Shown: positions 1-64,000 of the stretch, piece after piece | Position numbering within the stretch: position 1 is the first letter of the stretch | Layout: the number at the start of each line of letters is the position of its first letter | Notes under the pieces: generated by a model | Seen by the model: the letters and a program-made list of their open reading frames with translations, nothing else | Told to the model about the DNA's origin: nothing | The model's database searches: none | Made by a program: the position numbers and the translations under genes | NCBI GenBank assembly: GCA_045636425.1 | Contig: JAZTXM010000013.1 | Coordinates: 86,500-150,499 of the forward strand | Direction: 5' to 3' | Source of the DNA: Clostridia bacterium | Lineage (GTDB): Bacteria; Bacillota; Clostridia; UMGS1883 | DNA length: 64,000 nt

Positions 1-147
1 ACATTGGCCTTTTGATGTTTCAAGACAAACATCTGTCAGCACCTTCGTTTTTTTGTAATCCTTTTTTATGTGTTCAATAGTAATCATAATATTCAATCCT
101 TTGCAAAGGCTGAGTGCTTATTATGCAACTCAGCCTTTTTAACAGTA

Positions 148-2013
148 TTAGTAGCCGTATTCGTAGTCGTATTCGAAATAATCCTCTGATTGAGGCTGTA
201 AATAATATTGAAGTTCCTCATCTGCTTGTGTAATAGCATCGGTTATTTCTCGGGGAGCTCCCGCGGATTTAAGATTTTTACTTAACTTATTAAGACTTAA
301 ACCGGATAACCAATCAAGCGTTTCGCTTTCTTCCCCTACTGAAATATAGTTGTGGGGAATGTCAATTTCTTTTTGTGGGGGTTGAATTTGTGACTTTCCA
401 TTTAACAAAAAGCAAAGTTCGTTGCCCTTAGTTAACGAGAGTGTTACATCTTCTGATTCTTTTGGTTTTATATTTGATTCAAGAGTCAGTTTTAAGTCAG
501 ACACCAACGATGCAATTTCTCCCGTTGCAATGCTCTTTATTTGCTCCTTTACAAAGTCTGTAAGTTCAAGGCTGATTTTGCCATTGAATATTCCATTTTT
601 TGAGTCTTTTGTATTATATTCCGAAACGATTTTTGCAAGCTTGTTTCCTGCGGCGGTTATGTAAAACGTTCCGGATTTTTTATCACCTGAAGTCCTTCCA
701 TTTCCCTCAAGACTTACGGAGCTTAAAAAGCCTGCACCGGCATTAATTTTCATTGCATAATCTTTTCCTGATTCCAATGAAATTGATGAAAAAGAAACTC
801 CGTCCTTCTCAAGCCCGAAACCTACCAAATCTCCTGCATTGTTTACCCAAATGTTAAAGCGGATAAGCTCCTCCCTGTCCCCTTGTGTGTTTTCGGCTTC
901 AGAAATGATTTCGTCGATTCCGAAAATCATTTCTGAATATACACTTTCAAAATCAGCATCAACTGCGTCTAATTCACAAAATTCTCTGATAATATTTTTT
1001 ATTTCATTATCTGTTTTTACTTCTTTCAGAAATGCAACAAGCATTTTCCTAAGGAGCTCCTCATTTACCGATACGGAAAGCTTTGTGCAGCTTTGTTTAA
1101 TATCGCCTGCCTTCAGTTTTTCTGTGTCTTCCGATACATTGTCCACACTGTCGATCACACTGCAAATGTACTTATAGAGTAGACTTTGGGTTGTTTTCTC
1201 ATCAGGGATGAGGTCCATAATCTCGCAAAGAGATTGAAACTCTGCTGAATCCATAAGTGCCTTATACGCATAAAAAGGGTTGTCATAGTAATCATAACTG
1301 TCAAATACAATCTTGATTGCTTTGTTATTAATTTCAGGGATATCAAAGTAAATTCCACTGTCATCTATTGCGGTATTCAAGGAAAGAATCTTTTTTCCGT
1401 TTATTGATGCATCTATTTCAGAAGAAATATCCGTTCCAACTCTGGCAGATTCTCCTGAAAATGTTATCTTTTTAATCCAATCTATCTTATCTGTAATATC
1501 ATCTAATTCGTTCACGTCGGCAGCTTCAAGAATGTCATAAAACCCACTTCCGAATTGAAGTGTTACTTCACCTTTCTCCTTTATATCGCCAAAAAGCGAG
1601 TTTGAGTCTGAAATAGCTGATAAGGTGGCACCAATCTCATCGGTGGAATCCTTTATTTCACGCTTAACAACTACCTTGAAGTAGTCTTCAGGGGAATAAT
1701 AGAGCTTTTGCGCCATGTTTTTGATAACAGGAGCAGCATACACTATTATGGATGACAGCAGTATTAACACTGCGGCAATTATAACAGGTCTGTGCCATTT
1801 TTTACGAGGCTTAGGTGCGGGTGTTGCGGCAACGCTTTCCAAATTTTCTTGTGTCACAACCGGGTGTTGAAGATTTATATTTCCGTCTAAAGCTTCAGCT
1901 TCAATCTTTGGGTCCCCACCTAACAAATCTTCAGTACGATTAACGCGCTTTCCGCACGACTGGCAGAATTTATCGTTTTCATTTAATAATCTTCCGCAAT
2001 TTTCACAAAACAT
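148..2013 (-). CDS. Membrane protein with N-terminal zinc ribbon (hypothetical)
   Basis: 621-aa ORF. N-terminus has CxxC...CxxC (MFCENCGRLLNENDKFCQSCGKR). A hydrophobic TM segment (IIAAVLILLSSIIVYAAP) precedes a large extracytoplasmic region. No catalytic motif recognised. Confidence 0.5.
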   Translation of the reverse strand: MFCENCGRLLNENDKFCQSCGKRVNRTEDLLGGDPKIEAEALDGNINLQHPVVTQENLESVAATPAPKPRKKWHRPVIIAAVLILLSSIIVYAAPVIKNMAQKLYYSPEDYFKVVVKREIKDSTDEIGATLSAISDSNSLFGDIKEKGEVTLQFGSGFYDILEAADVNELDDITDKIDWIKKITFSGESARVGTDISSEIDASINGKKILSLNTAIDDSGIYFDIPEINNKAIKIVFDSYDYYDNPFYAYKALMDSAEFQSLCEIMDLIPDEKTTQSLLYKYICSVIDSVDNVSEDTEKLKAGDIKQSCTKLSVSVNEELLRKMLVAFLKEVKTDNEIKNIIREFCELDAVDADFESVYSEMIFGIDEIISEAENTQGDREELIRFNIWVNNAGDLVGFGLEKDGVSFSSISLESGKDYAMKINAGAGFLSSVSLEGNGRTSGDKKSGTFYITAAGNKLAKIVSEYNTKDSKNGIFNGKISLELTDFVKEQIKSIATGEIASLVSDLKLTLESNIKPKESEDVTLSLTKGNELCFLLNGKSQIQPPQKEIDIPHNYISVGEESETLDWLSGLSLNKLSKNLKSAGAPREITDAITQADEELQYYLQPQSEDYFEYDYEYGY

Positions 2014-2149
2014 AATTATTTCCTCCCTCTTTTTTGGGTTCTCTATAAGATAATTATATTATATTCTTACATATTTTGTCAAGGATTGTATAAAGAATAA
2101 TCAAAGCCAACCGACAAACGGTTGGCTTTGATTATGGGATTAATATATT

Positions 2150-2526
2150 TTAATAATATTTTCTGTCGCTCATATCCTGAACACTGCGAAGTGCTTCACC
2201 GAAACGTTGGAAGTGAACTACCTCGCGTTCTCTCAGGAATTTAATGGGTTCAATTACATCGGGGTCATCTGCAAGGCGAAGAATATTGTCGTAGGTCGCT
2301 CTCGCTTTTTGTTCTGCTGCAAGGTCTTCCGTAAGGTCAGCTATAACATCAGCTTTTGACTGAATGTATGCTGCTGTCCATGGAACACCTGCCGCCGACG
2401 CAGGATAAATACCTGTGTTATGATCAACATAGTATTTATCAAAGCCCGATGCTTTGATTTCTTCGGGGGTAAGGTTGCGTGTTAACTGATACACAATAGT
2501 ACCAATCATCTCAAGGTGGGCAAGTT
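2150..2526 (-). CDS. cotJC: Spore coat protein CotJC (manganese-catalase family), 3' segment of a gene split by an intervening element
   Basis: The translation (...TEELAHLEMIGTIVYQLTRNLTPEE...DLAAEQKARATYDNIL...FLREREVVHFQRFGEAL) matches the C-terminal two-thirds of CotJC / Mn-catalase. The reading frame is open upstream of the annotated Met as far as a stop just inside the element junction. There is no N-terminus here. Confidence 0.75.
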
Positions 2527-2870
2527 CTTCCGTGCCTGAATCCGAGATGATTTTGCTTCCTTATATTTATTGAATCTTTTTTATGTAGCAATCAAGTGTA
2601 AAAGTTAAAATACAAGGTAAGAAAAAGATGATTTTAAGGTTATTTTATCTGGTTTGGGCATAAATCGATTCATCTTACATGTATATTAATGGGAGTAATT
2701 TAATTATTGATGAAAAAACATTCAACGTTGGTTATGTGATAGCAATATTTAGTACTAGTACTAGTCAATAATGACAAAAGAAAGTTGGAATATGTATTTT
2801 ATGTGAAATATATTGTGTTTGGTGGAGAAATATGGTATAATATATAAAAAACAAGGAAGGAAAATGAAAT

Positions 2871-3341
2871 ATGAAAAGAATTGTTGCTATTTTAATGACT
2901 GGATTGATTTTATTAACTTTGTCTGCTTGTGGACATGAACACGATGTTAATGTTGGTATATGTTCTACTTGTGGAGAATTTCAAAATCAAGATTTGGTAA
3001 CATCAATAAAAAACAAACTTTCGGAAGCAAATAGTGAACTTAATATAGCATTGTCGTATATGAGCAGCAGTAATGACAATAATTCAACAGTATATAATGC
3101 CATTATCAATATGCAAACATACATAGATAATTCAAAAACATATTTGAATGAAGCAAAGGATATGTGTGGCGAATATAAAGAATTAAATAGTACAAAAAAT
3201 GCCATAAATACTGCTATTAATAAAATACCATCTATTCCATCAAATAGTAGTACAAGTTCATTAGAGAATTATTTGGACAATTTGAAATTATACGTTGCTG
3301 CATTAGCAGAGGCACAATTAAAAATTTTATATGTTAAATAA
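2871..3341 (+). CDS. Lipoprotein (hypothetical), element cargo
   Basis: Signal peptide with lipobox (LLTLSAC). RBS GGAAGGAAAATG upstream. Asn/Ser-rich mature part. Confidence 0.5.
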   Translation: MKRIVAILMTGLILLTLSACGHEHDVNVGICSTCGEFQNQDLVTSIKNKLSEANSELNIALSYMSSSNDNNSTVYNAIINMQTYIDNSKTYLNEAKDMCGEYKELNSTKNAINTAINKIPSIPSNSSTSSLENYLDNLKLYVAALAEAQLKILYVK

Positions 3342-3358
3342 TTAGGAGTTAGATTGGT

Positions 3359-3769
3359 ATGAAGAAATATTTTTTAGTTGGTTTTATAACTTTAATATTA
3401 TTGGTAATGTGTGGTTGTGGTAATACCCAACACGAATATAAAATGGGGAATTGGTCAACAGCAAGAAATGATGCTGCTGACAACTTAGCAAGTGCACGTG
3501 AAAAATATGTTGGTGAGTATTATTCCTTTACAGGAGAACTGACATATATTGCTGAGGGGTATATTGCAGTTGACGAAGTAAATCCAGGAAAATATACTTC
3601 AGGTGTTACCTGTACTACCAAAGATAAAGATTTGTGTGATATAATTTTAGGCCTTAAAAAAGGTGATATGGTTACAGTAAAGGGAAAGATTACTGACATA
3701 GAACATGATGCATTAGGAAATACTGCTCAAATGGATATGGATGTTTATGAAATTATAGAAAAGGATTAA
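3359..3769 (+). CDS. Lipoprotein (hypothetical), element cargo
   Basis: Signal peptide with lipobox (LLVMCGC). Follows the previous gene after 17 nt. Confidence 0.5.
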   Translation: MKKYFLVGFITLILLVMCGCGNTQHEYKMGNWSTARNDAADNLASAREKYVGEYYSFTGELTYIAEGYIAVDEVNPGKYTSGVTCTTKDKDLCDIILGLKKGDMVTVKGKITDIEHDALGNTAQMDMDVYEIIEKD

Positions 3770-3780
3770 GGAGAATTTAT

Positions 3781-3999
3781 ATGCCTGTAATTTTTAGAGA
3801 TTATTGCACGTGTGGAAAATGCAAAAAAGAGTTTGAATGGGTAAGATTTGACTTGATTAGAACATCATCGTATGAAGTACAAACAATACCTAATGAACCT
3901 AAAGCCTATGTAATTAACCAAGATGGTAACAATTATGAACTTTCGGTTGTATGCCCATTCTGTGATTTTGAAAATATTTTTACTTATGAGGATAAGTGA
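3781..3999 (+). CDS. Small Cys-rich protein (possible zinc ribbon)
   Basis: 72 aa with CTCGKC...CPFCDF. RBS GGAGAATTTATATG. Confidence 0.35.
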   Translation: MPVIFRDYCTCGKCKKEFEWVRFDLIRTSSYEVQTIPNEPKAYVINQDGNNYELSVVCPFCDFENIFTYEDK

Positions 4000-4125
4000 A
4001 AAATTTGTTAAAAGTGACGAATTTTTATGCAGTTTTGATTAATTTTAATTATTTTTAGCATTTAACATTCAACTTAACATTGAGATTACAACATTAAAAA
4101 ATTTCGTCACTTTTTTTCGTTTCTA

Positions 4126-4160
4126 CTTATTGCGAAATTAGAAAAAATGTAGTATAATAT
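4126..4160 (+). promoter_or_regulatory. Sigma-A-type promoter (TTGCGA, 17 nt, TATAAT)
   Basis: The sequence ttgcgaaattagaaaaaatgtagtataat has near-consensus -35 and -10 boxes with a 17-bp spacer. Confidence 0.5.
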
Positions 4161-4164
4161 AATC

Positions 4165-4348
4165 ATAACAGATTTGTTATTGGTCGTATGAGTACGACAT
4201 CGGCACACTTATAGTTGTTATATAAGGTGGTTGATGGTTGGTGGTGGTCTTGCTGATAGGTCAGCAAGTTATATGAGAATTATAATAGAATAATGCCCTA
4301 TGGGGGTTGTTTGAAATGTGCCTTACCTTTGGTTAGGCACATTTTTTG
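4165..4348 (+). ncRNA. Candidate small RNA of about 180 nt inside the cotJC-intervening element
   Basis: A strong promoter (4126-4160) is followed by about 180 nt with several hairpins (gtcgta/tacgac; cttgctga/tcagcaag). It ends in an intrinsic terminator, aatgtgcc...ggcacatt plus a T-run. Only 8- and 19-codon ORFs are present. Confidence 0.3.
4313..4348 (+). terminator. Rho-independent terminator
   Basis: An 8-bp GC-containing stem (aatgtgcc / ggcacatt) followed by tttttgtgc. Confidence 0.5.
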
Positions 4349-4630
4349 TGCTTTTATATAGATAATATTTTTTCAGGGGGTGGTCTATGGCAGAGTGTTA
4401 AATATAAGACCTTTTGAGATTTGTGTTAGCGTTGAGCATCGGTGTCAAATAAGATGTAAAATTTTTTCAACCTAATTAATTTAATGTAGTTATGGGATAA
4501 AAGCGTCAGGTCGTACAAGAGAATTTTATGAATTTATCTTGTATGTGTCATGACAAGTCAGTTGAAGATATTGATGATTTTATGGAATTCAAATATTCCA
4601 GACTATATGAAATAAAGGGGGTGAAATGAG

Positions 4631-5161
4631 ATGTTATATGCTTATTTACTTGAAAATACTAAGAGAATTTATGAAATCAATAATAGACCTTTGTTTGAGT
4701 TGATAAGAGATTGTCACTTAAAGGACGAGCGTATCTTCATTGATTCAATGGGTGCAGATAGAACAGAATTTAAGGAGTTACAGTCAATTATTGCTGGTGG
4801 TGATACATTGATGATTCGTAGTATTATGGATATTGCTGATACGCCTATTGAAATTGTGAATTTGCTTGAATGGTTTGGTAGTCGTGGTATAGAGATTGTT
4901 TCAACACACGAGCCTGACTATGATTATAAAGAAAATTATAATTTAGTAGTAGATGTTATGGGTATGTCAGCAGAATTGACAGAAAAGAAAAGACGTTTAG
5001 GTATAGATAAGGCAAAGTTGGAAGGTCGTATGGGTAGAAAGTCTAATAAGGGAATTAAGGAAAGAGTTTTGAGATTGAAAGCAGCAGATTTTCCAAGGGA
5101 TGAAATTATGAAATTATGTGGTATTAGTTATAGTACGTATTATCGTATGATAAAAAATTAA
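4631..5161 (+). CDS. Resolvase-fold protein with the catalytic residues replaced, plus C-terminal HTH (pseudo-resolvase; possible regulator or directionality factor)
   Basis: Aligns to small serine recombinases (Hin / gamma-delta type) along its length. Arg8 and Ser10 are replaced (MLYAYLLENTKR versus GYIRVSTxxQ), and the DRLGR motif is replaced by MDIADT. The C-terminal helix-turn-helix is retained (ISYSTYYRMIKN). Confidence 0.5.
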   Translation: MLYAYLLENTKRIYEINNRPLFELIRDCHLKDERIFIDSMGADRTEFKELQSIIAGGDTLMIRSIMDIADTPIEIVNLLEWFGSRGIEIVSTHEPDYDYKENYNLVVDVMGMSAELTEKKRRLGIDKAKLEGRMGRKSNKGIKERVLRLKAADFPRDEIMKLCGISYSTYYRMIKN

Positions 5162-5645
5162 GATAATTTGCATCTAATTGCATCCGGATGAGTTAATGAT
5201 GGTCAAAATTAAATAAGATTGAAAAAATATGAATATATTTAATTTTGATATGTCAAGAACATTGTCAAATCAACATTTTTCATTTTGAAAATGATGGCAA
5301 GGGTAAATTGTTGATATAACAATCATTCAAGATGTTTTATAAAAATCAGGAAAATAAAAAGAACAGAATTTAAAAAACAAGGAAAGGAAACTCTAAAAAA
5401 TTTATGATTGGGGGTATCCTTTTGGGTAATAATTCATTTAGACAAGCAATGGCATCATATCTTTATAATGGTGATGTTATGTTTGATTCAAAAAAGAATT
5501 TTGTTCTTTCTACTGATGAAAAGAAAAGATTAACTAGTGATATAAAGATTGGTATATATAAAGAATTAAATAGTAAATCTCTCTTATCTAATGTTCAACT
5601 TTCTTTTCTGTTGGAAAAAGAAAAGAATAAAAATTTTAAAAATTA

Positions 5646-5675
5646 GTTGACTAAAGGGGTTGGTCACGTTAGAAT
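5646..5675 (+). promoter_or_regulatory. Putative promoter of the recombinase gene, with an overlapping imperfect inverted repeat
   Basis: TTGACT, 17 nt, TAGAAT. The elements tggtcacg and cgttgacca form an imperfect palindrome across the -10 box. Confidence 0.35.
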
Positions 5676-5721
5676 GCGTTGACCATCCCAAAGATAAAAT
5701 AGATAAGTGAGGTATAAGATA

Positions 5722-7422
5722 ATGGAATTTTTAAGTAATAGTAAAAATGTTTTAAGAAATTGTGTTTTATTAAATAATGGTATTAGTGATAAATCAAACA
5801 ATATAATTACAAATGTAATAAATGTTGCTGCTTATGCAAGGGTAAGTACAGATGCAGATGACCAAGTAAACAGTTTTGAATCACAGGTAAAATATTTTAC
5901 AGAATATATTAGTAAGCAAGAAAATTGGAATTTGGTTAAGGTTTATAGTGATGAGGGTATTTCAGGAACAAGCACAAAAAATCGTTTGGGTTTTACAACA
6001 ATGATTGATGATGCTTTGGCTGGGAAAATTGATTTAATACTAACAAAAGAGATTTCTCGTTTTTCAAGAAATGTTGCTGATACCATTCAATATACACGTA
6101 TGCTAAAAGAACATAATGTTGATGTGGTATTTTCATTGGATGGTATTGACACGAGAAATAGTGAATCAGAATTCAAACTTACTATTTTTTCTGCATTAGC
6201 ACAAGAAGAAAGCAGAAAGACATCAGAACGTGTCAAGTGGGGACAAAAAAGGCAGATGGAAAAAGGTGTTGTTTTTGGGCGCAATTTGTTGGGATATAAA
6301 GTTAAAGAGGGTAAGTTGTATCTTGTTGAGGATGAGGCTGAAATTGTCAAGTTAATTTTTCACAAGTACCTCAACGAGGGCAAGGGAACTCACATTATTG
6401 CAAGAGAACTCAAAGAAGAAGGCATAAAGCCTTACGACCCTGATGGCAGAGCAAAGTACAAGAATGATTGGAGTAACACTCAAATATTAAGGGTGTTGCG
6501 CAATGAGAAATATGTGGGTGACCTCTGCCAAAAGAAGACATATACAAAGGACTTTTTAGACCACAAAAAGCGTTATAATCGTGGTGTAGAAGAAAAGATA
6601 TACCTAAGAGACCATCATCCAGAGATTGCAATAATCAGTAGAGAAATGTGGGATGCAACACAGAAAGAGTTAGAAAGACGTACTACTACGGCAGAACAGA
6701 AGTCCAAGCATAGTAACAGATATTGGGCATCTGGAAAGGTTTTTTGTGGGGTATGTGGGGAAAGGTTTGTAAACAAGATTAAAAAGACGTCTGTGGGTAG
6801 TTCAAGAGCGTGGAATTGCTTAAATCACGTTAAGGCTGCAGCTTTTAGAAATGCAGAATGTTCTATGAGTGAGTGGGCAAATGATAAAAGTTTAAAGAAT
6901 ATTGTCTTATATATTCTTAATGTTCTTGTAGATAACAAAGAAGAATTAAAACAAGAAATAATCAAGGATATAGCAGATTTAAGCATTGAAGACAAAACAG
7001 GGTCTATTGATAAATTACAAAGCAAGATTGATAAGTTAGAAAAAAGCAAACTCAAGCTTATTGACATAAGATTAGCAGATGAAATAAAACAAGCAGATTT
7101 CTTAATAAAGCAAAAAGAGATTGAAGATGCTATTTCAAAGTTGTATGATGAATTAGATAAGGTAAAAGAGTTAGAGAATATTAAGCAAAAGCAACAAGAT
7201 AGAATGAATAGTATTATTGCTGAAATTGATAGGGTGCTGACCTTAAAGGATGAAGATTTAGACCACCTTTTAGGAACAGTTACACAAAGCATCACAGTAT
7301 ATGAAGGTCATACAGTTGTGGTAAGGCTTAAAGACATCCCATTTAATTTTAAGGTGGCTTATAAGTCAACAGGTAAGTTAGATACATATAGGACGGAGAT
7401 TTTAAGTCTTGAAGTGGTATAA
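5722..7422 (+). CDS. Large serine recombinase (SpoIVCA-like site-specific recombinase)
   Basis: N-terminal resolvase domain with AAYARVSTDADDQ, the catalytic Ser motif. A long recombinase domain is followed by a coiled-coil C-terminus. RBS GTGAGG lies 8 nt before the ATG at 5722. The ORF is open from 5707. Confidence 0.9.
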   Translation: MEFLSNSKNVLRNCVLLNNGISDKSNNIITNVINVAAYARVSTDADDQVNSFESQVKYFTEYISKQENWNLVKVYSDEGISGTSTKNRLGFTTMIDDALAGKIDLILTKEISRFSRNVADTIQYTRMLKEHNVDVVFSLDGIDTRNSESEFKLTIFSALAQEESRKTSERVKWGQKRQMEKGVVFGRNLLGYKVKEGKLYLVEDEAEIVKLIFHKYLNEGKGTHIIARELKEEGIKPYDPDGRAKYKNDWSNTQILRVLRNEKYVGDLCQKKTYTKDFLDHKKRYNRGVEEKIYLRDHHPEIAIISREMWDATQKELERRTTTAEQKSKHSNRYWASGKVFCGVCGERFVNKIKKTSVGSSRAWNCLNHVKAAAFRNAECSMSEWANDKSLKNIVLYILNVLVDNKEELKQEIIKDIADLSIEDKTGSIDKLQSKIDKLEKSKLKLIDIRLADEIKQADFLIKQKEIEDAISKLYDELDKVKELENIKQKQQDRMNSIIAEIDRVLTLKDEDLDHLLGTVTQSITVYEGHTVVVRLKDIPFNFKVAYKSTGKLDTYRTEILSLEVV

Positions 7423-7497
7423 ATAAAAGGGCAAAGCATACTGAAAACAGTAGGCTTTGCCTATCTTTGTATAAAGGAGCAAAATCATCGCTGATAG

Positions 7498-7683
7498 ACC
7501 TATATCATTCAAAGTAGACTTTGTTATTTCGTTAGGCATGCTGAAGCGTTGACTGAGATAACGTAACGATGCTCCGAGTTCCCCGTCGGGGCCACCATAC
7601 TGACTCATTATAATTTGTGCCATTTTAGGGTTTGGGTTTTTTATTTTAATCGGAAACTGTAACTTTTTTTCATATATCCACAT
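7498..7683 (-). CDS. cotJC: Spore coat protein CotJC, 5' segment (N-terminal 62 codons)
   Basis: MWIYEKKLQFPIKIKNPNPKMAQIIMSQYGGPDGELGASLRYLSQRF...TLNDIG matches the CotJC N-terminus. Homology stops at the element junction and the frame runs into element sequence. Confidence 0.75.
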
Positions 7684-7686
7684 AAT

Positions 7687-7950
7687 TTAACTCCTTTCTT
7701 TTTCCCAAGTCCAAGGGTTCTTTGACCATTGCCACGGAAGTTTATTCGGAGTTTGTGTTGCAGTTAATGGTCCGTATTTTTCCTCAAATTCTTTTCTTAA
7801 GGATTTGGCATTGCGAACAGTTTCGGTGTAAAGCTTGAGAGCACGTTCGCAATTGGGGTGAGTGTTAAGATAAAGCTGCAGGTCAAGCGCAAGGAAATCT
7901 GCCTCCTGTACTTTTTTAAGAAGGTCTCGTCTGTCATTACATTCTACCAT
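7687..7950 (-). CDS. cotJB: Spore coat protein CotJB
   Basis: 87 aa. A/FLALDLQLYLNTHP...YGPL...PWTW matches the CotJB family. It lies immediately upstream of cotJC. Confidence 0.8.
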   Translation of the reverse strand: MVECNDRRDLLKKVQEADFLALDLQLYLNTHPNCERALKLYTETVRNAKSLRKEFEEKYGPLTATQTPNKLPWQWSKNPWTWEKERS

Positions 7951-8279
7951 AATTTCCTTGCCCCCTCTTTTGTATTGAATTCATTTCCGTAGACACCTAA
8001 AGGCTTATCCAGGGACGGAAATGCTGTTCCGCGTTCCAATGCCTTTTCCCTACTATACGGATTTTCGTACTTTTGGTACGGAACGTATGCATAGGCAAGC
8101 GGATAATTATCATGAATTCCGCAGGATGCTGTTTCCTCAAGCGGAACAAGCTGCATATTAAGCAAGTCTTTCATGCTGTGTTTTCTTCCTTTCCTAAACG
8201 TTATAGCGGGGAGTTCCCCGCTATTTATCATATTCAACACAGCCTTTTTTTGTGAAATGAAAAACAGACAAGCAATCAT
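7944..8279 (-). CDS. cotJA: Spore coat-associated protein CotJA
   Basis: Contains the AYAYVPYQKY...PSLDKP motif typical of CotJA. First gene of the cotJABC operon; its start may be internal. Confidence 0.6.
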   Translation of the reverse strand: MIACLFFISQKKAVLNMINSGELPAITFRKGRKHSMKDLLNMQLVPLEETASCGIHDNYPLAYAYVPYQKYENPYSREKALERGTAFPSLDKPLGVYGNEFNTKEGARKLW

Positions 8280-8308
8280 ATTGCTTGTCTGTTTTTGTTG
8301 TTTTAGTT

Positions 8309-9274
8309 TTATTTTTTCTGGATAAGATGAACTCCGAAACCACCGAATTCTTCTGCAAGATAGATGAACTTTCTTGTTCCATCGTCATTATATGTAGCAC
8401 TTTCTTCGTTGAACTTAACACCTTTTGCACCAAGATGGTAAATAGCTCTTTCAACGTTATTGGTAAGAATTGCAATATGACCGCACTTTCCGGGACCCAT
8501 TGACTTCATTACCTCGAACTGAGAACCAACGAACATACCCTTTGCACTTTCTTTTTCAATATCCTTACCCATAAGGAGAGAAAGCATATTTGCGGTAGTC
8601 TTTGCCTGCTCCTCACTTTCGTGGTTAATACCGATATGTCCGATTTCAAGACCAAGCATTGTGCTTACGGATTTCTTGGTAAGGTTTGTAATTTCATCCC
8701 ACTGGTCATTATCAATAAAGCTCTCTTTAACCATGAAGCTACCGCCGCAAGCAATAATTTTATTGCAACCGAGGTAATTATTAACGTTGTCAAGACTAAC
8801 GCCGCCTGTGGGCATAAACTTAACGTTGCCATAGGGTGCTGACATAGCCTTAATCTTGTCAAGTCCGCCGCTCTGCTCAGCAGGGAAGAATTTTACAACC
8901 TTAAGACCAAGCTCAAGTGCCTGCTCAATTTCAGAAGGAGTTGTACAACCGGGAAGCGGAGTAACACCCTTTTCAAGACACCATGAAACAACCTTGGGGT
9001 TAAAGCCGGGGCTTACGATAAACTTAGCACCTGCGTCAAGCGCTCTCTGTGCCTGCTCAATTGTGAGAACAGTACCTGCACCCACAACCATATCGGGATA
9101 AGCCTGAGTGATTGCACGGATTGCATCCTCAGCAGCATCTGTTCTGAATGTAACCTCAGCTGCTGCAAGACCGCCGTCAATAAGAGCTTTTGCAAGCGGT
9201 ACAGCCTTAGAAGCATCGTTAATTTTTATAACCGGAATAATACCGATGTTGTAAATCTGTTTTAACATATCCAT
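8309..9274 (-). CDS. eda: 2-dehydro-3-deoxyphosphogluconate (KDPG) aldolase with a C-terminal VOC-like extension
   Basis: The N-terminal roughly 210 aa match KDPG / KHG aldolase (IIPVIKINDASKAVPLAKALIDGGL...FMPTGGV). An extra C-terminal domain of about 110 aa is present. Confidence 0.75.
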   Translation of the reverse strand: MDMLKQIYNIGIIPVIKINDASKAVPLAKALIDGGLAAAEVTFRTDAAEDAIRAITQAYPDMVVGAGTVLTIEQAQRALDAGAKFIVSPGFNPKVVSWCLEKGVTPLPGCTTPSEIEQALELGLKVVKFFPAEQSGGLDKIKAMSAPYGNVKFMPTGGVSLDNVNNYLGCNKIIACGGSFMVKESFIDNDQWDEITNLTKKSVSTMLGLEIGHIGINHESEEQAKTTANMLSLLMGKDIEKESAKGMFVGSQFEVMKSMGPGKCGHIAILTNNVERAIYHLGAKGVKFNEESATYNDDGTRKFIYLAEEFGGFGVHLIQKK

Positions 9275-9299
9275 TGTTTTTTATCTTCCTTTCCCCAAT

Positions 9300-10331
9300 T
9301 TATCTCTGCACACGACCGCTGCCGTCGCCGCCTACAAGATTGTCAACCTCACCGCGACTTACAAGATTCATATCGCCGGGAATTGTGTGCTTAAGAGCTG
9401 ATGCAGCAACACCGAATTCAAGAGCATCCTTGAAGTTCTTTCCGTCAAGCATACCGCAAATTACACCGCCTGCAAAGCTGTCGCCACCGCCTACACGGTC
9501 AACAATGGGGCAAATTCTGTATTCTCTTGAATGATAGAATTCCTTTGTGTCTCTTGAGTAGATACAAGCAGACCAGCCGTTATCGGAAGCAGAGTGAGAA
9601 ACACGCAGAGAAGAAATTACATATTCAAAGTTAAACTTTTCAACCATCTGCTCAAATATACTCTTGTAGCCTGCAAGTTCAAGCTCGCCGCTTGTTACAT
9701 CTGTATCACCGGGCTTGAATCCGAGAACCTTTTCTGCGTCTTCTTCGTTACCGATACATACATCAACGTACTGCATAAGATTTGTCATAATACGCTGAGC
9801 CTTTTCACTTGACCAAAGTTTCTTTCTGAAGTTAAGGTCACATGAAACTTTAACACCCTTTGCCTTAGCAGCTTTAAGAGCAGCTTCTGTAAGTTCTGCA
9901 GCCTGGTCTGAAACGGCGGGAGTGATACCTGTAAAGTGGAACCAATCACAACCGTCAAAAATCTTATCAAAGTCGAAATCTTCCGCCACAGCAGTTGAGA
10001 TGGAAGAATGTGCTCTGTCGTACACAACGTTGGATGCACGCATGGAAGCACCTGTCTCAAGGAAGTAAATTCCGAGTCTTTCACCGCCGCGAGCAATATT
10101 ATCTGTTTTAACATTCATTTTACGAAGAGCCGCTACTGCACATTCACCAATGGGGTTAGAGGGAACCTTTGTAACAAACTCTGCATCATGTCCGTAATTT
10201 GCGAGAGAAACCGCAACGTTTGCCTCTCCTCCGCCGTAGCAAACATCAAACTCGTCTGCCTGCAGGAATCTTTCATTGTTTGGAGTTGAGAGACGAAGCA
10301 TGATTTCGCCCATAGTAACTACCTTTGCCAT
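9300..10331 (-). CDS. kdgK: 2-dehydro-3-deoxygluconokinase (PfkB family)
   Basis: MAKVVTMGEIMLRLSTP... and the C-terminal GGGDSFAGG motif. SD AGGAGAGG before the internal Met at 10331. Confidence 0.8.
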   Translation of the reverse strand: MAKVVTMGEIMLRLSTPNNERFLQADEFDVCYGGGEANVAVSLANYGHDAEFVTKVPSNPIGECAVAALRKMNVKTDNIARGGERLGIYFLETGASMRASNVVYDRAHSSISTAVAEDFDFDKIFDGCDWFHFTGITPAVSDQAAELTEAALKAAKAKGVKVSCDLNFRKKLWSSEKAQRIMTNLMQYVDVCIGNEEDAEKVLGFKPGDTDVTSGELELAGYKSIFEQMVEKFNFEYVISSLRVSHSASDNGWSACIYSRDTKEFYHSREYRICPIVDRVGGGDSFAGGVICGMLDGKNFKDALEFGVAASALKHTIPGDMNLVSRGEVDNLVGGDGSGRVQR

Positions 10332-10471
10332 TTTAACCTCTCCTTTGAAAATCATAATATATTTGACAATATGTCATCTTAACTATATAATAACATTTAG
10401 ATGTATTCCAGTCAACAATTATATTTTGTTAAATATCAAATATATTACGATTTTGAAAAAGGAGAATTTTT

Positions 10472-11362
10472 GTGAAAAAAGTAAATAAAGCTCCCCTTAA
10501 ACAGGAAATTTTTAAAAACGAAAGCTCACTTATGACCATATTCCGTTCGAAAGTTCCGCTTTTAACGGATATATTTGAGGAACATCATCATACGGCTTTT
10601 GAAATTACCATGGTGCTCAGCGGCGAAGGTATATATGCTACAAAGTCTACGGAATTTACATTTAAAAGCGGTGATATATTCTTTTTCAGTACTGATGAAT
10701 TTCATTGGATAAAAAAACTCAATCACGATTCCGAATTTATAAATATTCATTTTGAGCCGAGATTTATCTGGTCAGACAATTTCGGATTTTCAAACAAGGA
10801 CCTAATAAGAATTTTCTTTAACAGAAAGAAAAAACCACTTAACAAGATTTCATTTAAAACTGACTCCGCAGAAACAATAAAAGACCTGATATTTAAAATG
10901 GAAAATGAAATATCCTTAAAAAAGAATGAGTATGACACAATGCTAAAAATACATTTGGTAAATATTCTTGTGGAAATGTTCAGATTTTTTGAAGAGAATC
11001 TTACACAAACGGATATTTCCTATAGCAGTCAGTCCCTAAGATATATGGAGGATGCACTAAACTACATTGACGAGCACTTAGAAAATGAATTAACGCTGGA
11101 AATGCTCTCGGATGTCGCACACATGAGCAAAACTTATTTTTGCAGTCAATTCCGAAAGCTTAACGGTATTTCCCCATGGGAATACATAACCATAAAGCGT
11201 GTGGAAAGAGCCATTACATATATTAAAACAACGGATATGTCAAAATCCGAGATAGCTTTCAAATGCGGTTATAATAACACTGCTAATTTCTACTATGCTT
11301 TTAGACGTGTTACAGGAAAAGCCCCCGGAGATTATAATAAATCAGCTGATGTTTTGCTTTAA
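10472..11362 (+). CDS. AraC-family transcriptional regulator (cupin plus HTH)
   Basis: The C-terminus has a typical AraC HTH (ISPWEYITIKRVERAITYIKTT...GYNNTANFYYAFRRVTGKAPGDY). Confidence 0.75.
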   Translation: MKKVNKAPLKQEIFKNESSLMTIFRSKVPLLTDIFEEHHHTAFEITMVLSGEGIYATKSTEFTFKSGDIFFFSTDEFHWIKKLNHDSEFINIHFEPRFIWSDNFGFSNKDLIRIFFNRKKKPLNKISFKTDSAETIKDLIFKMENEISLKKNEYDTMLKIHLVNILVEMFRFFEENLTQTDISYSSQSLRYMEDALNYIDEHLENELTLEMLSDVAHMSKTYFCSQFRKLNGISPWEYITIKRVERAITYIKTTDMSKSEIAFKCGYNNTANFYYAFRRVTGKAPGDYNKSADVLL

Positions 11363-12064
11363 AACGCCAAGCAGCTTTTTTTCAATCCTCGATATCTGAA
11401 CCTGGCTTACACCCATTATTCTTGCGACCTCGCTTTGTGTTTTTTCTTTATAGTACCGGAGGAGAAGAATCTGTTTTTCCTTGACAGGTAATTTCTCTAT
11501 TGCCTGCTTTAATGCAATTGATGTTAAAACCCCCTCCTCATTATGCTGCCTTTGGGAATGAAGCTTGTCTATTAAAAGCATGGGGCTGCTTTCGCTATCG
11601 TTAACCGTCTTGTAAAGGGACTCTGTAGGTTGCGTTGCTTCAAGCGAAAGCATAACCTCGTCGGTGGTTTTACAGATTGCCTCTGCAATTTCCTTTATGG
11701 TAGCCTCTCTTCCCTTTTCATTGCTTATTTTTTCTGCTGCAGCCTTTGCCATTGCCGCCGTTTCCTTCAAAGATCGGCTCACTTTAATTATACCGTCATC
11801 CCTTAGAAATCTGCGTATTTCTCCTAAAATCATTGGAATTGCGTACGTGGAAAATTCTACGTTGAAGCTTGTATCAAATTTATTTATTGCTTTAATAAGT
11901 CCGATTGCTCCGATTTGAAATAAATCATCGGATTCTATTCCCCTGCCCGAAAATTTTCTTACAACACACCATACCAAGCCTTTATTTTGAACTACAAGTC
12001 TTTCTAATGACTCTTTATCTCCGGATTGTGCCAATGAAATTAAACGGTAACATTCTTCTTTCAT
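11342..12064 (-). CDS. sigF: Sporulation sigma factor SigF
   Basis: 240 aa with sigma-70 regions 2 to 4. Sits immediately downstream of spoIIAB. Confidence 0.9.
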   Translation of the reverse strand: MKEECYRLISLAQSGDKESLERLVVQNKGLVWCVVRKFSGRGIESDDLFQIGAIGLIKAINKFDTSFNVEFSTYAIPMILGEIRRFLRDDGIIKVSRSLKETAAMAKAAAEKISNEKGREATIKEIAEAICKTTDEVMLSLEATQPTESLYKTVNDSESSPMLLIDKLHSQRQHNEEGVLTSIALKQAIEKLPVKEKQILLLRYYKEKTQSEVARIMGVSQVQISRIEKKLLGVLKQNIS

Positions 12065-12077
12065 TATTGCACATCCT

Positions 12078-12491
12078 TTATAGCTTTTTTGTCATAATAA
12101 CTGTTGTTCCCGTATTTTGTTCACTGATAACGAGCAGAGAATCCATAAAGCTTTCCATGACGGTAAAGCCCATGCCGCTTCTGTCCTTTTCAGGCTTGGA
12201 TGTAAACATCGGCATCCTTGCCTGCTCTATATCTTCTATTCCCACACCAAAATCCTGTACTTTTATATGTAGAACACGATTCTTAATCTCAAACTCCAGT
12301 ATTATCTTTCCCTCTGCCTCGCCATAACCGTGGATAATTGAATTTGTAACGGCTTCGGATACCGCTGTTTTAATATCGGCAAGCTGTTCCATAGTCGGAT
12401 CAAGCGGCATTATAAAGCCTGCTGCTATTATTCTTGCCAAGCCTTCATTAATCCCTTTTGCACAAAATTCAGCTTTTAGGTAATTGTTCAT
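12078..12491 (-). CDS. spoIIAB: Anti-sigma F factor SpoIIAB (Ser kinase)
   Basis: 137 aa with an HATPase fold and the HGY...GMGF motifs of SpoIIAB. Confidence 0.9.
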   Translation of the reverse strand: MNNYLKAEFCAKGINEGLARIIAAGFIMPLDPTMEQLADIKTAVSEAVTNSIIHGYGEAEGKIILEFEIKNRVLHIKVQDFGVGIEDIEQARMPMFTSKPEKDRSGMGFTVMESFMDSLLVISEQNTGTTVIMTKKL

Positions 12492-12859
12492 TTGTCCTCG
12501 CCCCTTTCAGGATCAATATTTTTATCAAATGAGTTTTCGGCTGCTTCCCGGTTTTTATAATGAGGGATAATTTTTGTTATGCCACTCAGGTCAATTATTT
12601 TTTTTACCGTTGGGGATGCATTACATAAAGCCACGCCTCCACCAAGCATTTTCACTAATTTGTAGCGACCTATTATGAGTCCGATCCCCGATGAATCCAT
12701 TAACGTTACATCTCTTAGGTCAAAAATAAGATTCTTAATTGACGCAACTTCAATCTCTATATCGATTTTCTCCTTTAACACTGCGACCGCGTACTGGTCA
12801 ATTTCGCCACTTAAGCAAACAATTAAGGCGTTATTTCCGTGCTTAAAATCTTTGCCCAT
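12488..12859 (-). CDS. spoIIAA: Anti-sigma factor antagonist SpoIIAA (STAS)
   Basis: 123 aa. STAS domain with the phosphorylatable Ser context (DLRDVTLMDSSGIG). Confidence 0.85.
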   Translation of the reverse strand: MGKDFKHGNNALIVCLSGEIDQYAVAVLKEKIDIEIEVASIKNLIFDLRDVTLMDSSGIGLIIGRYKLVKMLGGGVALCNASPTVKKIIDLSGITKIIPHYKNREAAENSFDKNIDPERGEDK

Positions 12860-12963
12860 ATTGATTCCTCCTGATTTGTATTTAGCCTCCCGTCGGCTGA
12901 ATATATTTTATCATATTGTTTTGCTTAAACAAACCGAAACCTTTGTCGATTAACAGGTTTCTT

Positions 12964-13009
12964 TGTTAAAAAAAGCGGAAAGAAATCCCGCGAAGGGATT
13001 TCTTTCCGC
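12964..13009 (-). terminator. Rho-independent terminator downstream of dacF
   Basis: gcggaaagaaatccc / gggatttctttccgc stem followed by a T-run on the minus strand. Confidence 0.6.
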
Positions 13010-13019
13010 TTTAAGTTCG

Positions 13020-14141
13020 TCAGAATAAAAAAATTGAAGTTATTTTTTTCAAAAGAAGAAGTAAAAGTTTTTTAATTTTATGTATAAAGGTTATTTTCTT
13101 TACATCAGAAGCTGTAATGAGAGGAATTTCCGAAATCTTACTATCGTTACAATATACGATAATTTTTCCGGCTGCCGTTCCTTTTTCAGAAGGAATTTTA
13201 AGCACATCAGTCTGTATTTCGGTTGTAATTTTATCATTATCTTTGATTGCTATCTTATAATTTTCACTGTAAAGAAGTTTTACTTTACGGTTGTTTTCTC
13301 TATCATAAAGTAACTCATATGCAACGTCGTTTTTTTGGGCTATATTCTTGCAGTTATAGTTTTCAAATCCGTAATTCAGGAGATATGTATGGTCGTTCCA
13401 ATCATCAGGTGCGTTTAGTGTAACGCAAATCAGTTCTTCTCCATTTCTTTCTGCATACGAAACAAGGCACCTGCCGCATCTTTTTGTGTACCCTGTTTTT
13501 ACCCCGATGCATCCGTCGAATCGCCATAATAGCTTATTATGATTTTTCAAGGCACGGTCCCAATTTTCATTTGGATTTGGAATTGTATATGTTTTTGTTG
13601 AAACAATTTTGGCAAAAAGCTTGTTTTTCATTGCCTCACGAGTTATCAGTGCCAAATCATAGGCGGTTGTATAATGATTTTCATCATCAAGGCCGTGTGG
13701 ATTTTTGAAAGATGTGTTAGTTGCACCGATTTCTTTTGCCCTTTGAGTCATCATGAGCGCAAAAGCTTCGCTGTTTCCTGCTAAGAATTCTGATATTGCC
13801 ACAGCCGCATCATTTCCGCTCTTCAGCATCAAACCATATGTAAGGTCATGAAGTTTTAGTTTTTCTCCCGGTTTCAGCCATAACGACGAACCTTCTGTTC
13901 CCGATGCAAAGGGGCTTACCTTTACGTATTTGTCCATTTTTCCGCTTTCACAGGCAAGAAGCCCCGTCATTATTTTCGTTGTACTCGCCATTGGAAGCTG
14001 CTGTTTTGAATTTTTTTCAAATAAAATTCTTCCGCTGTGGGCATCTAAAAGCACCGCACTTTGGGCACTTATTTCATTTGCATTTACCGAAAGTGAAAAA
14101 AGAAATATAAAAAAAATTGTTATCACAAACAATTTACGCAT
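13020..14141 (-). CDS. dacF: D-alanyl-D-alanine carboxypeptidase (DacF-like PBP)
   Basis: Signal peptide. SxxK (ASTTK), SGN and KTG motifs. Positioned upstream of spoIIAA as in Bacillus. Confidence 0.85.
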   Translation of the reverse strand: MRKLFVITIFFIFLFSLSVNANEISAQSAVLLDAHSGRILFEKNSKQQLPMASTTKIMTGLLACESGKMDKYVKVSPFASGTEGSSLWLKPGEKLKLHDLTYGLMLKSGNDAAVAISEFLAGNSEAFALMMTQRAKEIGATNTSFKNPHGLDDENHYTTAYDLALITREAMKNKLFAKIVSTKTYTIPNPNENWDRALKNHNKLLWRFDGCIGVKTGYTKRCGRCLVSYAERNGEELICVTLNAPDDWNDHTYLLNYGFENYNCKNIAQKNDVAYELLYDRENNRKVKLLYSENYKIAIKDNDKITTEIQTDVLKIPSEKGTAAGKIIVYCNDSKISEIPLITASDVKKITFIHKIKKLLLLLLKKITSIFLF

Positions 14142-14193
14142 AGAAAAACCCCCTCATTTCGAATATATTACCGAAACGAGGGGGGTATACATT

Positions 14194-14604
14194 TTATTTT
14201 ACGTATTTTTTGATTTCATCCGATGCATCTTGGGGATTCATGCTGAGGATAATCTGAATTTCTGCGTTGCTGTTTTCCGCAACTGCACTAATCTTGGAAA
14301 GGAAAGCTTCAAGAGCCTGAACATCGTCATTAACAATTTTTGTAATACTATCAATGAAAATGTGTGCTATATCGTAATTCTGGGAAAGTATGCCGCAAAC
14401 AAAACCGTAAAAATCATCATAGTTGGAAATTCCATACTCCTCGGTGTTTACAAGCCTTACCTTATGCGATAAGTCAAGCACATGTCTGTTTCCTTTGTTG
14501 ATAAAAACAACGCTTCCCGAAGCTGCTTTTTCCGCAGTATGTACCGCTTCAATGAGTCTTGCTGTTTTGCCTGTACCTTTTTCGCCAATAATAACATTAA
14601 TCAT
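14194..14604 (-). CDS. Small P-loop NTPase (hypothetical)
   Basis: Walker A motif GEKGTGKT near the N-terminus. 136 aa. Confidence 0.4.
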   Translation of the reverse strand: MINVIIGEKGTGKTARLIEAVHTAEKAASGSVVFINKGNRHVLDLSHKVRLVNTEEYGISNYDDFYGFVCGILSQNYDIAHIFIDSITKIVNDDVQALEAFLSKISAVAENSNAEIQIILSMNPQDASDEIKKYVK

Positions 14605-14738
14605 ACTAAGCCCTCCTAAAATTTATTTGGTGTCTCTATGGTTATATTATACTATATGTATGAACCAAAGGCAAGATGTTTTTGACAAATTTCAATAATT
14701 TTTCAAATTTTGACATTTACTTTGGTTCTGAATTATTC

Positions 14739-17958
<3,220 letters not shown>

Positions 17959-18134
17959 TATATCATTCCCTTTCTTAGAGCGTTTATTTACTTATTTAAC
18001 AATAATATTATATCGCAACTTATTAAACAGGTCAACTGTAATTTTGAAATTTTCGATGAAGATTTATACTTGAAAATACTTTCAAACGATGTTACAATAT
18101 TAAAGTACATAAAACGACAGATTGGAGTACACCT

Positions 18135-19274
18135 ATGATACAGAAAGAAATTAACGAAATCAGGAGACGGCTGACAGGCGAAAGAAACTGCATTTCCCGT
18201 TTCTACGGCTGCTTTGTAAATCAGCAAAAGGAAATTGTTTCCCGAATTGACAGTAGTGCCGCTTTAATGCCTCAAAACGAAAAGGACAGGTTTTTGGCGA
18301 TAATAAGAAAAATCCTTTCAGGAGGGCTTGGAAAGTGTCTTACCGATATTACGTTCACCACACAGCAGGTAACAAGCAGTGAAGAGCATGGACTACTTAT
18401 GAAGCTTAAGGACACATCGCTATCCGACGAGGAGGCACGAGATAAATTATACACTAAGATAATAGAAAATGTACAGATGGAGGGAAATTATGTTATCCTC
18501 CTTATTGCCGATACATACGACATTCCGTTTAAGGGTGCTGACGGCGTGTCACGCGGCAAGGATTCAACAGACATATTTTCTTATTTCCTTTGCAGTATCT
18601 GTCCCGTAAAAGACGGCAAAGCCGAGATTGCGTATATGCGGGAAGAAAATGAGTTCCATTCATTTGTTACTCCCCAGACGGTTGCGTCGCCTGAGGTTGG
18701 CTTTATGTTCCCTGCCTTTGACGACAGAAACACAAATATTTACAACGCCCTTTTTTATGTGAGGAATACAGCGATAATGCAGGAGTCACTTATAGATTCT
18801 TTATTTAAAACCAAGGCTCCAATGTCTGTTCCCGAACAAAAGGAAGTTTTCACAAATGCACTTACCCAGACTCTTGAAAATGAATGTAGCTTTGACGTAG
18901 TTCAATCAATGCACGAGCAAATCCGCGAGAGGATAACTCAACATAAGGAAAGCAAAGACCCGCAGCCACTCGATTTTACAGCTGATGACGTGGGAAATAT
19001 GCTGAAATATAGCGGGGTTGCCGAAGAAAAGGTCCAGGCATTCAGAGAGAAATGCGATAAGGATTTTGGTGAAAATGCAACTCTTATACCCACCAATATA
19101 ATTGAAAGCAAAAAATTTGAAGTGGTAACGCCTCAGGTTAAAATAACTGTTGACCCCGAATACACATATTCCGTGGAAACCAAAGTGATTAACGGAAGAA
19201 AATATCTTCTGATTCCTGCCGATGACAGTGTAACAATCAACGGAATAAGTATTAAGATTCCAAAAGAAGAATAA
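18135..19274 (+). CDS. Hypothetical protein (Clostridia-type conserved, DUF-like)
   Basis: 379 aa with no recognised catalytic motif. RBS and terminator are present. Confidence 0.45.
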   Translation: MIQKEINEIRRRLTGERNCISRFYGCFVNQQKEIVSRIDSSAALMPQNEKDRFLAIIRKILSGGLGKCLTDITFTTQQVTSSEEHGLLMKLKDTSLSDEEARDKLYTKIIENVQMEGNYVILLIADTYDIPFKGADGVSRGKDSTDIFSYFLCSICPVKDGKAEIAYMREENEFHSFVTPQTVASPEVGFMFPAFDDRNTNIYNALFYVRNTAIMQESLIDSLFKTKAPMSVPEQKEVFTNALTQTLENECSFDVVQSMHEQIRERITQHKESKDPQPLDFTADDVGNMLKYSGVAEEKVQAFREKCDKDFGENATLIPTNIIESKKFEVVTPQVKITVDPEYTYSVETKVINGRKYLLIPADDSVTINGISIKIPKEE

Positions 19275-19278
19275 AAAA

Positions 19279-19311
19279 ATCCGATTTGGGGACAGCCCTC
19301 AAATCGGATTT
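19279..19311. terminator. Bidirectional intrinsic terminator between convergent genes
   Basis: aaatccgatttgagggctgtccccaaatcggattt hairpin flanked by A- and T-runs. Confidence 0.6.
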
Positions 19312-19313
19312 TT

Positions 19314-20750
19314 TTATTTATACAATTTTGCAAGACCGCCCTCGCCCGTTTCGCGATAATGGCGTGATAAATCCTTTCCTGTTTCATACATTGTCTGCAC
19401 GACAACGTCAAAGGAAATTTTTCTCGTATCTGTAAGGAAGTTTGCAAGATTTACTGCATTTAACGCACGCATTGCCGCAACGGCGTTTCGCTCAATACAA
19501 GGAATCTGTACAAGACCGTAAATAGGGTCGCAGGTGAGTCCCAGATGATGCTCAATTGCAATTTCTGCGGCGTATTCAATTTGTTCAAGGCTCATGTTGT
19601 AAAGCTCTGCCAGAGCCGCAGATGCCATGGCACATGCCGTGCCGATTTCCGCCTGACAGCCACATTCCGCACCGCTTATGGAGGCGTTAGTTTTAACAAT
19701 ATTACCAACAAGTGCCGCCGTTTTTAATGCCTTATATATTTCTGAATCGGGAAAATTCCTTTTTTGCTGAATGTAATAGAGCACCGCAGGAAGAACGCCG
19801 CTGGAGCCGCATGTAGGTGCCGTTACAATTTTTTCACCACAGGCATTCTGTTCACTTACGGCAAACGCATAGGAGCATACAAGACGGTTTTCTTTTGTTT
19901 GCTCGGTCTCATCAATATGATGCTGTTTGTATAAAAATTGTGCTTTCTTCTGCACTTTAAGCTTGCCGGGGATGCAGCCAGTATCTGAGAGCCCTTTCTT
20001 TATAGAACGCTTCATTTCCTCCCAGATTCTGCGTATAAAGGCATCTATATCCTCTCCCTCACATTCGTCCACATATTGCCACAATCGAAGATTGTTTTCC
20101 CGACAGTACTCAGCCATTTCGGAAAAGGTATGAAGCGGATAAAGATTGCTGTTTTCCTGAAGATCTTCCCCCTCTATTGTAATCTGACCGCCGCCGATAC
20201 TGCAAACACGTGAAAATCCCATTTTTACATTATTATTAAAGGCAAATATATCCATTGTGTTTGGATGAGGAATGTCTTTTGTAATACAATCAAACTCTAT
20301 ATCACAACGGGTTGGCAAAAACGCCTGTGTTATAGCATAATCGGTCATATGCCCCTTGCCTGTTTGTGCCAAAGAACCGTAAAGCACCACCTTATAGCGG
20401 TCTGCATCGGGGAATTTGCGTTTAAACATCAAGCAAGCCTTCTCAGGTCCCATAGTGTGGGAGCTTGAGGGACCTCTCCCGATTTTATAAAGTTCGCGAA
20501 TTGTGGGCATGGCAAGCTTTACCCCTTCTTTCTTAAAGGCAGGCTCCAAATCGGAAAAAAAATACTCAATACTGACATTATAAAGCTTACAAATTTTATA
20601 AATCGAATCAATGCTGGGATATGAAATTTCGTTCTCCCATTTGGAAACCGCACGATTTGTAACTCCGAGGCTTTTCCCGAATTCCTCCTGTGTCATTCCC
20701 AATGATTCTCTTAGTGAAGAAATTTTCTCTGCAAAATTTAAGTTTATCAT
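19314..20750 (-). CDS. sdaA: Fusion of an HTH (XRE) domain to L-serine dehydratase (single chain, Fe-S type)
   Basis: The N-terminal 65 aa form an XRE HTH (LGMTQEEFGKSLGVTNRAVSKWE). They are followed by the beta-domain motif RGPSSSHTMGP and the alpha-domain motif TAPTCGSSGVLPAVL. Confidence 0.65.
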   Translation of the reverse strand: MINLNFAEKISSLRESLGMTQEEFGKSLGVTNRAVSKWENEISYPSIDSIYKICKLYNVSIEYFFSDLEPAFKKEGVKLAMPTIRELYKIGRGPSSSHTMGPEKACLMFKRKFPDADRYKVVLYGSLAQTGKGHMTDYAITQAFLPTRCDIEFDCITKDIPHPNTMDIFAFNNNVKMGFSRVCSIGGGQITIEGEDLQENSNLYPLHTFSEMAEYCRENNLRLWQYVDECEGEDIDAFIRRIWEEMKRSIKKGLSDTGCIPGKLKVQKKAQFLYKQHHIDETEQTKENRLVCSYAFAVSEQNACGEKIVTAPTCGSSGVLPAVLYYIQQKRNFPDSEIYKALKTAALVGNIVKTNASISGAECGCQAEIGTACAMASAALAELYNMSLEQIEYAAEIAIEHHLGLTCDPIYGLVQIPCIERNAVAAMRALNAVNLANFLTDTRKISFDVVVQTMYETGKDLSRHYRETGEGGLAKLYK

Positions 20751-20928
20751 AACTGCACTCCAAAAATCTTTATTGACTAAATTATACCAAAATTATTTTG
20801 TCCTGTAAATGGCATTTGATACAATTTTTATCAACCTGCGGTAGAATTTTTGATAAATGCAAATGAATTCGAAAATCACAAAAGAACGAGCTTCGGTATG
20901 AAGCTCGTTCTTTTGTGATATGTTAGTG

Positions 20929-21957
20929 TTATTTTATATAAATTTCTTTTCCGCCCTGCCTTGCACTTTCATACATTGCAAAGACGGTTTTCATGGTGTT
21001 TGCTGAATCAAAGACTGTGAAATACTTTCCGTGGTCGTAATACTCTTTTAAAAGTGCGATATGCCCTGTTCCCCAGTAAGCTTTCTCACCCTCTGCAGTA
21101 ACGTCATGGCAGAGCATTTCATCATCCAAAAACAGCTTGTCATCGGCGTAACGAAGGGTTCCTTTTTCACAAACCACCTGTAAATCGGGGGTGCTATTGG
21201 AGGAAAATGCATTCGTGGCAAAGAAAATCGCTTTCGCATCATCATTTGTCCTGAGCGACGCCATGAAGCTGTCCTCCACCTCGATTACGTTTTCAAGAGA
21301 GAAATTATTCATGACAGCTTTAAGCGACTTAAATCCACCTGTGAAATATCCCATAAGGTCAAGCGTATGTATTGCCTGGTTAATAAGAACGCCTCCGCCC
21401 TCGGTTTCCCATTTTCCGCGCCATGCATCGGTATCATAATAGGCTTTATCACGAAACCACGTTAAAATTCCGCGTACACCGATAATATTTCCGAGCTGAC
21501 CCGAGGCAAGTATTTCCTTCATCTTTAAAACGCAGGTATTAAGCCTGTTCTGAAAGCAAACGGCAACTTTTTCCACTCCGGGAAGCTTAAGCATTTTTTC
21601 AAACTGCTCAAGGTTTATGGCAAGAGGCTTTTCACAAACAACTTCTTTGTTTTTTTAAAGAGCCTTTTTTACCATGTCAAAATGCAGATAATGAGGTGTA
21701 CAGATATGCACACTGTCAATACTCTCATCACCAAGCATTTCTTCAAAATCTGCGTATGTAACCACATCATAATTATCTGCACATTTTTTAATACAGCTTT
21801 CATCACAGTCACACACTGCATAAAGACGGGCATTCGCCACATTTTCAAGTGCCGCGGCGTGAATGGGTCCTATCGCTCCGTAACCTACAATACATACGTT
21901 TTTCAAATGAATCTCTTCCTTTCGGTGTCTTACAGATTCTCGGGGCATTCTCCGCAA
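20929..21957 (-). pseudogene. Gfo/Idh/MocA-family oxidoreductase, disrupted
   Basis: The Rossmann N-terminus (VCIVGYGAIGPIHAAAL) is at 21957-21655. The C-terminal catalytic part (20929-21594) is in another frame. The break coincides with a T8 homopolymer at 21641-21648. Confidence 0.55.
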
Positions 21958-22253
21958 TCGGGGACATCAACAGGAGTTCCGCCGTTATTGGCAGATTCTA
22001 TTGCAACAAGCCCGGGGATTGTATATCTTGCGGCATTCCATGCATTGAGAACCGGCTACTTATGATTATACACCGCTTTGCAGAAATCGTCAATAAGTAA
22101 TTTATGAGTTGCCATATGTCCGTTGTCAAGACCGTCAAATTCCTTGGGAAGTCTTGCCATTTCTTTCTCCTGGATTTCTGCAACATCATCCCACTGCCAC
22201 TCGCCGTTTGCAAGCTCCATAAATAGACTTGCTGCACACCAGCAATCTTTCAA
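21930..22253 (-). pseudogene. Gene fragment with an internal in-frame TAG (remnant)
   Basis: ...DDFCKAVYNHK-stop-PVLNAWNAARYTIPGLVAIESANNGG.... No intact N-terminus is present. Confidence 0.3.
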
Positions 22254-22407
22254 TAAGCGAAATTGTAACCTCGGTTGGTTTTTCCGATATTCCGCATTTT
22301 ATAAAATCATTTAAAAAAAACACCGGGAAAACTCCCGGCGAATACAGAAATTCAATACAAAAAGCAGAGTGATTTCACTCTGCTTTTATGTTTGTTCAGT
22401 TATCAAA

Positions 22408-23253
22408 TTATACTCCGCTGTATGCAGCAAAACCGCCGTCAACGGGAATAACAACACCATTTACAAAACTTGATGCATCCTTATGTACAAGGAACAGAAG
22501 AGTGCCTATAAGCTCCTCTGCCTTACCGAATCGCTCCATAGGGGTTGCCGCTAAGATTTTGCCTGTTCTTGCGGTAGGAGTACCATCATCATTGAACAGA
22601 AGCTTTTCATTCTGCTTTGTTACAAAGAATCCCGGGGCTATCGCATTACAGCGAATGTTTGTCTTTGAAAAATGAACTGCAAGCCACTGTGTAAAGTTGG
22701 ATATTGCCGCCTTTGCACCGGAATACGCAGGAATCTTTGTAAGAGGCGTATAAGCATTCATACTTGAAATATTGATAATGCTCGCATCCTCTTTATCAAG
22801 CATATCCTTTGCAAACACCTGTGTAGGAAGAAGTGTTCCGAGGAAATTAAGATTAAACACAAATTCAACGCCTGACTGGTCAAGATCGAAGAATGTTTTT
22901 ACATTTCCCATTGCTTCGGGTGTAAAGTATTCATTATCGGTTGTTGCTTTGGGGTTATTTCCGCCTGCGCCATTGATAAGAATGTCGCAAGTGCCAAAGT
23001 CCTTTACGATTTGTTCGTGCGCTTTTTCTATGCTTTCCTTATCAAGCACATTACAAGCATATCCTTTTGCAATACCGCCATCTTTTACTATTTTATCAGC
23101 ATAGTCTTTTGCAGCTTCTTCATTAAGGTCTAAAAGTGCTACTTTTGCACCGGTATTTGCAAGTGCTTCTGCAAACATAGAGCAAAGCACACCGCCTGCG
23201 CCTGTCACAACGCAAACTTTTCCTGTTAAATCTACTTCAAAAGGTAATTTCAT
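22408..23253 (-). CDS. SDR-family oxidoreductase (mannonate / fructuronate reductase-like)
   Basis: TGAGGVLC Rossmann motif and YSGAK active-site context. Adjacent to uxuA. Confidence 0.65.
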   Translation of the reverse strand: MKLPFEVDLTGKVCVVTGAGGVLCSMFAEALANTGAKVALLDLNEEAAKDYADKIVKDGGIAKGYACNVLDKESIEKAHEQIVKDFGTCDILINGAGGNNPKATTDNEYFTPEAMGNVKTFFDLDQSGVEFVFNLNFLGTLLPTQVFAKDMLDKEDASIINISSMNAYTPLTKIPAYSGAKAAISNFTQWLAVHFSKTNIRCNAIAPGFFVTKQNEKLLFNDDGTPTARTGKILAATPMERFGKAEELIGTLLFLVHKDASSFVNGVVIPVDGGFAAYSGV

Positions 23254-24293
23254 TTTGTTCCCTCTTTCTCAAGTGTTTCCCATATACCCGCCATATACAT
23301 TGCACCTAAAGCTCTGTCATAAAGGCCGTATCCGGGTTTTCCTGTTTCGCCCCAGATCATTCTGCCGTGATCAGGACGGAGATATCCCTTAAAGCCGCAG
23401 TCATGATAAGCCTTAAGAATTTCAACAACATCAAGCGAACCGCATTCGGAAAGATGTCCGCTTTCTTCAAAGGAACCATCGGGAAGGATTTTTATATTTC
23501 TTACATGTGCGAAATGAATTCTACCCATCGCTCCATATTTTCTTACCATAGCCGTGTAATCGTTAAAGGTCGCACATCCGAGAGAACCGCTGCAAAGTGT
23601 AAGCCCATGATGAGTGTCATCATAAAGGGAAAGAAATCTGTCGATATTCTTTTCATTTGTGATAATTCTCGGAATTCCAAAAATAGGCCACGGCGGATCA
23701 TCGGGATGAATCGCCATATTAACATCGCATTCTGCCGCTACGGGAATAATCTCTTTTATAAAGTATTCAAGATTCTCCCACAAGCCTTCCTCACCAATCT
23801 CTTTGTACTTTTCAATAAGACCTGACATTTCCTCGGGAGTATATGACGCATCCCAGCCGGGAAGTGTCATCTTAGTGGGATCCATCTTGTCCACATCTTC
23901 CTTGTAGTAAACAAGCGCATTTGATCCGTCTGGAAGCGGTTGATCAAGACGAGAACGGGTCCAGTCAAAAACGGGCATAAAGTTATAGCATATACATTTT
24001 ACGCCTGCCTTTGCAAGTCTTCTTATATTTTCCTTGTAGTTATCTATGTATAGCTGATAGTTGCCACGGCGCAGTTTAATATCCTCGTGAACGGGAACAG
24101 ACTCGATAACTTCCATTTCAAGTCCTTTAGCATTTACCATAGCTTTCATTTTATCAATTTCTTCCTGAGGCCATACTTCCCCTGCAGGAACGCTGTATAC
24201 AGCCGTAACAACGCCTGTCATACAAGGAATCTGTCTGATATGGTCAAGCGTTATTGAATCACTTTCTCCATACCATCTGAAAGTCATTTTCAT
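23250..24293 (-). CDS. uxuA: Mannonate dehydratase UxuA
   Basis: MKMTFRWYGESDSITLDHIRQIP... matches the UxuA N-terminus. Full length of 347 aa. Confidence 0.85.
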   Translation of the reverse strand: MKMTFRWYGESDSITLDHIRQIPCMTGVVTAVYSVPAGEVWPQEEIDKMKAMVNAKGLEMEVIESVPVHEDIKLRRGNYQLYIDNYKENIRRLAKAGVKCICYNFMPVFDWTRSRLDQPLPDGSNALVYYKEDVDKMDPTKMTLPGWDASYTPEEMSGLIEKYKEIGEEGLWENLEYFIKEIIPVAAECDVNMAIHPDDPPWPIFGIPRIITNEKNIDRFLSLYDDTHHGLTLCSGSLGCATFNDYTAMVRKYGAMGRIHFAHVRNIKILPDGSFEESGHLSECGSLDVVEILKAYHDCGFKGYLRPDHGRMIWGETGKPGYGLYDRALGAMYMAGIWETLEKEGTK

Positions 24294-24448
24294 ATTCTTA
24301 TCCTCCTTTTCAATTCATATTTAATTTAATTATAGCTGATTTTTAAAGATTGTCAATGTGTAAAAAACACATATAGTTGTCATTTTCCAACTTTTGCAGG
24401 TTTTCGCAATTTAACACAAAAACAGGGTGTAAAAAAGACAAATCCTTT

Positions 24449-25006
24449 CTATGCCTCACATTCATTGTTAAACCATAATTTTTTCTGTCCTGTCGAAACA
24501 GCGGAAGCTCCCCACTTTATCGCCTCTGAGGCTTCCTTCTCGGTCTCTATAAGGCCACCTGCAATAATGGGAACCTCCACGGTTTCCTTAAGCTTTGGAA
24601 TCACCTTGAGAATACTTCCCGGCATAACTTCAATCATCTGTGCTTTTGAGGTTTTCCATGATTCAATTGTTGTGTTTACGGAGCGTGAATCCACTATGAA
24701 AAACCTCTGAACAGTAAACAGGCCTAATTCGCGGGCTATCTTTATAGTACCTGTACGTGTACTTATAATCCCGTCGACACCTTTAGCTTTCAAATATTCA
24801 ATTCCGCTTCTGTCTTTGCCTATCCCTTCTGCAAGATCAAGATGAACAAAACACTTCTTGCCTGCCTCGTGCAATATTTTGACAGTATCCTCAAGAGACA
24901 AAATATTGGGGTTAAGGTCAAAAACGATTTTAACATCCGAATCTGCCGCACCAATAAGTTCATCATAATTACGAACTGCGGCAATTACCTTGTTACGCAT
25001 CAGCAT
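24449..25006 (-). CDS. glpP: GlpP-family antiterminator
   Basis: 185 aa; overall match to glycerol-3-phosphate-responsive antiterminators. Confidence 0.7.
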   Translation of the reverse strand: MLMRNKVIAAVRNYDELIGAADSDVKIVFDLNPNILSLEDTVKILHEAGKKCFVHLDLAEGIGKDRSGIEYLKAKGVDGIISTRTGTIKIARELGLFTVQRFFIVDSRSVNTTIESWKTSKAQMIEVMPGSILKVIPKLKETVEVPIIAGGLIETEKEASEAIKWGASAVSTGQKKLWFNNECEA

Positions 25007-25283
25007 ATTATCACCAATTAATCAATATTTTTCGCGGCAATGATATTTGCTCCGCTTGCATTTTTAATTATAACATCTTTAATTTTGATTGGCAAGTGTG
25101 CATTTCATTTATTTGTTTATGCCATCATTCTCTATCTTAATAAACAAAAAAGACATGACAAAGCACAGGGTTAACCCCACGCTTCGACACATCTCCTAAT
25201 CTCTGTATCGACGTTATAATAGCACTTTTGATATTTTTTGTCAAGAGTAAAATATAAGGTTTTAGAAGAATGAGTGTGCGATT

Positions 25284-25380
25284 GCCCTCTCAGGGTTCGA
25301 ATCTCCGGACAACTTGATTAAAAGGCTGTAAAAACAGCATGTTTAGACACATATGTTTTCCGTGCAAACCCCAATATGAT
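25284..25380. repeat. att-like repeat: partial tRNA-Lys 3' core (ggacaacttgattaaaag) plus a 55-nt element-end sequence
   Basis: 25307-25380 is near-identical to 28491-28563. The 23 nt gccctctcagggttcgaatctcc preceding it recur at 28384-28406. Confidence 0.6.
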
Positions 25381-25401
25381 AGTATATATTCAAAATAATT
25401 A

Positions 25402-25527
25402 TCAGAAGTTCCTAAAAGCTAACTCCGTGGCTGTTAAAAGCGAATATCCCTTTCCCAGTTCATGTTTAATCTCTCTCATTCTTTCGACATCTGTGATAGA
25501 GTCACCTTGGAAAAGTATAGTTTTCAT
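25402..25527 (-). pseudogene. Truncated GDSL/SGNH hydrolase (N-terminal 41 codons only)
   Basis: MKTILFQGDSITD... carries the GDSxxD block. The frame ends 22 nt from the element-end repeat. Confidence 0.5.
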
Positions 25528-25601
25528 TATATAAGGAGGAACTGAAATTCAATTTCAGTTCCTCCTTATATAAATTCAGTTAGTTACTAAAACAAAGCAA
25601 C

Positions 25602-25952
25602 TTATATATACTTTTGTGCAATTCTTGACATTTCGGGAAGTTTCTTTTCTATATCCTTTACCAGTGCAAATTGGTTTCTCGCACGGTCAAGGTTGTGATT
25701 TTCCCTGTGTATTTTAAAATATGTATCTCCGTTTATGTAGTCTGCAAGGAATCTTATTCCGCACTCGTATGTCATAAGAAGTGCCGAAAGCGGAAGAAGC
25801 TCTGCCTCTTTTTTAGTCAGATTTGCCCCGACCTCACCTAAGAATCCCTTGGCAAACGCCTCATACTTATCAAGACCAAAATAAACCTTTTCAAGGTCGT
25901 ACTTGTTAGATTCCATTGTATATTCCCTCCGCAAAGAGTTTTTTAACGGCAC
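25602..25952 (-). CDS. Hypothetical protein
   Basis: 116 aa. Overlaps the 3' end of the upstream nucleotidyltransferase gene by 47 nt. Confidence 0.3.
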   Translation of the reverse strand: MPLKNSLRREYTMESNKYDLEKVYFGLDKYEAFAKGFLGEVGANLTKKEAELLPLSALLMTYECGIRFLADYINGDTYFKIHRENHNLDRARNQFALVKDIEKKLPEMSRIAQKYI

Positions 25953-26799
25953 TTACAACAGATTCCTTGTCCTCACGGTAAGTAACACCGTACCATTTTT
26001 CATCGGTTGTAAGAACCTTTACCCTTTCGCCATTTTCCTTAATAGCACGGTCAATAACAAAGGGAATGTAAAATTCGTCTTTTAAAGGATTTGAAAGATT
26101 TTCCATAAATTTCACAAAATCTGCTTCCACACGGCTGAAAATTTCAGGTCTTAGTCCCCACATATTCATGGAAACAGTAGTGTCAAGCGGAATACCGCTA
26201 TTTTTATCAAGAGCCGTATGCTCAGTGATACTCTTTAATATGCCGCCCTCAACCTCGCATACACCGCGTGCTACGGTGCCATTTTCGGTAAGGGTATTAC
26301 CAAGCTTATATCCTACCATGCAGGCTAAGTCCGATGAAGTTAATTCATCATAAATGGTCTTAAAAGCACTCTGTCCGTAATAGTCATCTGCATTGATGAG
26401 AGCAAAAGGCTCCTTTACCACGTCTTTACAGCAATATACTGCGTGGCCTGTTCCCCACGGTTTTGTCCTTCCTTCAGGAGCAGTAAAGCCCTCGGGAAGA
26501 TTCTCCATATCCTGGAAAACATACTCCGTCTTAATTCTTTTTTCTATTCTGTTTCCCACTATTTCACGGAAATCCTTTTCTATATCCCTGCGAATAATGA
26601 AAACAACTTTATTAAAGCCTGCCTTCATTGCATCAAAAACAGAAAGGTCAAGGATTACTTCTCCTCCGGGACCGATAGGCTCAAGCTGCTTGAGCCCTCC
26701 GAATCTGCTTCCCATTCCGGCAGCCATAACAACAAGTGTTGCATCTTTGCCCATATAAAACACCGCCTTTATATATAATCGGTATTTTATTATACACAA
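25906..26799 (-). CDS. Sugar-1-phosphate nucleotidyltransferase (UDP-sugar pyrophosphorylase-like)
   Basis: LVVMAAGMGSRFGG...KQL nucleotide-binding signature. 297 aa. Confidence 0.65.
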   Translation of the reverse strand: MCIIKYRLYIKAVFYMGKDATLVVMAAGMGSRFGGLKQLEPIGPGGEVILDLSVFDAMKAGFNKVVFIIRRDIEKDFREIVGNRIEKRIKTEYVFQDMENLPEGFTAPEGRTKPWGTGHAVYCCKDVVKEPFALINADDYYGQSAFKTIYDELTSSDLACMVGYKLGNTLTENGTVARGVCEVEGGILKSITEHTALDKNSGIPLDTTVSMNMWGLRPEIFSRVEADFVKFMENLSNPLKDEFYIPFVIDRAIKENGERVKVLTTDEKWYGVTYREDKESVVSAVKKLFAEGIYNGI

Positions 26800-27524
26800 T
26801 TCATAAGAGAGAGTGCCGCCTCATCCGCAACAATCGTCACATCGTTATGAAGCTGAAGTATTGACGCCTGATTCTTGGGACTAACAGGTCCGCAGATTGC
26901 TTCATACAAAGCCTTTGCCTTGTTCTCACCCGAAGCTATAAGAAGAATCTTCTTAGCTTGCATTATGCTCTTAATACCCATTGTGTATGCTTCCTTGGGA
27001 ACTTCGTCAATAGAATCAAAGAATCTTGAATTTGCATTAATGGTGCTTTCTGTAAGCTTCACGCAATGTGTTTCTGTTTCAAAAGCACAGCCCGGCTCAT
27101 TAAATCCGATATGTCCGTTATCACCAATTCCAAGAAGCTGCATATCAATTCCGCCCACACTGCGGATTACGTTGTTATATCTTTCGCTCTCAATTTCACT
27201 GTTTTCCTGCGTTCCGTCAGGTACGTTTACATTCTTTTTATCAATATTGATGTGGTCAAAAAAGTTTTCGCACATAAATCTGTAGTAGCTCTGAGAATTA
27301 TCTCTTGTAAGACCCTTGTATTCGTCAAGGTTTACCGTGGTAACATTTGAAAAATCAATATCGCCCTTCTTATACCATTCAATAAGCTGAGCATATGTAC
27401 CCAAGGGTGTTGAGCCTGTTGCCAGACCCAAAACCGCATCGGGTTTCATAATTACCTGTGCTGAAAGGATGTTTGCCGCCTTACGGCTCATGTCATTGTA
27501 ATCTTTTGCCTTATAAATTTTCAT
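26790..27524 (-). CDS. nagB: Glucosamine-6-phosphate deaminase NagB
   Basis: MKIYKAKDY...LGLATGSTP...NLDEY signature of NagB. Confidence 0.85.
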   Translation of the reverse strand: MKIYKAKDYNDMSRKAANILSAQVIMKPDAVLGLATGSTPLGTYAQLIEWYKKGDIDFSNVTTVNLDEYKGLTRDNSQSYYRFMCENFFDHINIDKKNVNVPDGTQENSEIESERYNNVIRSVGGIDMQLLGIGDNGHIGFNEPGCAFETETHCVKLTESTINANSRFFDSIDEVPKEAYTMGIKSIMQAKKILLIASGENKAKALYEAICGPVSPKNQASILQLHNDVTIVADEAALSLMNCV

Positions 27525-27734
27525 TGTTTTCTATCTCCTTCTCTATATCCCTGCAAATAATGGAAACCACTTATTAAAGTTTGCCTTTATGTACAATCTG
27601 TATTTTATTATACATAACTCATAGCAAATGTATTTGCATAAAAGTAAATTTTTTTTGCATTATTAGCAATTCGCAAACATTCTAATCCGAAAAACCAGCG
27701 AACGATTTAGACACAGGGATTATATCTCAAATGC

Positions 27735-27786
27735 CTTCGGGCTGTAATATTGAGGATTTACTTGAAAATCCAATGAGTTGAGCACT
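27735..27786 (+). repeat. Truncated duplicate of the 3' end of the DUF3791-HTH gene (element-end module)
   Basis: 27735-27830 aligns to 38875-38962, covering ...NIEDLLENPM-stop and the downstream sequence. Confidence 0.55.
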
Positions 27787-27852
27787 TTTATGTATGATAA
27801 TCTTGTTTTCGTGAAAACAACAATCTCAACCTCTTTTCTTTGTTAATCCCCC

Positions 27853-28131
27853 TTAGTGCAGTAAGACTCGAACACCTGTTGTCTCAAACGAATTATTTTT
27901 GAAGCCTTTCAATTTGTCGGTCTTGAAGGGCGGCAGCCCATCTGCGACCTCCGCATTAAAATTCTCCTAAAAATAATCCGTTTGAGATGCGAGCAGTTTT
28001 AACAGTGGCAATTTTTTATAAAACAAGGAAAAGCCCGCAGGTAATACTTCCGTATTATCAAGGGATTTGACACAGTTTTAGGAGAAATTACCCTGTTAAA
28101 ACCAATAGGGGTTCGAGTCTTACTGCACTAA
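27853..28131. mobile_element. MITE-like 279-bp insertion bounded by 24-bp inverted repeats
   Basis: ttagtgcagtaagactcgaacacc at 27853-27876 versus ggggttcgagtcttactgcactaa at 28108-28131. This segment is absent from the otherwise homologous copy at 38962-38980. Confidence 0.4.
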
Positions 28132-28157
28132 CCAAGCCAAAAACAGGGAATTTTTCC

Positions 28158-28270
28158 CAGTAGATGTCAAATAGATGTCAAAACAGCACTTTTCAAAAAA
28201 AATTAAGAAAACGTAAAAACCGCCTAACCCTATTGGTTAAGCGGTTTTTAACTGGTGAGCCATCGGAGAT
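28158..28270. repeat. Copy of the tRNA-Lys-proximal element end (agatgtcaaa direct repeats, terminator, first 18 nt of the tRNA 3' end)
   Basis: About 95% identical to 46238-46350. The tRNA-derived portion stops after tggtgagccatcggagat and is followed by a 130-nt unrelated insert. Confidence 0.65.
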
Positions 28271-28463
28271 GTGTATGCTTTCGCATCCACCCTGCTTGAC
28301 GACCGTGAGCTTTGCTCACAGTACCCGTCTGCGCACCACGTTCGCTAAAAATATGCCACCGGCATATTTTCTTTACGCTCCGTGCCCTCTCAGGGTTCGA
28401 ATCTCCTATAATTTCTGCAAACAAAATTAAAAGAGATATCCTTGCGGACATCTCTTTTAATTT

Positions 28464-28563
28464 TGGTGAGCCATCGGAGATTCGAACCCCGGACAACTTG
28501 ATTAAAAGCTGTAAAAACAGCATGTTTAGACACATATGTTTTCCGTGCAAACCCCAATATGAT
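28464..28563. repeat. att site: exact 45-nt copy of the tRNA-Lys 3' half plus the 55-nt element left-end sequence
   Basis: 28464-28508 is identical to 46332-46376. 28509-28563 (ctgtaaaaacagcatg...caatatgat) recurs at 25326-25380. Confidence 0.7.
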
Positions 28564-29155
28564 GGGGGTTTACTTGTTATCCATTTTTATTGGTAATTAA
28601 GTTTTTTTAATACGGTAGATGTCAAAATAGATGTCAGATTGTAATTTCTCTTCTTGTACTTAGTCTTAATCATTCATAAAACATTCTTTGCATATTTCTT
28701 TTGCTTTTTCATACCAATCGTTCATATTTTTACTGCCTTATTTAGTAACTATAGTATATCACAAATAAGGCAAGGCTTCAATCATTTTTGTCCTAAAAAC
28801 GTTCGTTTTTAGGACTGTTGTTTTGTTCCAATGTTCCAAGTTTTTCTTCACTTTTTGAAAATTCTAAACCTCTTCTTGATCCTGCTCCATTTCCTATCTG
28901 ACCACCAATAGATTAAAAATAAAAGCAACATAATAAGCCAGAGCGATACACAAAAAATATTGATTACAATGATAGCAATGCCACTAAAAAAAGAATTACC
29001 TATGGCTGTGAATAGCCATTTTCTGCATAATAGAGTTAAGACAACTTTGATTTACTCATGACATCCCCCTTTCTCCTTCTTCGCGTTATAAACTGCTACT
29101 ATGACCTCAAGCAACGCCACAAGCACCAGTTTTATGTACTTCATATTCTTATCAT

Positions 29156-30091
29156 TTATATTTCACCACCCATATAGTAGATGTATTCTTCAATTTCTTC
29201 GGGAGAGAAGCCTTTTCCGAGAAGTTTGTCAATATCATCGGGAGAATAGCCCTGATAGCACGCTATTGATTTTAAATCCTCTATGTATTCATTTTTTGAG
29301 TAGCTTCTTCCCCATCCGTAGGAAGAGAATCCAAAATCCCACCAATTCTTTCCACTGTAGTAGCTATATTCAAAGTTTTCTTTTGTCAGTTTCCCGTCAT
29401 AGCCGATTTTAAGTATCTCCCCTTCCGCGACATTTACTTCTTCGTACTCTCCATTTTTAAGGTTGCTAAACAGCGGTGAATCTACAAGTGCTTTGTAGAG
29501 TATTTCGTCGGTACTGGCATAAACATAAAGCTTAAGCTTCGGGAAATGAAGAATTGATACAGGGGAATCTCCCTTTACGAGATAGAGATTATTTCTGTCA
29601 TCCAGTATTGAAAAGCTGAAGCTTCCTTCAACCTTTTCTGCCATGTATCTGATACTGTCAAAACAGATTCTTTTCTGACTTTCTATTAACTGTACCGCTA
29701 TGTAGGAATCCGTTTCGACTTTTGTTTTAGGAAGCTTGTACTTCTTTTTAAGTTCATCATCGTTATAAAGTACTCCGTTATGCGCAAGGGAAAACCTTGC
29801 ATTTTTTGTTTTCCCGAAAAAAGGATGATTATTATAGTTTCTTTTCTCACTTCCCTGCGTGCTATGGCGTGTATGCCCTATCAGTGCTTTCAGGTTATCG
29901 GAATGCTGAAAGTCAATTTTATTTGCTGCCTTTGCTTCTTTGATAATTCTGATTATTCCTCCGCTGACAAATGATATTCCCGTTGCATCCGTACCTCTTA
30001 CGGATGCGTGTTCTGCAAGGGAATTAGTAAGGTCAGACAATCCTTTAATATCTTTGTTACTGTAGTTTAAAAACCCGAATAATCCGCACAT
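29156..30091 (-). CDS. Class II (Ntn) glutamine amidotransferase-like protein
   Basis: N-terminal MCGLFG has the Cys nucleophile at position 2. The Ntn-hydrolase fold is about 230 aa, with an extra C-terminal segment of about 80 aa. Confidence 0.65.
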   Translation of the reverse strand: MCGLFGFLNYSNKDIKGLSDLTNSLAEHASVRGTDATGISFVSGGIIRIIKEAKAANKIDFQHSDNLKALIGHTRHSTQGSEKRNYNNHPFFGKTKNARFSLAHNGVLYNDDELKKKYKLPKTKVETDSYIAVQLIESQKRICFDSIRYMAEKVEGSFSFSILDDRNNLYLVKGDSPVSILHFPKLKLYVYASTDEILYKALVDSPLFSNLKNGEYEEVNVAEGEILKIGYDGKLTKENFEYSYYSGKNWWDFGFSSYGWGRSYSKNEYIEDLKSIACYQGYSPDDIDKLLGKGFSPEEIEEYIYYMGGEI

Positions 30092-31228
30092 TTACATTTC
30101 CTCCGTTTCTGTTTCAATTTCATTTACATACAATCTTTTTTGTTTCAGGTATTCGATAAGTTCTGCTTTCTTAGGTAGAATCTTCTGTACAAAGTCACTC
30201 CAGGACATATTTTCCATTTCAAGGTCTGCCATATGTATTGCATGGAAGCATATTTCGTCCACAAGCTGAAGAGTAGCCACAAACGTACTATAGCAAAGCG
30301 TGCCTCTGAATAATCTGAATTCTACCGTATTGGCATTTTCAAGATTGACTGCAACATACCTCCCCATATGCCTGTCCTTGGCTTTCTTATAGGTTTCTTC
30401 CGTTGTGGTAGAGATAGTTGCATATCTCGCCGCCCATCGATTCAGATTTTCAATTGTTCTTCTGCTGAATTTGACTATTTCGTTCCAGTGTTTTTCAACA
30501 AAGAATACGATTCTTCCGATAACTGCTTCCTGCTGTTCGTATGTTTTTCCGAAAGCCTCTCTGCTCACATGAATGTGCAATCCGCAGGTACTTGTCTGAT
30601 GTGACCTGTAGCCCAGGCGTATGGCTTTATCAAATACTTCGTGCCAGTTCATTTTGTTTATGTGATAGTCAAGGCTCATAGGGTGACTTACTATTTCAAA
30701 GCCATCGTCGATACTTCCGTCATGCTTACAATAGATGTGCTCGCCTGCATCGTTGGCAATATTAATGATTGTCTCTGCCTTATCATTGTCTTCCCCACCT
30801 CTGTCTATCTCCAATTCAACACCGAAAAATAAATTACCCGAGCCGTGGAAAATCGGTTCGGGTTTATAACTGTAATTTTTTATTGCTCCGCTTATAAGCT
30901 TCTGATAGCAGTCATAGCAATATGGATAATCGCTGTCATCGTTTTCGTAATACGCGGAATCGTTATGTATAAGTCTGCCACAGTCTTCGCAGTTGGTATA
31001 GTTATAATCGTAGCAATGTCTGCAAAGGACAATATTTTCATTACCTTCTGCATCTTCACGCCAGATTCTTTCATTACAGTTCATACATACTACCGTTTTT
31101 TCTTCAAGGCAATCTGTACAGTAGATTTTTCCTTCGAATTCGTGATAGTTCTCTCTTTCAAGAATTGCCCCGCAACAAGAGCAGGTTAAGTTTCCGTTTT
31201 TCATTTTTGTTCTCTCCTTAGTATTCAT
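30092..31228 (-). CDS. Amidoligase (glutamine-synthetase-like, Amidoligase_2-type) with N-terminal multi-CxxC zinc ribbons
   Basis: Four CxxC pairs in the first 110 aa. Then GVELEI (E.E metal site) and TCGLHIHVS (H.H motif), as in GS-like amidoligases. Adjacent to the GATase on the same strand with no gap. Confidence 0.6.
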   Translation of the reverse strand: MNTKERTKMKNGNLTCSCCGAILERENYHEFEGKIYCTDCLEEKTVVCMNCNERIWREDAEGNENIVLCRHCYDYNYTNCEDCGRLIHNDSAYYENDDSDYPYCYDCYQKLISGAIKNYSYKPEPIFHGSGNLFFGVELEIDRGGEDNDKAETIINIANDAGEHIYCKHDGSIDDGFEIVSHPMSLDYHINKMNWHEVFDKAIRLGYRSHQTSTCGLHIHVSREAFGKTYEQQEAVIGRIVFFVEKHWNEIVKFSRRTIENLNRWAARYATISTTTEETYKKAKDRHMGRYVAVNLENANTVEFRLFRGTLCYSTFVATLQLVDEICFHAIHMADLEMENMSWSDFVQKILPKKAELIEYLKQKRLYVNEIETETEEM

Positions 31229-31529
31229 AGTTCATTAGCATAGTTGAGTGTGTTTTATCATCGATTACAAATACTTTTGCTGTAGTAACCGGTGTTATGT
31301 TTAACACATACTCCTTTTCATATTCAGGTACTTCCTGAGTATGAATTATTACTTGCTTCCCGTCTTTTTCAGACAAAGAAAAAACCTGCAGATAATCTTT
31401 ATCTACAGGCAGGTTGTGTATCATCTCCCACATAATTACTTGCTGCGGAATCGGGATATTCTCCGCTACATCTCGTGTTATGAATTTTTGATTTTTAAAA
31501 ATATTTACACCTCCGACATTCAGTTTCAT
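31218..31529 (-). CDS. Hypothetical protein (first gene of the amidoligase operon)
   Basis: 103 aa. Overlaps the amidoligase start by 11 nt. Confidence 0.35.
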   Translation of the reverse strand: MKLNVGGVNIFKNQKFITRDVAENIPIPQQVIMWEMIHNLPVDKDYLQVFSLSEKDGKQVIIHTQEVPEYEKEYVLNITPVTTAKVFVIDDKTHSTMLMNYEY

Positions 31530-31786
31530 ATGTATGATATATATTTTTGGGACGTTAAAATCTGATTTAATTTATAACATAATATTAAAGATTTATACAC
31601 GTAACAATAAATTATAAAGGATTCATATAATCACTCACGGGAGAGCTGTGTAGTATATAAGCTATATAAGTATATAATTAAATAAAAAATAAATTCAATA
31701 CTCTTATTTAAGCATTGAATTACTATCTAAATCATTAAATTATATATTAACAAAATTGCGACGATTACATAGGAGGATATTAGATT

Positions 31787-32836
31787 ATGAATATACATAC
31801 TTTTGAATTAACTTCAATACTTACTAATGACAAATACTATAAAATACAGAAAGCTTTAAAAAATAAAGATAAATCCAAATGGAAATCCGAACGTAACGGT
31901 ATGCTATATTTTGGTTTACGTGAAAAAGGGATTTTAATTTATATGTTTATACTGAAGAAAAAGAACTACTACTCTTACCGCATTATATATAGAATATCCG
32001 CGAGAAGAGTCCTTGATAAGAATAATTATGTTGATCTTTTTGATTTACAACTATATGACGAATTGGAATTGGAAGCAAATCGACTTCTGTTTGAAAAAAG
32101 TAACCTTCTACCTAAACTGAACGAATGCGAACTTACCCGAATTGATTTTTGTTACAATGCCAGGCTTGAGAATCAGTATCAGGTTAAGGCATACATAAAG
32201 ACAATTAAAAACGGCTACATACCACCAAAACATTACGAGTTTCTCCTCTATAGCGAAACGGGCAAACGGTTTATTCCACCTAAAAATGACTTCACTTTTT
32301 CCAAAGACAACTATGTGGAGATTTCTATATACAACAAAAAGGCTCAGATGAAGCAAGACGACTACTACCCCAAAAGTGAAATTGACAGAGCTTCAAATAT
32401 AGTGAGAATGGAAATCAGATGTTATAAAAAACTAATCAAAGAGTATTGTGAGAAGCATAACATTAATTCCCTGCATCGCTTTATGGGATGCTGTGGTAAT
32501 TTGGGAAACGAGCTTTACAACAAGTATCTTTCTAAAATATCAGGCAGCGGCTGTATATATACTCTCAAAGAAACCAATCAGCGTATTGATATGAGTGAAT
32601 TCCGTAAAAAGGATATAACGCTGATGAAAGAATTTGTTAAGGACATAAATCTCCACGGAGCACCTGAAACTTTTGAAGTATATGAAAGAACATACAGTAA
32701 AGCGATATTAAAAAGAATGGTGGAACTGTTTGAAATAATTGATACAAGCTTTATAACATTACCTGTACGTGAGGCTAAATTGTTTGATAACGGTAAGCTT
32801 CCATCACCTTTAAAGTTGTATTATGAATTATGCTAA
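31787..32836 (+). CDS. Hypothetical protein (possible replication/mobilisation protein of the element)
   Basis: 349 aa, Lys/Tyr-rich. Precedes the Xis-like gene. No motif securely recognised. Confidence 0.35.
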   Translation: MNIHTFELTSILTNDKYYKIQKALKNKDKSKWKSERNGMLYFGLREKGILIYMFILKKKNYYSYRIIYRISARRVLDKNNYVDLFDLQLYDELELEANRLLFEKSNLLPKLNECELTRIDFCYNARLENQYQVKAYIKTIKNGYIPPKHYEFLLYSETGKRFIPPKNDFTFSKDNYVEISIYNKKAQMKQDDYYPKSEIDRASNIVRMEIRCYKKLIKEYCEKHNINSLHRFMGCCGNLGNELYNKYLSKISGSGCIYTLKETNQRIDMSEFRKKDITLMKEFVKDINLHGAPETFEVYERTYSKAILKRMVELFEIIDTSFITLPVREAKLFDNGKLPSPLKLYYELC

Positions 32837-32875
32837 TAACATTAAATTAATAATAAACCGAAAGGAGCACATATA

Positions 32876-33064
32876 ATGTTTGAAAACCCATACGATATCT
32901 TATCTCCCGAAGAAGCAATGGACGAACTTCGGATAGGGAAAAATTCTATTTACGAACTATTGAATTCAGGAAAACTTAAAGGATTTAAAGTAGGACGCAA
33001 CTGGAAGATTCCACGAAAATCTATAGACAAATATATTGACAAAAATATCAGAGAAAGCGAGTAA
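32876..33064 (+). CDS. Excisionase-like HTH protein (MerR/Xis superfamily)
   Basis: 62 aa; ...LRIGKNSIYELLNSGKLKGFKVGRNWKIPRKSIDKYI matches the HTH_17 / Xis signature. Confidence 0.55.
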   Translation: MFENPYDILSPEEAMDELRIGKNSIYELLNSGKLKGFKVGRNWKIPRKSIDKYIDKNIRESE

Positions 33065-33070
33065 ATAATT

Positions 33071-33769
33071 ATGAATAGTTTTGAAGTAATAAGATATTTA
33101 ACAGTACATATGCACGGGTACAAAAGAATCGGCAAAGAAAATGTATTACAGAAAGTTACCGCTACAGGATTCTTTGCGTTCCTTAATATCAACGGTGTCA
33201 GAAAAGATATAATCATAACAGCAAAACACTTTGCGGTTGAAATATCAAGAGTTGTTTTTATGTTACATTACAAAGAGAATGGCAAATTAGTCACAGTTCC
33301 GGTGTCTACAGAAGTAGAGTGGAATTTTTCAGAAGATGCAGACCTTGCTTATTGTGAGTTTAAACCTATTGAGGAACGTTTTCGAAAAATCACCGGAAGA
33401 AGAGTATATGCTGCAGCATTAACCCAGAAGGATTTTTTAACTGAAAAACAATTAAATGAAATCAATATTTTAGACGAGGTTGTTACGGCAGGTTATCCGG
33501 CAGGAGAATCAAGTACACATCACAAATTCCCTTTGTTTTCAAAAGGCTATGTTGCCTCTCTGCCGAAAGATGTTTTTGAAGACGGAGAAGGATTTGTTAA
33601 TATTTCTGCTATAGGAGGCTTCTCCGGTGCACCCGTATTTTTGAACAGCCCCGGTTTAAAGTTTCTTGGAGTTCTTGTAAGCGGTATAATGGAAGAAGAT
33701 TCTGATTCATCAGTGATGTGCAAGTATGTTCCCGCATATAAAATACTTAGGTTATTAGAACAGCAATAA
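33071..33769 (+). CDS. Trypsin-like (S1/S1C) serine protease domain protein
   Basis: TAKH (His), an Asp, and GGFSGAPVF (a GDSGGP-like Ser motif) in the canonical order. No signal peptide. Confidence 0.55.
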   Translation: MNSFEVIRYLTVHMHGYKRIGKENVLQKVTATGFFAFLNINGVRKDIIITAKHFAVEISRVVFMLHYKENGKLVTVPVSTEVEWNFSEDADLAYCEFKPIEERFRKITGRRVYAAALTQKDFLTEKQLNEINILDEVVTAGYPAGESSTHHKFPLFSKGYVASLPKDVFEDGEGFVNISAIGGFSGAPVFLNSPGLKFLGVLVSGIMEEDSDSSVMCKYVPAYKILRLLEQQ

Positions 33770-33945
33770 TCAGCTTATAAAGGGTTTCCAAAGTGTGGAA
33801 GCCCTTTAAGATTTTATTTTGAAAATAACAGATAATTAATAATAAAAGATAACAAACGTAGGAGAAAAAACTTATGAAATTTTCGGATAATCAAACCTGT
33901 GAAATAGGTACTATTATAATGAACGTCAATAAGGAGGCAAATTAA

Positions 33946-34131
33946 ATGAGCAAGCAATTCTATACTATGAAAGAACTTAGAGAAATAATGCCAATAGGCA
34001 CTAACAACTTGTATAACTTGGTTCATTCTGCCGAGTTCCCATCAATCACAATAAATCGCAGAATTATAATTCCAATAGCTGAATTTAATGAATGGATAAA
34101 ATCATCTGCAGGAAAGAAATTCAAAGTATAA
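33946..34131 (+). CDS. xis: Excisionase-like HTH protein (Xis)
   Basis: 61 aa; MKELREIMPIGTNNLYNLVHSAEFPSITINRRIIIP. Immediately upstream of the integrase. Confidence 0.6.
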   Translation: MSKQFYTMKELREIMPIGTNNLYNLVHSAEFPSITINRRIIIPIAEFNEWIKSSAGKKFKV

Positions 34132-34197
34132 CAAAATCACTTGTCCCCTTGAGGCAATTTGCTTCAAGGGGCTTTTTTTATTTTAGGAGGAAAGATT

Positions 34198-35335
34198 ATG
34201 AGTAAAAGAGGAAATAACGAAGGCAGTATTGTAAAACGTAAAGACGGACGTTGGCAAGGAGCCGTAACAATCGGAAGAAATCCTGACGGCACTCAAAAGA
34301 GGCAGTATGTCTATGGCAAAACAAGAACTGAAGTTTCAGAAAAGATTAACTCTATTCTGTTTGATATTAATAATGGAACATATATTGATAAAAGTCAGAA
34401 TCCTACAGTAAAACAATGGCTTTACACCTGGCTAACCACTTATAAGAAAAACAGTATTAAGCCTAGGACGCTGGACCAGTATACAAGCATCATAAGATAC
34501 CATCTTATTCCGGAGATTGGCGACATACGATTAGTTGATCTCAAGGAAACCAATTTGCAAAGATTCTATAACAGGCTCTCAAAAGAAGGACTATCTCCAA
34601 GGACTATCCAGCTTATTAATACCGTACTATACGGTGCAATAAAAAAAGCTATAAAGTGCGGTCTGGTAATAAGAAATGTATGCGATGCTGTTGAGCTACC
34701 AAAACAACAGAAGAAAGAAAGAAAGGCGTGTATTAACTCCTGAGGAACAGGAAAGCTTACTGGAGGTTTTAAAAGAATCAGAATATGGTGCTATGTATAT
34801 CTTCGCTCTTTTCACAGGATTAAGAAAAGGCGAAGTCCTTGCTCTTACCTGGTCCGATATAGATTTAGCTAATCACTTAATTAACGTAAATAAAACTCTA
34901 GGGCGTGTAAATACATATGTTGATACAGGAAATAAGACTCAGCTTGTAGTAAGCACCCCAAAGACTCAAACGAGCATGAGAGTGATTCCTATCATCGAAT
35001 CTCTGATTCCACTTCTTGAAAAGCAGAGAAAACTTACTCAAGGCAGCCAGTCAAATCTTGTCTTTCCTTCGGACGCTGACACTTACATCGACCCCGGTAA
35101 CTATAACAGACTTTTCTACAAGCTTGTGAAGAAAGCCGGAATTCCCAAGGCTCACCCCCATTCACTCAGACACAGCTTCGCAACACGAGCGCTGGAAGCC
35201 GGACTGGACCTCAAAACAACGCAGGAGCTTTTGGGGCATAGTTCAATTGACATCACCGCCAATCTGTACACCCACGCCCTGTTGGAGCACAAGCAGAAAG
35301 AAATTAAAAAGCTTGAATCCGTGTTTAATTTATAA
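34198..35335 (+). pseudogene. int: Tyrosine integrase (phage/ICE type), frameshifted in an A-rich run
   Basis: The N-terminal SAM-like / arm-binding part (34198-34743) and the catalytic part (34676-35335; HSLRHSFAT, LGHSSIDITANLYTH) are in different frames. They overlap around AGAAAGAAAGAAAGG at 34712-34726. Confidence 0.75.
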
Positions 35336-35441
35336 TATATATTTTTAATAATGTATTCGCACATATCGTTTTTCAAAAATAAAAAACGGAACACGGATTA
35401 TTGACAAGAGCATCTCCCTGTGATATGATTTTCACAAGGAG

Positions 35442-37355
35442 GTGCTCTTACCTATGAAGCCTAGCTATATGAATATTGAACCTATGAACTCAACCATCAT
35501 CCATGCAAAAGATTTGACGAAGATAAGCAATGGAAAGTATTTTGTCAAAGATGATTGCACCTTTTTCAAAAGTCCGCATAGCAGCCGAAAAATTTGTAAT
35601 TTTTATGTCAGAGAACTTAAATTCAACCGAAATTTTGAAACCGTAATCAGTTTTACTGTAACCTTAAAGCTAGTAGATGAATACGGCATCTATGATGAGG
35701 AAAACACTTTTCCGATATGTTATTATGATGAACCGATTGGCTGGTTAAGATATGGTTTTGACCCATCTTCTTTTCATATATACGAGCAAAAAGCTCACTT
35801 TAACTTGCATATGAAAGAAATTTTCAATTTGATATGTTCAGAAGAATACTGCAGTTGCGAAGAAGCAATCCTTGGTTGGGACTTTGATACTGTAAATTCC
35901 AATAAACCGTTGGCATTTAGGAATACATACGATTTCAACAAAATCGAAAACCCATTTGATTCAGTATATCAGCCTTTGGATGAAGTTACAAAAGAAGAAG
36001 TCCCTGAAGAAATGTTATTCAAATATATGAAACTCGCAGATTTAAAAGTTTCAGTTCCTTTAATGTCATTTATGTTGCTTGCAGCATTAAATAGCTTTGA
36101 ACTGTTAGGCACTAATACGAGACCAGGTTTCGTTGTGGCAATCACCGGTAAAACAGAAGAAGTAAGACGAAAGACTGCTCTCTTCTTCACAAATCTTTTC
36201 AAAAGAGACTCTACATTCAATAAAAACGAATATAAGCTATTTCACATTACGCAATCTGATACGCTGACAGACATCCGTTTTAAATCCGAGTATGCTAAAG
36301 ATTGTGTCCTTATTGCTTTTGAACCCGACAAGAGGCATTTGAATTATTTAATTAATGATTTATATAAAACAAATGTAGTTGATAAAGAACATCCTATTCG
36401 TAGTCTCTGTTTATTTACAGCGGATAACATTGATGATATAAAGGCAGACAATATAATCAATGTGCATCTCGACGAGAATTTTAATCTGGATCGAGTTATT
36501 AAATTCTTTTCACCTGAAAAAAACAAGCGACAAAAGAAAGATAAATTAATTGAAAGTATCTATTACTATATAAACGCACTTATAGGCAGGCTATTAGATA
36601 ACGGTCATTTTATAAACGAACAATTTCAAAACCATAAGTTGATTTTTGAAGCATCACATAGGATTTCTGATTTTTCTGATTCTGCTTACACTGCATCTGT
36701 TTTACTTAGTTTTGCCATTAATATGTATAGATATTATTCTGCAGGTACGGGCTCTCTCCTTTTGTTTGAGAAAATTGATAAAATACTTATTCAAACTACA
36801 AAAAATTCTTTTCCTAAAAAAGGAGAATCAACTGAAGATGATTTTTCTGATGCAAGGAAAGTATGCACTATACTCGACGATTATTTCTACAAAAACAAAG
36901 ATGAAATCTCTAAAGTCAAACAATCAGAATATTCAGGCCCGGTATTAATGTGGTATGACGAAAAGTATTTATATATTAAAGGAAAAAGTCTGACCAAAGT
37001 ACTTAATAACAGCGGGACTAAATCAAAATTTTCTGTAAGTGTAAAGAAAAGTATGGCCGAGAAAGGCATTATTGAATCTTACAAAAAAGAAAATGGACAA
37101 TATGAATATAGCATCAATCTGCAAAAACAAGTGTATAATAGCTTAAAGACAAAAGGTCGATTTGTTGCCTTTAACAGAGAGAAGTGCAGAGAATACGATT
37201 TGTTCAAAAAGATTGAGGAGCATCGTATAGTTCCGGAGCCAGCAGTAGAAGCAACACCTCTTTCAATTCCGTTATCACGGATTAGAGGAAGCCACTATTT
37301 GGATTTGAATAACTCCGATATAGAGATAGTTTTTGAGACGAGAGGAAAAGAATAA
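35442..37355 (+). CDS. Large hypothetical protein (637 aa), element cargo
   Basis: No recognised motif. Lys/Asn-rich. Confidence 0.35.
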   Translation: MLLPMKPSYMNIEPMNSTIIHAKDLTKISNGKYFVKDDCTFFKSPHSSRKICNFYVRELKFNRNFETVISFTVTLKLVDEYGIYDEENTFPICYYDEPIGWLRYGFDPSSFHIYEQKAHFNLHMKEIFNLICSEEYCSCEEAILGWDFDTVNSNKPLAFRNTYDFNKIENPFDSVYQPLDEVTKEEVPEEMLFKYMKLADLKVSVPLMSFMLLAALNSFELLGTNTRPGFVVAITGKTEEVRRKTALFFTNLFKRDSTFNKNEYKLFHITQSDTLTDIRFKSEYAKDCVLIAFEPDKRHLNYLINDLYKTNVVDKEHPIRSLCLFTADNIDDIKADNIINVHLDENFNLDRVIKFFSPEKNKRQKKDKLIESIYYYINALIGRLLDNGHFINEQFQNHKLIFEASHRISDFSDSAYTASVLLSFAINMYRYYSAGTGSLLLFEKIDKILIQTTKNSFPKKGESTEDDFSDARKVCTILDDYFYKNKDEISKVKQSEYSGPVLMWYDEKYLYIKGKSLTKVLNNSGTKSKFSVSVKKSMAEKGIIESYKKENGQYEYSINLQKQVYNSLKTKGRFVAFNREKCREYDLFKKIEEHRIVPEPAVEATPLSIPLSRIRGSHYLDLNNSDIEIVFETRGKE

Positions 37356-37611
37356 TTAAAATTTGAACCTTAATTAAAATTTTAAGTAACAAAAGCCCTC
37401 TCTTTTTTATTAGAATTCCCCGTCAGTTCTGAAAGCTCAGAACTGACGGGGTTGTTTTTTCTTTTTTCACCAAACATTTACACTTATAACACTTTTTGTG
37501 GCTGATAATAAATATGGCAATCTAATGTAATATTTTTTAGGAATCATTGACAACCTGTCATTGTAATGATATAATGTTAATGTAACATCACAATGATATG
37601 GAGAGGTAATT

Positions 37612-38310
37612 ATGAGTAATATAATTATATTGCACGGAACAGATCACATTATAGAAAATCCTGATATAAATATCGGTAATGAGCACAATGATTATGGCAG
37701 AGGTTTTTATTGCACAAAATCTGAAGAGATGGCAAAGGAATGGGCTTGTAAGCAAAATACAGACGGTTTTGCAAATCGTTATGAATTAAATACAGACGGT
37801 CTCAAAATTTTAAATTTGACCGACGGTCAGCATACAGTATTAAACTGGATTGCAATTTTACTTAAATACCGCACATTTAAATTAAGTTCTGAAATCGCTA
37901 TTGATGCAAGAGAATATATTATAGATCACTATTCGGTTAATATTGCGGATTTCGATGTGGTTGTGGGATATCGTGCTGATGACTCCTATTTCCAATATGC
38001 TGAAAGTTTTGTTTCCAATGGTCTCCCCCTTCGCAGTTTAAATAAAGCATTAAGGCTTGGAAAACTTGGAGAACAAACTGTTTTGGTATCACAGAAAGCA
38101 TTTGAGCAGATTAAATTTATTGATGCTGCTCCTGTGTCAAAGGATGAGTATTATCCAAAGTTTATTGACCGTGATTCTTCTGCTCGAAAAGCATTTAAGC
38201 AAGAAATCAAAAAAAGCAAGGTCTACCGTGATGATATATTTGTACTCGATATTTTAAGAGAGGAGATGCAGAATAATGACCCACGCATACAGCGAATTAT
38301 ATTTGAGTGA
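37612..38310 (+). CDS. DUF3990-like protein (hypothetical)
   Basis: N-terminal ILHGTDHIIENPD...GRGFYCT, which I recall as the DUF3990 signature. Paired with a DUF3791-like gene. Confidence 0.4.
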   Translation: MSNIIILHGTDHIIENPDINIGNEHNDYGRGFYCTKSEEMAKEWACKQNTDGFANRYELNTDGLKILNLTDGQHTVLNWIAILLKYRTFKLSSEIAIDAREYIIDHYSVNIADFDVVVGYRADDSYFQYAESFVSNGLPLRSLNKALRLGKLGEQTVLVSQKAFEQIKFIDAAPVSKDEYYPKFIDRDSSARKAFKQEIKKSKVYRDDIFVLDILREEMQNNDPRIQRIIFE

Positions 38311-38923
38311 TGCAAAAAGTTGCCTTGCCTGTATGTTTGATTATACAATAAACGATTGCAAGCTTGAAAGTGATTGGATTGCATCACTTTTTATGACTAC
38401 AGGCTATGCACAAAAGTTTGAAACTGGTAATCCCGCTATTATTTCAGGAATGTCAGGAATCGAACTCGGAAAAGCAATCGTAAAAAAGGCCTATAACAGA
38501 AAGGATGCCCCCGAAGCAAATTTCCGTGAAGACCGTTCTCCCGAATATTGGGCAGGTTGGGCTTTGGCAGAATATCAGTGGTTTTCAGGTCGCATATTTA
38601 AAGATATCTTTGAACGTATTCCGCTTTCAAAAATCATCAATATGTATTCTGTTTATCATGAAATGGATATAAGCCAGTTTATAGATTCAATGGAAAAGTT
38701 CTATAACGAAACAATTCTTGAAACCAAGCTTAAAAGAATTCGTGAAAACCGAGGTGTTTCTCAATCAGAACTTGCAAAACTTTCAGGTGTTAAACTTCGC
38801 TCTATCCAGATGTATGAGCAGAAGGTTAATGACATAGATAAAGCACAAGGACATACATTATATAAAATCTCAAGAGTCCTCGGATGTAATATTGAGGATT
38901 TGCTTGAAAATCCAATGGGTTGA
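38276..38923 (+). CDS. DUF3791-like protein with C-terminal XRE HTH
   Basis: C-terminal HTH (LKRIRENRGVSQSELAKLSGVKLRSIQMYEQ). Its 3' end is part of the repeated element-end module. Confidence 0.45.
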   Translation: MTHAYSELYLSDAKSCLACMFDYTINDCKLESDWIASLFMTTGYAQKFETGNPAIISGMSGIELGKAIVKKAYNRKDAPEANFREDRSPEYWAGWALAEYQWFSGRIFKDIFERIPLSKIINMYSVYHEMDISQFIDSMEKFYNETILETKLKRIRENRGVSQSELAKLSGVKLRSIQMYEQKVNDIDKAQGHTLYKISRVLGCNIEDLLENPMG

Positions 38924-38980
38924 GTACTTTTTATGAACGATAATCTTTATTTCGTGCACAAAACAGAGGATTTCTCTTAG

Positions 38981-39075
38981 CAGATGTCAAATAGATGTCA
39001 AAACTGCATTTTTTTAAACAAAGCAAAAAAGTAAAAACCGCTTAACCATATTGGTTAAGCGGTTTTCCAGTGGCA
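38981..39075. repeat. Third copy of the element-end module (agatgtcaaa twice, terminator hairpin, degenerate tRNA-core remnant)
   Basis: cagatgtcaaatagatgtcaaaac...aaaaccgcttaaccatattggttaagcggtttt, then ccagtggcaaaaaag in place of aactggtgagccatcggag. Confidence 0.55.
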
Positions 39076-39180
39076 AAAAAGATGCAACGTTTTTTTAACG
39101 ATATACTTGCTGCCACTCGTGGGATATATTTGCTTTAAAAACTCAGCCATTTATAACAATGTTTTCTTGCCATAGCACCA

Positions 39181-42100
39181 CTAATTCTCGTCGTCATCTT
39201 CCCTTCTCCGAGTTTCTTGTTCAAGTTGATGATGTCTAATATTAAGTTTTGCCTCTCTGACATATCCATCAGAAATAAGACGAAGTGTTTCTGCATACTT
39301 TGCATATCCTATTGATTCAGCGGATTCTGCAAGTTTCTTATATTTTTTAGCAAGTTGGAATTCCGGCTTCCCTTCGGGATCAATCCATACAACTCCTCGC
39401 TGATTAAAAGTACCAATCCTATATCCCACACGCATTTCTTCATTTTCAATCTTATTGAGTTCTCTCATGATAAAATCATCAATAAGACCATTCTCAAGTT
39501 TACGCGCATAAGAAAGGCCATTACCGATTGTTTGCTGAACTATAGCTTCTCGATCTTCTACCTTAGCCCAAGCCTTGCAATAGTTAACCCATTCGCAAAA
39601 ATCGTTTTCGTTGTAGTTTCCATCCCAATCTGTTCCTGGAATCACACAAAAATCGTGTAGAATTTTCCAAAGTCTCTTTGCCATATGTTCCGAGATGTTT
39701 TCTTCGTGTGTTTCAGAATGTCTTTTCTTATAGAATAGTCTTATCAGTTCGCAGAAAAACATTGGCTCATTTGCCAATCGATATCTCAAAGCTAATGGTT
39801 TTACTTTGGAATATTCATCAAGCCAAGATAAATATATAAGTTCTACATCAGAAATTTCCTCTATGCTTATACTCCTCGTCTGCTGTAATAATTCAATCAA
39901 ATTTCTAACAGCATCGGGATCCAACCTATCACCGCTTTCAGTGATTGCAGCTTGAGTTAACACTTCGTGTAATTTGTCATGAGAAATACTACAATTTTCA
40001 GCCGTGATACCAAAAAGATTAATAGCCGTAGCATATCGTTTTTGTTCAACCAACTGCCCCCACACATAGTTTAAATCAACTTCATCATCCAAGCCAAGAC
40101 GTGGAACAACGATAGAATTCCAATACAAATTGCTCTGCTCGCCAAGTATGTCTTTGACAATTTCAAACAAACGCATAGAGGGACGAAGACATGAAAGAAC
40201 CCAAGAAACATAATCCAAACTATAAGTTTCCAACTCTGTTTGAATTATCGCATCATAATCATTGGCTATTATATATCCGTTAATTATTGATGCAAAAATC
40301 TCCTTACTCAACCTGGACTCATAACACATTTTTAAAAGCGCTTTTATGTCTTCTTCTTTTAGTTGCTTACCTAAGTTTTGAGCAATCCATGCTTCGTTGT
40401 TGAGTTCTTTTGCAAATTCTACTACTGAATCTATTCCGTACGAAACATATATTTCATAAACTGAGGTTTCTTGCTTATTACACTTAGCTTCCCATTTTGT
40501 ATGAAATTCACCCTCATTGTCATAATCAAAATATCCTGGTTCATACAATCTTCTATATATATATCTAATATCCGTAGGAGCAACTTTTTCAATAGTAGTA
40601 TCTAGTAACTTCATCATGAAATCGTCCAATTCATCCTCTGTGTTATGAACTAACCATTCTTTTTGATTTACAAGCTGTTTCCAAAATGGATATTTTTTCG
40701 AGTCATCCCATTCCATTGCCTGTTCTGATATTAAAGATAAATACTCTACGATTGTATCACGGTCCATATCATCGTAATATGATAACAGATCAACCATTTT
40801 AGAATGGTCATCTTTAGCTAACCCTAACGCTAAGTGTGAATAATATCGGTACAAATCTAAAATATCTTCATCAGGAGTTCTAACTTCTTTCGGGGAAATT
40901 GAAATAATATATCGAGGTTGATGTGTATCTCCGGTGTAACGTGTAGTATGTGGAAGTAGCCCTTTGATCACTATCCAAGCAATGTCAGGACATTCTTGTT
41001 GTAATGCTTTAATTGCATTCTTCTGCTTTTCTTTTGATGCTAAAGTCTGTATATGCCACGGGAGCATAATGCTAATAATAGAATTAATCGGTGTATTAGA
41101 TGAATTGGTCTTATCAAATTTCAATTTTGAAATCTGACCTAATATTCTAATGCATTTTACAAAATATTTTTTATCCCAGGCCAAGCCTTCCAAAGACCAC
41201 AATATTGAACAAATGAAATTTCTGGAAAACAACAAATTATCGCCATTCTTCGGAAATAAAGATTCTATATTTTGAGGAACATTAACAATTTGCCTCTCCA
41301 AACAAGATAAATACTCTGTTGGGTGAATTTCAGCAACAGTCGGCAGATGTGAATTTAAACTCATCCACGTCGAACTACTCGCTTCAGAGAATAAGTTGCG
41401 AATCAACATTATAGCTTCATAATTAACTGTTTCTGAAGAACACGACAATTGCGTTCCAAACAGATTGCAAATCATTGCAAGGCCATGTATTATTCCATTT
41501 CGTAATGCTTCAGAATGAACAAACGGTCCAGACTCTGGCACTAGGATACTAAAATCACCATTATCCTGAATTCGTTTATCTTTTTCTTTAAGAACCTCTT
41601 GAGAGGTTTCAAAGAATTTTTTTATATCATTTTCAAAATATAATTTTGAACAAATTTTGATAATTGCTCGTCTATGATTAACATACCATAGTCCTTGTGA
41701 AAAAGAAACATTTGGGTTTGGCTGCAAAGAATTCTCTTGTATTATTTTTTGGATTTCCAAATAACTTCTTCCTAAAAACGACTCCAAAAATTTCTTATCA
41801 AAATCATTTTTTTCATTCCAGGATCCTACCAAAGCCAACTTTGCCCAAATGGAATCAATATCGAAATCAAGGGGTTCCGGCATAACATCGGATATCGCTA
41901 ATAAGTTTTCGAATTTTTGCTTGATATACTCTGGAATATTATCCAATGTAATATGTGCGGCCGCTTTATCACAGCTCGCTGCATAATCAACGAGTTGAGC
42001 CCAAACCGATACAGCGTTTTCCTTACTATTTGAAGCAATTAATGCATGAATTAAAAATTTATTTATGCTACTCTCATAATCCAAGTCAAAGACAAGAATT

Positions 42101-42705
42101 GTAAAGACTTTACAGAATTCCCACAATTGCTCGTCAGTAATATCTTGATCATTATTAGCCTTTTTTAAAAGAACTTTGATGGCATGCAACTTTTCTCGGT
42201 TGGTGCCATTAGAGTATCCCGGTCTATCGATTCTGTCAACGAAATCGTTCGCATCTAATGCACCGTTTGCTTGATCATAAATAAAGCGCAACGAATTTGC
42301 GTTCGCAACTGATCCCGAAATCAATACTATTTTATCAGTTCGCTTATCAAACATCGGTTTGTTAAAATCACTCCAAGCAGAAATAACAACATCCTTAAAT
42401 GTAGCATTGTTTTCGGTAAGAGTTATCCCATGCTTGATTTGACACACTAACTTTGCAGAATATGTATCAAATGACGAAAATAAAACGATATCATCAGTAT
42501 CATATCCCGATCTTTTAGCTTGAAAAAGCACCGATGTTATGGGCAAATTCAGCAAAGGCGAAAATCCATCTACCAACAACGTCAACAAAAATGCGGCTTG
42601 GACACGATGTTCAAAATCCACCCCTCCACCGCCAGTTGAAAAAGGGTTGCTGAGCGCTGATACCGTTGCCTTGTTGTGTTTTTCTTGGTTTTCTTTTGTT
42701 ATCAT
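39181..42705 (-). CDS. Large (1174 aa) uncharacterised protein: possible N-terminal PD-(D/E)xK-like motif plus a long alpha-helical repeat region
   Basis: N-terminal STGGGGVDFEHR...YDTDDIVLF...AKLVCQIK has the D...D...QxK spacing of restriction-endonuclease-like folds. The remaining roughly 900 aa are helical with no NTPase motif. Confidence 0.45.
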   Translation of the reverse strand: MITKENQEKHNKATVSALSNPFSTGGGGVDFEHRVQAAFLLTLLVDGFSPLLNLPITSVLFQAKRSGYDTDDIVLFSSFDTYSAKLVCQIKHGITLTENNATFKDVVISAWSDFNKPMFDKRTDKIVLISGSVANANSLRFIYDQANGALDANDFVDRIDRPGYSNGTNREKLHAIKVLLKKANNDQDITDEQLWEFCKVFTILVFDLDYESSINKFLIHALIASNSKENAVSVWAQLVDYAASCDKAAAHITLDNIPEYIKQKFENLLAISDVMPEPLDFDIDSIWAKLALVGSWNEKNDFDKKFLESFLGRSYLEIQKIIQENSLQPNPNVSFSQGLWYVNHRRAIIKICSKLYFENDIKKFFETSQEVLKEKDKRIQDNGDFSILVPESGPFVHSEALRNGIIHGLAMICNLFGTQLSCSSETVNYEAIMLIRNLFSEASSSTWMSLNSHLPTVAEIHPTEYLSCLERQIVNVPQNIESLFPKNGDNLLFSRNFICSILWSLEGLAWDKKYFVKCIRILGQISKLKFDKTNSSNTPINSIISIMLPWHIQTLASKEKQKNAIKALQQECPDIAWIVIKGLLPHTTRYTGDTHQPRYIISISPKEVRTPDEDILDLYRYYSHLALGLAKDDHSKMVDLLSYYDDMDRDTIVEYLSLISEQAMEWDDSKKYPFWKQLVNQKEWLVHNTEDELDDFMMKLLDTTIEKVAPTDIRYIYRRLYEPGYFDYDNEGEFHTKWEAKCNKQETSVYEIYVSYGIDSVVEFAKELNNEAWIAQNLGKQLKEEDIKALLKMCYESRLSKEIFASIINGYIIANDYDAIIQTELETYSLDYVSWVLSCLRPSMRLFEIVKDILGEQSNLYWNSIVVPRLGLDDEVDLNYVWGQLVEQKRYATAINLFGITAENCSISHDKLHEVLTQAAITESGDRLDPDAVRNLIELLQQTRSISIEEISDVELIYLSWLDEYSKVKPLALRYRLANEPMFFCELIRLFYKKRHSETHEENISEHMAKRLWKILHDFCVIPGTDWDGNYNENDFCEWVNYCKAWAKVEDREAIVQQTIGNGLSYARKLENGLIDDFIMRELNKIENEEMRVGYRIGTFNQRGVVWIDPEGKPEFQLAKKYKKLAESAESIGYAKYAETLRLISDGYVREAKLNIRHHQLEQETRRREDDDEN

Positions 42706-43113
42706 TAATTACCACCTATTTTTTTCGTACAGAATGTTTTCGATATCAAAGATAATTCGAATTTTGGTTAACCATCGTTGTATTTATAACTCTACGCTTA
42801 AAACATCTTTCTTATAACAACAGCTTGCTCCGGAATTATAACAGGGGTTATTCCTTCACCTCTATCATATCCATAATAAGAATGGCTGAAGAGTAAGTTT
42901 GATTCAAAAGCAAATAAATTGATTTTATAATGCACGAAGTACAATTCATGAGCTGTAGGCTTGATTCATGAAATCCTTGATTTCAATCAACCCCACCAGC
43001 CAATTCATTGTTTTTAAGCTTTACTTGAAATCTTTATAGAATCAGTGAACAATTTAGATGCCACTAATTTTAGCAATAATTCGTGTTAAGTTAGAAATAA
43101 AAAATATTTAACC

Positions 43114-43818
43114 CTAAAACATAATACATATCACCATAACAACTATTGGTAGTACAAACAAAAATAGTTTTAATATCCAATTGGCTATAATTTTCATTTG
43201 AAGAAGTATAGGTGATATTTCGCTTAAGTAGTTTCTAATTTTTTCTTTATCTTCATCACCACCTGCATCAAAAGCAGAAAGTTTTTTAAACCAACGAATC
43301 TCCTTTTCTTTGCATAACGACTTGACTGTGTTAAAAAAATCAATATCATTTCTAAATTCAACATTATCCACTATCTCGTTATATTTAGAAATAAATGAAT
43401 CCAATTGCTCTTCTTTCAAACTTCTTTTTAGAGTTTTTAAATCATTTATAGCCTTAGTTATCCTCTCAATTCTCTGTGCATAATTAGCATTACTGTTTAT
43501 CAATGAATACGCAAGCATAATTACAGACAAAACAAGGCCAAAATATTCACACATTTTACTATTATACCATTCAAAATATAGTGCAGTCAAAGAATGAATA
43601 ATTAAAAAAATGCTATAATACACAAGAATAAAATCAGACATCTTTTTACTATCAGATAGTCTTTTTTCCATGTTTATGTAATTACTAAGTGTTGTTTTAC
43701 AAATCCTTCTCCATACTATTAAATTTTCATAATCTGTTGTCATTTGTATATCTCTCCGTTTCGCATTTTCGACTTTTTTGACAATCTTTATACAAAGACT
43801 GTATAATCTGGATGCCAT
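43114..43818 (-). CDS. Membrane protein with two central TM helices, a helical segment and a C-terminal TM (abortive-infection-effector-like; hypothetical)
   Basis: TM helices FILVYYSIFLIIHSLTALYF, FGLVLSVIMLAYSLI and ILKLFLFVLPIVVMVICIMF. The start is uncertain; the ORF is open to 43899 and overlaps the upstream gene. Confidence 0.4.
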   Translation of the reverse strand: MASRLYSLCIKIVKKVENAKRRDIQMTTDYENLIVWRRICKTTLSNYINMEKRLSDSKKMSDFILVYYSIFLIIHSLTALYFEWYNSKMCEYFGLVLSVIMLAYSLINSNANYAQRIERITKAINDLKTLKRSLKEEQLDSFISKYNEIVDNVEFRNDIDFFNTVKSLCKEKEIRWFKKLSAFDAGGDEDKEKIRNYLSEISPILLQMKIIANWILKLFLFVLPIVVMVICIMF

Positions 43819-43835
43819 GCTTTTTCCACAGTTGT

Positions 43836-44354
43836 TTATTCTACATGTTCTGCTTTGTTTTTTACAAGTCCTATAATCGCCGAAATAATAACTACGCACT
43901 CATATATCACACCGCCCATTGATGCAACTGCCATGTTATAAATAATGCACAAAGGCGATTTAATAAACATTGCCCGTCTTGTGTTCTGCGGATTTGAAAA
44001 AGAAAGACTCACAGTTGATGTAACAAGTCCCGCTATTAAAAACAACGAATAAATATTTTCCCAGGCAAGCATACCTGCAACTGCAATAAGAACAGAGGTT
44101 ATAATTACTTCAGCTTTGCTTTCACCTTGTTTCTTGTTACGAAAAGCAAAGTATAAACATATAACCGCAGACAAAAAATTAAGTGCAGTTGCCGTGGGAG
44201 CTGAAATCAAAAAATAATGTACAGAAAAAGTTAATGCCGTCACACACTGGGAAACTATAATCCCAAACTGAGTTTTTCTTTGATATGAAACAAAACCCAA
44301 TATTACAGCAACAATTCCCAGCGCCTGTCCAATTATATAAGTTAAATTATCCAT
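43836..44354 (-). CDS. YgjV-family inner membrane protein
   Basis: 172 aa with 5-6 TM segments. The N-terminal YIIGQALGIVAVILGFVSYQRK resembles YgjV. Confidence 0.5.
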   Translation of the reverse strand: MDNLTYIIGQALGIVAVILGFVSYQRKTQFGIIVSQCVTALTFSVHYFLISAPTATALNFLSAVICLYFAFRNKKQGESKAEVIITSVLIAVAGMLAWENIYSLFLIAGLVTSTVSLSFSNPQNTRRAMFIKSPLCIIYNMAVASMGGVIYECVVIISAIIGLVKNKAEHVE

Positions 44355-44599
44355 AGTAATATCTCCCTTTTCAATATCCTCCAGTACACCCTATATAAAT
44401 GACATAAGGCGTAGGTACCACTAATCAACGCCTCCCTTGTGTAAAGGGAGGTATTTTATAATTTCGACTTTTTTCGACGCTCTTCATAGGCTTATCTTAA
44501 GTTTGAGCTAAAAACAAATAAATTGACTTTATAATGCACGAATTGCAATTCATAACTGTAGGCTCGATTCATGAAATCCTTTAATTCAAACTATCCCTA

Positions 44600-45823
44600 T
44601 TATAAAGTCTTATTCTCTTTAATAAAATCAATCATATTCACATGTAAAATCCCATCTCGTTTTTGCAATAAGGTATCTGTTGTGAATAAATATTTTGGGA
44701 AATTATCTCTGATTTTTGTAAATGGTCTGTATTCTCGTTCCTCGGTAGATTGTTCCGCAATGGTCATAGCAACCTGAATATAAAAATAGTCATCTACATT
44801 CTGTCTTACTATAAAATCACATTCCAGATTTCCAATTTTACCTACACTTAATTTATATCCTTTAGATTTTAAATAACAGAATAATAAGTTTTCAAGTACA
44901 GGTCCGTAGTTAATTCTGCCGTCTACATTCATAGAATAGTATATACTCAAATCGGCAAGATAATATTTTTGCTCTGTTTTTAACGACTTTTTCGATTTCA
45001 TATCAAATCTTGGGCATTTATATATTATCTTTGCACTTTCAAGCATTTCGATATATTTGTGTACCGTATTTTCTTTTACCGCTATATTTTCTTTAGCCAA
45101 ATATTCTACAATGTTGGACACGCTAATTGTAGAGCCAAAATTATTTACAATAAAGGTTTGTATTTTTTCAAATGCTGCTCGATTTCTAATTCTTTTATTT
45201 TTAGATATGTCCTTTTCAAATATTTGAGTAATAACACTTTGCACATATAGATTTCTATCATCAACATTATCAAATTCCAAAGATTTGGGAAATCCCCCGT
45301 CACGAATATATGTTGTAAATTCTTCAACAATATTCTGTGATACCTCTTTGCCAAGAAACTTTTTCATTTCCAGATATTCATAAAATGTCAGCGTATACAT
45401 CTCTACTTCGATATATCTTCCTGTAAGCTTGGTAACAAGCTCACCGCTTAAAAGATAGGAATTCGAGCCGGTAATAAAAACAGAATGTCCATCTTCCCTA
45501 TATCCATTTATTACTTCCTCAAAATTTTTAACATTTTGAATTTCGTCAATAAAAATATATTTTTTCTCACCATCGGTAATATAGCTATCTATAACTTCTT
45601 CTAATTTGTCGGCAGTTTTAATATTTTTAAACCCTCTTTTATCAAGATTAATATTAACTATATTTTGTTCGCTAACACCATTAGATTTTAAATCCTCCAT
45701 AACAGAAAGCAGAAAATACGACTTGCCGCAACGTCTGATTCCGGTTACGACTTTTATAATATCGCTATCATAAAATCCTCTTATTTTGTTAAGGTATTCT
45801 TCTCTCATAAAAATTTTAGCCAT
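44600..45823 (-). CDS. AAA-family ATPase with DUF4143-type C-terminal domain
   Basis: Walker A GIRRCGKS and Walker B IFIDEIQ. Characteristic C-terminal domain. Confidence 0.7.
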   Translation of the reverse strand: MAKIFMREEYLNKIRGFYDSDIIKVVTGIRRCGKSYFLLSVMEDLKSNGVSEQNIVNINLDKRGFKNIKTADKLEEVIDSYITDGEKKYIFIDEIQNVKNFEEVINGYREDGHSVFITGSNSYLLSGELVTKLTGRYIEVEMYTLTFYEYLEMKKFLGKEVSQNIVEEFTTYIRDGGFPKSLEFDNVDDRNLYVQSVITQIFEKDISKNKRIRNRAAFEKIQTFIVNNFGSTISVSNIVEYLAKENIAVKENTVHKYIEMLESAKIIYKCPRFDMKSKKSLKTEQKYYLADLSIYYSMNVDGRINYGPVLENLLFCYLKSKGYKLSVGKIGNLECDFIVRQNVDDYFYIQVAMTIAEQSTEEREYRPFTKIRDNFPKYLFTTDTLLQKRDGILHVNMIDFIKENKTL

Positions 45824-46331
45824 TCTAACCAGCCTCCTTTTGATTATATTATACCATATTTTTAGAAAATTGCAAGTTAAGGGGATAAAATTATTTAATT
45901 TATATATTTTTCGCCTCTTATAAGTTGTTTAATTGACACTTTTGAAATTGATAATGAGTTGAAAAGAGATTATTTCTTTATTTGTTTTTAAATGTAGAAT
46001 AAGTTAGTGAGCTATGAATATATCATTCTTATAGATGATATCCCCATAGCTCACTATTATAATCCTCGATGATGTTTAGTGCATATAAACTCAATTTTTA
46101 GTAATAACACTTTTATTAATTTATACACTACTTTCTAAATTAATTCTGACTAACTTTTGACTACAAATAGGAAATATCCATTTGCCAATAAAAGCCCTTA
46201 CGCTTCCCTTAACAAAGCCAAAAACAGCAAATTTTCTCAGTAGATGTCAAATAGATGTCAAAACGGCACTTTTCAAAAAAATAAAGAAAACGTAAAAACC
46301 GCCTAACACTAATGGTTAAGCGGTTTTTAAC

Positions 46332-46407
46332 TGGTGAGCCATCGGAGATTCGAACCCCGGACAACTTGATTAAAAGTCAAGTGCTCTGCCGACTGAGCTA
46401 ATGGCCC
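46332..46407 (-). tRNA. tRNA-Lys (UUU)
   Basis: Cloverleaf with encoded CCA; anticodon loop cuUUUaa. Target of the att copies at 28464-28508. Confidence 0.85.
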
Positions 46408-46412
46408 ATATA

Positions 46413-46489
46413 TGGCTGGGCTGGCAGGATTTGAACCTGCGGATGCCAGAGTCAAAGTCTGGTGCCTTAACCGACTTGGCTACAGCCCA
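46413..46489 (-). tRNA. tRNA-Gln (UUG)
   Basis: Acceptor stem TGGGCTG/CAGCCCA; anticodon loop cuUUGac; CCA encoded. Confidence 0.8.
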
Positions 46490-46526
46490 ACATAAACTAT
46501 GCCGGAATGCAACTCAGGTGGAAAAG

Positions 46527-46604
46527 TGGGGTGGATAGAGGGACTCGAACCCTCGGCCTCTAGAGCCACAATCTAGCGCTCTAACCAACTGAGCTATACC
46601 CACC
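46527..46604 (-). tRNA. tRNA-His (GUG)
   Basis: Extra 5' G(-1); acceptor GTGGGTA/TATCCAC; anticodon GTG. Confidence 0.8.
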
Positions 46605-46610
46605 ATAAGT

Positions 46611-46687
<77 letters not shown>

Positions 46688-46708
46688 ATTTATTTTGTGG
46701 CAAAAAAG

Positions 46709-46782
46709 TGGAGCGGGTGATGGGAATCGAACCCACCTATCCAGCTTGGAAGGCTGGTGTTCTACCAATGAACTACACCCGC
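46709..46782 (-). tRNA. tRNA-Gly (UCC)
   Basis: GCGGGTGTAGTTCAATGGTAGAAC-type sequence; anticodon TCC; discriminator U. Confidence 0.8.
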
Positions 46783-46999
46783 ACTTGCGACTTTCAAAGT
46801 ATACCAAAGATAAGTAATTTTGTCAATATCTTTTTTTAAATTTTTTATTTTTTTTTGAGGAGCAAAACTTTTTCAGTTTCAGCATCATTAAATGACAATG
46901 TTTTGTCAACTAAGGACAATATTTTGTCAACAAAAGACATTTACTTTATTATTTGATTTATGTTAAAATATATTCATATTACATGAGAGGGGAACTAAT

Positions 47000-48982
47000 A
47001 TGGCACTATATAAGGAAAACGAAGCTAATTTTCCCAGACTTCACACAGATAAGCTGTTTTTTGATTACGGTAACAACTATCAATATAACGGATTTTCTGA
47101 TAATGTGATTCGTTTTATTGAGGATTTTCAACTTCTTTCTCCCGAGCACTGGGCACGCTTCGTACGTCAGTTTCACGAAAAGCCGGATTCAAAAAATGCC
47201 GCGTGGCGTGGTGAATTCTGGGGCAAGATGATGAGAGGAGCATGTTTTACATATTCTTATACAAAAAACCCCGAGCTTTACCAAACCCTTGCAAAGACAG
47301 TAGATGATATGATAAATGCCGCAGATGAGAACGGAAGAATCAGCACATATGTCGTTGAAAAAGAGTTTGACGGATGGGATATGTGGTCAAGAAAATATGT
47401 TCTTCTCGGAATGCAGTATTTTCTTGAAATTTCTACCGATAAAGAACTTATCGACAGAACAGTTGCATCGATGAAATCACAGGTTGACTATATAATGAGC
47501 AAAATCGGACCTGCTTCAGATGGCAAAAAACCCATCAATTTTGCTACAAGGCACTGGAGAGGACTCAACTCATCTTCCATTCTTGAGCCAATTGTAAGGC
47601 TTTACACAATCACCGGAGAACAGAAGTATTTTGATTTTGCGACGTACATTGTAAACGAGGGCGGAACAGATATTGTAAATATTTTCGACCTTGCTTACCA
47701 AAATAAGCTGATGCCCTATCAATACCCTGTAACAAAAGCGTATGAAATGACAAGTTGTTTTGAAGGGCTTTTGGAATACTACCGCATTACAGGAATTGAA
47801 AAGTATAAAACTGCAATTATCAACTTTGCAAACAGAATTATAGAAACAGATTTTACCATTATAGGAAGTTGCGGCTGTACGCATGAGCTTTTTGACCACT
47901 CTACGGTTCGTCAGGCAAACACTACAAACGGCGTTATTGCCCAGGAAACCTGCGTTACGGTAACTTTGATGAAATTTTTCTTCCAATTAACACTTCTTAC
48001 CGGAGACAGTAAGTATGTCGATGCGGTTGAAACATCACTTTATAACGCTTTTCTCGGCACAATCAATACAGAAAAGATAATTGACAATCCTGTACATGAA
48101 AACTATGACCACCTTAGCCCGGAAGCGTTTGCAAACTTTGAGTACGAGCCTCTCCCCTTTGACAGCTATAGCCCCCTTACAGCAGGAAAACGCGGAGAAA
48201 AAATCGGAGGTTTCCAGATAATGAGCGACAATCACTATTATGGTTGTTGTGCTTGTATCGGTGCAGTAGGTACCGGGCTTCTTGCAAGAATGGCACTGCT
48301 CACCTCAAAGAGTGGTTTTGCTATGAATCTGTTCTTTGACGGAAAAATCGAAACCAAGACCTATAGCGGTAACACCGTTACATTTATAACGCAGACGGAA
48401 TATCCGAAGTACGGAGATATTAAAATTACTGTTGACATAAAAAAGGAAGAAGAATTTGAACTTCTCATCAGAAATCCTTATTGGAGCAAGAACACAGCAG
48501 TTAAAGTCAACGGAAAAGCAATTGACATCTGTGAGGGATATATTCCCATCAGCAGGTTATGGAAAAACGGAGATGTAATTGAGATTGACCTTGACATGAG
48601 AACAGAAGCTCTCTACCCCACTTCTTATGGTCATCAGATTCTGATGAACGAGGTTGTTTGGGGGCACAACTATGTAATTCCTACATATGATGAAGAAGAC
48701 CCGATTGCAAAGAATCATATAGCACTTCGCCGAGGTCCCGTAATTTTGGCACAAGAAAACAGGCTTGGCTACAGCGTGGATGATCCCATCAAGGTAAAAG
48801 TAGATGAAAATGGTTTTGTAAATATAAAATTCCCTGAAAAAGACACAGCCCCCTATGAGCATATCGTTGAGGTTTTGGTACCGCTTGAAAATGGTACTAT
48901 GATGACTGTTACCGATTATGCCTCAGCAGGAAAGCTTTGGACAGATGAAAGCAAAATGGCTGCGTGGATGCTGACTGAATAA
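47000..48982 (+). CDS. Glycoside hydrolase, GH127 (beta-L-arabinofuranosidase / DUF1680)-like
   Basis: 660 aa; size and overall pattern resemble the GH127 family. Confidence 0.45.
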   Translation: MALYKENEANFPRLHTDKLFFDYGNNYQYNGFSDNVIRFIEDFQLLSPEHWARFVRQFHEKPDSKNAAWRGEFWGKMMRGACFTYSYTKNPELYQTLAKTVDDMINAADENGRISTYVVEKEFDGWDMWSRKYVLLGMQYFLEISTDKELIDRTVASMKSQVDYIMSKIGPASDGKKPINFATRHWRGLNSSSILEPIVRLYTITGEQKYFDFATYIVNEGGTDIVNIFDLAYQNKLMPYQYPVTKAYEMTSCFEGLLEYYRITGIEKYKTAIINFANRIIETDFTIIGSCGCTHELFDHSTVRQANTTNGVIAQETCVTVTLMKFFFQLTLLTGDSKYVDAVETSLYNAFLGTINTEKIIDNPVHENYDHLSPEAFANFEYEPLPFDSYSPLTAGKRGEKIGGFQIMSDNHYYGCCACIGAVGTGLLARMALLTSKSGFAMNLFFDGKIETKTYSGNTVTFITQTEYPKYGDIKITVDIKKEEEFELLIRNPYWSKNTAVKVNGKAIDICEGYIPISRLWKNGDVIEIDLDMRTEALYPTSYGHQILMNEVVWGHNYVIPTYDEEDPIAKNHIALRRGPVILAQENRLGYSVDDPIKVKVDENGFVNIKFPEKDTAPYEHIVEVLVPLENGTMMTVTDYASAGKLWTDESKMAAWMLTE

Positions 48983-49137
48983 GTAAAAAGAAAGAAACAA
49001 GTAGGCAAGCGGACAAAATTGTCTGTATGTCCACTTGTTTCTTTTAATTTTGAGTTTTTCGCCATAAAAAGAACTTATTTTATTGACCTTTATTCAAAAA
49101 TGATGTATAATTATACGGAATGTAAATATATAAGGAA

Positions 49138-49971
49138 GTGATTTCTTTGAAAAAGATTGCACTTATAGTTAACTTTGATAAAAACAATGCATTGGAAATT
49201 GCAACAAAGCTTGTATCAATGCTTTCAGGCAAGGCAGAGCTATACACCGACAAGGCAGGAGTTGAAAAACTGCCTGAAACGACATATAAGCCTGACAACG
49301 AGCTTTTTTCCACATGCTCAGTTACAGCAGTGTTGGGCGGTGACGGAACAATTATTTCCGCCGCCAAAAGATGTGCTCCCTTTGACACAATTCTTTTAGG
49401 AATAAACATTGGCAATCTCGGCTATCTTTCAACATTTGAAAGCAATAACCTGAAGGAAGCGGCAGAGCTTTTGCTCTGTGATAACATTCCCTTTGACAAG
49501 CGTTTTATGCTTCGTGCAAGTGTTGTAACAGACGGAAAAGAAGCCTCGGTCTATCACGCATTGAATGAAATTGTTGTATCACGCAAATCGAATTCAAAAC
49601 TTATAGATTTCACTGCTTACTGTAATGAAAAAACTGTCTGCGCATACAGAGCCGACGGCATGATTATCGCAACTCCTACAGGCTCTACCGCCTATTCCCT
49701 TTCCGCAGGCGGTCCGGTTATCTCGCCTGATGCAGATGCGATGCTTATTACTCCTATCTGCCCCCACATGCTTCGTGCAAGAAGCATTGTTCTTCCCCCG
49801 AAAAAAATCAAAATTGAAGCCAATGCAAGTGCTGAGCTTGCAATTGACGGACAGTTTTTCGAATCACTCCAAAGCGGAGATTACATAATAGTGGAAAAAT
49901 CCGATTACGCGACCTATCTTGCCCGCAATAAGGAACTTAATTTCTACGATATCCTTCAGAAAAAGCTTTAA
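49138..49971 (+). CDS. nadK: NAD kinase
   Basis: GGDGT motif (VLGGDGTIISAAK) and the NE/D short motif. GTG start with RBS AAGGAAG. Confidence 0.85.
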   Translation: MISLKKIALIVNFDKNNALEIATKLVSMLSGKAELYTDKAGVEKLPETTYKPDNELFSTCSVTAVLGGDGTIISAAKRCAPFDTILLGINIGNLGYLSTFESNNLKEAAELLLCDNIPFDKRFMLRASVVTDGKEASVYHALNEIVVSRKSNSKLIDFTAYCNEKTVCAYRADGMIIATPTGSTAYSLSAGGPVISPDADAMLITPICPHMLRARSIVLPPKKIKIEANASAELAIDGQFFESLQSGDYIIVEKSDYATYLARNKELNFYDILQKKL

Positions 49972-49986
49972 TTAAGAGGTGTTGAA

Positions 49987-50439
49987 ATGAGAAATAAACG
50001 GCATGAGGCAATTCTTGATTTAATAACAAAAAACAACATAGAAACTCAGCAAGAGCTTACAATCGCACTTGCATCGGTTGGCTTTGATGTAACGCAGGCT
50101 ACAGTATCAAGAGATATAAAGGAGCTTCGTCTTCTAAAGAAGCTTAGTGATTCCGGAAGATATGTATATGCCCCCCACTCATCGGAAAACAGCGAGGGCG
50201 TAACCGACAAGATGTCCATAATACTTAACAAGAGCATTATCAGTGTTGATTATGCTTTAAACACCGTTGTAATAAAAACTCTTGCAGGAATGGCACAGGG
50301 TGCAGCAAGCGTGCTTGATGCCATGCGGTTTTCTGAATGCCTTGGAACAATTGCGGGCGATGACACAATTTTTGTAACGGTTCGCAGCGAAAGTGCCGCA
50401 CAAAAGCTGTGCAAAAAACTCAAAAGTATGACTAATTAA
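49987..50439 (+). CDS. argR: Arginine repressor ArgR/AhrC
   Basis: N-terminal winged-helix domain (QQELTIALASVGFDVTQATVSRDIKEL) and a C-terminal oligomerisation domain. Confidence 0.85.
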   Translation: MRNKRHEAILDLITKNNIETQQELTIALASVGFDVTQATVSRDIKELRLLKKLSDSGRYVYAPHSSENSEGVTDKMSIILNKSIISVDYALNTVVIKTLAGMAQGAASVLDAMRFSECLGTIAGDDTIFVTVRSESAAQKLCKKLKSMTN

Positions 50440-50446
50440 CGAAACG

Positions 50447-52099
50447 GTGATTTTTATGCTTATCCAGCTTGACATTGAAAATATAGCGGTAATTGAAAAA
50501 GCATCAATAGAATTCGAAAACGGACTGAATGTGATAACCGGAGAAACCGGTGCAGGTAAATCACTGCTTATAAATTCTCTCAACATGGTCTTGGGAGCAA
50601 GAGCTTCCCGCGAGCTTATTCGGGAAGGTGCTGATTTTGCAAAGGTAAGTGCGGTTTTCCTCTGTGATTTCATTGATGATATTCTGTCGGAAAACGGAAT
50701 TGATACGGATGACGGGAATATAATCATCACCCGAAAGCTTTACAAAGACGGCAGGAACATATGCCATATAAACGGCTGTGTCGTAAGCGTGGCACAGCTA
50801 CGTACAATTGGAGAAAAGCTTGTGGTTATCCACGGTCAGAGAGACAGCAGTGAGCTTATGGACACATCATCTCACATTGATTTCCTCGATGCTTTCTGTG
50901 AAAACGGCGAACTTCTTGGTGAATACAAGGAAATTTACAGGGAGCTTTGCACGGTACGTTCCGAGCTTGAAAAGTTAAACGGAGATACGATTGCACGGCA
51001 AAGCGAAATTGAATATCTCACATATCAGGTTGATGAAATAGAAAAGGCTGAGCTTTCCGAAAACGAAGAGGAAGAGCTTATTGCAAGAAAGACAGTCCTT
51101 GAAAACGCAGAGGCAATTGAAAAGAATGCACAAAAGGCCTACGGAGCGTTAAGCGCGGAACACGGTGCAAAGGAGCTTCTTTATACGACTAAGCGTGCAC
51201 TTGAATCTCTGTGTGATATGGATGCAACGGCAGAAGCTTACTGCGAAAAGGTGTCAGAGCTTTATTACGAAGCCGAGGAGCTTGCAAGAGATATTTCTTC
51301 ATATATTTCTTCCATTGAATTTAACGGCGGTGAGCTTTCTCAAATTAATGACAGGCTTGATACAATTAAGAATTTGAAACGCAAATTCGGCAGTGAAATT
51401 TCAGACATACTGAATTATTATAATGAAGCAAGCGAAAAGCTTTTGAAGCTAAAAAGCTTTGATGATGATAAAGAGGCTCTTTCAAAGAGAAACGACGAGC
51501 TTACTATAAGTGCAAATAAAATTGCAAATAAAATTTCAGAAACGAGGAAAAAGAGTGCAGTTCTTCTTTCTGAAAGGCTTACAAAAGAGCTTGAAAGCCT
51601 TGATATGCCAAAATGCAAAATTGAATTTCTCTTTACTCCATGTGCTTTATGTACAAACGGAATTGAAAATGTGGAGTTTGTAATTTCAACAAACCCGTCG
51701 GAATCCCCGAAAAGCCTTGCCAAAATAGCCTCCGGCGGCGAAATAAGCCGTGTGATGTTAGCTATAAAGTCTGTTTTTTCAGACTTTGATAAAATCCCCA
51801 CGCTCCTTTTTGATGAAATTGATACGGGAGTTTCGGGCAGAGCCGCGGAAAAAATTGCAAACAAAATGCGGATGCTTTCTGAAAATTATCAGTTGATATG
51901 TGTGACCCATCTGCCCGTTATTGCCGCTGCGGCAAAGCACCACATGCTTCTTGAAAAGAAAACTGACAGCGAAAGCTTTAAAACAATTATCCGTTCCCTT
52001 TCCGCGGAAGAAAGAATCAGGGAAATTGCACGTATTATCAGTGGAGATAATATTAATGAGATATCACTTCAAAACGCAGCTCAAATGCTGGGAATATGA
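50447..52099 (+). CDS. recN: DNA repair protein RecN
   Basis: Walker A GETGAGKS. Long coiled coil. C-terminal SGGE signature and Walker B LLFDEID. Confidence 0.9.
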   Translation: MIFMLIQLDIENIAVIEKASIEFENGLNVITGETGAGKSLLINSLNMVLGARASRELIREGADFAKVSAVFLCDFIDDILSENGIDTDDGNIIITRKLYKDGRNICHINGCVVSVAQLRTIGEKLVVIHGQRDSSELMDTSSHIDFLDAFCENGELLGEYKEIYRELCTVRSELEKLNGDTIARQSEIEYLTYQVDEIEKAELSENEEEELIARKTVLENAEAIEKNAQKAYGALSAEHGAKELLYTTKRALESLCDMDATAEAYCEKVSELYYEAEELARDISSYISSIEFNGGELSQINDRLDTIKNLKRKFGSEISDILNYYNEASEKLLKLKSFDDDKEALSKRNDELTISANKIANKISETRKKSAVLLSERLTKELESLDMPKCKIEFLFTPCALCTNGIENVEFVISTNPSESPKSLAKIASGGEISRVMLAIKSVFSDFDKIPTLLFDEIDTGVSGRAAEKIANKMRMLSENYQLICVTHLPVIAAAAKHHMLLEKKTDSESFKTIIRSLSAEERIREIARIISGDNINEISLQNAAQMLGI

Positions 52100-52518
52100 G
52101 GGAGGATTTTATGGAACAAATCGGTGAAATAGTAGAACTTCATGGACGGAGTGCTGTTGTAAGAATCAAACGCGCCTCTGCATGTGGGGAAAACTGTGCT
52201 CAATGCGAGGGTGGCTGTAAGCCTACCTCAAGAACGATAAAAGCAGTAAATAAGGCTAATGCACAAGTAGGTGACATGGTTAAGCTTGAAATGAGTTCTT
52301 CCATGTTTATGCTACTGGCATTTATCGGATACATACTGCCGATCATTTTAGCTATAGGTGCATATTTCATAGCGGATTCATTGACGGAGAACACTGTGAT
52401 TGCAGACGCTGCACTTATCTTTACTCTTATAGGTGTGCTTGTTTTGTTTTATATTATAGATAAACTTCCGCATAAGACTTCGCGATTTTCGACAAGAATA
52501 GTAAAAGTGATTAAATAA
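52096..52518 (+). CDS. RseC/MucC-family membrane protein (SoxR-reducing-system-like)
   Basis: N-terminal Cys cluster (CGENCAQCEGGC) followed by two TM helices. Confidence 0.55.
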   Translation: MREDFMEQIGEIVELHGRSAVVRIKRASACGENCAQCEGGCKPTSRTIKAVNKANAQVGDMVKLEMSSSMFMLLAFIGYILPIILAIGAYFIADSLTENTVIADAALIFTLIGVLVLFYIIDKLPHKTSRFSTRIVKVIK

Positions 52519-52533
52519 GAAAGGACAAAACAA

Positions 52534-53193
52534 ATGATTAAAGCATGCATATTTGATCTGGACGGCACTGTTGCAAATACGCTTAATTCAATTAAACACT
52601 TTGCCAACAACGCACTAAAAAAAGCAGGCCTTGGCGAGATAGATACGGAGACCTACAAGGTCATCGTGGGAAACGGTGCAAAAGTCCTCGTAGAACGAAT
52701 GCTAAAAACAGTGGGGGCCGATGAAAAGTATTTTGATGAGGTTTCCCTTGAATACAACACTAAATATGATAACGATTTCCTTTACTTAACCGAGCCTTAC
52801 GAGGGTATTATCGATATGCTTAAGGGACTAAAGACACTCGGTATAAAAATCGCTATCCTCTCCAACAAGCCTCACGGCACTGCAATAAAGGTTTCGGATG
52901 CTCTTTTCCCAAACGGGCTTATTGATGTCTGCTATGGAGGTAGAGATGGAGTCCCCCTTAAACCCGACCCGCAAGGTGTATTTGAAATTATAGATGAGCT
53001 TGGCGTAAAAAAAGATGAATGTCTCTACATTGGAGACACGGGTACGGATATGAAAACAGGTAAAGCTGCCTACCTTTACACAGTAGGCGTTCTTTGGGGC
53101 TTTAGAAAAGAGCCTGAACTTTTAGAAAACGGTGCTGATGCAATTATCAGTCATCCCTCCGAGCTTCTTGATATTGTAGAAAAAATGAAATAA
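52534..53193 (+). CDS. HAD-superfamily hydrolase (phosphatase)
   Basis: Motif I FDLDGTV; motif IV GDTGTD. Confidence 0.7.
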   Translation: MIKACIFDLDGTVANTLNSIKHFANNALKKAGLGEIDTETYKVIVGNGAKVLVERMLKTVGADEKYFDEVSLEYNTKYDNDFLYLTEPYEGIIDMLKGLKTLGIKIAILSNKPHGTAIKVSDALFPNGLIDVCYGGRDGVPLKPDPQGVFEIIDELGVKKDECLYIGDTGTDMKTGKAAYLYTVGVLWGFRKEPELLENGADAIISHPSELLDIVEKMK

Positions 53194-53289
53194 AATGTAA
53201 TTTTACGTAGATTTTACATAACTTTGGTTTTAGATTTTACATTAGCAACATATACTGAGTATATTAAAACAAAGGAAGGTTGTATTTCT

Positions 53290-55035
53290 ATGGACATTTT
53301 TTCAATTTTGTCACTTTTCGGCGGTCTTGCCATCTTTTTGTTCGGAATGAACGTAATGGGAGACGGTCTTGAAAAATGCGGCGGTAACAAGCTAAAGAAA
53401 ATACTCGAAAGCGTTACCCAGAATCCTTTCAAGGGACTGATTTTGGGTATGGCGGTTACAGCCATTATCCAGAGTTCTTCCGCCACTACCGTAATGGTTG
53501 TGGGATTTGTTAACTCAGGAATTATGAAGCTTTCACAGTCAATCAGCATCATCATGGGTGCCAACATCGGTACAACTGTTACTGCATGGCTTCTCAGCCT
53601 GACAGGACTTGAGGGAGATAATATTTTTGTACAATTTTTAAAGCCCTCTTCATTCTCCCCTGTTCTTGCGGTAATTGGCATTATTCTTTTGATGTTCAGC
53701 AAAAGGGATTCACGCAAAAACATAGGTTCGGTCTTAATTGGATTTGCCGTACTGATTGCGGGAATGGAAATGATGACATCTTCTGTCGAAGGACTTAAGA
53801 ACAACGCAACATTCACAAGTATATTCACTCTGTTCTCAAATCCCGTCCTCGGAATTTTGGTTGGGGCATTGCTTACAGCCGTTATTCAGTCTTCATCTGC
53901 ATCGGTTGGTATTCTCCAGGCACTTTCCACTACGGGAACAGTTACCTACTCAAATGCAATTCCCATTATTTTAGGTCAGAATATAGGAACATGCGTTACG
54001 GCACTTCTTTCCTCTATAGGAACGAACAAAAACGCAAGACGCACGGCAGTTGTTCACCTCTCGTTCAATATACTAGGTGCAACAGTGTTTGCACTGGGCT
54101 TCTATGCACTTAATGCAATTTTTGATTTTGCTTTCTTCACAAAATCAATTAATGCGGCAGGTATTGCAGTTGTACATTCAATCTTTAATGTTACCGCAAC
54201 AGCTCTCCTGTTCCCATTTATAAAACAGCTTGAAAAGCTTGCATATTTCGTTATTCCCGATAATGAAATCAAGGATAAAAAACAACTGTTGGATGAGAGA
54301 CTTTTGGTAACTCCTCCGATAGCTCTTTCCCACGCTAAAAACGTAGCCGTAAAGATGGCACACACTGCAAAAAATTCAATCGTTATGTCTCTTGAAACCA
54401 TGGAGAAATATGATAAGGACATTGCTGAGGCAGTTCGAAGTGCCGAATCAAAAGCGGATATGTATGAGGACCATCTTGGCGATTATCTTGTAAAATTATG
54501 CAAGGAAAATTTAAATGCATCAGACAGCCGAGAGGTTTCCGCACTTTTACACTGCATAGGTGATTTGGAGAGAATTTCAGACCACGCAGTAAACATATGC
54601 GACGTTGCAACGGAGCTTGACAGCAAAGGCATTATCTTTACAGAAAGTGCTAAAAAGGAAATTAAGGTTATGTGCGACGCTCTTCGCGAAATAATCGGGC
54701 TGACTATTGATGCTTTTGAAAACAACGACCTTTCCAAGGCTCAATTAATCGAGCCGCTTGAGGAAACAGTCGACTATCTGAGATACAGATTGAAAGAGGG
54801 ACACGTGAGTCGCCTTAAACAAGGTGAATGTACTATTGAAACAGGCTTTATATACTCCGATTTTCTTATAAATTGTGAGAGAATTTCAGACCATTGTTCA
54901 AACATTGGTGCATGTATGCTTGAAACTGCACATGACAGATTTGAAATGCACGAATATCTCTCACGTGTAAAGGAAGGCACAGAGAACGATTTCCAAAAAC
55001 AATGTGCGTACTACAGACAAAAATACGCACTGTAA
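53290..55035 (+). CDS. Na/Pi-cotransporter family protein with C-terminal PhoU-like domains
   Basis: Two Na/Pi cotransporter repeats (QSSSATT... and QSSSASVG...) followed by PhoU-like helical repeats. The start is at the internal Met with RBS AAGGAAGG. Confidence 0.75.
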   Translation: MDIFSILSLFGGLAIFLFGMNVMGDGLEKCGGNKLKKILESVTQNPFKGLILGMAVTAIIQSSSATTVMVVGFVNSGIMKLSQSISIIMGANIGTTVTAWLLSLTGLEGDNIFVQFLKPSSFSPVLAVIGIILLMFSKRDSRKNIGSVLIGFAVLIAGMEMMTSSVEGLKNNATFTSIFTLFSNPVLGILVGALLTAVIQSSSASVGILQALSTTGTVTYSNAIPIILGQNIGTCVTALLSSIGTNKNARRTAVVHLSFNILGATVFALGFYALNAIFDFAFFTKSINAAGIAVVHSIFNVTATALLFPFIKQLEKLAYFVIPDNEIKDKKQLLDERLLVTPPIALSHAKNVAVKMAHTAKNSIVMSLETMEKYDKDIAEAVRSAESKADMYEDHLGDYLVKLCKENLNASDSREVSALLHCIGDLERISDHAVNICDVATELDSKGIIFTESAKKEIKVMCDALREIIGLTIDAFENNDLSKAQLIEPLEETVDYLRYRLKEGHVSRLKQGECTIETGFIYSDFLINCERISDHCSNIGACMLETAHDRFEMHEYLSRVKEGTENDFQKQCAYYRQKYAL

Positions 55036-55061
55036 ATGTATTATAATAAGAGGTTTTTCCA

Positions 55062-55907
55062 ATGAAGCAAAAGAGGTTAGTTACAATTCAAGATTTATCG
55101 TGTTTCGGAAAGTGTTCAATTACGGTTGCACTCCCCGTTATTTCCACACTGGGTTCGGAAGCAGTGGTCCTCCCCACTGCTGTTCTTTCCACCCATACGG
55201 GAGAATTTAAGAATTATACTTTCCACCCATTATATGATGAATTCAAGAAAATAACTCACCATTGGGAATCTCTTAACCTGGAATTTGATGCAATTTACGT
55301 GGGTTATATAGGAAATGTGGATTTGATTCATGCGGTGTCGGATTTCATTGACAGATTTGCAAAGAAAGATACCGTGGTATTCATAGACCCTGTTATGGCG
55401 GATAACGGAAAATTCTATTCAGGGCTTGACGAAAATTACGCAAAAGAATTGTCCCGGCTGTGCAAAAAAGCTGATATTATAACACCAAACATGACAGAGG
55501 CGATGATTCTTTCGGGAAAAAATCCTTCATTATATAAAGAGCCTTGTGATATAAGACATCTGGCACAGTCACTTTCTTATCTGTGCGAAAATGTTATTAT
55601 TACGGGTGTGCATACACCCGAAACAATCTCCACCGTCGCCTATGACAAAACCCGTGATGAGATTTTCTCTGCAGATAAGCCCCTCTATGACGGTGTATTC
55701 TATGGGGCGGGAGATTTGTTTTCCTCTGCATTTATAGGGCTATATATTAATGGAAAATCGCTTTTTGAAGCAACGCAAATTGCCTCGGATTTTGTAAAAG
55801 ACTGTATTATCAAAACAATGGATGAACGCGACAAATACTGGTACGGACTTAAGTTTGAGCAGTCCCTTCCAGTGCTTGCTAAAACACAGGAAAAAACCAA
55901 TATATGA
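55062..55907 (+). CDS. pdxK: Pyridoxal/pyridoxamine kinase (PfkB/ribokinase family)
   Basis: VTIQDLSCFGKCSITVALPVISTLG...; 281 aa. Confidence 0.7.
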   Translation: MKQKRLVTIQDLSCFGKCSITVALPVISTLGSEAVVLPTAVLSTHTGEFKNYTFHPLYDEFKKITHHWESLNLEFDAIYVGYIGNVDLIHAVSDFIDRFAKKDTVVFIDPVMADNGKFYSGLDENYAKELSRLCKKADIITPNMTEAMILSGKNPSLYKEPCDIRHLAQSLSYLCENVIITGVHTPETISTVAYDKTRDEIFSADKPLYDGVFYGAGDLFSSAFIGLYINGKSLFEATQIASDFVKDCIIKTMDERDKYWYGLKFEQSLPVLAKTQEKTNI

Positions 55908-55916
55908 GGTGCAAAA

Positions 55917-56603
55917 ATGATTCGTATATGTTGTGTCGAGGATGATTCCTCCATAAGAGACCTTATTACATATACCCTGAATGCATCGGGGTTTTCTGCT
56001 GTGGGGTTTGAATATGCACATGATTTCTTTTCAGAAATTGAACTTAATCTCCCCCATCTGGTGCTTCTTGATTTAATGCTTCCCGATATGGATGGCATGG
56101 AAATACTAAAGAAGCTTCGCAGTGACAGCAGAACAGAGAATCTTCCCATTATTCTATTAACGGCAAAAAACGACAGACTTGATAAAATAAAAGGACTTGA
56201 CTTTGGTGCCGATGACTACATAACAAAACCCTTTGATATTCTGGAACTGCTTTCGAGAATACGTGCCGTTCTTCGCAGGAGCCAAAGAAAAGATGTAATC
56301 GCATCTTCTGACCTTCAATGCGGGGATATTACTATAAACTCACTTTCACATAAAGTATATATTTCAGGCAATGAAATTTCACTGACTTTTAAGGAATATG
56401 AGCTTCTTTCATTTCTTCTCCAAAATAAAAATGTAGCAATGAGCAGAAGCGTTCTTATGAACAAGATTTGGGGGATTGATTTCGAAGGTGAAACCCGTAC
56501 GTTAGATGCACATATACGGTCGCTCAGGCAAAAGCTGGGAACAAGCGGTCATCTCATAGAAACGGTTCGAAATGTAGGATATAGGGTGACGGACAATGTA
56601 TAA
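55917..56603 (+). CDS. OmpR-family response regulator
   Basis: Receiver domain (LVLLDLMLPDMDG) plus winged-helix output (YRVTDN). Confidence 0.85.
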   Translation: MIRICCVEDDSSIRDLITYTLNASGFSAVGFEYAHDFFSEIELNLPHLVLLDLMLPDMDGMEILKKLRSDSRTENLPIILLTAKNDRLDKIKGLDFGADDYITKPFDILELLSRIRAVLRRSQRKDVIASSDLQCGDITINSLSHKVYISGNEISLTFKEYELLSFLLQNKNVAMSRSVLMNKIWGIDFEGETRTLDAHIRSLRQKLGTSGHLIETVRNVGYRVTDNV

Positions 56604-58131
56604 TAAAATATATAGAAATATGCTTTTGCTGTGTGCTTCGGCTATAGTTCTCATTGTGGTAACGGCAAGTCTTATATGCTATGTCACAGTCAGAACAAAC
56701 GCATTGAATGATTTTAATGTACAAGCACAATACGCAGAGCAAATTTTAAGCAGTTCGCAAAACACGAACGAAACTGCTTTGGTGTTACAAAAAATCAATC
56801 CACGCTATACATACGAAATTACTGATGCAGAGCTTGAATGTAAGTATGTGCATCAATGTAAAATTCTTGCATTTGATAAAGGCAGCGCCTTGCACATGTA
56901 CATCTCTTATAATAAAATGTTTGTTCCGCTCTATGCAATGGTTATACTGCTTGTTTTTATGGGTGCGTTTTTGTATTTGCTGGCAGTACGTGTCGCAGAT
57001 AAGATGACCAATTCAATCGTTAAGCCTTTTAAAAATATGTTCAGTTCAAAGCCTTCGGAAATATATGCGGAAATACTCCCCCTTACCCGTGCAATCAAGT
57101 ATAAAAACGAGGAAATTAAAAGGCAGACAGAAAATGCACAAGAGCGGGAAATACAGCTTCAGGTTGTAACGGACACGATGAATGAAGGGTTTATTCTTTT
57201 AGACAAACACGGCAATGTAAAGCTTATAAATGACTTTGCATTAAAGCTTTTCGGAAAGGATATATCTTCGGTAAAAGGCGGATATTTTACTAATCTGACA
57301 AAAGACGAAACCTTTGAAGAAGCTGTGAAGAAAGCACTTAATTTCAAAAGAAGCAATGCAGTTTTTGAGATAGATAATTCATATTACAGGATATATTGCA
57401 GTCCTATTATGCATGACGATATTTTCGGCGGAGTAATAATACTGCTCTTTGATGTAACAGCAACTTATCAGTCTGAAAAAATGAGAAGAGAGTTTTCCGC
57501 AAATGTATCTCATGAGCTGAAAACACCTCTTACATCAATCAACGGCTATGCACAGATAATTTCAAACGGACTTGCAAATAATTCCGATATTCCCGAATTT
57601 GCAGGAAAAATTGCTAAGGAAAGCAATCGTTTAATGATGCTGATTGAGGACATTTTGAGGCTTTCCAATCTTGATGAAGGAGCACCGCAAGAACCTTTTA
57701 CAGAGTTTTCGGCTAAAGAAGCAGTTTTGGAGGTACTTTCTTCACTTGAGGAAAAGGCGATAAAGCGAAATATCTCCATTAAGTGCGACGGCGGTGATTT
57801 TACAGTCAAAGCGAGCAAAACCCAAATTCTTGAGCTAATCTATAACCTCTGTGACAATGCAATTAAATATAACAAGGATAACGGCTCTGTTTTGGTGACC
57901 GTTGCCAATAATACACTCACGGTATCCGATACGGGCATTGGTATTCCGAAAGAATATGTAACTCGAATTTTTGAAAGATTTTTCCGTGTGGATAAAAGCC
58001 ATTCAAAAAAAGTTGACGGAACGGGATTGGGACTTTCAATCGTAAAACACATTGCCAAACAGAACAATATAGAAGTTTCGGTAGACAGTAAAGTCGGCGA
58101 AGGCAGTAAATTTACGGTTTTGTTTAAATAA
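56596..58131 (+). CDS. Sensor histidine kinase (PhoR-like, PAS-containing)
   Basis: Two TM segments, PAS domain, H-box SHELKTPLTSI, N/G boxes (DNAIKYN, GTGLGLSIV). Confidence 0.85.
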   Translation: MYNKIYRNMLLLCASAIVLIVVTASLICYVTVRTNALNDFNVQAQYAEQILSSSQNTNETALVLQKINPRYTYEITDAELECKYVHQCKILAFDKGSALHMYISYNKMFVPLYAMVILLVFMGAFLYLLAVRVADKMTNSIVKPFKNMFSSKPSEIYAEILPLTRAIKYKNEEIKRQTENAQEREIQLQVVTDTMNEGFILLDKHGNVKLINDFALKLFGKDISSVKGGYFTNLTKDETFEEAVKKALNFKRSNAVFEIDNSYYRIYCSPIMHDDIFGGVIILLFDVTATYQSEKMRREFSANVSHELKTPLTSINGYAQIISNGLANNSDIPEFAGKIAKESNRLMMLIEDILRLSNLDEGAPQEPFTEFSAKEAVLEVLSSLEEKAIKRNISIKCDGGDFTVKASKTQILELIYNLCDNAIKYNKDNGSVLVTVANNTLTVSDTGIGIPKEYVTRIFERFFRVDKSHSKKVDGTGLGLSIVKHIAKQNNIEVSVDSKVGEGSKFTVLFK

Positions 58132-58256
58132 AATTTATATATAATTGTATATTTTCTCCATATTTACCATTTATGAGCACAAAACGTTGGTAAATATGCA
58201 CATTGATTAATTTACTTTTTTGTGTTATCATATAAACAAATTGAACAAATGGTGGT

Positions 58257-58628
58257 ATGAAAATGGAAACAATTGATATCGAACTTTTTTACAAATGTGT
58301 TGAGACATACGGACTTCTCCCTGTTCTCGCACAAATCTTTTCAACTGTGAAGATTAACATTGCACTTACTGCACAGACTTGCGGTATGGCAATTAAGGAT
58401 ATGGACCTTTCAGTTAGATCTTACAACGCTCTTATGGCACACGGTGTAAAGGATTTGGGAAAGCTTGTTGATCTCCTTAATTCCGGTAATCTCCGTGACG
58501 TAAGAAACCTTGGCGTAAAGAGTGCAAAGGAAATCCAGCTCAAGGCTCTTGAATACAGCTATGAAGCTCTCAATGAGCATGATAAGAAGAGCTTTCTTGA
58601 GAATCTTCTCAAGATTAACTGCGATTAA
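58257..58628 (+). CDS. Stand-alone RNA polymerase alpha-subunit C-terminal-domain (alphaCTD)-like protein
   Basis: DLSVRSYNAL...G...LG signature of the alphaCTD HhH fold. 123 aa. Confidence 0.5.
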   Translation: MKMETIDIELFYKCVETYGLLPVLAQIFSTVKINIALTAQTCGMAIKDMDLSVRSYNALMAHGVKDLGKLVDLLNSGNLRDVRNLGVKSAKEIQLKALEYSYEALNEHDKKSFLENLLKINCD

Positions 58629-58756
58629 TCTACATAGTATAAACAAGACCAAAATCAAGCCATAATGAATATGGCTTGATTTTGGTCTTGTTTTGTCTTG
58701 ACAGAAGTACTAAAACAATGGTATAATATGTCATATTTTAGAAGTTAGGTGATTTT

Positions 58757-59434
58757 ATGTTTTGTTCAAATTGTGGCAGTCCCATTCCCCAAGGCTCATT
58801 GTTTTGCGGAAATTGCGGCACTAAGTTAGGTACTGACTATAATGAAGCCCCCTCCCCCCAAAGCAGCACTTCTGCTTCATACACACAGCCGTCTGCCCCT
58901 GCAATGCCTTCTTACGGAGCATCCATTGCTACTGCAGCAGTAAAAAGCAAGGCGTGGCTCACTTGGCTGATAGGCGGCCTTTCACTGGTATTGGCTGCAT
59001 CCTTTGTATTTCTTTTCTTCTTTACTAACATTTTTAAAAGTGATGAAGATTTAATCAATGAACGTATAGAAGAATTCGTATCAAGCTACAACAACGGTGA
59101 TATGGAAGCTGTTATGGAATGCTTTGACCAAAGAACAAAAAGCATTATGGGCGCCACTGTCGGCATCGGGGAAGCACTCATAGGAGGTGCCGCCGGATTT
59201 GATGTCAGCATGAGCGATATGTTCGGACTGGGTGCAGGTCTTAACGAAGGCGATATGCTTAAGCTGAGAAATATACAATTTACTGTTCCGGAGGGGGCAG
59301 TAAGAGTCAGCGTAAATGCAGAAATCACAATGAGCATAAGCTTTATGGGACAATCTCAATCACAATCTTCACCCATTCAGATTGAAATGGTAAAAGAAGA
59401 TGGCGACTGGTTTATTTCAAATATTATTGAGTAA
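58757..59434 (+). CDS. Zinc-ribbon membrane protein (hypothetical)
   Basis: MFCSNCGSPI...CGNCG, a TM helix, and a C-terminal globular domain. Confidence 0.5.
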   Translation: MFCSNCGSPIPQGSLFCGNCGTKLGTDYNEAPSPQSSTSASYTQPSAPAMPSYGASIATAAVKSKAWLTWLIGGLSLVLAASFVFLFFFTNIFKSDEDLINERIEEFVSSYNNGDMEAVMECFDQRTKSIMGATVGIGEALIGGAAGFDVSMSDMFGLGAGLNEGDMLKLRNIQFTVPEGAVRVSVNAEITMSISFMGQSQSQSSPIQIEMVKEDGDWFISNIIE

Positions 59435-59491
59435 TAAAACAATGTCTGTAAAAAAGTATGACTTTTTTACAGACATTGTTTTATATTCACA

Positions 59492-60367
59492 CTATTGATT
59501 CAAAGAGTATTTTCCGGGGGTTACACCTACATGCTTTTTAAATACCCTGATAAAATTTGCATAATCTTCAAATCCGCACAATATTGCTGTATCGGTAACG
59601 TTCTTACCTGATGCGAGCATTTTTTTTGCCTCTGTTATACGGCGTGAGGTTATATACTTTGCAACTGTAGTTCCGCAATATTTGTTAAACAGTCTGCAAA
59701 GCTGATTTACTGAAACATAAGAGTTTTTTGCAATAGTTTCCAGAGAAAGCGGCTCTGAAAAATTCTCATTTATGTAATCTATGGCAATCTTAATAGTGTT
59801 TACGCCTGTCTGCTTTCCCTGCGTGGTGTGATGAGAAAATGCCGTATTTATCAGAAGAAGCACCTTTACTGCAATCATTGTTTTTATAATATCATCACCA
59901 AACGGTGCAGTTTCCTCAAGGCTGTTCATATACTCCAAAAACTTGTTTTTCTCCTCGTTGCTGAGACTGATTTTATTAAATACACCCACGCCTCTTTTAT
60001 AGAAGCAGTGCGAAAGGTCCGTCTGCGGAGTTGAATGTGCATATAAAAATTCCGGATGCACCTGCATTATATATCTGCAAAATTTGTTTTCGGGAGATGA
60101 GTTTATTTTATGAGCCTCAAACTGATTTATTACAAATAAATCTCCGTCTTCTACATTATATACTTTATCATTTATAAGGAAATTTTGCCCCCCTTGTATG
60201 CAGAAAAGCACCTCGCAGGAGTTATGAATATGTATATTCTGATCGGGATTTTGTACATCTGAATAGTTAAAACCGAAGGTTTTTGTTCTGTCAGCATACA
60301 AAACCGCCTCGGTACAGGTTTCAAATTTACATTTCATACAATCGACCTCCTGATTACATCTTAACAT
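59492..60367 (-). CDS. AraC-family transcriptional regulator
   Basis: Cupin N-terminus. AraC HTH C-terminus (GFEDYANFIRVFKKHVGVTPGKY). Confidence 0.75.
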   Translation of the reverse strand: MLRCNQEVDCMKCKFETCTEAVLYADRTKTFGFNYSDVQNPDQNIHIHNSCEVLFCIQGGQNFLINDKVYNVEDGDLFVINQFEAHKINSSPENKFCRYIMQVHPEFLYAHSTPQTDLSHCFYKRGVGVFNKISLSNEEKNKFLEYMNSLEETAPFGDDIIKTMIAVKVLLLINTAFSHHTTQGKQTGVNTIKIAIDYINENFSEPLSLETIAKNSYVSVNQLCRLFNKYCGTTVAKYITSRRITEAKKMLASGKNVTDTAILCGFEDYANFIRVFKKHVGVTPGKYSLNQ

Positions 60368-60453
60368 CTTTTGGTGAGATTTGCAACAAAAACATCAAAT
60401 TTTGCAATATTTATTCAATAATTATATGTTAAAATAGTTTTAGGAGGTGTAAT

Positions 60454-62082
60454 ATGCTTACTTTAAAGGTACTTAACAAAAGCAGAGAAATACTTTCAGA
60501 AGAAAAAGGAAAAGACATCACTCTCGGCTACAACAGAGCTTATGAAGAAGGCGACCATATTCGTGTGGAAAGCTCCATTGATAAATTTATAGCTGTACAG
60601 TTTGATGAAACTTTAGCTGAAAGTATTATCTTTATCCCGGGTAAAAGCTTTGAGTTTATAGTCCCCTCTGAAAATGTCCGCAAGGGATGCTACGGCGAAG
60701 AAGCTTTTGGCGGGGACAATCATATTATTCGAGCACGTGAAATCAGCGAGGAGGAAATGTATTCCTACAGAAAAATTTCTCTCAATTCACATGATATTCA
60801 CGCGAAAGCAAAAAGCTATCCCCACACATGGGCAAACTTCGTCACGAGAGAATCCCCCACTTTCTACGCACGTAACGCAATTGACGGCGTAATCAGAAAT
60901 GACGGTCACGGTAATTTCCCCTACCATTCATGGGCAGGCGGTGCACGTGAGGATCTTGAGTTCGTGTTGGACTTCGGACAAATGGTATCGGTTGATAAAA
61001 TTGTATTTTTCCTTCGTGCAGATTTCCCGCACGATACATACTGGAAAAATATCGACGTAGAATTTTCCGACGGAAGTCGCGAGCATGCTGAATTTGAAGG
61101 CACTAAAGACGGACAGGCAATCACCTTTGAGCCAAAGGAAACAACATATGTAAAGCTTATTAACTTCAAACAGGCGGTGTACCCCCTTTCATGGGCGGCA
61201 TTAAGCCAGATTGAAGTTTATGGAAATTATATTAAGGAGGATTATAGTAAAATGGAAGTAAGACAGGCATCAAACGCAAAAGACGCAAAGCATTACACTA
61301 CAGAAAGACTCAGAGAGGAATTCCACATTGCAAACCTCTTCACAAAGGACAATACAAGAATGGTTTACAGCCATATTGACAGAATAATTACAGCAGGCCT
61401 TATGCCCGTTCTTCGTGAGCTTAAGCTTGAAGCAGGCAAAGAGCTTGCGGCTGAATATTTCCTTCAGAGAAGAGAAATGGGATGTATCAACGTTGGTGGT
61501 AAGGGTATCATCACAATTGACGGTATCGAATACGAAATGAACCCCCGTGGCGGTATCTATATCGGTATGGGCAACAAGGAAATCATGTTTAAGAGCATAG
61601 ACCCCGAAAATCCTGCAAAATTCTATGTATCTTCTTGTCCCGCACACACATCTTATCCCACTGTTAAGATTGATATTACAAAGGCTAAGAAAGTTCCCTG
61701 CGGAAGCGTTGAGGACTGTAACAAGCGTGTTATTAATCAGTACATTCATCCTGAAGTAATGAAGAGCTGTCAGCTTTCTATGGGACTTACCCAGCTTGAA
61801 CCGGGCAGCAACTGGAACACAATGCCCTCTCATACCCATGACAGACGTATGGAGGTTTATATGTATCTTGATATGGGCGAAAATGACGCTGTATTCCACA
61901 TGATGGGTGAGCCTCAGGAAACAAGACACATCATTATGCACAATGAAGAAGCAGTTATCTCCCCCAGCTGGTCTATCCACAGCGGTGTAGGTACAAAGAA
62001 CTACTCTTTCATCTGGGCTATGTGCGGTGAGAATCAGGAATTCACCGATATGGACCATATCGAAACAAAAGACTTACTGTAA
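60454..62082 (+). CDS. kduI: Fusion of a discoidin-like N-terminal domain to 5-dehydro-4-deoxy-D-glucuronate isomerase KduI (alternatively a KduI-only product from the internal start at 61252)
   Basis: The C-terminal 277 aa (from MEVRQASNAKDAKHYTTERLREEF...YSHIDRIITAG) match KduI. The N-terminal 266 aa carry a discoidin/F5-F8-like pattern (W...LEFVLDFG...V..I.FF...DG..W). The frame is continuous. A strong SD (AAGGAGG) lies 9 nt before the internal ATG. Confidence 0.7.
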   Translation: MLTLKVLNKSREILSEEKGKDITLGYNRAYEEGDHIRVESSIDKFIAVQFDETLAESIIFIPGKSFEFIVPSENVRKGCYGEEAFGGDNHIIRAREISEEEMYSYRKISLNSHDIHAKAKSYPHTWANFVTRESPTFYARNAIDGVIRNDGHGNFPYHSWAGGAREDLEFVLDFGQMVSVDKIVFFLRADFPHDTYWKNIDVEFSDGSREHAEFEGTKDGQAITFEPKETTYVKLINFKQAVYPLSWAALSQIEVYGNYIKEDYSKMEVRQASNAKDAKHYTTERLREEFHIANLFTKDNTRMVYSHIDRIITAGLMPVLRELKLEAGKELAAEYFLQRREMGCINVGGKGIITIDGIEYEMNPRGGIYIGMGNKEIMFKSIDPENPAKFYVSSCPAHTSYPTVKIDITKAKKVPCGSVEDCNKRVINQYIHPEVMKSCQLSMGLTQLEPGSNWNTMPSHTHDRRMEVYMYLDMGENDAVFHMMGEPQETRHIIMHNEEAVISPSWSIHSGVGTKNYSFIWAMCGENQEFTDMDHIETKDLL

Positions 62083-62095
62083 GGAGGAAAACAAT

Positions 62096-62884
62096 ATGTT
62101 CAGACTTGACGGAAAAGTAGCACTCGTAACAGGTGCAAGCTACGGAATCGGCTTTGCAATCGCAAAAGGACTTGCAAACGCAGGTGCAAAGGTTGTATTT
62201 AACGATATTAAGCAGGAGCTTGTTGATAAGGGAATCGAAGCTTATAAGGCTGAGGGCATCGATGCAAAAGGTTATGTTTGCGACGTAACAGACGAAGATG
62301 CAGTTAACGCTATGGTTGCTCAGATTGAAAAGGAAGTTGGCGTTATTGATATTCTTGTAAACAACGCAGGTATCATCAAGAGAATTCCTATGCACGAAAT
62401 GAGTGCGGCAGAATTCAGACAGGTTATTGATGTTGACCTTAACGCTCCCTTCATCGTTTCAAAAGCTGTTATCCCCTCTATGCTTAAGAAGGGCGCAGGT
62501 AAGATTATAAACATCTGCTCCATGATGAGCGAGCTTGGCAGAGAAACAGTTTCTGCATACGCAGCAGCTAAGGGCGGACTTAAAATGTTGACACGCAATA
62601 TCTGCTCCGAGTACGGTGAATTCAACATTCAGTGTAACGGTATCGGACCCGGTTATATTGCTACCCCCCAGACTGCTCCCCTCCGCGAGACACAGCCCGA
62701 CGGAAGCCGCCATCCCTTTGACAGCTTTATCTGTGCAAAGACACCTGCCGGCAGATGGCTTGACCCCGAGGAACTCGTTGGTCCTGCTGTATTCCTTGCT
62801 TCTGAGGCTTCAAATGCCGTAAACGGTCACATTCTTTATGTTGACGGCGGTATTCTTGCTTACATTGGAAAACAGCCTAAATAA
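62096..62884 (+). CDS. kduD: 2-dehydro-3-deoxy-D-gluconate 5-dehydrogenase KduD (SDR)
   Basis: TGASYGIG Rossmann motif; YAAAKGG catalytic motif. SD AAGGAGG. Confidence 0.85.
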   Translation: MFRLDGKVALVTGASYGIGFAIAKGLANAGAKVVFNDIKQELVDKGIEAYKAEGIDAKGYVCDVTDEDAVNAMVAQIEKEVGVIDILVNNAGIIKRIPMHEMSAAEFRQVIDVDLNAPFIVSKAVIPSMLKKGAGKIINICSMMSELGRETVSAYAAAKGGLKMLTRNICSEYGEFNIQCNGIGPGYIATPQTAPLRETQPDGSRHPFDSFICAKTPAGRWLDPEELVGPAVFLASEASNAVNGHILYVDGGILAYIGKQPK

Positions 62885-62904
62885 TTATTTAAATATTATC
62901 GAAA

Positions 62905-62935
62905 AAAGCAAGTGATTAAATCACTTGCTTTTTTC
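62905..62935. terminator. Bidirectional intrinsic terminator
   Basis: aaaaaagcaagtgatttaatcacttgctttttt. Confidence 0.6.
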
Positions 62936-62947
62936 AATGAAAGCAGT

Positions 62948-63319
62948 TTATAGTTCTTCCTCGCTGCAACAACAGTCGGGGGCATCACCGCTGAGGCAAT
63001 CCTCGACAGGAGGGAAAAACTCGTCAATGGGGAAATTAATATTTGCAAAAATCTCGCAGGGGTCATCAGGCGAGCTTGTAACACATTCTTTTTCGGGAAT
63101 ACAGAAATCGTACGCAGGGATAAGGAGCTGAACGCTTCGTTCAAGCCTGATAATTGTAAAGAGCCCGAGAGATATATAAACCTTCCTCTGCTCATTGCGA
63201 CAATTTACAAAGCGGTCTTCAAACACTCTGCAAACACAATCAGGAATATTGCATACGTCTATTTCGTCATCGGCATATTTGCAGCATTTTTCTCCCGGTT
63301 CGGCAAGTTTTACGCCCAA
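62948..63319 (-). CDS. Cys-rich hypothetical protein
   Basis: 123 aa with more than 12 Cys (CCKY...CNIPDCVC...CCCSEEE). Confidence 0.35.
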   Translation of the reverse strand: MGVKLAEPGEKCCKYADDEIDVCNIPDCVCRVFEDRFVNCRNEQRKVYISLGLFTIIRLERSVQLLIPAYDFCIPEKECVTSSPDDPCEIFANINFPIDEFFPPVEDCLSGDAPDCCCSEEEL

Positions 63320-63366
63320 ACTAATGGGATCCAGGGTTTCTATGCCGGACTACAAAAGGTCATATT

Positions 63367-64000
63367 TTATTTCCATATAATTTTAACCTCTCCGTTATGA
63401 TTAACAGTTATAACGTCGATTACTTTTTTCATAGCCACGTTTGAATAATCCCCTGCTAATACTTCTTTTATATGTGTATATAGTTTATCAGCAGTTAGCG
63501 GTTCTTCCTCAATATGATTATTGATATTAAGAAGCTTATTACGGCACTTGTCAAGTTCGTTATCAATCTCTTCAGTTTGCTTTTTAAGAGCAGAAATATC
63601 AATTATTTCGTTTAAGTACATTTCCATATACTTTTTCTTTTTCACCTCAAGCTTTGATATTTCCTTTTCAATTTCGTCAGTGCTCACAGATTTTCTTACC
63701 TGTGTACGCTTTGCTGCCTCATAATTTTTGATAAACTGCTCCTTATCCTCAATAATCTCATACAAAGGCTCAGTAATTGCAGTTAACAACTCTTCTTCTT
63801 TAATTTTAGTTAAATTAGGACAGAATTCCTTATCGTTATTATTTCTTCCTGCACACTTCCACTCAATAACAGATCTTTCCTTAAGTTTTCTTATTCTTCG
63901 TGTAAAAGAATATCCGCAATGCTCACATTTAATAAGCGTGCTGAATGGATACTGAGAGCTTACACGTCCGTTTGGATGTTCGTTTTTATACACTTCCCTG
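63367..64000 (-). CDS. Large serine recombinase, C-terminal part (runs off the window edge)
   Basis: Recombinase zinc-ribbon (CEHCGYSFTRR...WKCAG...C) followed by a coiled coil. The N-terminus lies beyond 64000. Confidence 0.6.
   Translation of the reverse strand, partial: REVYKNEHPNGRVSSQYPFSTLIKCEHCGYSFTRRIRKLKERSVIEWKCAGRNNNDKEFCPNLTKIKEEELLTAITEPLYEIIEDKEQFIKNYEAAKRTQVRKSVSTDEIEKEISKLEVKKKKYMEMYLNEIIDISALKKQTEEIDNELDKCRNKLLNINNHIEEEPLTADKLYTHIKEVLAGDYSNVAMKKVIDVITVNHNGEVKIIWK

Follow-up and report, generated by a model that had tools for sequence, protein, structure and literature searches.

A spore-coat gene of a Clostridia bacterium, cotJC, is split by a 4,964-bp element that encodes a large serine recombinase (LSR). 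The gene lies in the window, the whole 64,000-nucleotide stretch of DNA that was analysed. We consider it fairly probable that a small, non-phage LSR element has inserted into cotJC and is excised in the mother cell by the LSR, aided by a recombination directionality factor (RDF), to rebuild the gene.

A 4,964-bp element splits cotJC within a glycine codon

The cotJ operon and the borders of the element are arranged in the window as follows.

7944..8174, minus strand: cotJA, first gene of the cotJ operon (ATG at 8174; Pfam CotJA, 7.3e-16)
7687..7950, minus strand: cotJB (Pfam CotJB, 1.3e-26)
7499..7683, minus strand: cotJC 5' part, ATG at 7683, codons 1-61 and GG of Gly62 (...TLNDIG); dN/dS 0.019 against an intact orthologue
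7470..7520, minus strand: attL, host half-site (..TTGAATGATATAGG) and element half-site P' (TCTATCAGCGATGATTTTGCTCCTTTATA), from empty-site alignment and inverted repeats
2535..7498, no strand: intervening element, 4,964 bp, from blastn break points against the empty site L083 and a composition shift
2515..2565, minus strand: attR, element half-site P (TATAAGGAAGCAAAATCATCTCGGATTCAGG) and host half-site (CACGGAAGAACTTGCC), from empty-site alignment and inverted repeats
2150..2534, minus strand: cotJC 3' part, which opens with the third base of Gly62 and continues with TEELAHLEM... as far as the stop at 2150; dN/dS 0.022 against an intact orthologue

The start of cotJA was chosen by comparison with the 76-aa CotJA of the syntenic locus L083. 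On the minus strand, the first part of cotJC stops with the GG of codon 62 (7499), and the second picks up at 2534. The break had been placed within a few bases in the earlier note, except that the C-terminal part begins at 2533/2534 and not at 2526. The element has gone in at this GG, which lies within the Mn-ligand motif DIG/TEE(L)AH(L)E (slash, break) as part of its glycine codon, and the unexcised 5' part runs on into the element as a 93-aa ORF (7402-7683). When the halves were joined in silico at AGG, they gave a 570-nt ORF for a 189-aa protein matching Pfam Mn_catalase over residues 1-183 (7.8e-55), bearing out the earlier proposal that they rejoin into one full-length CotJC of the Mn-catalase type. 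The exact joined protein did not occur among 15 billion proteins, and the alignment to an uninterrupted cotJC of a relative, which the earlier note had suggested, identified a 189-aa CotJC (P0121) in L083 that is 97% identical to it. Each half is intact, and strong purifying selection acts on the two (dN/dS 0.025 for the split gene against an intact orthologue, at dS 0.83).

The gene order in L083 is AraC, PfkB, aldolase, cotJA, cotJB, cotJC, and a Zn-ribbon protein of 619 aa. In blastn, window 11400-7498 aligned with L083 2285-6186 (90.5%), and window 2537-17 with L083 6183-8675 (83.4%). Therefore, the insert measures exactly 4,964 bp, and the overlap, AGG(T/C), amounts to 3-4 bp. The interruption of cotJC by a serine-recombinase element of about 5 kb, initially proposed from the sequence, was thus confirmed as an in-frame interruption with precise borders and an empty site in a relative. 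The insert is lower in G+C (0.26-0.32 over most of its length) than its flanks (0.37-0.42), shows a GC skew opposite to theirs, and carries terminal inverted repeats (2540-2565 and 7470-7495; 26 nt, 85% complementary) at most 5 nt from both junctions. The reconstructed attP, GCAAAATCATCTCGGATTC-AGGT-CTATCAGCGATGATTTTGC, has its centre of symmetry at AGGT, and nothing but GG is invariant across all attL and attR sites.

The element encodes an LSR and a candidate RDF

The following features were recognised inside the element.

5722..7422, plus strand: LSR, 566 aa, 'AAYARVSTD' (Pfam, PHROG and PDB matches)
5647..5692, plus strand: LSR promoter, sigma-70-type TTGACT-17-TAGAAT, with co-varying arms kept in L001-L006
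5422..5646, plus strand: small ORF, 74 aa, TTG start, core IKIGIYKELNSKSLLSNVQLSFLL; candidate RDF by synteny with the LSR
5315..5323, plus strand: TATAACAAT, which fits the SpoIIID-box consensus of C. difficile, KRTAACARK, and is kept in L002-L005
4631..5161, plus strand: degenerate small serine recombinase with C-terminal HTH (res176), 176 aa (Pfam Resolvase, partial, profile positions 37-143, and HTH_23)
4130..4630, plus strand: conserved non-coding backbone segment, with a promoter TTGCGA-17-TATAAT (4130-4158) at its start
2871..3999, plus strand: variable cargo from the ORF list, lipoprotein-like ORFs 2871-3341 and 3359-3769, and a 72-aa CxxC...CxxC ORF 3781-3999

The LSR contains all three Pfam domains of this class (Resolvase, 1.7e-34; Recombinase, 2.5e-22; Zn_ribbon_recom, 1.4e-5), and matches a PHROG integrase (6e-119) and, in its catalytic domain, PDB 3g13 (7e-41). 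It is convergent with the cotJC 5' part and ends 76 nt from the junction, as the earlier note had recognised in placing a large serine recombinase at one junction, and has a hairpin terminator downstream (7418-7473). An inverted repeat, TTGGTCACG / CGTTGACCA, flanks the -10 box of the LSR promoter on both sides and is a putative operator.

In 68 of 79 loci, minimal elements of 2.4-3.3 kb included, the LSR is immediately preceded by a homologue of the small ORF, the longest version of which starts at 5404 in the window; solely from this synteny, the product of the small ORF is regarded as a candidate RDF. In its AF2 model, residues 31-51 and 57-70 form a helical hairpin (pLDDT above 90). The ORF matched no Pfam or NCBIfam family, and no similarity to any known family or fold was detected. 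About 100 nt upstream of it, TATAACAAT might be a SpoIIID box, given the consensus from C. difficile (PMC5025042), but with 19 KRTAACARK matches in the window against 9.5 expected it is a weak lead only.

The catalytic residues of res176 are gone (R8 to Y, S10 to L, R68 to D, R71 to D in alignment to Gin and gamma-delta resolvase), and its product is probably a DNA-binding accessory protein or regulator. The non-coding segment shows 92% mean column identity across three elements; the stretch 4166-4350 folds stably (z = -4.5) and closes with a terminator-like hairpin and a T-run. The segment, which had no Rfam match, is a candidate sRNA or leader. Region 2852-4126 is without counterpart in L002 and L004, which are collinear elsewhere. 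For the cargo ORFs, PADLOC gave no match and PHROG none that was informative, and no phage (by PHROG comparison) or conjugation genes were found in the insert.

One cotJC site is used across Clostridia

The canonical cotJC junction, at the DIG/TEE codon boundary, was present in at least 69 of 83 Clostridia loci carrying a relative of the LSR (43-85% identity for the relatives, 43-100% over the loci counted), and the hosts of these same-codon elements comprise dozens of gut and rumen species. Among the 14 loci without it, 10 are cut off about 400 nt or less from where the LSR match ends on its 3' side; an eleventh, L081, has only a divergent, uninterrupted Mn-catalase gene. One LSR clade across Clostridia thus uses one cotJC site, and because the identical junction recurs in dozens of independent genomes, it is not due to chance. 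The elements range from 2.4 to 11.7 kb, the smallest (2.4-3.3 kb) consisting of the small ORF and the LSR and nothing else, and in L050 cotJC is in three pieces. Joined cotJC ORFs were intact (174-218 aa) in 15 of 27 two-junction loci, the 15 being those whose join was readable by script and the 174-aa ORF (L013) being clipped by the locus end.

The source is a single 159-kb contig, and the window taken by itself would be compatible with misassembly. A chimeric contig, or a natural fission or truncation of cotJC in this lineage, is nevertheless hardly credible, as dozens of independent assemblies, a complete isolate genome among them, show the same architecture with base-precise junctions, matched inverted half-sites lie at the junctions, and close relatives have the 189-aa uninterrupted gene.

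The res176 copies in L002-L004 are 96% identical where CotJC is only 62-73% identical, the LSRs of L029 and L032 are 95% identical against 72% for CotJC, and in several locus pairs the LSR is more similar than CotJC. The element is thus polymorphic, as the empty site shows, and by these comparisons has moved between hosts; therefore, a recent selfish insertion too would leave the halves intact.

Excision in the mother cell is plausible

In 32 of 68 loci, the sense strand upstream of the small ORF carries a mother-cell-type (sigma-E/K-type) -10 box, CATAYANT. The antisense strand gave 4 as a control and shuffled sequences gave 4.8 +/- 2.1, an enrichment of roughly seven-fold, and in one subgroup a sigma-E-like GATTATT-N13-CATACATT is invariant there. 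Within the subfamily to which the window belongs (LSR identity of 58% or more), no CATAYANT box lies just upstream of the small ORF; in L011 and L015 the only match is farther away, about 260-270 nt upstream of the motif, and the SpoIIID-box-like 9-mer is the one further hint, a weak one. Neither an excised circle nor a rejoined gene was seen, and searches with attP patterns gave nothing real in metagenome or viral contigs. The proposal that the element is excised in the mother cell as in skin therefore stands in part: the intact halves, their dN/dS, the conserved candidate RDF and the -10 box in relatives argue for it, while the window's subfamily lacks a recognisable promoter and no excised form was found. 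The family evidence, though indirect, together with analogy to known systems, supports regulated excision and makes it plausible. One precedent is skinCd, with its constitutive LSR and sporulation-driven RDF; in addition, cotJ-type operons of C. difficile depend on sigma-K (PMC3789822).

The lack of a recognisable sporulation promoter in the window's subfamily, the LSR promoter of sigma-70 type, the existence of an empty site in a close relative, and the horizontal movement and mosaicism would suit a purely selfish element without a developmental programme, to which the conserved DIG/TEE stretch offers a safe place to insert because cotJC is dispensable during growth. cotJC would then be inactivated, or rebuilt only when the element sporadically excises on transfer. 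In C. difficile, the Mn-catalase coat paralogues of CotJC are redundant (PMC11222575), so loss of cotJC might be tolerated. We hold this account unlikely, though worth serious attention, for several reasons. The halves are intact wherever the join is readable and under purifying selection, the -10 box is enriched in relatives, and the minimal elements hold only the recombination unit, so that there is no cargo to benefit and there are no transfer genes. The experimentally studied LSR elements in mother-cell genes (skin, SPbeta, gin, skinCd) are, moreover, all excised during sporulation.

The LSR appears constitutive, with its sigma-70-type promoter and operator-like inverted repeat, and the dead resolvase-HTH and RNA-like non-coding segment suggest further regulation. 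This would fit a reversible population-level switch, not bound to the mother cell, in which excision and re-integration in a fraction of growing cells yield heterogeneous coat composition or cargo expression, as reported for the yabG 'yin' element with its growth-phase-dependent excision (PMC10747680). Such a switch is very unlikely here, since no attP-bearing metagenome or viral contigs were found, and cotJC is a mother-cell-only gene, so that switching in growing cells would have no obvious phenotype. LSR reactions are also strongly directional, and a non-replicating circle re-integrates inefficiently.

Under mother-cell excision, the element would stay integrated in vegetative cells and the forespore, where the LSR, made from its own promoter, could not alone recombine attL with attR. 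In the sporulating mother cell, the small helical protein would act as RDF, and the LSR would recombine attL and attR at the central GG, producing a 4,964-bp circle with attP and an intact 189-aa cotJC behind cotJA-cotJB. The forespore (germ-line) copy would retain the element, which would so be inherited. The dead resolvase-HTH and the non-coding segment probably regulate the recombination module, and the lipoprotein cargo may be exchangeable passenger DNA.

Comparison with known intervening elements

The earlier remark that a cotJC-interrupting element is not a described case was too strong. Abe 2013 names cotJC as an intervening-element target, as cited in bioRxiv 10.1101/2021.11.22.469490, and a 'skin-like' element in cotJC has been mentioned for Laceyella sacchari (bioRxiv 10.1101/2022.02.25.481979), a member of the order Bacillales. 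These one-line mentions share the target gene and the idea of an intervening element. The literature searched contains no description of the LSR clade in Clostridia, of the one conserved site that it uses, of the partner ORF or of the minimal elements, and the family-level picture appears to be new.

Cyanobacterial heterocyst elements (e.g. the fdxN element with serine recombinase XisF) are likewise developmentally excised DNA in genes needed only in a terminally differentiated cell, and the three-piece cotJC of L050 parallels the multiply interrupted genes known there (PMC11249958). They belong to another phylum, with other recombinases and target genes and no sequence relation.

The skinCd element in C. 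difficile sigK is also a Clostridial element in a mother-cell gene with an LSR near a junction; this LSR, CD1231, is constitutive, has a sigma-A promoter and adjoins the junction, and the RDF CD1234 is acidic, of about 72 aa, without database similarity and under sigma-E/SpoIIID control (PMC5025042). Both elements have a sigma-70-type LSR promoter, and the 74-aa partner ORF and SpoIIID-box-like 9-mer of the window have counterparts in skinCd; the small ORF is set beside CD1234 by description, its RDF role and regulation being candidate ones. In contrast to skinCd (14.6 kb, 19 genes), the window's element is in cotJC, spans 5 kb, has no prophage-like genes, and its partner ORF directly abuts the LSR.

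In B. subtilis, skin (SpoIVCA/Skr, sigK) and SPbeta (SprA/SprB, spsM) are excised in the mother cell by LSR-mediated attL x attR recombination, the forespore keeps the element, and the integrase-RDF pair is a portable unit (PMC4191935, PMC5499854, PMC6957869). The former is a 48-kb defective prophage and the latter a 134-kb active one, whereas the element described here is without phage genes; of the skin-like architecture first proposed for it, the split gene and the LSR by the junction hold and the content does not. The gin element, which interrupts gerE in Bacillus cereus ATCC 10987, is likewise no prophage and also sits in a short mother-cell gene. Its LSR GirC and small RDF GirX suffice for excision, and its additional serine-recombinase genes parallel the dead resolvase of the window. 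It differs in size (28.6 kb), host class (Bacilli), its three recombinases and the sporulation-specific expression of its recombinase (PMC5595907), and the cotJC family is smaller (2.4-11.7 kb) and spread across many Clostridia. Taken together, the window's element resembles the non-prophage gin, or a bare integrase-RDF unit, more than it does skin.

A 4,964-bp insertion divides cotJC into two parts

The earlier note had proposed that the spore-coat gene cotJC is interrupted by a 5-kb recombinase element, and this was borne out, the claimed coordinates being correct to within a few bases. The cotJ genes of the window are arranged as follows.

Genes of the cotJ operon
7944-8174, minus strand: cotJA (Pfam CotJA, 7.3e-16)
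7687-7950, minus strand: cotJB (Pfam CotJB, 1.3e-26)
ORF start at 7683, minus strand: 5′ part of cotJC, first 62 residues (...TLNDIG), then unrelated sequence
TEELAHLEM... to stop at 2150, minus strand: 3′ part of cotJC, 5 kb from the 5′ part on the same strand

Joining the two parts in silico through a shared AGG generated a 570-nt ORF with a 189-aa product, in which residues 1-183 were matched by Pfam Mn_catalase at 7.8e-55. The joined product contained both Mn-ligand motifs (TEE.AH.E and AAE..A), and the cotJA-cotJB-cotJC operon context was intact. Many full-length CotJC proteins were returned when it was used as a query, the best being a 189-aa protein with 97% identity (P0121) encoded at a syntenic locus with an uninterrupted cotJC (L083). 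The two halves therefore rebuild one CotJC, as had been predicted, and the existence of the full-length orthologue rules out a naturally short CotJC. An exact look-up of the joined sequence in the protein collection gave no match, and exact matches to the split cotJC fragments and to the recombinase were confined to one NCBI contig.

The uninterrupted locus showed the same gene order as the window, namely genes for an AraC-type regulator, a PfkB kinase and an aldolase, then cotJA, cotJB, cotJC and the gene for a 619-aa zinc-ribbon protein. In blastn, window 11400-7498 corresponded to positions 2285-6186 of this locus at 90.5% identity, and the alignment continued from window 2537-17 at positions 6183-8675 with 83.4% identity. 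These break points define an insert of exactly 4,964 bp (2535-7498), with a 3-4 bp overlap, AGG(T/C). The G+C content of the insert was below that of the flanks, and its GC skew was opposite to theirs.

Synteny with the uninterrupted locus places a spoIIAA-spoIIAB-sigF operon immediately beyond the AraC-type gene (window 11342-12064 and beyond), confirming the host as a spore former. A bidirectional terminator with a 17-bp stem (8260-8296) ends the aldolase gene, and just downstream of it a GC-rich hairpin, GCGGGGAACTCCCCGC (8205-8225, minus strand), is located in the presumed 5′ leader of cotJ. Five tRNA genes are clustered at 46335-46782.

Attachment sites

The termini of the element are 26-nt inverted repeats with 85% complementarity (2540-2565 and 7470-7495). 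Excision would generate an attB junction in the rejoined cotJC, AATGATATAGG(T/C)ACGGAAGAACTTGCC, and an attP junction in the circle, CATCTCGGATTCAGG(T/C)CTATCAGCGATGATT. Inverted half-sites were present at both ends of the element, with AGG common to both, and the reconstructed attP of the window consisted of 19-nt arms around AGGT.

In the related elements described below, all junctions were identically placed, 3′ of GAY-ATH-GG (...DIG) and 5′ of ACN-GAR-GAR (TEE...), in the stretch encoding the first Mn-ligand motif, which is the most conserved part of cotJC. The element-side arms were imperfect inverted repeats with the consensus GCAATwTCGATACnGATAyAGG / TrTATCGGTnnnnAAATTGC. The reconstructed attP sites were symmetric, and the GG at their centre comprised the only bases invariant across all attL and attR sequences. 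We infer from this alignment that GG is the crossover dinucleotide, where cleavage would occur; because GG is non-palindromic, the polarity of the att sites is fixed. A 2-bp core is usually quoted for serine integrases, and here the element-side and host-side half-sites share approximately 10 bp beside the putative crossover. In most attR sequences of the family (e.g. L032, ...TACCGATATCGGT|ACC...), the inner part of the P arm repeats the ACnGATATnGG of the host, the coding sequence for (T)DIG.

Gene content of the element

The insert has ORFs on the plus strand only, antisense to cotJC, and its features are listed below from the attR side to the attL side.

Features of the element
attR side, approximately 315 bp: conserved end sequence
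2871-3999, plus strand: cargo, two lipoprotein-like ORFs and a small CxxC ORF
4130-4158: sigma-70-type promoter, followed by approximately 470 nt of non-coding DNA
4631-5161, plus strand: resolvase-like protein with a C-terminal HTH, 176 aa
5422-5646, plus strand: small ORF
5722-7422, plus strand: large serine recombinase (LSR), 566 aa, with Resolvase, Recombinase and Zn_ribbon_recom domains; a hairpin lies 3′ of the gene

The LSR generated Pfam hits on PF00239 (1.7e-34), PF07508 (2.5e-22) and PF13408 (1.4e-5; 25.8 bits against a cut-off of 25.3), and its YARVST motif and Arg and Ser residues were invariant in an alignment of 14 sequences. Its gene is preceded by a promoter, TTGACT-17-TAGAAT. 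In the window (5647-5692), the -10 box is located between the inverted-repeat arms TTGGTCACG and CGTTGACCA. These arms co-vary, changing together in two related elements (L001 and L006), which suggests that they form an operator that would repress the integrase gene.

The 176-aa resolvase-like protein, when aligned with Gin and gamma-delta resolvase, had R8, S10, R68 and R71 replaced. Having lost these four key catalytic residues, it is not expected to be a recombinase; it is nevertheless conserved (96% identity) across several related elements and is probably a DNA-binding accessory or architectural factor, or a regulator, rather than an enzyme. Within the non-coding DNA upstream of its gene, the first 185 nt or so (4166-4350) folded at -59.4 kcal/mol (z = -4.5) and ended in a hairpin with a T-run; this RNA is a candidate sRNA, or a candidate leader for the recombination module. 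An Rfam scan of the element found nothing near threshold. The entire non-coding stretch (4130-4630) was 92-95% identical in three elements, the LSRs of which were only about 80% identical.

Two segments of the window were shared with L002 and L004, the loci of the nearest relatives of the element: 2493-2851 (89.5-94% identity), comprising the attR-proximal 315 bp or so and the adjoining host cotJC, and the stretch from the promoter at 4130 through to attL (85-87%). The intervening segment, 2852-4126, was replaced by different genes in each of the two, including a gene for a CyanoTRADDas_TM protein in L002. The element is thus built from a fixed backbone, for recombination and regulation, and a slot in which the cargo can be exchanged. 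The cargo ORFs of the window had no PADLOC match and no informative PHROG match, two of them giving sub-threshold PHROG matches (E 0.004-0.006) to families of unknown function.

Searches with Pfam and PHROG detected no phage, conjugation or replication genes in the element, and the only significant PHROG matches were to integrase/invertase, for the LSR and the catalytically degenerate resolvase. A prophage or prophage remnant was rejected on the lack of phage genes and the absence of the attP pattern from IMG/VR, and an ICE, IME or mobilizable element was rejected since the six ORFs contain no relaxase or type IV secretion domain.

A family of related elements in Clostridia

Database relatives of the LSR number in the thousands, the closest being 74-85% identical. 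In two of these, from NCBI assemblies with otherwise unrelated neighbourhoods, Mn_catalase was likewise split, a small ORF was present, the LSR abutted the N-terminal fragment, and cotJB and cotJA lay beyond that fragment. A scan with one genome per species yielded at least 589 relatives, of which the best 80 (43-81% identical) were examined. Together with the window, L001 and L002 these made 83 loci, and at least one cotJC junction was found in 69. Among the 14 junction-free loci, 10 were truncated no more than about 400 nt from the 3′ end of the LSR match; L081, an eleventh, contained only a divergent, uninterrupted Mn-catalase gene.

The hosts of the best 80 of at least 589 relatives were all Clostridia (Lachnospiraceae, Oscillospiraceae, Ruminococcus, Butyricicoccus, Acetivibrio, Roseburia, Acetatifactor and Caldicoprobacter algeriensis TH7C1), the nearest LSRs in this set coming from 'Clostridia bacterium', Ruminococcus and Acetivibrio MAGs. 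Two cultured species, Ruminiclostridium papyrosolvens C7 (L080) and R. herbifermentans (L096), carried a canonical attR, with the 5′ cotJC fragment outside the DNA examined. In the complete isolate genome of R. herbifermentans (CP061336.1), two units of small ORF and LSR were located within 8 kb (1699-3605 and 9001-10957), with a divergent intact Mn-catalase paralogue of 229 aa between them; one unit abuts the canonical 3′ cotJC fragment at about 11204, from which the 5′ fragment is separated by over 9 kb.

Element sizes ranged from 2,437 to 11,709 bp (n = 27). Of the 27 two-junction loci, 15 had a readable join, and in these the joined ORFs were complete (174-218 aa), the 174-aa one (L013) being cut by the locus end; most unread joins reflect a fixed 186-nt 5′ extraction that mismatched another N-terminus, or a second insertion truncating the gene. 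The LSR was convergent with the 5′ cotJC fragment in 46 of 72 loci, including the window, and co-directional with the 3′ cotJC fragment in nine, and it was at the attR end in a few. Orientation variants included L042, L048, L051, L058, L072 and L074, and the LSR was at the attR end in L013, L014 and L063. As the att site and target are the same and yet the module of LSR and small ORF occurs at either end and in either orientation, the attP-integrase module has been rearranged in the course of the family's evolution.

The small partner ORF is the best candidate directionality factor

A short ORF was located directly 5′ of the LSR gene on the same strand in 68 of 79 loci (74 aa in the window), with the conserved core (L/I)K-x-GIYKELH-x3-LL(S/T)D-x-QL-x2-LL. 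In the smallest elements (L063, 2.4 kb; L035, 2.9 kb; L036, 3.3 kb), this partner ORF and the LSR were the only genes. The partner ORF had no meaningful match in Pfam, NCBIfam, PADLOC, PHROGs or, by Foldseek, the PDB, and its database relatives were all annotated as hypothetical. In an AlphaFold2 model built from 51 sequences the N-terminus was disordered, and helices 31-51 and 57-70 formed a confidently predicted hairpin (pLDDT >90), to which no solved structure was significantly similar. Recombination directionality factors (RDFs) are not known to have a fold in common. The partner ORF is the best RDF candidate, a putative role assigned from synteny, because it is small, lies next to the LSR gene and strictly co-occurs with it. 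Its counterparts in other elements would be CD1234 (72 aa, no homologues), from skinCd, together with SprB, Skr and GirX.

A second insertion site in cotJC

In Eubacterium sp. SUG2712 (L050), cotJC was found in three pieces (11860-11675, 5880-5650 and 949-776). The second split is at TEDMAA|EQKAR, in the second Mn-ligand motif, and the second insert is unrelated, being approximately 4.7 kb in size and carrying a 981-aa ORF, a 66-aa ORF and a 528-aa LSR with 25% identity to that of the window. Joining the three pieces in silico gave a complete 201-aa CotJC. Truncation at TEDMAA|EQKAR was also found in six further loci (L043, L060, L062, L064, L011 and L044). The second split, produced by an unrelated LSR element, indicates that cotJC has two independent LSR target sites.

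Evidence bearing on developmental excision

Whether the element is excised in a regulated manner in the mother cell, or is purely selfish and cotJC merely a tolerated landing site, was considered from the selection on the gene, the promoters of the element and its transmission. In favour of regulated excision, the split cotJC, compared with the intact orthologue, had a dN/dS of 0.025 at a dS of 0.83, the value being just as low in one half as in the other. On the sense strand 5′ of the partner ORF, CATAYANT, a -10 motif of the sigma-E/K type, was present in 32 of 68 loci; the corresponding numbers were 4 for the antisense strand and 4.8 ± 2.1 for shuffled sequences (maximum 10). In most of these loci the motif was 95-137 nt before the partner-ORF core and so immediately upstream of the start codon. 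The block GGATTATTTCAGAAAAGCATTCATACATTCTAA was essentially invariant in one Lachnospiraceae subgroup, with adjacent coding sequence only about 50% conserved; we take this block to be a good sigma-E promoter by the Bacillus consensus ZHATAXX-14-CATACAHT. The small ORF and LSR of this subgroup are close enough for co-transcription. The target operon is of a mother-cell-specific type, which is sigma-E dependent in B. subtilis. In C. difficile, cotJ-type operons depend on sigma-K (PMC3789822).

On the other side, in the subfamily of the window (LSR at least 58% identical), the CATAYANT box was not found just 5′ of the small ORF. It occurred in L011 and L015 only some 260-270 nt upstream of the partner-ORF motif, and otherwise there was only TATAACAAT, which matches the C. 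difficile SpoIIID box KRTAACARK, a 9-mer so common that the match is weak evidence. Scans 5′ of the small ORF for the SpoIIID box and for full sigma-E and sigma-K promoters gave marginal enrichment when five near-identical sequences of the window group were counted as one. Across the 64-kb window, CATAYANT occurred 39 times (23.7 expected) and KRTAACARK 19 times (9.5 expected), numbers reached in 0 of 100 shuffles; this excess may arise because mother-cell genes are concentrated locally.

Between elements with host CotJC at 62-73% identity, the 176-aa protein and the non-coding DNA flanking it were 95-96% identical, and LSR pairs were up to 95% identical where CotJC was 72%. These values point to transfer of elements between hosts, so that some insertions may be recent. 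LSR and CotJC divergence were correlated overall (r = 0.73; Mantel test, 0 of 2000 permutations), which fits either co-divergence or transfer restricted to related hosts. The attP pattern of the window subfamily had no match in JGI metagenome contigs or IMG/VR, and a degenerate family-wide pattern gave nine matches, all by chance and with no LSR nearby; this outcome is uninformative and should not be counted as negative, since minority junctions seldom survive in assemblies. On balance, we regard regulated mother-cell excision as fairly probable and a purely selfish element as rather unlikely.

Meaning and relation to known systems

Taken together, the observations can be read as revealing that gut and rumen Clostridia harbour an uncharacterised and very widespread family of DNA switches, minimal in size and developmental in function, a reading that we put forward tentatively, as somewhat short of probable. 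Such a family would comprise a dedicated LSR clade and a new RDF family with a helical core of about 40 aa, would be driven by mother-cell promoters, and would have co-diverged with its hosts, always at one and the same Gly codon in cotJC; another, unrelated LSR family at the second Mn-ligand motif would give a three-piece cotJC in some species, and cotJC would compare with sigK as a general hotspot for programmed rearrangement. If this is true, a functional coat gene is annotated as two pseudogene-like fragments in many uncultured gut and rumen Clostridia, which bears on censuses of sporulation genes in metagenomes. The family provides dozens of natural sets of LSR, attB, attP and candidate RDF at one conserved 40-bp site, and thus a comparative series for the co-evolution of serine integrases and RDFs; orthogonal tools for excision might also be drawn from it. 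With small ORF and LSR only, the 2.4-kb elements show how little such an element needs in order to persist. Three cultured species harbour members of the family, R. herbifermentans, R. papyrosolvens C7 and Caldicoprobacter algeriensis TH7C1 (L058), and in these the proposed mechanism is directly testable.

Skin elements interrupt sigK in B. subtilis and C. difficile (PMC4191935, PMC5499854, PMC6957869; C. difficile, PMC5025042), and SPbeta interrupts spsM (PMC4191935, PMC5499854, PMC6957869). Further cases are vfbin in spoVFB, vrin in spoVR, gin in gerE (PMC5595907) and yin in yabG (PMC10747680). Experimental demonstrations of programmed gene reconstitution in sporulation cover a handful of genes (sigK, spsM, spoVFB, spoVR and gerE), mostly in Bacilli. 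Galperin and colleagues described a skin-like element in cotJC of Laceyella sacchari (bioRxiv 10.1101/2022.02.25.481979), and insertions in cotJC, gerE, yaaH and yhbH have been attributed to Abe et al. 2013 in a passage of another preprint (bioRxiv 10.1101/2021.11.22.469490). The skin-like architecture proposed in the earlier note stands, the developmental excision that it proposed is plausible, and the novelty was overstated, cotJC having already been named as a target. Neither Mageeney 2020 nor Durrant 2022 mentions catalase or cotJ, and our literature search found no description of the Clostridial LSR clade, its single conserved site, the partner-ORF family or the minimal elements. Accordingly, the class of element, an intervening element in a sporulation gene, is already known, and the family-level picture may be new. 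Among the known systems, skinCd is the closest in regulatory logic, with a sigma-A promoter for the LSR and a small partner, and gin is the closest in its non-phage nature and its additional resolvase gene.

Follow-up and report, generated by a model that had tools for sequence, protein, structure and literature searches.

The window analyzed here, the whole stretch of 64,000 nucleotides, contains a small element that interrupts the sporulation gene cotJC and encodes a catalytically dead homolog of the small serine recombinases, which we call psiRes. We put about even confidence in the reading that psiRes is a resolvase-derived DNA-binding repressor or regulator of recombinase expression, and not a recombinase.

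The Element Interrupting cotJC

The element and its contents, in window coordinates, are as follows:
2150–2536, − strand: cotJC 3′ fragment
2537–7498: skin-like intervening element, ~4.96 kb, inserted in cotJC, delimited by joining the flanks
2540–2565: left terminal inverted repeat, element side, 26 nt, 85% complementary to 7470–7495
2871–3999, + strand: cargo genes (two lipoprotein-like ORFs, 2871–3341 and 3359–3769, and a 72-aa Cys-rich ORF, 3781–3999)
4130–4158, + strand: sigma70-like promoter TTGCGA-17-TATAAT, 10/12 positions matching
4163–4358, + strand: candidate leader or sRNA 5′ of psiRes, conserved and non-coding, with a strong fold and a terminator-like hairpin at its end
4520–4580 region, 5′ of psiRes: TGTCATGACA
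4631–5161, + strand: psiRes, characterized by homology, AlphaFold2, Foldseek, residue alignment and dN/dS
5404–5646, + strand: orf80, 80 aa, a candidate recombination directionality factor (RDF)
5707–7422, + strand: large serine recombinase (LSR), 571 aa, with Resolvase, Recombinase and Zn_ribbon_recom domains
7470–7495: right terminal inverted repeat, element side, 48 bp past the LSR stop codon
7499–7683, − strand: cotJC 5′ fragment, following cotJA (7944–8279) and cotJB (7687–7950)

Precise joining of the flanks, with cotJC split at 2536 and 7499, restores an intact 189-aa CotJC, and the crossover falls inside a shared AGG. The LSR gene ends 76 bp from the element junction. With its insertion in a sporulation gene, an LSR at its edge and a reading frame restored by joining, this is a skin-like element. 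The segment at 4163–4358 has a minimum free energy of −65.9 kcal/mol (z −6.0), is 75% identical to a related locus (L008), and had no match in Rfam. By-eye matching of the conserved blocks to sigmaE, sigmaK, sigmaF and sigmaG promoters gave nothing convincing, and these were set aside.

A Resolvase Homolog Without the Catalytic Residues

The psiRes frame encodes 176 aa from an ATG start, with AAAGGGGGTG just 5′ of it. The domain order is a resolvase-fold N-domain, an E-helix, a Gly-Arg arm and a C-terminal HTH. Residues 36–132 match the Pfam Resolvase family PF00239 over profile positions 37–143 of 145, scoring 34.6 bits where the gathering cut-off is 23.3, and residues 144–175 match HTH_23 at 24.4 bits, marginally below the cut-off of 24.6. 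Among PDB sequences, the phmmer matches are Gin (4m6f) at E 3.8e-4 and gamma-delta resolvase (1gdt) at E 5.9e-4, the latter with residues 24–175 aligned to 22–180 of the 1gdt chain; among PHROGs, the match is PHROG 125, annotated as DNA invertase (E 3.7e-13). An AlphaFold2 model built from a 44-sequence alignment has a mean pLDDT of 90.8 and a predicted topology of beta1-aA-beta2-aB-beta3-aC/D-beta4, followed by a long E-helix (99–130) and a three-helix HTH. When the model was searched against the PDB with Foldseek, the best 35 matches, each at E <= 0.001, were serine recombinases only. These include gamma-delta resolvase (1gdt_A, TM 0.65, E 2.6e-9) and likewise Tn3 resolvase, Sin and Gin. The resolvase fold is predicted confidently for psiRes.

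The active site was compared by aligning psiRes to gamma-delta resolvase and five true resolvases. The entire catalytic set has been replaced: with the gamma-delta residue first, R8 is L7, S10 is N9, R68 is D67 and R71 is D70. In addition, D67 of gamma-delta resolvase is M66 in psiRes. The catalytic serine and arginines are missing from all 44 family members in the alignment; Asn9 is nearly invariant at the position of the nucleophile, and Asp67, replacing R68, is invariant. Residues retained, with the psiRes number in parentheses, are Y6 (Y5), D36 (D38), R45 (R44) and G58-D59. The minor-groove arm G141-R142 is kept as G135-R136, which is invariant in the family, and the recognition-helix residues T174 and Y176 correspond to T169 and Y171. 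This residue pattern predicts no recombination activity for psiRes, since a protein without S10, R8, R68 and R71 should be unable to recombine, and exchanging an arginine for a conserved aspartate is a charge reversal and thus incompatible with phosphoryl transfer.

A preliminary description of this DNA had already recognized a resolvase-type homolog along the length of the protein, lying inside an element beside an LSR. Both statements are borne out, the first by PF00239, 1gdt and the Foldseek matches and the second by the cotJC-interrupting element, in which the LSR is intact. The structure prediction it suggested as a check was run; since the fold matches all belong to serine recombinases, the different fold that it had allowed for is excluded. 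The loss of Arg8, Ser10 and the DRLGR motif that it noted is visible in the alignment as L7, N9 and M66/D67/D70, and the C-terminal HTH that it saw retained is present as three helices in the model and as the marginal HTH_23 match. It was also correct that this is not a standard annotated component: no NCBIfam model matches psiRes, so that it has no dedicated model or name there, and the only name found for it in the sources is “DNA invertase Pin-like”, a mis-annotation. Calling it a paralog of the LSR was too strong. Pairwise BLASTP to the neighboring LSR gives E 0.31, which is no detectable similarity, and no pairwise similarity was detected to the 191-aa small serine recombinase of sister elements either. 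Given this missing similarity, the idea that psiRes arose from either recombinase by recent duplication was rejected.

The psiRes Family

Among 1.84 billion cluster representatives there are 151 matches to psiRes, and roughly half of these have an N-terminus of the form xYAYxLEN where resolvases have GYARVS. The family comprises about 55 clusters at 90% identity and stands clearly apart from true resolvases, with members at E <= 1e-29 and true resolvases appearing only from E >= 3e-15. All 44 aligned members have a full-length reading frame and are identical to the window protein at 31% to 96% of positions, and the alignment contains 12 invariant and 27 nearly invariant positions. The best-conserved stretch, EKKRRLGIxxAxxEGRMGRK plus C.IS.STYYR, spans the last part of the E-helix and the arm, together with the recognition helix. 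Values of dN/dS range from 0.06 to 0.17, which indicates from the codon comparison that the gene is under purifying selection and is not decaying. Conservation in the N-domain (N9, D38, R44, D58, R63, D67 and D70) exceeds what dimerization alone would need, and hints at a further function.

IMG/VR contains no relatives of psiRes, and the only matches in the phage and plasmid collections are true invertases and resolvases that are less than 30% identical to it. A phage or plasmid origin was rejected because true relatives are missing from these collections. A full-text literature search on pseudo-, inactive, degenerate or serine-lacking resolvases returned no relevant paper and no described family of dead serine recombinases.

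Association with Two Classes of Recombinase

Among the related loci with readable downstream sequence, nearly all have psiRes directly 5′ of a site-specific recombinase gene and on the same strand. The partner is an LSR in cotJC in the window and in L002, L005–L007, L009, L010, L022 and L027, and an LSR at another target in L017. It is a ~500-aa tyrosine recombinase at tRNA-Thr in L001, L003 and L008, a 410–422-aa tyrosine recombinase in L020, L023, L028, L029 and L030, and a 194-aa tyrosine recombinase in L013 and L014. The L023 island, at tRNA-Ala, is 4.8 kb in size and has att repeats. There are two exceptions: L011 has no recombinase nearby, and in L025 psiRes is followed by a small serine recombinase that looks active. 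The tyrosine integrases that partner psiRes are of three kinds, and the family adjoins such unrelated integrases in tRNA-inserted islands that have no LSR. psiRes is the only element-encoded protein common to the LSR and tyrosine-integrase elements, yet the two groups have cis-elements in common.

The distribution of orf80 is different. It is restricted to LSR elements, where it lies directly 5′ of the LSR (in L002 and L010, of an LSR-derived fragment), and the tyrosine-integrase elements lack it. It had no match in Pfam, NCBIfam, PHROG or PDB. orf80 tracks the LSR and is a better RDF candidate than psiRes; in the mechanism proposed below it is taken as the likely RDF.

Candidate Operator Sites

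The conserved DNA features around psiRes and the LSR promoter are as follows:
4080–4092: dyad box C, TTGAGATTACAAC, leave-one-out PWM score 16.7 (null maximum 14.5)
5215–5365, + strand: conserved intergenic module, 151 bp, 3′ of psiRes, aligned without gaps among 9 loci with LSR or tyrosine recombinases
5262–5274: dyad box A, TTGTCAAATCAAC
5311–5323: dyad box B, TTGATATAACAAT, leave-one-out PWM score 17.4 (null maximum 14.5)
5647–5675, + strand: sigma70-like LSR promoter, TTGACT-17-TAGAAT
5660–5686: candidate operator, 27-bp inverted repeat TTGGTCA-N13-TGACCAt, spanning the −10 TAGAAT at 5670–5675

The 27-bp inverted repeat has a single match in the 64 kb, where 0.25 would be expected, and it overlaps the core promoter of the LSR gene, as an operator would. 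Allowing at most one mismatch, 10 LSR and 4 tyrosine-integrase loci have TTGGTCA-N13-TGACCAA at the same place, across the −10 of the promoter of the recombinase gene. Dimer sites of resolvases and invertases are 25–34 bp long (28 for gamma-delta site I, 34 and 25 for Tn3 sites II and III, 26 for hix); with 7-bp arms whose centers are 20 bp apart, the repeat matches their geometry.

The intergenic module has a mean column identity of 68% across the 9 loci. Its identity to L002 and L023 is 52–60%, compared with 34–35% at the third codon positions of psiRes. A structured RNA was rejected as the cause of this conservation: RNAalifold gives −0.82 kcal/mol, essentially no structure, and Rfam gives no match. 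Boxes A and B are spaced at exactly 49 bp in 9/9 loci, and box C ends 37 bp 5′ of the sigma70-like promoter at 4130–4158. The strict palindrome GTTGA-N4-TCAAC is not enriched in the window; the boxes are more degenerate than this, so leave-one-out PWMs were used instead. These locate further boxes in intergenic positions inside elements, near cargo genes or the psiRes promoter. Boxes of one element share a variant, as in L002 with its three near-identical copies, and the degenerate pattern occurs 5 more times in the window, mostly within genes. The boxes, at 13 bp, fall short of the length of a canonical resolvase dimer site. Enumeration of k-mers in the flanking intergenic regions was uninformative, being dominated by A/T-rich words, and no clear correlation emerged between box sequence and the ISYS or ISRS variant of the recognition helix.

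The distribution of these elements is uneven. The loci with ~500-aa tyrosine integrases have boxes A and B only, L020, L028 and L030 have the inverted repeat and no boxes, and L013 and L014, which are distant members, show neither. At the att ends of the window element there is no site of the box or inverted-repeat type, and L023 has one weak box-like match, in the stretch that separates the int stop codon from the att repeat. The conserved sites are at promoters, 1.8–3.4 kb from the nearest att junction. A host factor could be the binder of these conserved DNA elements instead of psiRes.

Proposed Role of psiRes

We infer that psiRes dimerizes and binds these sites and that the effect is repression; that it would bind 5660–5686 and lower transcription is read from co-inheritance only. 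In the mechanism that we propose, psiRes would have descended from small serine recombinases, retaining the dimerizing and DNA-binding parts and losing the chemistry. A dimer would sit on dyad-symmetric sites conserved in its own element, the principal one being the 27-bp inverted repeat at 5660–5686 that overlaps the −10 of the LSR promoter. It would probably also occupy boxes A and B (5262–5323), 3′ of psiRes and 5′ of the recombination genes, and box C (4080–4092), 5′ of its own transcription unit. Binding would control how much LSR is made and when, perhaps orf80 as well, and through this how frequently the element exits from cotJC. So understood, psiRes would be the repressor half of what TnpR does at res, with the recombinase half deleted, and the same regulator-plus-operator cassette would have been coupled to serine and tyrosine integrases in related 4–5-kb islands.

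The preliminary description had offered two roles, an RDF and a repressor controlling excision timing. The latter fits better, because the psiRes family adjoins unrelated tyrosine integrases in LSR-free islands, because orf80 is found only in LSR elements, and because the conserved dyads are at promoters and not at att ends. That psiRes is an RDF or Xis-like architectural cofactor, binding the recombinase or DNA near att to promote excision, we consider unlikely, but it has several points in its favor. The gene occupies the classical xis position, directly 5′ of int on the same strand; in the minimal tRNA islands L001, L003 and L008 it is the sole non-cargo gene besides int, and L023 adds just one 69-aa ORF; RDF structures are very diverse; and the weak box-like match in L023 does lie next to an att repeat. 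Against these, the partners of psiRes span two unrelated recombinase superfamilies. LSR RDFs act through protein contacts with the C-terminal domains of the integrase, and tyrosine integrases have no such domains. An RDF is expected to be co-inherited with one cognate LSR, but psiRes accompanies three kinds of tyrosine integrase, and it is orf80 that is confined to LSR elements. Further, the motif associated with psiRes is missing from the att ends in the window, and the conserved sites lie at promoters kilobases away from the junctions.

Another possibility, which we think quite unlikely, is that the N-domain has turned into a signal-receiving module in a portable “excision controller” cassette that is agnostic to the recombinase. 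Its invariant acidic and polar pocket (E8/N9, D38, D58, D67 and D70, with R44 and R63) would bind some metal, metabolite, phosphoryl group or partner protein, making psiRes a one-component switch that passes a cue such as sporulation stage or stress to the expression or directionality of the downstream integrase, and the cassette would consist of the protein, its operators and possibly the structured upstream RNA.

It is highly improbable, in our estimation, that psiRes is a dominant-negative or regulatory subunit that assembles with an active serine recombinase, either the LSR or the 191-aa protein, into mixed dimers or tetramers and poisons or steers the catalysis. The E-helix dimer interface is still present, several cotJC elements have an active-looking small serine recombinase (GYVRVSS...DRFCR) immediately 3′ of psiRes, and the 151-bp module 5′ of that gene has the layout of a res-like array. 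However, the small recombinase is missing from the window element, a tyrosine integrase is the only recombinase in half of the contexts, the module is conserved even where a serine recombinase is absent, and the lack of detectable similarity of psiRes to either serine recombinase gives no sign of a matched interface. Finally, a functionless decaying relic or an active recombinase with another nucleophile is scarcely credible: although every catalytic residue is gone, and Y5 (= Y6) and often T10 still lie near the former active site, the low dN/dS, the full-length frames in 44/44 members with their 12 invariant and 27 nearly invariant positions, and the conserved aspartates in place of catalytic arginines (D67 being invariant), which are incompatible with phosphoryl transfer, all speak against it.

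Significance and Comparison with Known Systems

The psiRes family appears to be the conserved control gene of a set of miniature integrative islands, 4–5 kb in size, that occur in Clostridia of the gut and rumen, and it has been paired with serine as well as tyrosine enzymes, the two major classes of site-specific recombinase. The reuse of dead enzymes as regulators is well known for kinases and transposases. If the repressor–operator reading of psiRes is true, it would explain how integrases are silenced in very small elements, including those that split sporulation genes, and would supply a compact natural protein–operator pair for engineering control of large serine integrases. It would also correct a systematic mis-annotation as “DNA invertase” or “recombinase family protein” and would point to orf80 as a candidate RDF family.

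The TnpR protein of Tn3 and gamma-delta is both the recombinase and a repressor at res. psiRes resembles it in fold, E-helix, Gly-Arg arm and HTH (with a recognition helix of RSTYYR versus RSTVYK), in having a gene that adjoins dyad sites overlapping promoters of recombination genes, and in a candidate operator of resolvase-like 27-bp geometry. It differs in lacking S10, R8, R68 and R71, in that its candidate targets encode other recombinases (LSR or tyrosine) and not a transposase, and in sequence, with ~20% identity and a family cleanly separate from true resolvases. Hin and Gin are the top sequence matches in the PDB and PHROGs and are similar in size and domain order, but psiRes is dead, and no invertible segment or enhancer is evident. 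Like the lambda-type Xis, psiRes is encoded directly 5′ of int and has an HTH for DNA binding. It is of another fold and size, however, being a predicted resolvase plus HTH of 176 aa where the Xis type is winged-helix or MerR-like, and its candidate sites in the window are at promoters and not at the att ends; one weak box lies near the att repeat of L023.

The RDFs known from elements in sporulation genes are GirX of gin, SprB of SPbeta and CD1234 of skinCd (PMC5595907, PMC5499854, PMC5025042). psiRes is likewise an accessory gene in an LSR element interrupting a sporulation gene, but those proteins are small and specific to their own LSR, whereas psiRes has a resolvase fold, occurs also with tyrosine integrases, and sits beside orf80. 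An LSR-edged skin-like element interrupting cotJC has been described in Laceyella sacchari (Galperin et al., 10.1101/2022.02.25.481979). The window element is like it in having an LSR at its edge and in its target, and here precise joining restores the gene. The same survey reported no gene common to skin elements apart from the recombinase (10.1101/2022.02.25.481979); in contrast, the cassette of psiRes plus candidate operator is conserved from one element to another and between recombinase classes.

The Element in cotJC

The dead small serine recombinase homologue psiRes had been placed inside a mobile element beside a large serine recombinase (LSR), and this holds: cotJC is split by an insert of about 4,962 bp carrying psiRes, orf80 (an 80-aa ORF between the psiRes and LSR genes) and the 571-aa LSR. 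Joining the flanks within a shared AGG gives an intact 189-aa CotJC of the Mn-catalase type. The terminal inverted repeats are 26 nt long and 85% complementary. The gene order is two lipoprotein-like genes, a 72-aa Cys-rich ORF, psiRes, orf80 and the LSR; 76 bp separate the LSR stop codon from the element junction. Skin-like elements that split cotJC were noted earlier in Laceyella (10.1101/2022.02.25.481979).

Element and flanking genes
From about 2536, - strand, remainder of cotJC
2540-2565 and 7470-7495, terminal inverted repeats
4631-5161, + strand, psiRes, 176 aa
5404-5646, + strand, orf80
5707-7422, + strand, LSR
Up to about 7499, - strand, first 62 codons of cotJC
7687-7950, - strand, cotJB
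7944-8279, - strand, cotJA

Elsewhere in the window, the ORF at 34159-34743 has an N-terminus typical of tyrosine integrases (…GSIVKRKDGRWQGAVTIGRNPDGTQKRQYVYGKT…), which suggests a second, unrelated mobile element.

psiRes Is a Resolvase Homologue without the Catalytic Residues

The 176-aa ORF reported for psiRes is real, with an ATG start preceded by a strong Shine-Dalgarno sequence. Pfam Resolvase (PF00239) matches residues 36-132 at 34.6 bits (gathering cut-off 23.3), covering profile positions 37-143 of 145, and HTH_23 matches residues 144-175 at 24.4 bits, marginally under its 24.6-bit cut-off. PHROG 125, "DNA invertase", matches with E 3.7e-13, and a PDB sequence search returned Gin (4m6f) and gamma-delta resolvase (1gdt, residues 24-175) at E about 4-6e-4. 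An AlphaFold2 model from 44 family members (mean pLDDT 90.8) has the canonical topology of four strands with helices A-D, a long E-helix (99-130) and a three-helix HTH, with a low-confidence linker at about 131-139. All 35 Foldseek matches to this model in the PDB at E <= 0.001 are serine recombinases, among them gamma-delta and Tn3 resolvase, Sin, Gin and LSR catalytic domains; the top full-length match is 1gdt_A (TM 0.65). Therefore, the resolvase similarity claimed along the length of the protein is not spurious.

Catalytic residues were read from an alignment of psiRes, gamma-delta resolvase and five ordinary resolvases that the searches had turned up. By this alignment they are gone throughout the family, and the preliminary description was right that Arg8, Ser10 and the DRLGR motif are lost and the C-terminal HTH is kept.

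Residues of gamma-delta resolvase and their psiRes counterparts
R8: L7, lost
S10: N9, lost (Asn nearly invariant in the family)
D67: M66, lost
R68: D67, lost (invariant)
R71: D70, lost
Y6: Y5, kept
D36: D38, kept
R45: R44, kept
G58-D59: G57-D58, kept
G141-R142: G135-R136, kept (Gly-Arg arm)
T174, Y176: T169, Y171, kept (recognition helix)

The family's most conserved stretch, EKKRRLGIxxAxxEGRMGRK followed by C.IS.STYYR, takes in the last part of the E-helix together with the arm and the recognition helix. Against three copies about 95% identical from other Clostridia MAGs, dN/dS is 0.06-0.17 at dS 0.18-0.31, a mark of purifying selection. This is a functional gene of a distinct family. In a collection of 5.8 billion proteins the family forms about 55 clusters at E <= 1e-29, and ordinary resolvases appear only from E >= 3e-15. 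When 1.84 billion cluster representatives were searched exhaustively with HMMER, 151 matched, roughly half of them with an "xYAYxLEN" N-terminus; "GYARVS" proteins come only past E about 2e-8. NCBIfam has no model for it and IMG/VR no relatives; matches in the phage and plasmid collections are all true invertases and resolvases, at less than 30% identity. The sole source name is "DNA invertase Pin-like", and in the limited full-text collection searched we found neither a family of catalytically dead resolvases nor such an integrase partner described. Since pairwise comparison detects no similarity to the adjacent LSR, psiRes is not a recent paralogue of it, although it had been called a paralogue.

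psiRes Accompanies Recombinases of Different Classes

The context of psiRes in other loci is the key evidence. Among 30 related loci (L001-L030), in nearly every one that has the downstream DNA, it is the same-strand upstream neighbor of a recombination module, and the recombinase class varies.

Recombinase downstream of psiRes
LSR in cotJC: window, L002, L005-L007, L009, L010, L022, L027
LSR, other target: L017
Tyrosine recombinase of about 500 aa, islands adjoining tRNA-Thr: L001, L003, L008
Tyrosine integrase of 410-422 aa: L020, L023, L028, L029, L030
Tyrosine recombinase of 194 aa, beside RHS-toxin loci: L013, L014

There are two exceptions. No recombinase was found near psiRes in L011; in L025 the gene after it encodes a small serine recombinase that looks active, and a tyrosine integrase may lie further downstream. 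The contigs of L016 and L024 end before this region. As a module, psiRes does not depend on which chemistry its partner recombinase uses.

In miniature islands of 4-5 kb adjoining tRNA genes (L001, L003, L008, L023; also L020, L028-L030), psiRes and the tyrosine integrase alone make up the maintenance module, and the cargo is one surface protein (SLH domain, or lipoprotein-like/membrane-anchored). The L023 island, at tRNA-Ala, measures 4.8 kb, and its borders are marked by a 32-nt repeat of that tRNA's 3' end (4355, 9175). Very large RHS/YD-repeat toxin loci that include IS110 transposases have distant members (31-37% identity) at their 3' end (L013, ~100-11310; L014, ~600-11267; L011, ~100-10549). 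In L013 and L014 psiRes is directly upstream of the minimal 194-aa recombinase; these could be recombinase-driven toxin-cassette systems.

Most sister cotJC elements have an additional, apparently active small serine recombinase of about 191 aa (GYVRVSS...DRFCR; Resolvase and HTH_49) between psiRes and the orf70-80/LSR pair; the window element has none.

Small serine recombinases of about 191 aa
L002, 6971-7546
L022, 7840-8415
L027, 1104-1691
L009, ~3400-3970
L025, ~6890-7470
L017, 1103-1683 (broken into 58-aa and 124-aa fragments)

L002 also has, at 7910-8356, an ORF of 148 aa that matches a resolvase domain; it overlaps the LSR gene start and looks like a degenerate duplicate or a frameshifted N-terminal catalytic domain of the LSR.

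Conserved DNA Sites

Conserved DNA and promoters of the window element
4010-4114, 30-nt inverted repeat
4080-4092, third dyad box
4130-4158, sigma70-like promoter TTGCGA-17-TATAAT
4400-4560, AAGYGTCR boxes
4546-4555, perfect palindrome TGTCATGACA
5215-5365, 151-bp module
5262-5274 and 5311-5323, dyad boxes
5647-5675, sigma70-like promoter TTGACT-17-TAGAAT
5660-5686, 27-bp inverted repeat TTGGTCA-N13-TGACCAt

The -10 box of the promoter immediately upstream of the LSR falls within the 27-bp inverted repeat, which occurs once in 64 kb (0.25 expected). It recurs at the equivalent position with <=1 mismatch in ten LSR loci and four tyrosine-integrase loci, and psiRes is the sole element-encoded protein common to the two groups. 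Its half-site centers are 20 bp apart, the spacing used by resolvase/invertase dimers (res sites I-III, hix).

The 151 bp downstream of psiRes align without a gap in nine loci, LSR or tyrosine. The window copy is 52-60% identical to those of L002 and L023; at third codon positions of psiRes the figure is 34-35%. Two dyad boxes (consensus TTGAnATTTCAAC) are spaced exactly 49 bp apart in 9/9 loci. Leave-one-out PWMs recovered both, scored the third window box at 16.7 against a null maximum of 14.5, and found further intergenic copies in other elements; copies within one element share a box variant. The degenerate pattern has five more window occurrences, mostly within genes, and 13 bp is short for a resolvase dimer. 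The module gave no consensus RNA fold and no Rfam match. Where the 191-aa recombinase is present, the module lies directly upstream of it in a res-like layout. Not every sub-group has both kinds of site, and the window element has neither at its att ends.

Further upstream, the promoter at 4130-4158 precedes a folding segment of about 190 nt (to 4358; MFE -65.9 kcal/mol, z -6.0 versus shuffles) that finishes with a terminator-like hairpin. Identity to its counterpart in the tyrosine-integrase island L008 is 75%, against 52% at psiRes third codon positions, and Rfam gave no match; divergent copies are too few for covariation. The segment is a candidate for a novel leader or sRNA, in which GTGCCTTAC, GTTAGGCAC and TGTGC could form alternative, attenuator-like hairpins. 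In the 300 bp upstream of psiRes, the repeated AAGYGTCR boxes and the palindrome are conserved in L001, L003 and L008 (alignment A3). They may be autoregulatory sites, since the res half-sites of Tn3 and gamma-delta likewise have TGTC as their outer core. The 30-nt inverted repeat (AAAAGTGACGAATTTTT... / ...AAAAATTTCGTCACTTTT; 77% complementary), directly after the cargo genes, flanks the third box and could serve as a terminator or as another regulatory structure.

Proposed Role of psiRes

We give about even odds to psiRes being a dimeric operator-binding regulator of the recombinase promoter, most simply a repressor. A dimer would occupy the operator and control the promoter until a signal relieved it, and would probably act as well on the orf80 region and on the promoter region of its own gene. 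What the data establish is the fold, the missing catalytic residues, purifying selection, the synteny with recombinase genes, and DNA sites that are conserved and overlap promoters; binding of these sites by psiRes, its oligomeric state, the sign of the regulation and the relieving signal are inferred. Conservation of the N-domain exceeds what dimerization alone explains, which leaves room for a sensing role. A host factor could instead be what binds the conserved sites.

It is rather unlikely that psiRes is a recombination directionality factor (RDF) or Xis-like factor. The gene does sit in a xis-like position and is the sole non-cargo gene besides int in the smallest tRNA islands (L001, L003, L008; L023 has one additional 69-aa ORF). 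However, its partners come from two recombinase superfamilies, att lacks the sites, and orf80 is LSR-specific. Homologues of orf80 (68-81 aa) are confined, among the 30 loci, to LSR elements, where they immediately precede the LSR or, in L002 and L010, a fragment derived from an LSR, and are missing from tyrosine-integrase elements; therefore, orf80 is the better RDF candidate. Its C-terminal half is conserved (LSTDEKKRL...IGIYKEL..KSLL...QL..LLEKEK), and it matches nothing in Pfam, NCBIfam, PHROGs or the PDB, making it an uncharacterized candidate RDF family. Small non-phage elements with an LSR and a tiny RDF are known, as in the gin element with its 42-aa GirX (PMC5595907).

Heteromeric inhibition of serine recombinases is a much poorer prospect: an active-looking 191-aa recombinase follows psiRes in several sister elements, but the idea fails for the window and every tyrosine-integrase locus. 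That the gene is a relic or has residual activity is scarcely credible, being excluded by dN/dS and the conserved Arg-to-Asp replacements. As an operator-binding regulator, psiRes would correspond to TnpR in its repressor function at res, with catalysis removed.

Follow-up and report, generated by a model that had tools for sequence, protein, structure and literature searches.

Positions 25283-46407 of the window (the whole 64,000-nt stretch of DNA that was analysed, from a gut Clostridia-type bacterium) are very probably a stack of integrative elements that tyrosine integrases inserted, one after another, into the 3' half of a tRNA-Lys(UUU) gene. The first-pass annotation had proposed that related elements integrated site-specifically in tandem and then decayed, and serial integration of this kind is supported by both the anatomy of the window and the comparative data. 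The target is the last gene of a minus-strand tRNA cluster, Gly-Arg-His-Gln-Lys(UUU). The array comprises three units, A, B and C, and a short insert, M; GC is 0.29-0.38 in B and C and about 0.40-0.43 in the flanks. Recombination genes are confined to B, the only one of the three units with an integrase, which is broken. The earlier label, 'ICE/CIME-like array', holds in its CIME-like part; the ICE part is not supported, because no conjugation genes were found in the array, and 'decayed integrative replicative element / CIME-like array' is a better description. The tRNA gene and the sequences derived from it are as follows.

46332-46407, minus strand: tRNA-Lys(UUU), last gene of the cluster (ARAGORN; Rfam tRNA, 67.6 bits)
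46332-46376: att identity block within the gene, tRNA nt 32-76
28464-28508, minus strand: displaced 45-nt tRNA-Lys 3' fragment, exact copy of tRNA nt 32-76
25283-25380, minus strand: outermost junction, equal to 28383-28563 minus 84 nt
25283-25306: copy of block X in the outermost junction
25305-25324: partial core in the outermost junction, 20 nt, tRNA nt 32-51
25325-25380: left-module copy in the outermost junction

The displaced copy lies about 17.8-17.9 kb from the gene and, as had been claimed, matches it exactly (100% over 45 nt). Since the core corresponds to tRNA nt 32-76, identity begins at the first base of the anticodon loop. The 55-nt left-end sequence reported to follow the core is indeed repeated, in two near-identical modules (25321-25380 versus 28504-28563, 98% identity). 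The partial core is present, with its coordinates adjusted from 25307-25324 to 25305-25324, and is most simply explained as an 84-nt deletion derivative of the 28383-28508 junction; the 24-nt block X, which the earlier reading had missed, is shared by 25283-25306 and 28383-28406 (24/24). All repeats listed earlier are present, with only small shifts in coordinates. The opposite ends of the units are marked by a second kind of module.

46147-46331, minus strand: end module 1 (tRNA-proximal, P'-type), 92% identical to positions 928-1130 of a related locus, L001; hairpin T1 at 46293-46329, repeat pair at 46241-46262, 69 nt from the tRNA end
38943-39075, minus strand: end module 2 (right end of B), degenerate; repeat pair at 38981-39002, hairpin at 39033-39067
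28134-28270, minus strand: end module 3 (right end of A); repeat pair at 28161-28182, hairpin at 28214-28250
28253-28270: tRNA part of end module 3, 18 nt of the tRNA 3' end

Each of the three copies consists of two TAGATGTCAAA repeats, a terminator hairpin and tRNA 3' bases, the composition first described for them, although module 2 retains only TGG of the tRNA, which had gone unrecorded. Identity is 93% between 28129-28270 and 46210-46349, 83% between 28140-28248 and 38960-39066, and 81% between 38960-39066 and 46221-46327. All three hairpins score as intrinsic terminators on the tRNA-sense strand. With at most one mismatch, TAGATGTCAAA occurs 10 times in the window; 2.3 occurrences would be expected, and none of 100 shuffles has as many as 10. 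Eight of the 10 matches form four tandem pairs (28161/28172, 28616/28628, 38981/38992 and 46241/46252), including the one already noticed inside the left end of B. Distances are 69-70 nt between pair and tRNA end and 107 nt between pair and displaced core.

The repeat pairs are most likely arm-type sites for the integrase N-terminal domain, possibly together with Xis, a binding that we infer from their placement. Loci with the same modules, all from Clostridia/Oscillospiraceae MAGs, favour this idea, already raised in the first reading: the pair lies 48-81 nt from tRNA-Lys(UUU), tRNA-Lys(CUU) or tRNA-Thr in about 16 fetched loci, which as a group have only a tyrosine integrase and an Xis-like protein in common with the window. 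In tandem form (AGATGTCAAATAGATGTCA) the pair is found 48-81 nt from a tRNA-Lys or tRNA-Thr 3' end in L001-L006, L009-L012, L016, L018 and L020, the distance in L001 and L004 being measured from a displaced 17-nt tRNA copy and not from the gene. One compact relative, L012 (5 kb), sits at the same tRNA cluster and has the orientation seen in the window, with the order Rep, HTH_17, Xis, Int, helicase, repeat pair, hairpin, tRNA-Lys(UUU). In L005, L006 and L009-L011 an integrase of 70% identity is the neighbour of tRNA-Lys(CUU), and 78 nt separate the pair from that tRNA. L016, L018 and L020 carry an identical 21-mer adjoining tRNA-Thr and conserve the integrase N-terminal motif; L018, where a displaced 83-nt tRNA fragment is present and a second element begins, bears the pair on both arms, as does B. 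The far ends of L012 and L005 showed no long displaced tRNA fragment.

Element B is the best preserved unit.

28509-39075: element B
28509-28638, plus strand: distal (P-type) end of B; 55-nt left module at 28509-28563, repeat pair at 28616-28638
29156-31529, minus strand: accessory genes (class-II GATase, amidoligase, DUF960), also in L008, L009 and L030
31787-34131, plus strand: core genes
31787-32836, plus strand: rolling-circle Rep-like protein, 349 aa
32876-33064, plus strand: HTH_17 protein
33071-33769, plus strand: trypsin-like protein, 232 aa
33946-34131, plus strand: Xis-like HTH_17 protein
34159-35335, plus strand: tyrosine integrase pseudogene (Pfam), split into 34159-34743 and 34676-35335
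35442-37355, plus strand: 637-aa protein, conserved in the family
37612-38923, plus strand: cargo pair, DUF3990 (37612-38310) and HTH_3 protein (38276-38923)

Translations and DNA alignment bear out the frameshift reported in the integrase, caused by 4 nt inserted into a purine run near 34709-34728; homologues P0001 (95%) and P0002 (81%) are intact. The protein is three-part: an N-terminal extension of ~65 aa precedes the SAM-like core-binding and the catalytic domains; the N-terminal 65 residues matched no arm-binding Pfam model. For the Rep-like protein, Phage_CRI was below threshold in 3/3 homologues (best E 1.6e-4). The 637-aa protein had no sequence-family match in Pfam, PHROG and further profile searches, and has only 45 representatives. 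Its AF2 model (pLDDT 78.6) predicts an initiator-helicase fold like that of SaPI Rep and SCCmec Cch (MCM-type), with Foldseek matches to 8tch (E 5e-11) and 5dgk (E 6e-11). In an alignment of four members the Walker-A lysine is not conserved: the window reads GKT where the consensus reads GG. The cargo pair matches the PADLOC candidates PDC-M42A/B and is 92-93% identical in amino acids to L001, making part of B a carrier of candidate anti-phage genes. L008 and L030 have the gene order of B with different cargo. The small integrative replicons of which B is an example form an undescribed family in gut Clostridia, whose members carry Int, Xis, a rolling-circle Rep or D5-type primase, the predicted SaPI-Rep/Cch-like helicase and variable, often defence-like cargo.

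The neighbouring units lack such a core.

39076 to about 46146-46202, minus strand: segment C, cargo, GC 0.29-0.36
39181-42705, minus strand: 1174-aa protein
43114-43899, minus strand: SLATT_5 protein
43836-44354, minus strand: YgjV
44600-45823, minus strand: AAA_14/DUF4143 ATPase (PADLOC candidate PDC-S01, E 1.5e-136)
25325-28270: segment A, decayed remnant with nagB and a MITE-like insert
25381-27723, minus strand: content of A, with a 116-aa ORF; backbone-like GC
25906-26799, minus strand: NTP-transferase
26790-27524, minus strand: nagB (TIGR00502, 302.6 bits, above cut-off)
27724-27822, plus strand: 3'-end remnant of a B-type HTH gene, 83% identical to 38867-38965
27853-28131, unstranded: MITE-like insert inside A, 279 bp, with 21-nt perfect terminal inverted repeats
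28271-28463, minus strand: insert M, 193 nt, separating A from B
28420-28463 and 28383-28406: T2 terminator and 24-nt block X of M, which also has a spacer and a structured 112-nt part, Y

Segment C has no recombinase, left end or core of its own; in Pfam, PHROG and PADLOC searches it yielded candidate anti-phage genes, including a match to RTasSLATT (E 3.7e-20). Both att sites of A are truncated, and its interior may be chromosomal DNA, because its GC is backbone-like and it contains nagB. The MITE-like insert has a DNA fold z of -10.5. Insert M, absent from the first-pass annotation, lies between two direct repeats, each 18 nt long and equal to tRNA nt 59-76 (28253-28270 and 28464-28481), that begin in the T loop, and its block X holds an inverted 14-nt copy of the T arm. 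M folds with z of -4.3 and -3.3 and matched no Rfam family. A homologue of M directly follows the real tRNA in L001, where the order is tRNA, M, 17 nt, T1, repeat pair, HTH gene; L001 represents the intermediate state.

The anatomy, and its conservation at other loci, is seen directly; from it we infer the crossover position and the order of events. The attP of an incoming circle would carry, in this order, the left module, a duplicate of tRNA nt 32-76, a terminator of the element's own (T1) and the tandem pair of 11-nt repeats. Crossover at the anticodon loop would let the element copy complete the tRNA, now terminated by T1, while the old chromosomal 3' half, together with its terminator T2, would end up on the opposite side of the element. 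Indeed, the tRNA-adjacent element end supplies a 3' half with its own terminator, and the old 3' half keeps a different one. Each newcomer would enter at the intact gene and shift older units outward. Judging the order by position, a B-type element of which the ends alone survive (now segment A) would have come first, then the short unit M, entering at the T loop (17-18-nt identity), then B at the anticodon loop, and next the unit whose remnant is C; alternatively, B and C may have come jointly as one composite. Decay would have removed the core and left end between C and B, truncated the HTH gene in A, brought the MITE-like element into A, deleted 84 nt at the outermost junction and, by a 4-nt slip, broken the B integrase. 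Two perfect 45-nt repeats still flank B plus C, and this 17.8-kb composite could presumably be excised only with a related integrase in trans. Neither an empty tRNA-Lys site in relatives, whose contigs break at the tRNA cluster, nor a circular junction was retrieved; synteny on the glpP side was not conserved among the relatives compared.

It is unlikely, though the strongest of the competing accounts, that only one or two true integrations took place, that related ends gave rise to the additional modules through duplication or unequal homologous recombination, and that A is chromosomal DNA (nagB, NTP-transferase) caught between duplicated junctions and no former element. The 98% identity of the A and B left junctions, with X at 24/24, would fit this, as would right modules of A and C that are closer to each other (93%) than B's own is to either (81-83%), the backbone-like GC and above-cut-off nagB of A, and the lack of an integrase in A and C. 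Yet A has a B-type HTH remnant in the correct place and orientation beside its end module, the contents of A, B and C are mutually unrelated, and M lies between A and B just as L001, with M straight after the real tRNA, leads one to expect under serial integration; tandem arrays with decayed members are, moreover, the common outcome in the literature (PMC5704250).

The repeat pairs themselves could be read in two other ways. That they are origin iterons for the Rep/Cch-like helicase, as in SaPIs, their proximity to att being incidental to a compact layout, is less likely than arm-type sites and, in our estimate, improbable. The predicted fold of the 637-aa protein speaks for it, as does the position of the pair within or just past the 3' end of the helicase gene in L002, L005, L009 and L012, matching SaPI origins, which lie immediately downstream of rep and are built from short repeats (PMC9371898). 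However, in those origins 6-12 iterons form two opposed sets with an AT-rich centre between them (PMC9371898), and here there are just two repeats in a single orientation. A distance of 1.6 kb separates pair and helicase gene in the window, and directly 3' of that gene lie other AT-rich repeats. L016, L018 and L020 carry the identical 21-mer without a 637-aa homologue, their only genes in common with the window being Int (33-43% across the parts that align) and, for L018, Xis; and the pairs are close to the cores on both arms in B and L018. There is very little to be said for the hairpin and repeat pair being native chromosomal sequence downstream of tRNA-Lys genes, such as a terminator and regulatory site. 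L003 and L004 do carry the module between tRNA-Lys and ordinary-looking AraC/glycoside-hydrolase genes, with no Int or Xis in the fetched stretch, but of the three copies in the window two are remote from tRNA genes; L005, L009 and L012 have the pair within a gene of the element, and in L018 it also occupies the far arm; the hairpin differs among tRNA-Lys(UUU), tRNA-Lys(CUU) and tRNA-Thr loci while the pair stays constant; and at the three end modules the TTGACA in the repeats does not form part of any promoter-like site.

Stacking at a tRNA gene is an ordinary, well-known route of genomic island growth: the mechanism is ordinary, the element family uncharacterised. In streptococci, ICEs, IMEs and CIMEs accrete at tRNA-Lys and other genes (ICESt1/ICESt3 relatives), and composite islands occupy tRNA-Lys(CTT) of S. 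agalactiae (PMC5704250). Those systems share with the window tyrosine-integrase insertion at the tRNA-Lys 3' end, newcomers that use the gene-end att site beside decayed residents keeping att remnants, and intact repeats flanking a composite. The window differs in its gut Clostridia-type host, in lacking conjugation or recognised relaxase genes, in an integrase whose closest solved structure, a distant one, is Tn1549 Int, and in replication genes of SaPI/SCC type; any mobility here is putative. The Islander catalogue lists tandem islands in tRNA and tmRNA genes (125 of size at least 2 and 4 of size at least 3, among 3919 islands) and crossover subsites at the anticodon loop (A) and T-loop/junction (J) (PMC4383910). 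As there, an intact tDNA and displaced direct-orientation 3' fragments beginning at A or J subsites mark the ends here, but Islander counts a tandem only if each member has its own integrase and fragment, and the window has one integrase and two truncated fragments. SaPI/PICI phage satellites and SCCmec, with the self-loading helicases Rep and Cch (PDB 8tch, 5dgk, 7pds), are likewise small integrated islands with Int, Xis and a replication module. The best fold matches of the 637-aa model are SaPIbov1 Rep and Cch, the D5-type primase beside the helicase in relatives resembles SaPI pri-rep, and L018 has a small terminase subunit. In contrast, B has no packaging or capsid-remodelling genes, no known helper phage, no evident SaPI-like iteron origin and no detectable sequence similarity to Rep/Cch, and the Walker-A lysine present in the window is, as noted, not conserved in the alignment. 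Finally, the three-part integrase and the direct repeats that lie 50-125 nt from the core on each arm recall Tn916, Tn1549 and lambda-type integrases, although the arm sites of the window are putative, its integrase N-terminal part matches none of the Pfam arm-binding models, and its target is a tRNA gene, not AT-rich sites.

The array abuts a cluster of five tRNA genes on the minus strand, the last of which is tRNA-Lys(UUU) (46332-46407, ARAGORN). Each of the repeats listed in the first-pass annotation was found again by a repeat finder and self-BLAST. The displaced 3' half of tRNA-Lys (28464-28508) matches 46332-46376 at 45 of 45 positions and in the same orientation, and the partial core is a 20-nt copy at 25305-25324. 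The left-end module, a 55-nt sequence following the core, occurs twice (25321-25380 and 28504-28563, 98% identity); the right-end module, a tandem repeat pair with a terminator hairpin (T1) and tRNA 3' bases, occurs three times (28129-28270, 38960-39066 and 46210-46349, mutual identity 81-93%). The motif TAGATGTCAAA, with one mismatch at most, gave 10 matches versus 2.3 expected, 8 of which form four tandem pairs, and each of the three T1 hairpins was scored as a terminator when read on the tRNA strand. The layout supports the proposed tandem integration: units stand in series between directly oriented att copies (the tRNA gene and the cores at 28464-28508, 28253-28270 and 25305-25324), with three right and two left modules. 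Read in the sense of the tRNA gene, right to left in the window, the parts are the following.

46332-46407, minus strand: tRNA-Lys(UUU)
46210-46349: hairpin T1 and repeat pair
39076-46202: segment C, with a PDC-S01-type ATPase, YgjV, SLATT and a 1174-aa protein
38943-39075: degenerate second module, keeping only TGG of the tRNA
28509-39075: element B, with HTH, DUF3990, a 637-aa protein (35442-37355), an integrase pseudogene (34159-35335), Xis-like (61 aa), trypsin-like, HTH_17, a 349-aa Rep-like protein (31787-32836), DUF960, amidoligase and GATase
28504-28563: left module of B, preceded by the repeat pair of B
28464-28508: displaced 45-nt core
28271-28463: 193-nt insert M, with terminator T2, a spacer, block X (24 nt, 28383-28406) and block Y (112 nt, structured)
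28129-28270: 18-nt core, T1 and repeat pair
25325-28270: segment A, with a MITE-like insert, what remains of a B-type HTH gene (100 nt), nagB, an NTP-transferase gene and a 116-aa ORF
25283-25380: second left-module copy, then a 20-nt core piece joined to another copy of X; the glpP promoter follows

In tRNA numbering, the 45-nt block spans nt 32-76, its first base being also that of the anticodon loop; the 18 bases at 28253-28270 span nt 59-76, beginning inside the T loop; and the 20-nt piece at 25305-25324 spans nt 32-51. The starts of the 45-nt and 18-nt fragments coincide with known crossover subsites, in the anticodon loop and the T loop, as defined by Islander (PMC4383910).

Rather than cargo, the interior of segment A may be chromosomal DNA that was trapped there; it contains nagB (above the curated cut-off) and has a GC content of 0.42. 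The region upstream of nagB recurs, at 86-88% identity, in the 5' part of the adjacent NTP-transferase ORF (26573-26628 with 27536-27590, and 26765-26805 with 27583-27623), pointing either to local duplication or to an error in the called start codon. The MITE-like insert (27853-28131, 279 bp) has perfect 21-nt terminal inverted repeats (TTAGTGCAGTAAGACTCGAAC), nested palindromes and a DNA fold z of -10.5, and its right end resembles a tRNA T arm with acceptor and CCA; no second copy was found in the window or the fetched loci. At the left edge of A, between small ORFs, lies a near-perfect 47-nt palindrome (25527-25573, 98%), likely a bidirectional terminator. Segment C contains a 100-nt direct repeat (42894-42994 and 44498-44597, 85%), one copy lying upstream of the 1174-aa gene and the other between the PDC-S01 ATPase and YgjV genes, which may be a duplicated promoter or leader.

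Direct repeats of 18 nt, copies of the tRNA 3' end, flank insert M. At L001, a locus from another genome, the real tRNA-Lys leads directly into a homologue of M (86% of the aligned columns identical, counting the cores), after which come 17 nt, T1, the repeat pair and a B-type HTH gene. By this order, L001 looks like the window locus before the arrival of B and C. A further locus, L004, shares the T2-like terminator and the 17-nt repeat with L001 but has a different 275-nt middle. M would fit a remnant of a unit using the T-loop subsite, and X and T2 may be either native flank or part of M-type units. Short inserts of 193-275 nt between the tRNA-Lys 3' end and its 17-18-nt repeat (window 28271-28463, L001 741-927, L004 2380-2653) each have the terminator first, and those of the window and L001 share an inverted 14-nt T-arm copy and a strong fold. 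The fold of M is strong on both strands (z of -4.3 and -3.3). None of the three inserts matches an Rfam family. Rfam searches of 24-48 kb and of 27.6-28.6 kb returned tRNAs only and no credible family for M, X or the MITE-like insert, and a metagenome scan with the 24-nt X block gave no matches. We also considered X and Y as a tRNA, a tmRNA fragment or a group II intron end; ARAGORN and Rfam gave these no support, and the L001 sequence lacks a GUGYG-like start.

The outermost junction (25283-25380) equals 28383-28563 minus 84 nt (28407-28490). The removed nucleotides lie between the arms of a 14-nt inverted repeat, GGGTTCGAATCTCC and GGAGATTCGAACCC, bracketing T2. This removal explains the partial core of the first-pass annotation.

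The integrase of B (34159-35335), with Phage_integrase and SAM-like domains (Pfam), is the only one in the 64-kb window (34198-35332 by tblastn with three family integrases as queries), and Pfam found none in segments A and C. It had been described as frameshifted, and is indeed a pseudogene through a 4-nt insertion: two ORFs overlap in a purine run, where the window has 4 nt absent from three intact homologues in a DNA alignment. The gain falls within an (A/G)-rich run of GAAA-like units (34709-34728), a slip-prone kind of tract. Once rejoined, the protein is 95% and 81% identical to two intact relatives (P0001 and P0002, respectively), and the nearest solved structure by sequence is Tn1549 Int. 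Its N-terminal extension of ~65 aa carries a conserved motif and matches no Pfam model.

The 637-aa protein of B had no match in Pfam, PHROG, NCBIfam or PDB sequences, nor among annotated phages (INPHARED) and plasmids; 1.84 billion clusters contain just 45 representatives of it. Foldseek of its AlphaFold model (18-sequence alignment, pLDDT 78.6) retrieved SaPIbov1 Rep (8tch, E 5e-11) and SCCmec Cch (5dgk, E 6e-11), with PriRep1 and MCM chains ranking next. The model supports a predicted Rep/Cch-type fold class and does not support helicase activity. Support stops at fold class because the TM-scores are modest (0.37-0.47) and the Walker-A lysine is unconserved (GKT in the window, GG in the consensus of a four-member alignment). 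The 349-aa Rep-like protein, together with two homologues, gave only sub-threshold matches to Phage_CRI (best E 1.6e-4), and nothing useful among PDB sequences.

The repeat pair, as a 23-mer, was found in four Clostridia MAGs; at L001 and L004 it lies with the same five-tRNA cluster as in the window, and at L002 and L003 it adjoins tRNA-Lys(CUU). At the same tRNA cluster, L012 carries a compact element of 5 kb that is oriented like B and has the order Rep, HTH_17, Xis, Int, a 585-aa protein (whose gene holds the repeat pair at the 3' end), hairpin and tRNA-Lys(UUU). Five loci at tRNA-Lys(CUU) (L005, L006 and L009-L011) have a D5-type primase where B has the Rep-like gene. L008 and L030 keep the gene order of B; the L030 cargo (8007-10078), after the gene for the helicase-like protein, differs from that of B, with an NTP_transf_2/Polbeta nucleotidyltransferase and an AAA_30/Schlafen-like helicase. 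Near its contig end, L030 also has a repeat pair that shows left-arm spacing and lies in inverted orientation. At L003 (1871-2964) and L004 (2654-6632), the repeat pair and hairpin beside tRNA-Lys are followed by AraC-type regulator and glycoside-hydrolase genes. Neither Int nor Xis was found in the fetched stretches of these two loci, whose modules are probably scars of lost elements.

A 21-mer metagenome scan gave eight loci, half of them (4 of 8) beside tRNA-Thr(UGU). The clearest of these, L018 (1-10059; JGI Ga0209936_1002077), is an independent second tandem array, with four parts.

L018, part 1: tRNA-Thr, terminator, repeat pair 48 nt from the tRNA, integrase gene
L018, part 2: 9-kb satellite-like element with a small terminase subunit, ERCC4 nuclease, primase-helicase and Xis
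L018, part 3: second repeat pair and, 124 nt farther on, an 83-nt copy (96%) of the 3' part of the tRNA with terminator
L018, part 4: beginning of a further integrase-like region

By tblastn, the tRNA-Thr loci have only Int in common with B, plus Xis in L018; the N-terminal motif of Int is kept in them.

We read the repeat pair as a putative arm-type site, because the motif follows the integrase lineage with similar spacing on both arms, and independently of hairpin sequence, tRNA identity and other genes. In B, the distances of the pairs are 69 nt (to the tRNA bases) and 107 nt (to the displaced core), and in L018 48 nt (to the tRNA) and 124 nt (to its displaced copy); as for lambda and Tn916, repeats occur on both arms, off the core and alongside an integrase. 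The 19-21-mer of the pair is present in 15 more fetched loci, 12 of which have it next to a tRNA gene or to the 17-nt displaced copy of one. In the related loci, a search for far-arm repeats that allowed 2 mismatches gave no more than expected by chance, and IMG/VR gave no matches to the repeat pair (23-mer, 19-mer) or the left module.

The Rep/Cch-type fold of the 637-aa protein raises another reading, in which the repeats are origin iterons, as SaPI origins sit immediately 3' of rep (PMC9371898). The tRNA-Thr elements, however, have the pairs and lack the 637-aa protein, the pairs are present on both arms, and two repeats in the same orientation are unlike the 6-12 opposed iterons of SaPIs; moreover, the 637-aa gene of the window has its own AT-rich repeats and terminator directly 3'. 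Our preferred reading remains that of a putative arm-type site. The repeats were also considered as a promoter (TTGACA occurs twice on the tRNA strand); there was no -10 box and no match in a promoter scan.

Among relatives searched by either flank, no empty tRNA-Lys site was retrieved, and the collections searched gave no circular junction. Exact look-ups of GlpP and GH127 returned no record. On the right, the closest GH127 homologues (80-89%) are all on contigs ending at the tRNA cluster, L023 beginning 6 nt inside tRNA-Lys. On the left, the closest GlpP homologues (78-91%) have other neighbours: homology ends at 25251, past which the relatives have another gene, as well as a HAD gene absent from the window. 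At L028, L029 and L025, as against 23973-25251 of the window, the HAD-hydrolase gene separates glpP from uxuA, and the genes upstream of glpP are others; L025 has an additional 428-aa gene between glpP and uxuA. The left flank is rearranged, since glpP of the window, with its own promoter and leader, abuts the island, unlike in relatives.

That elements integrate one after another at a tRNA gene while the older residents decay is textbook knowledge, so the finding is mainly a well-resolved example from a poorly studied lineage of gut/rumen Clostridia. The conserved 21-nt repeat pair, tied to one integrase lineage over three tRNA targets, offers a concrete, testable pair of putative arm site and integrase, and the orphan 585-637-aa protein, with its predicted SaPI-Rep/SCCmec-Cch-type fold, may extend this replication module beyond staphylococci. 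The variable slot beside the tRNA holds candidate anti-phage genes (PDC-S01, SLATT and PDC-M42, and in a relative the nucleotidyltransferase and Schlafen-like helicase), by which the tRNA-Lys site behaves as a defence-gene hot spot. It is possible, though as a whole we consider it somewhat doubtful, that these loci represent an undescribed family of minimal integrative replicons of gut Clostridia, with Int, Xis, a primase or rolling-circle Rep and an MCM-like Rep/Cch-type initiator, sharing an arm-site sequence and targeting Lys-UUU, Lys-CUU and Thr-UGU; that they are phage satellites or mobilisable islands stacking at tRNA-Lys as defence-like arrays; and that the 193-275-nt M units, with their 17-18-nt tRNA-end repeats, are interleaved miniature remnants of the T-loop class.

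Compared with known systems, the window has what marks tRNA-gene islands of the Islander type: an intact tRNA gene, a direct displaced 3' fragment starting at a crossover subsite, and an integrase inside. It falls outside the strict Islander tandem class, which requires an integrase in every member, because a single member of the array has one; Islander lists 125 tandems among 3919 islands (PMC4383910). The first-pass annotation had also likened the array to ICEs and CIMEs. The array is not an ICE, since the 19 principal ORFs of 25602-45823 gave no Pfam, NCBIfam or PHROG match to a conjugation module (type IV secretion, coupling protein or relaxase). CIMEs have lost recombination and transfer genes but keep intact attL and attR; A has lost its genes of this kind but its att copies are cut to 18 and 20 nt, C is without any left att, and with these truncated sites neither is an intact CIME. 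B has no PICI/SaPI packaging or capsid-redirection genes such as terS; a Terminase_4 gene occurs only in the distant tRNA-Thr relative L018. The element family (Int, Xis, Rep or primase and Rep/Cch-like protein, with one arm repeat and tRNA-Lys or tRNA-Thr targets) appears uncharacterised. The window itself is a new instance of a known accretion process, described for streptococcal IMEs, including at tRNA-Lys, as integration, decay to a CIME and the arrival of a newcomer at the gene-end att site (PMC5704250).
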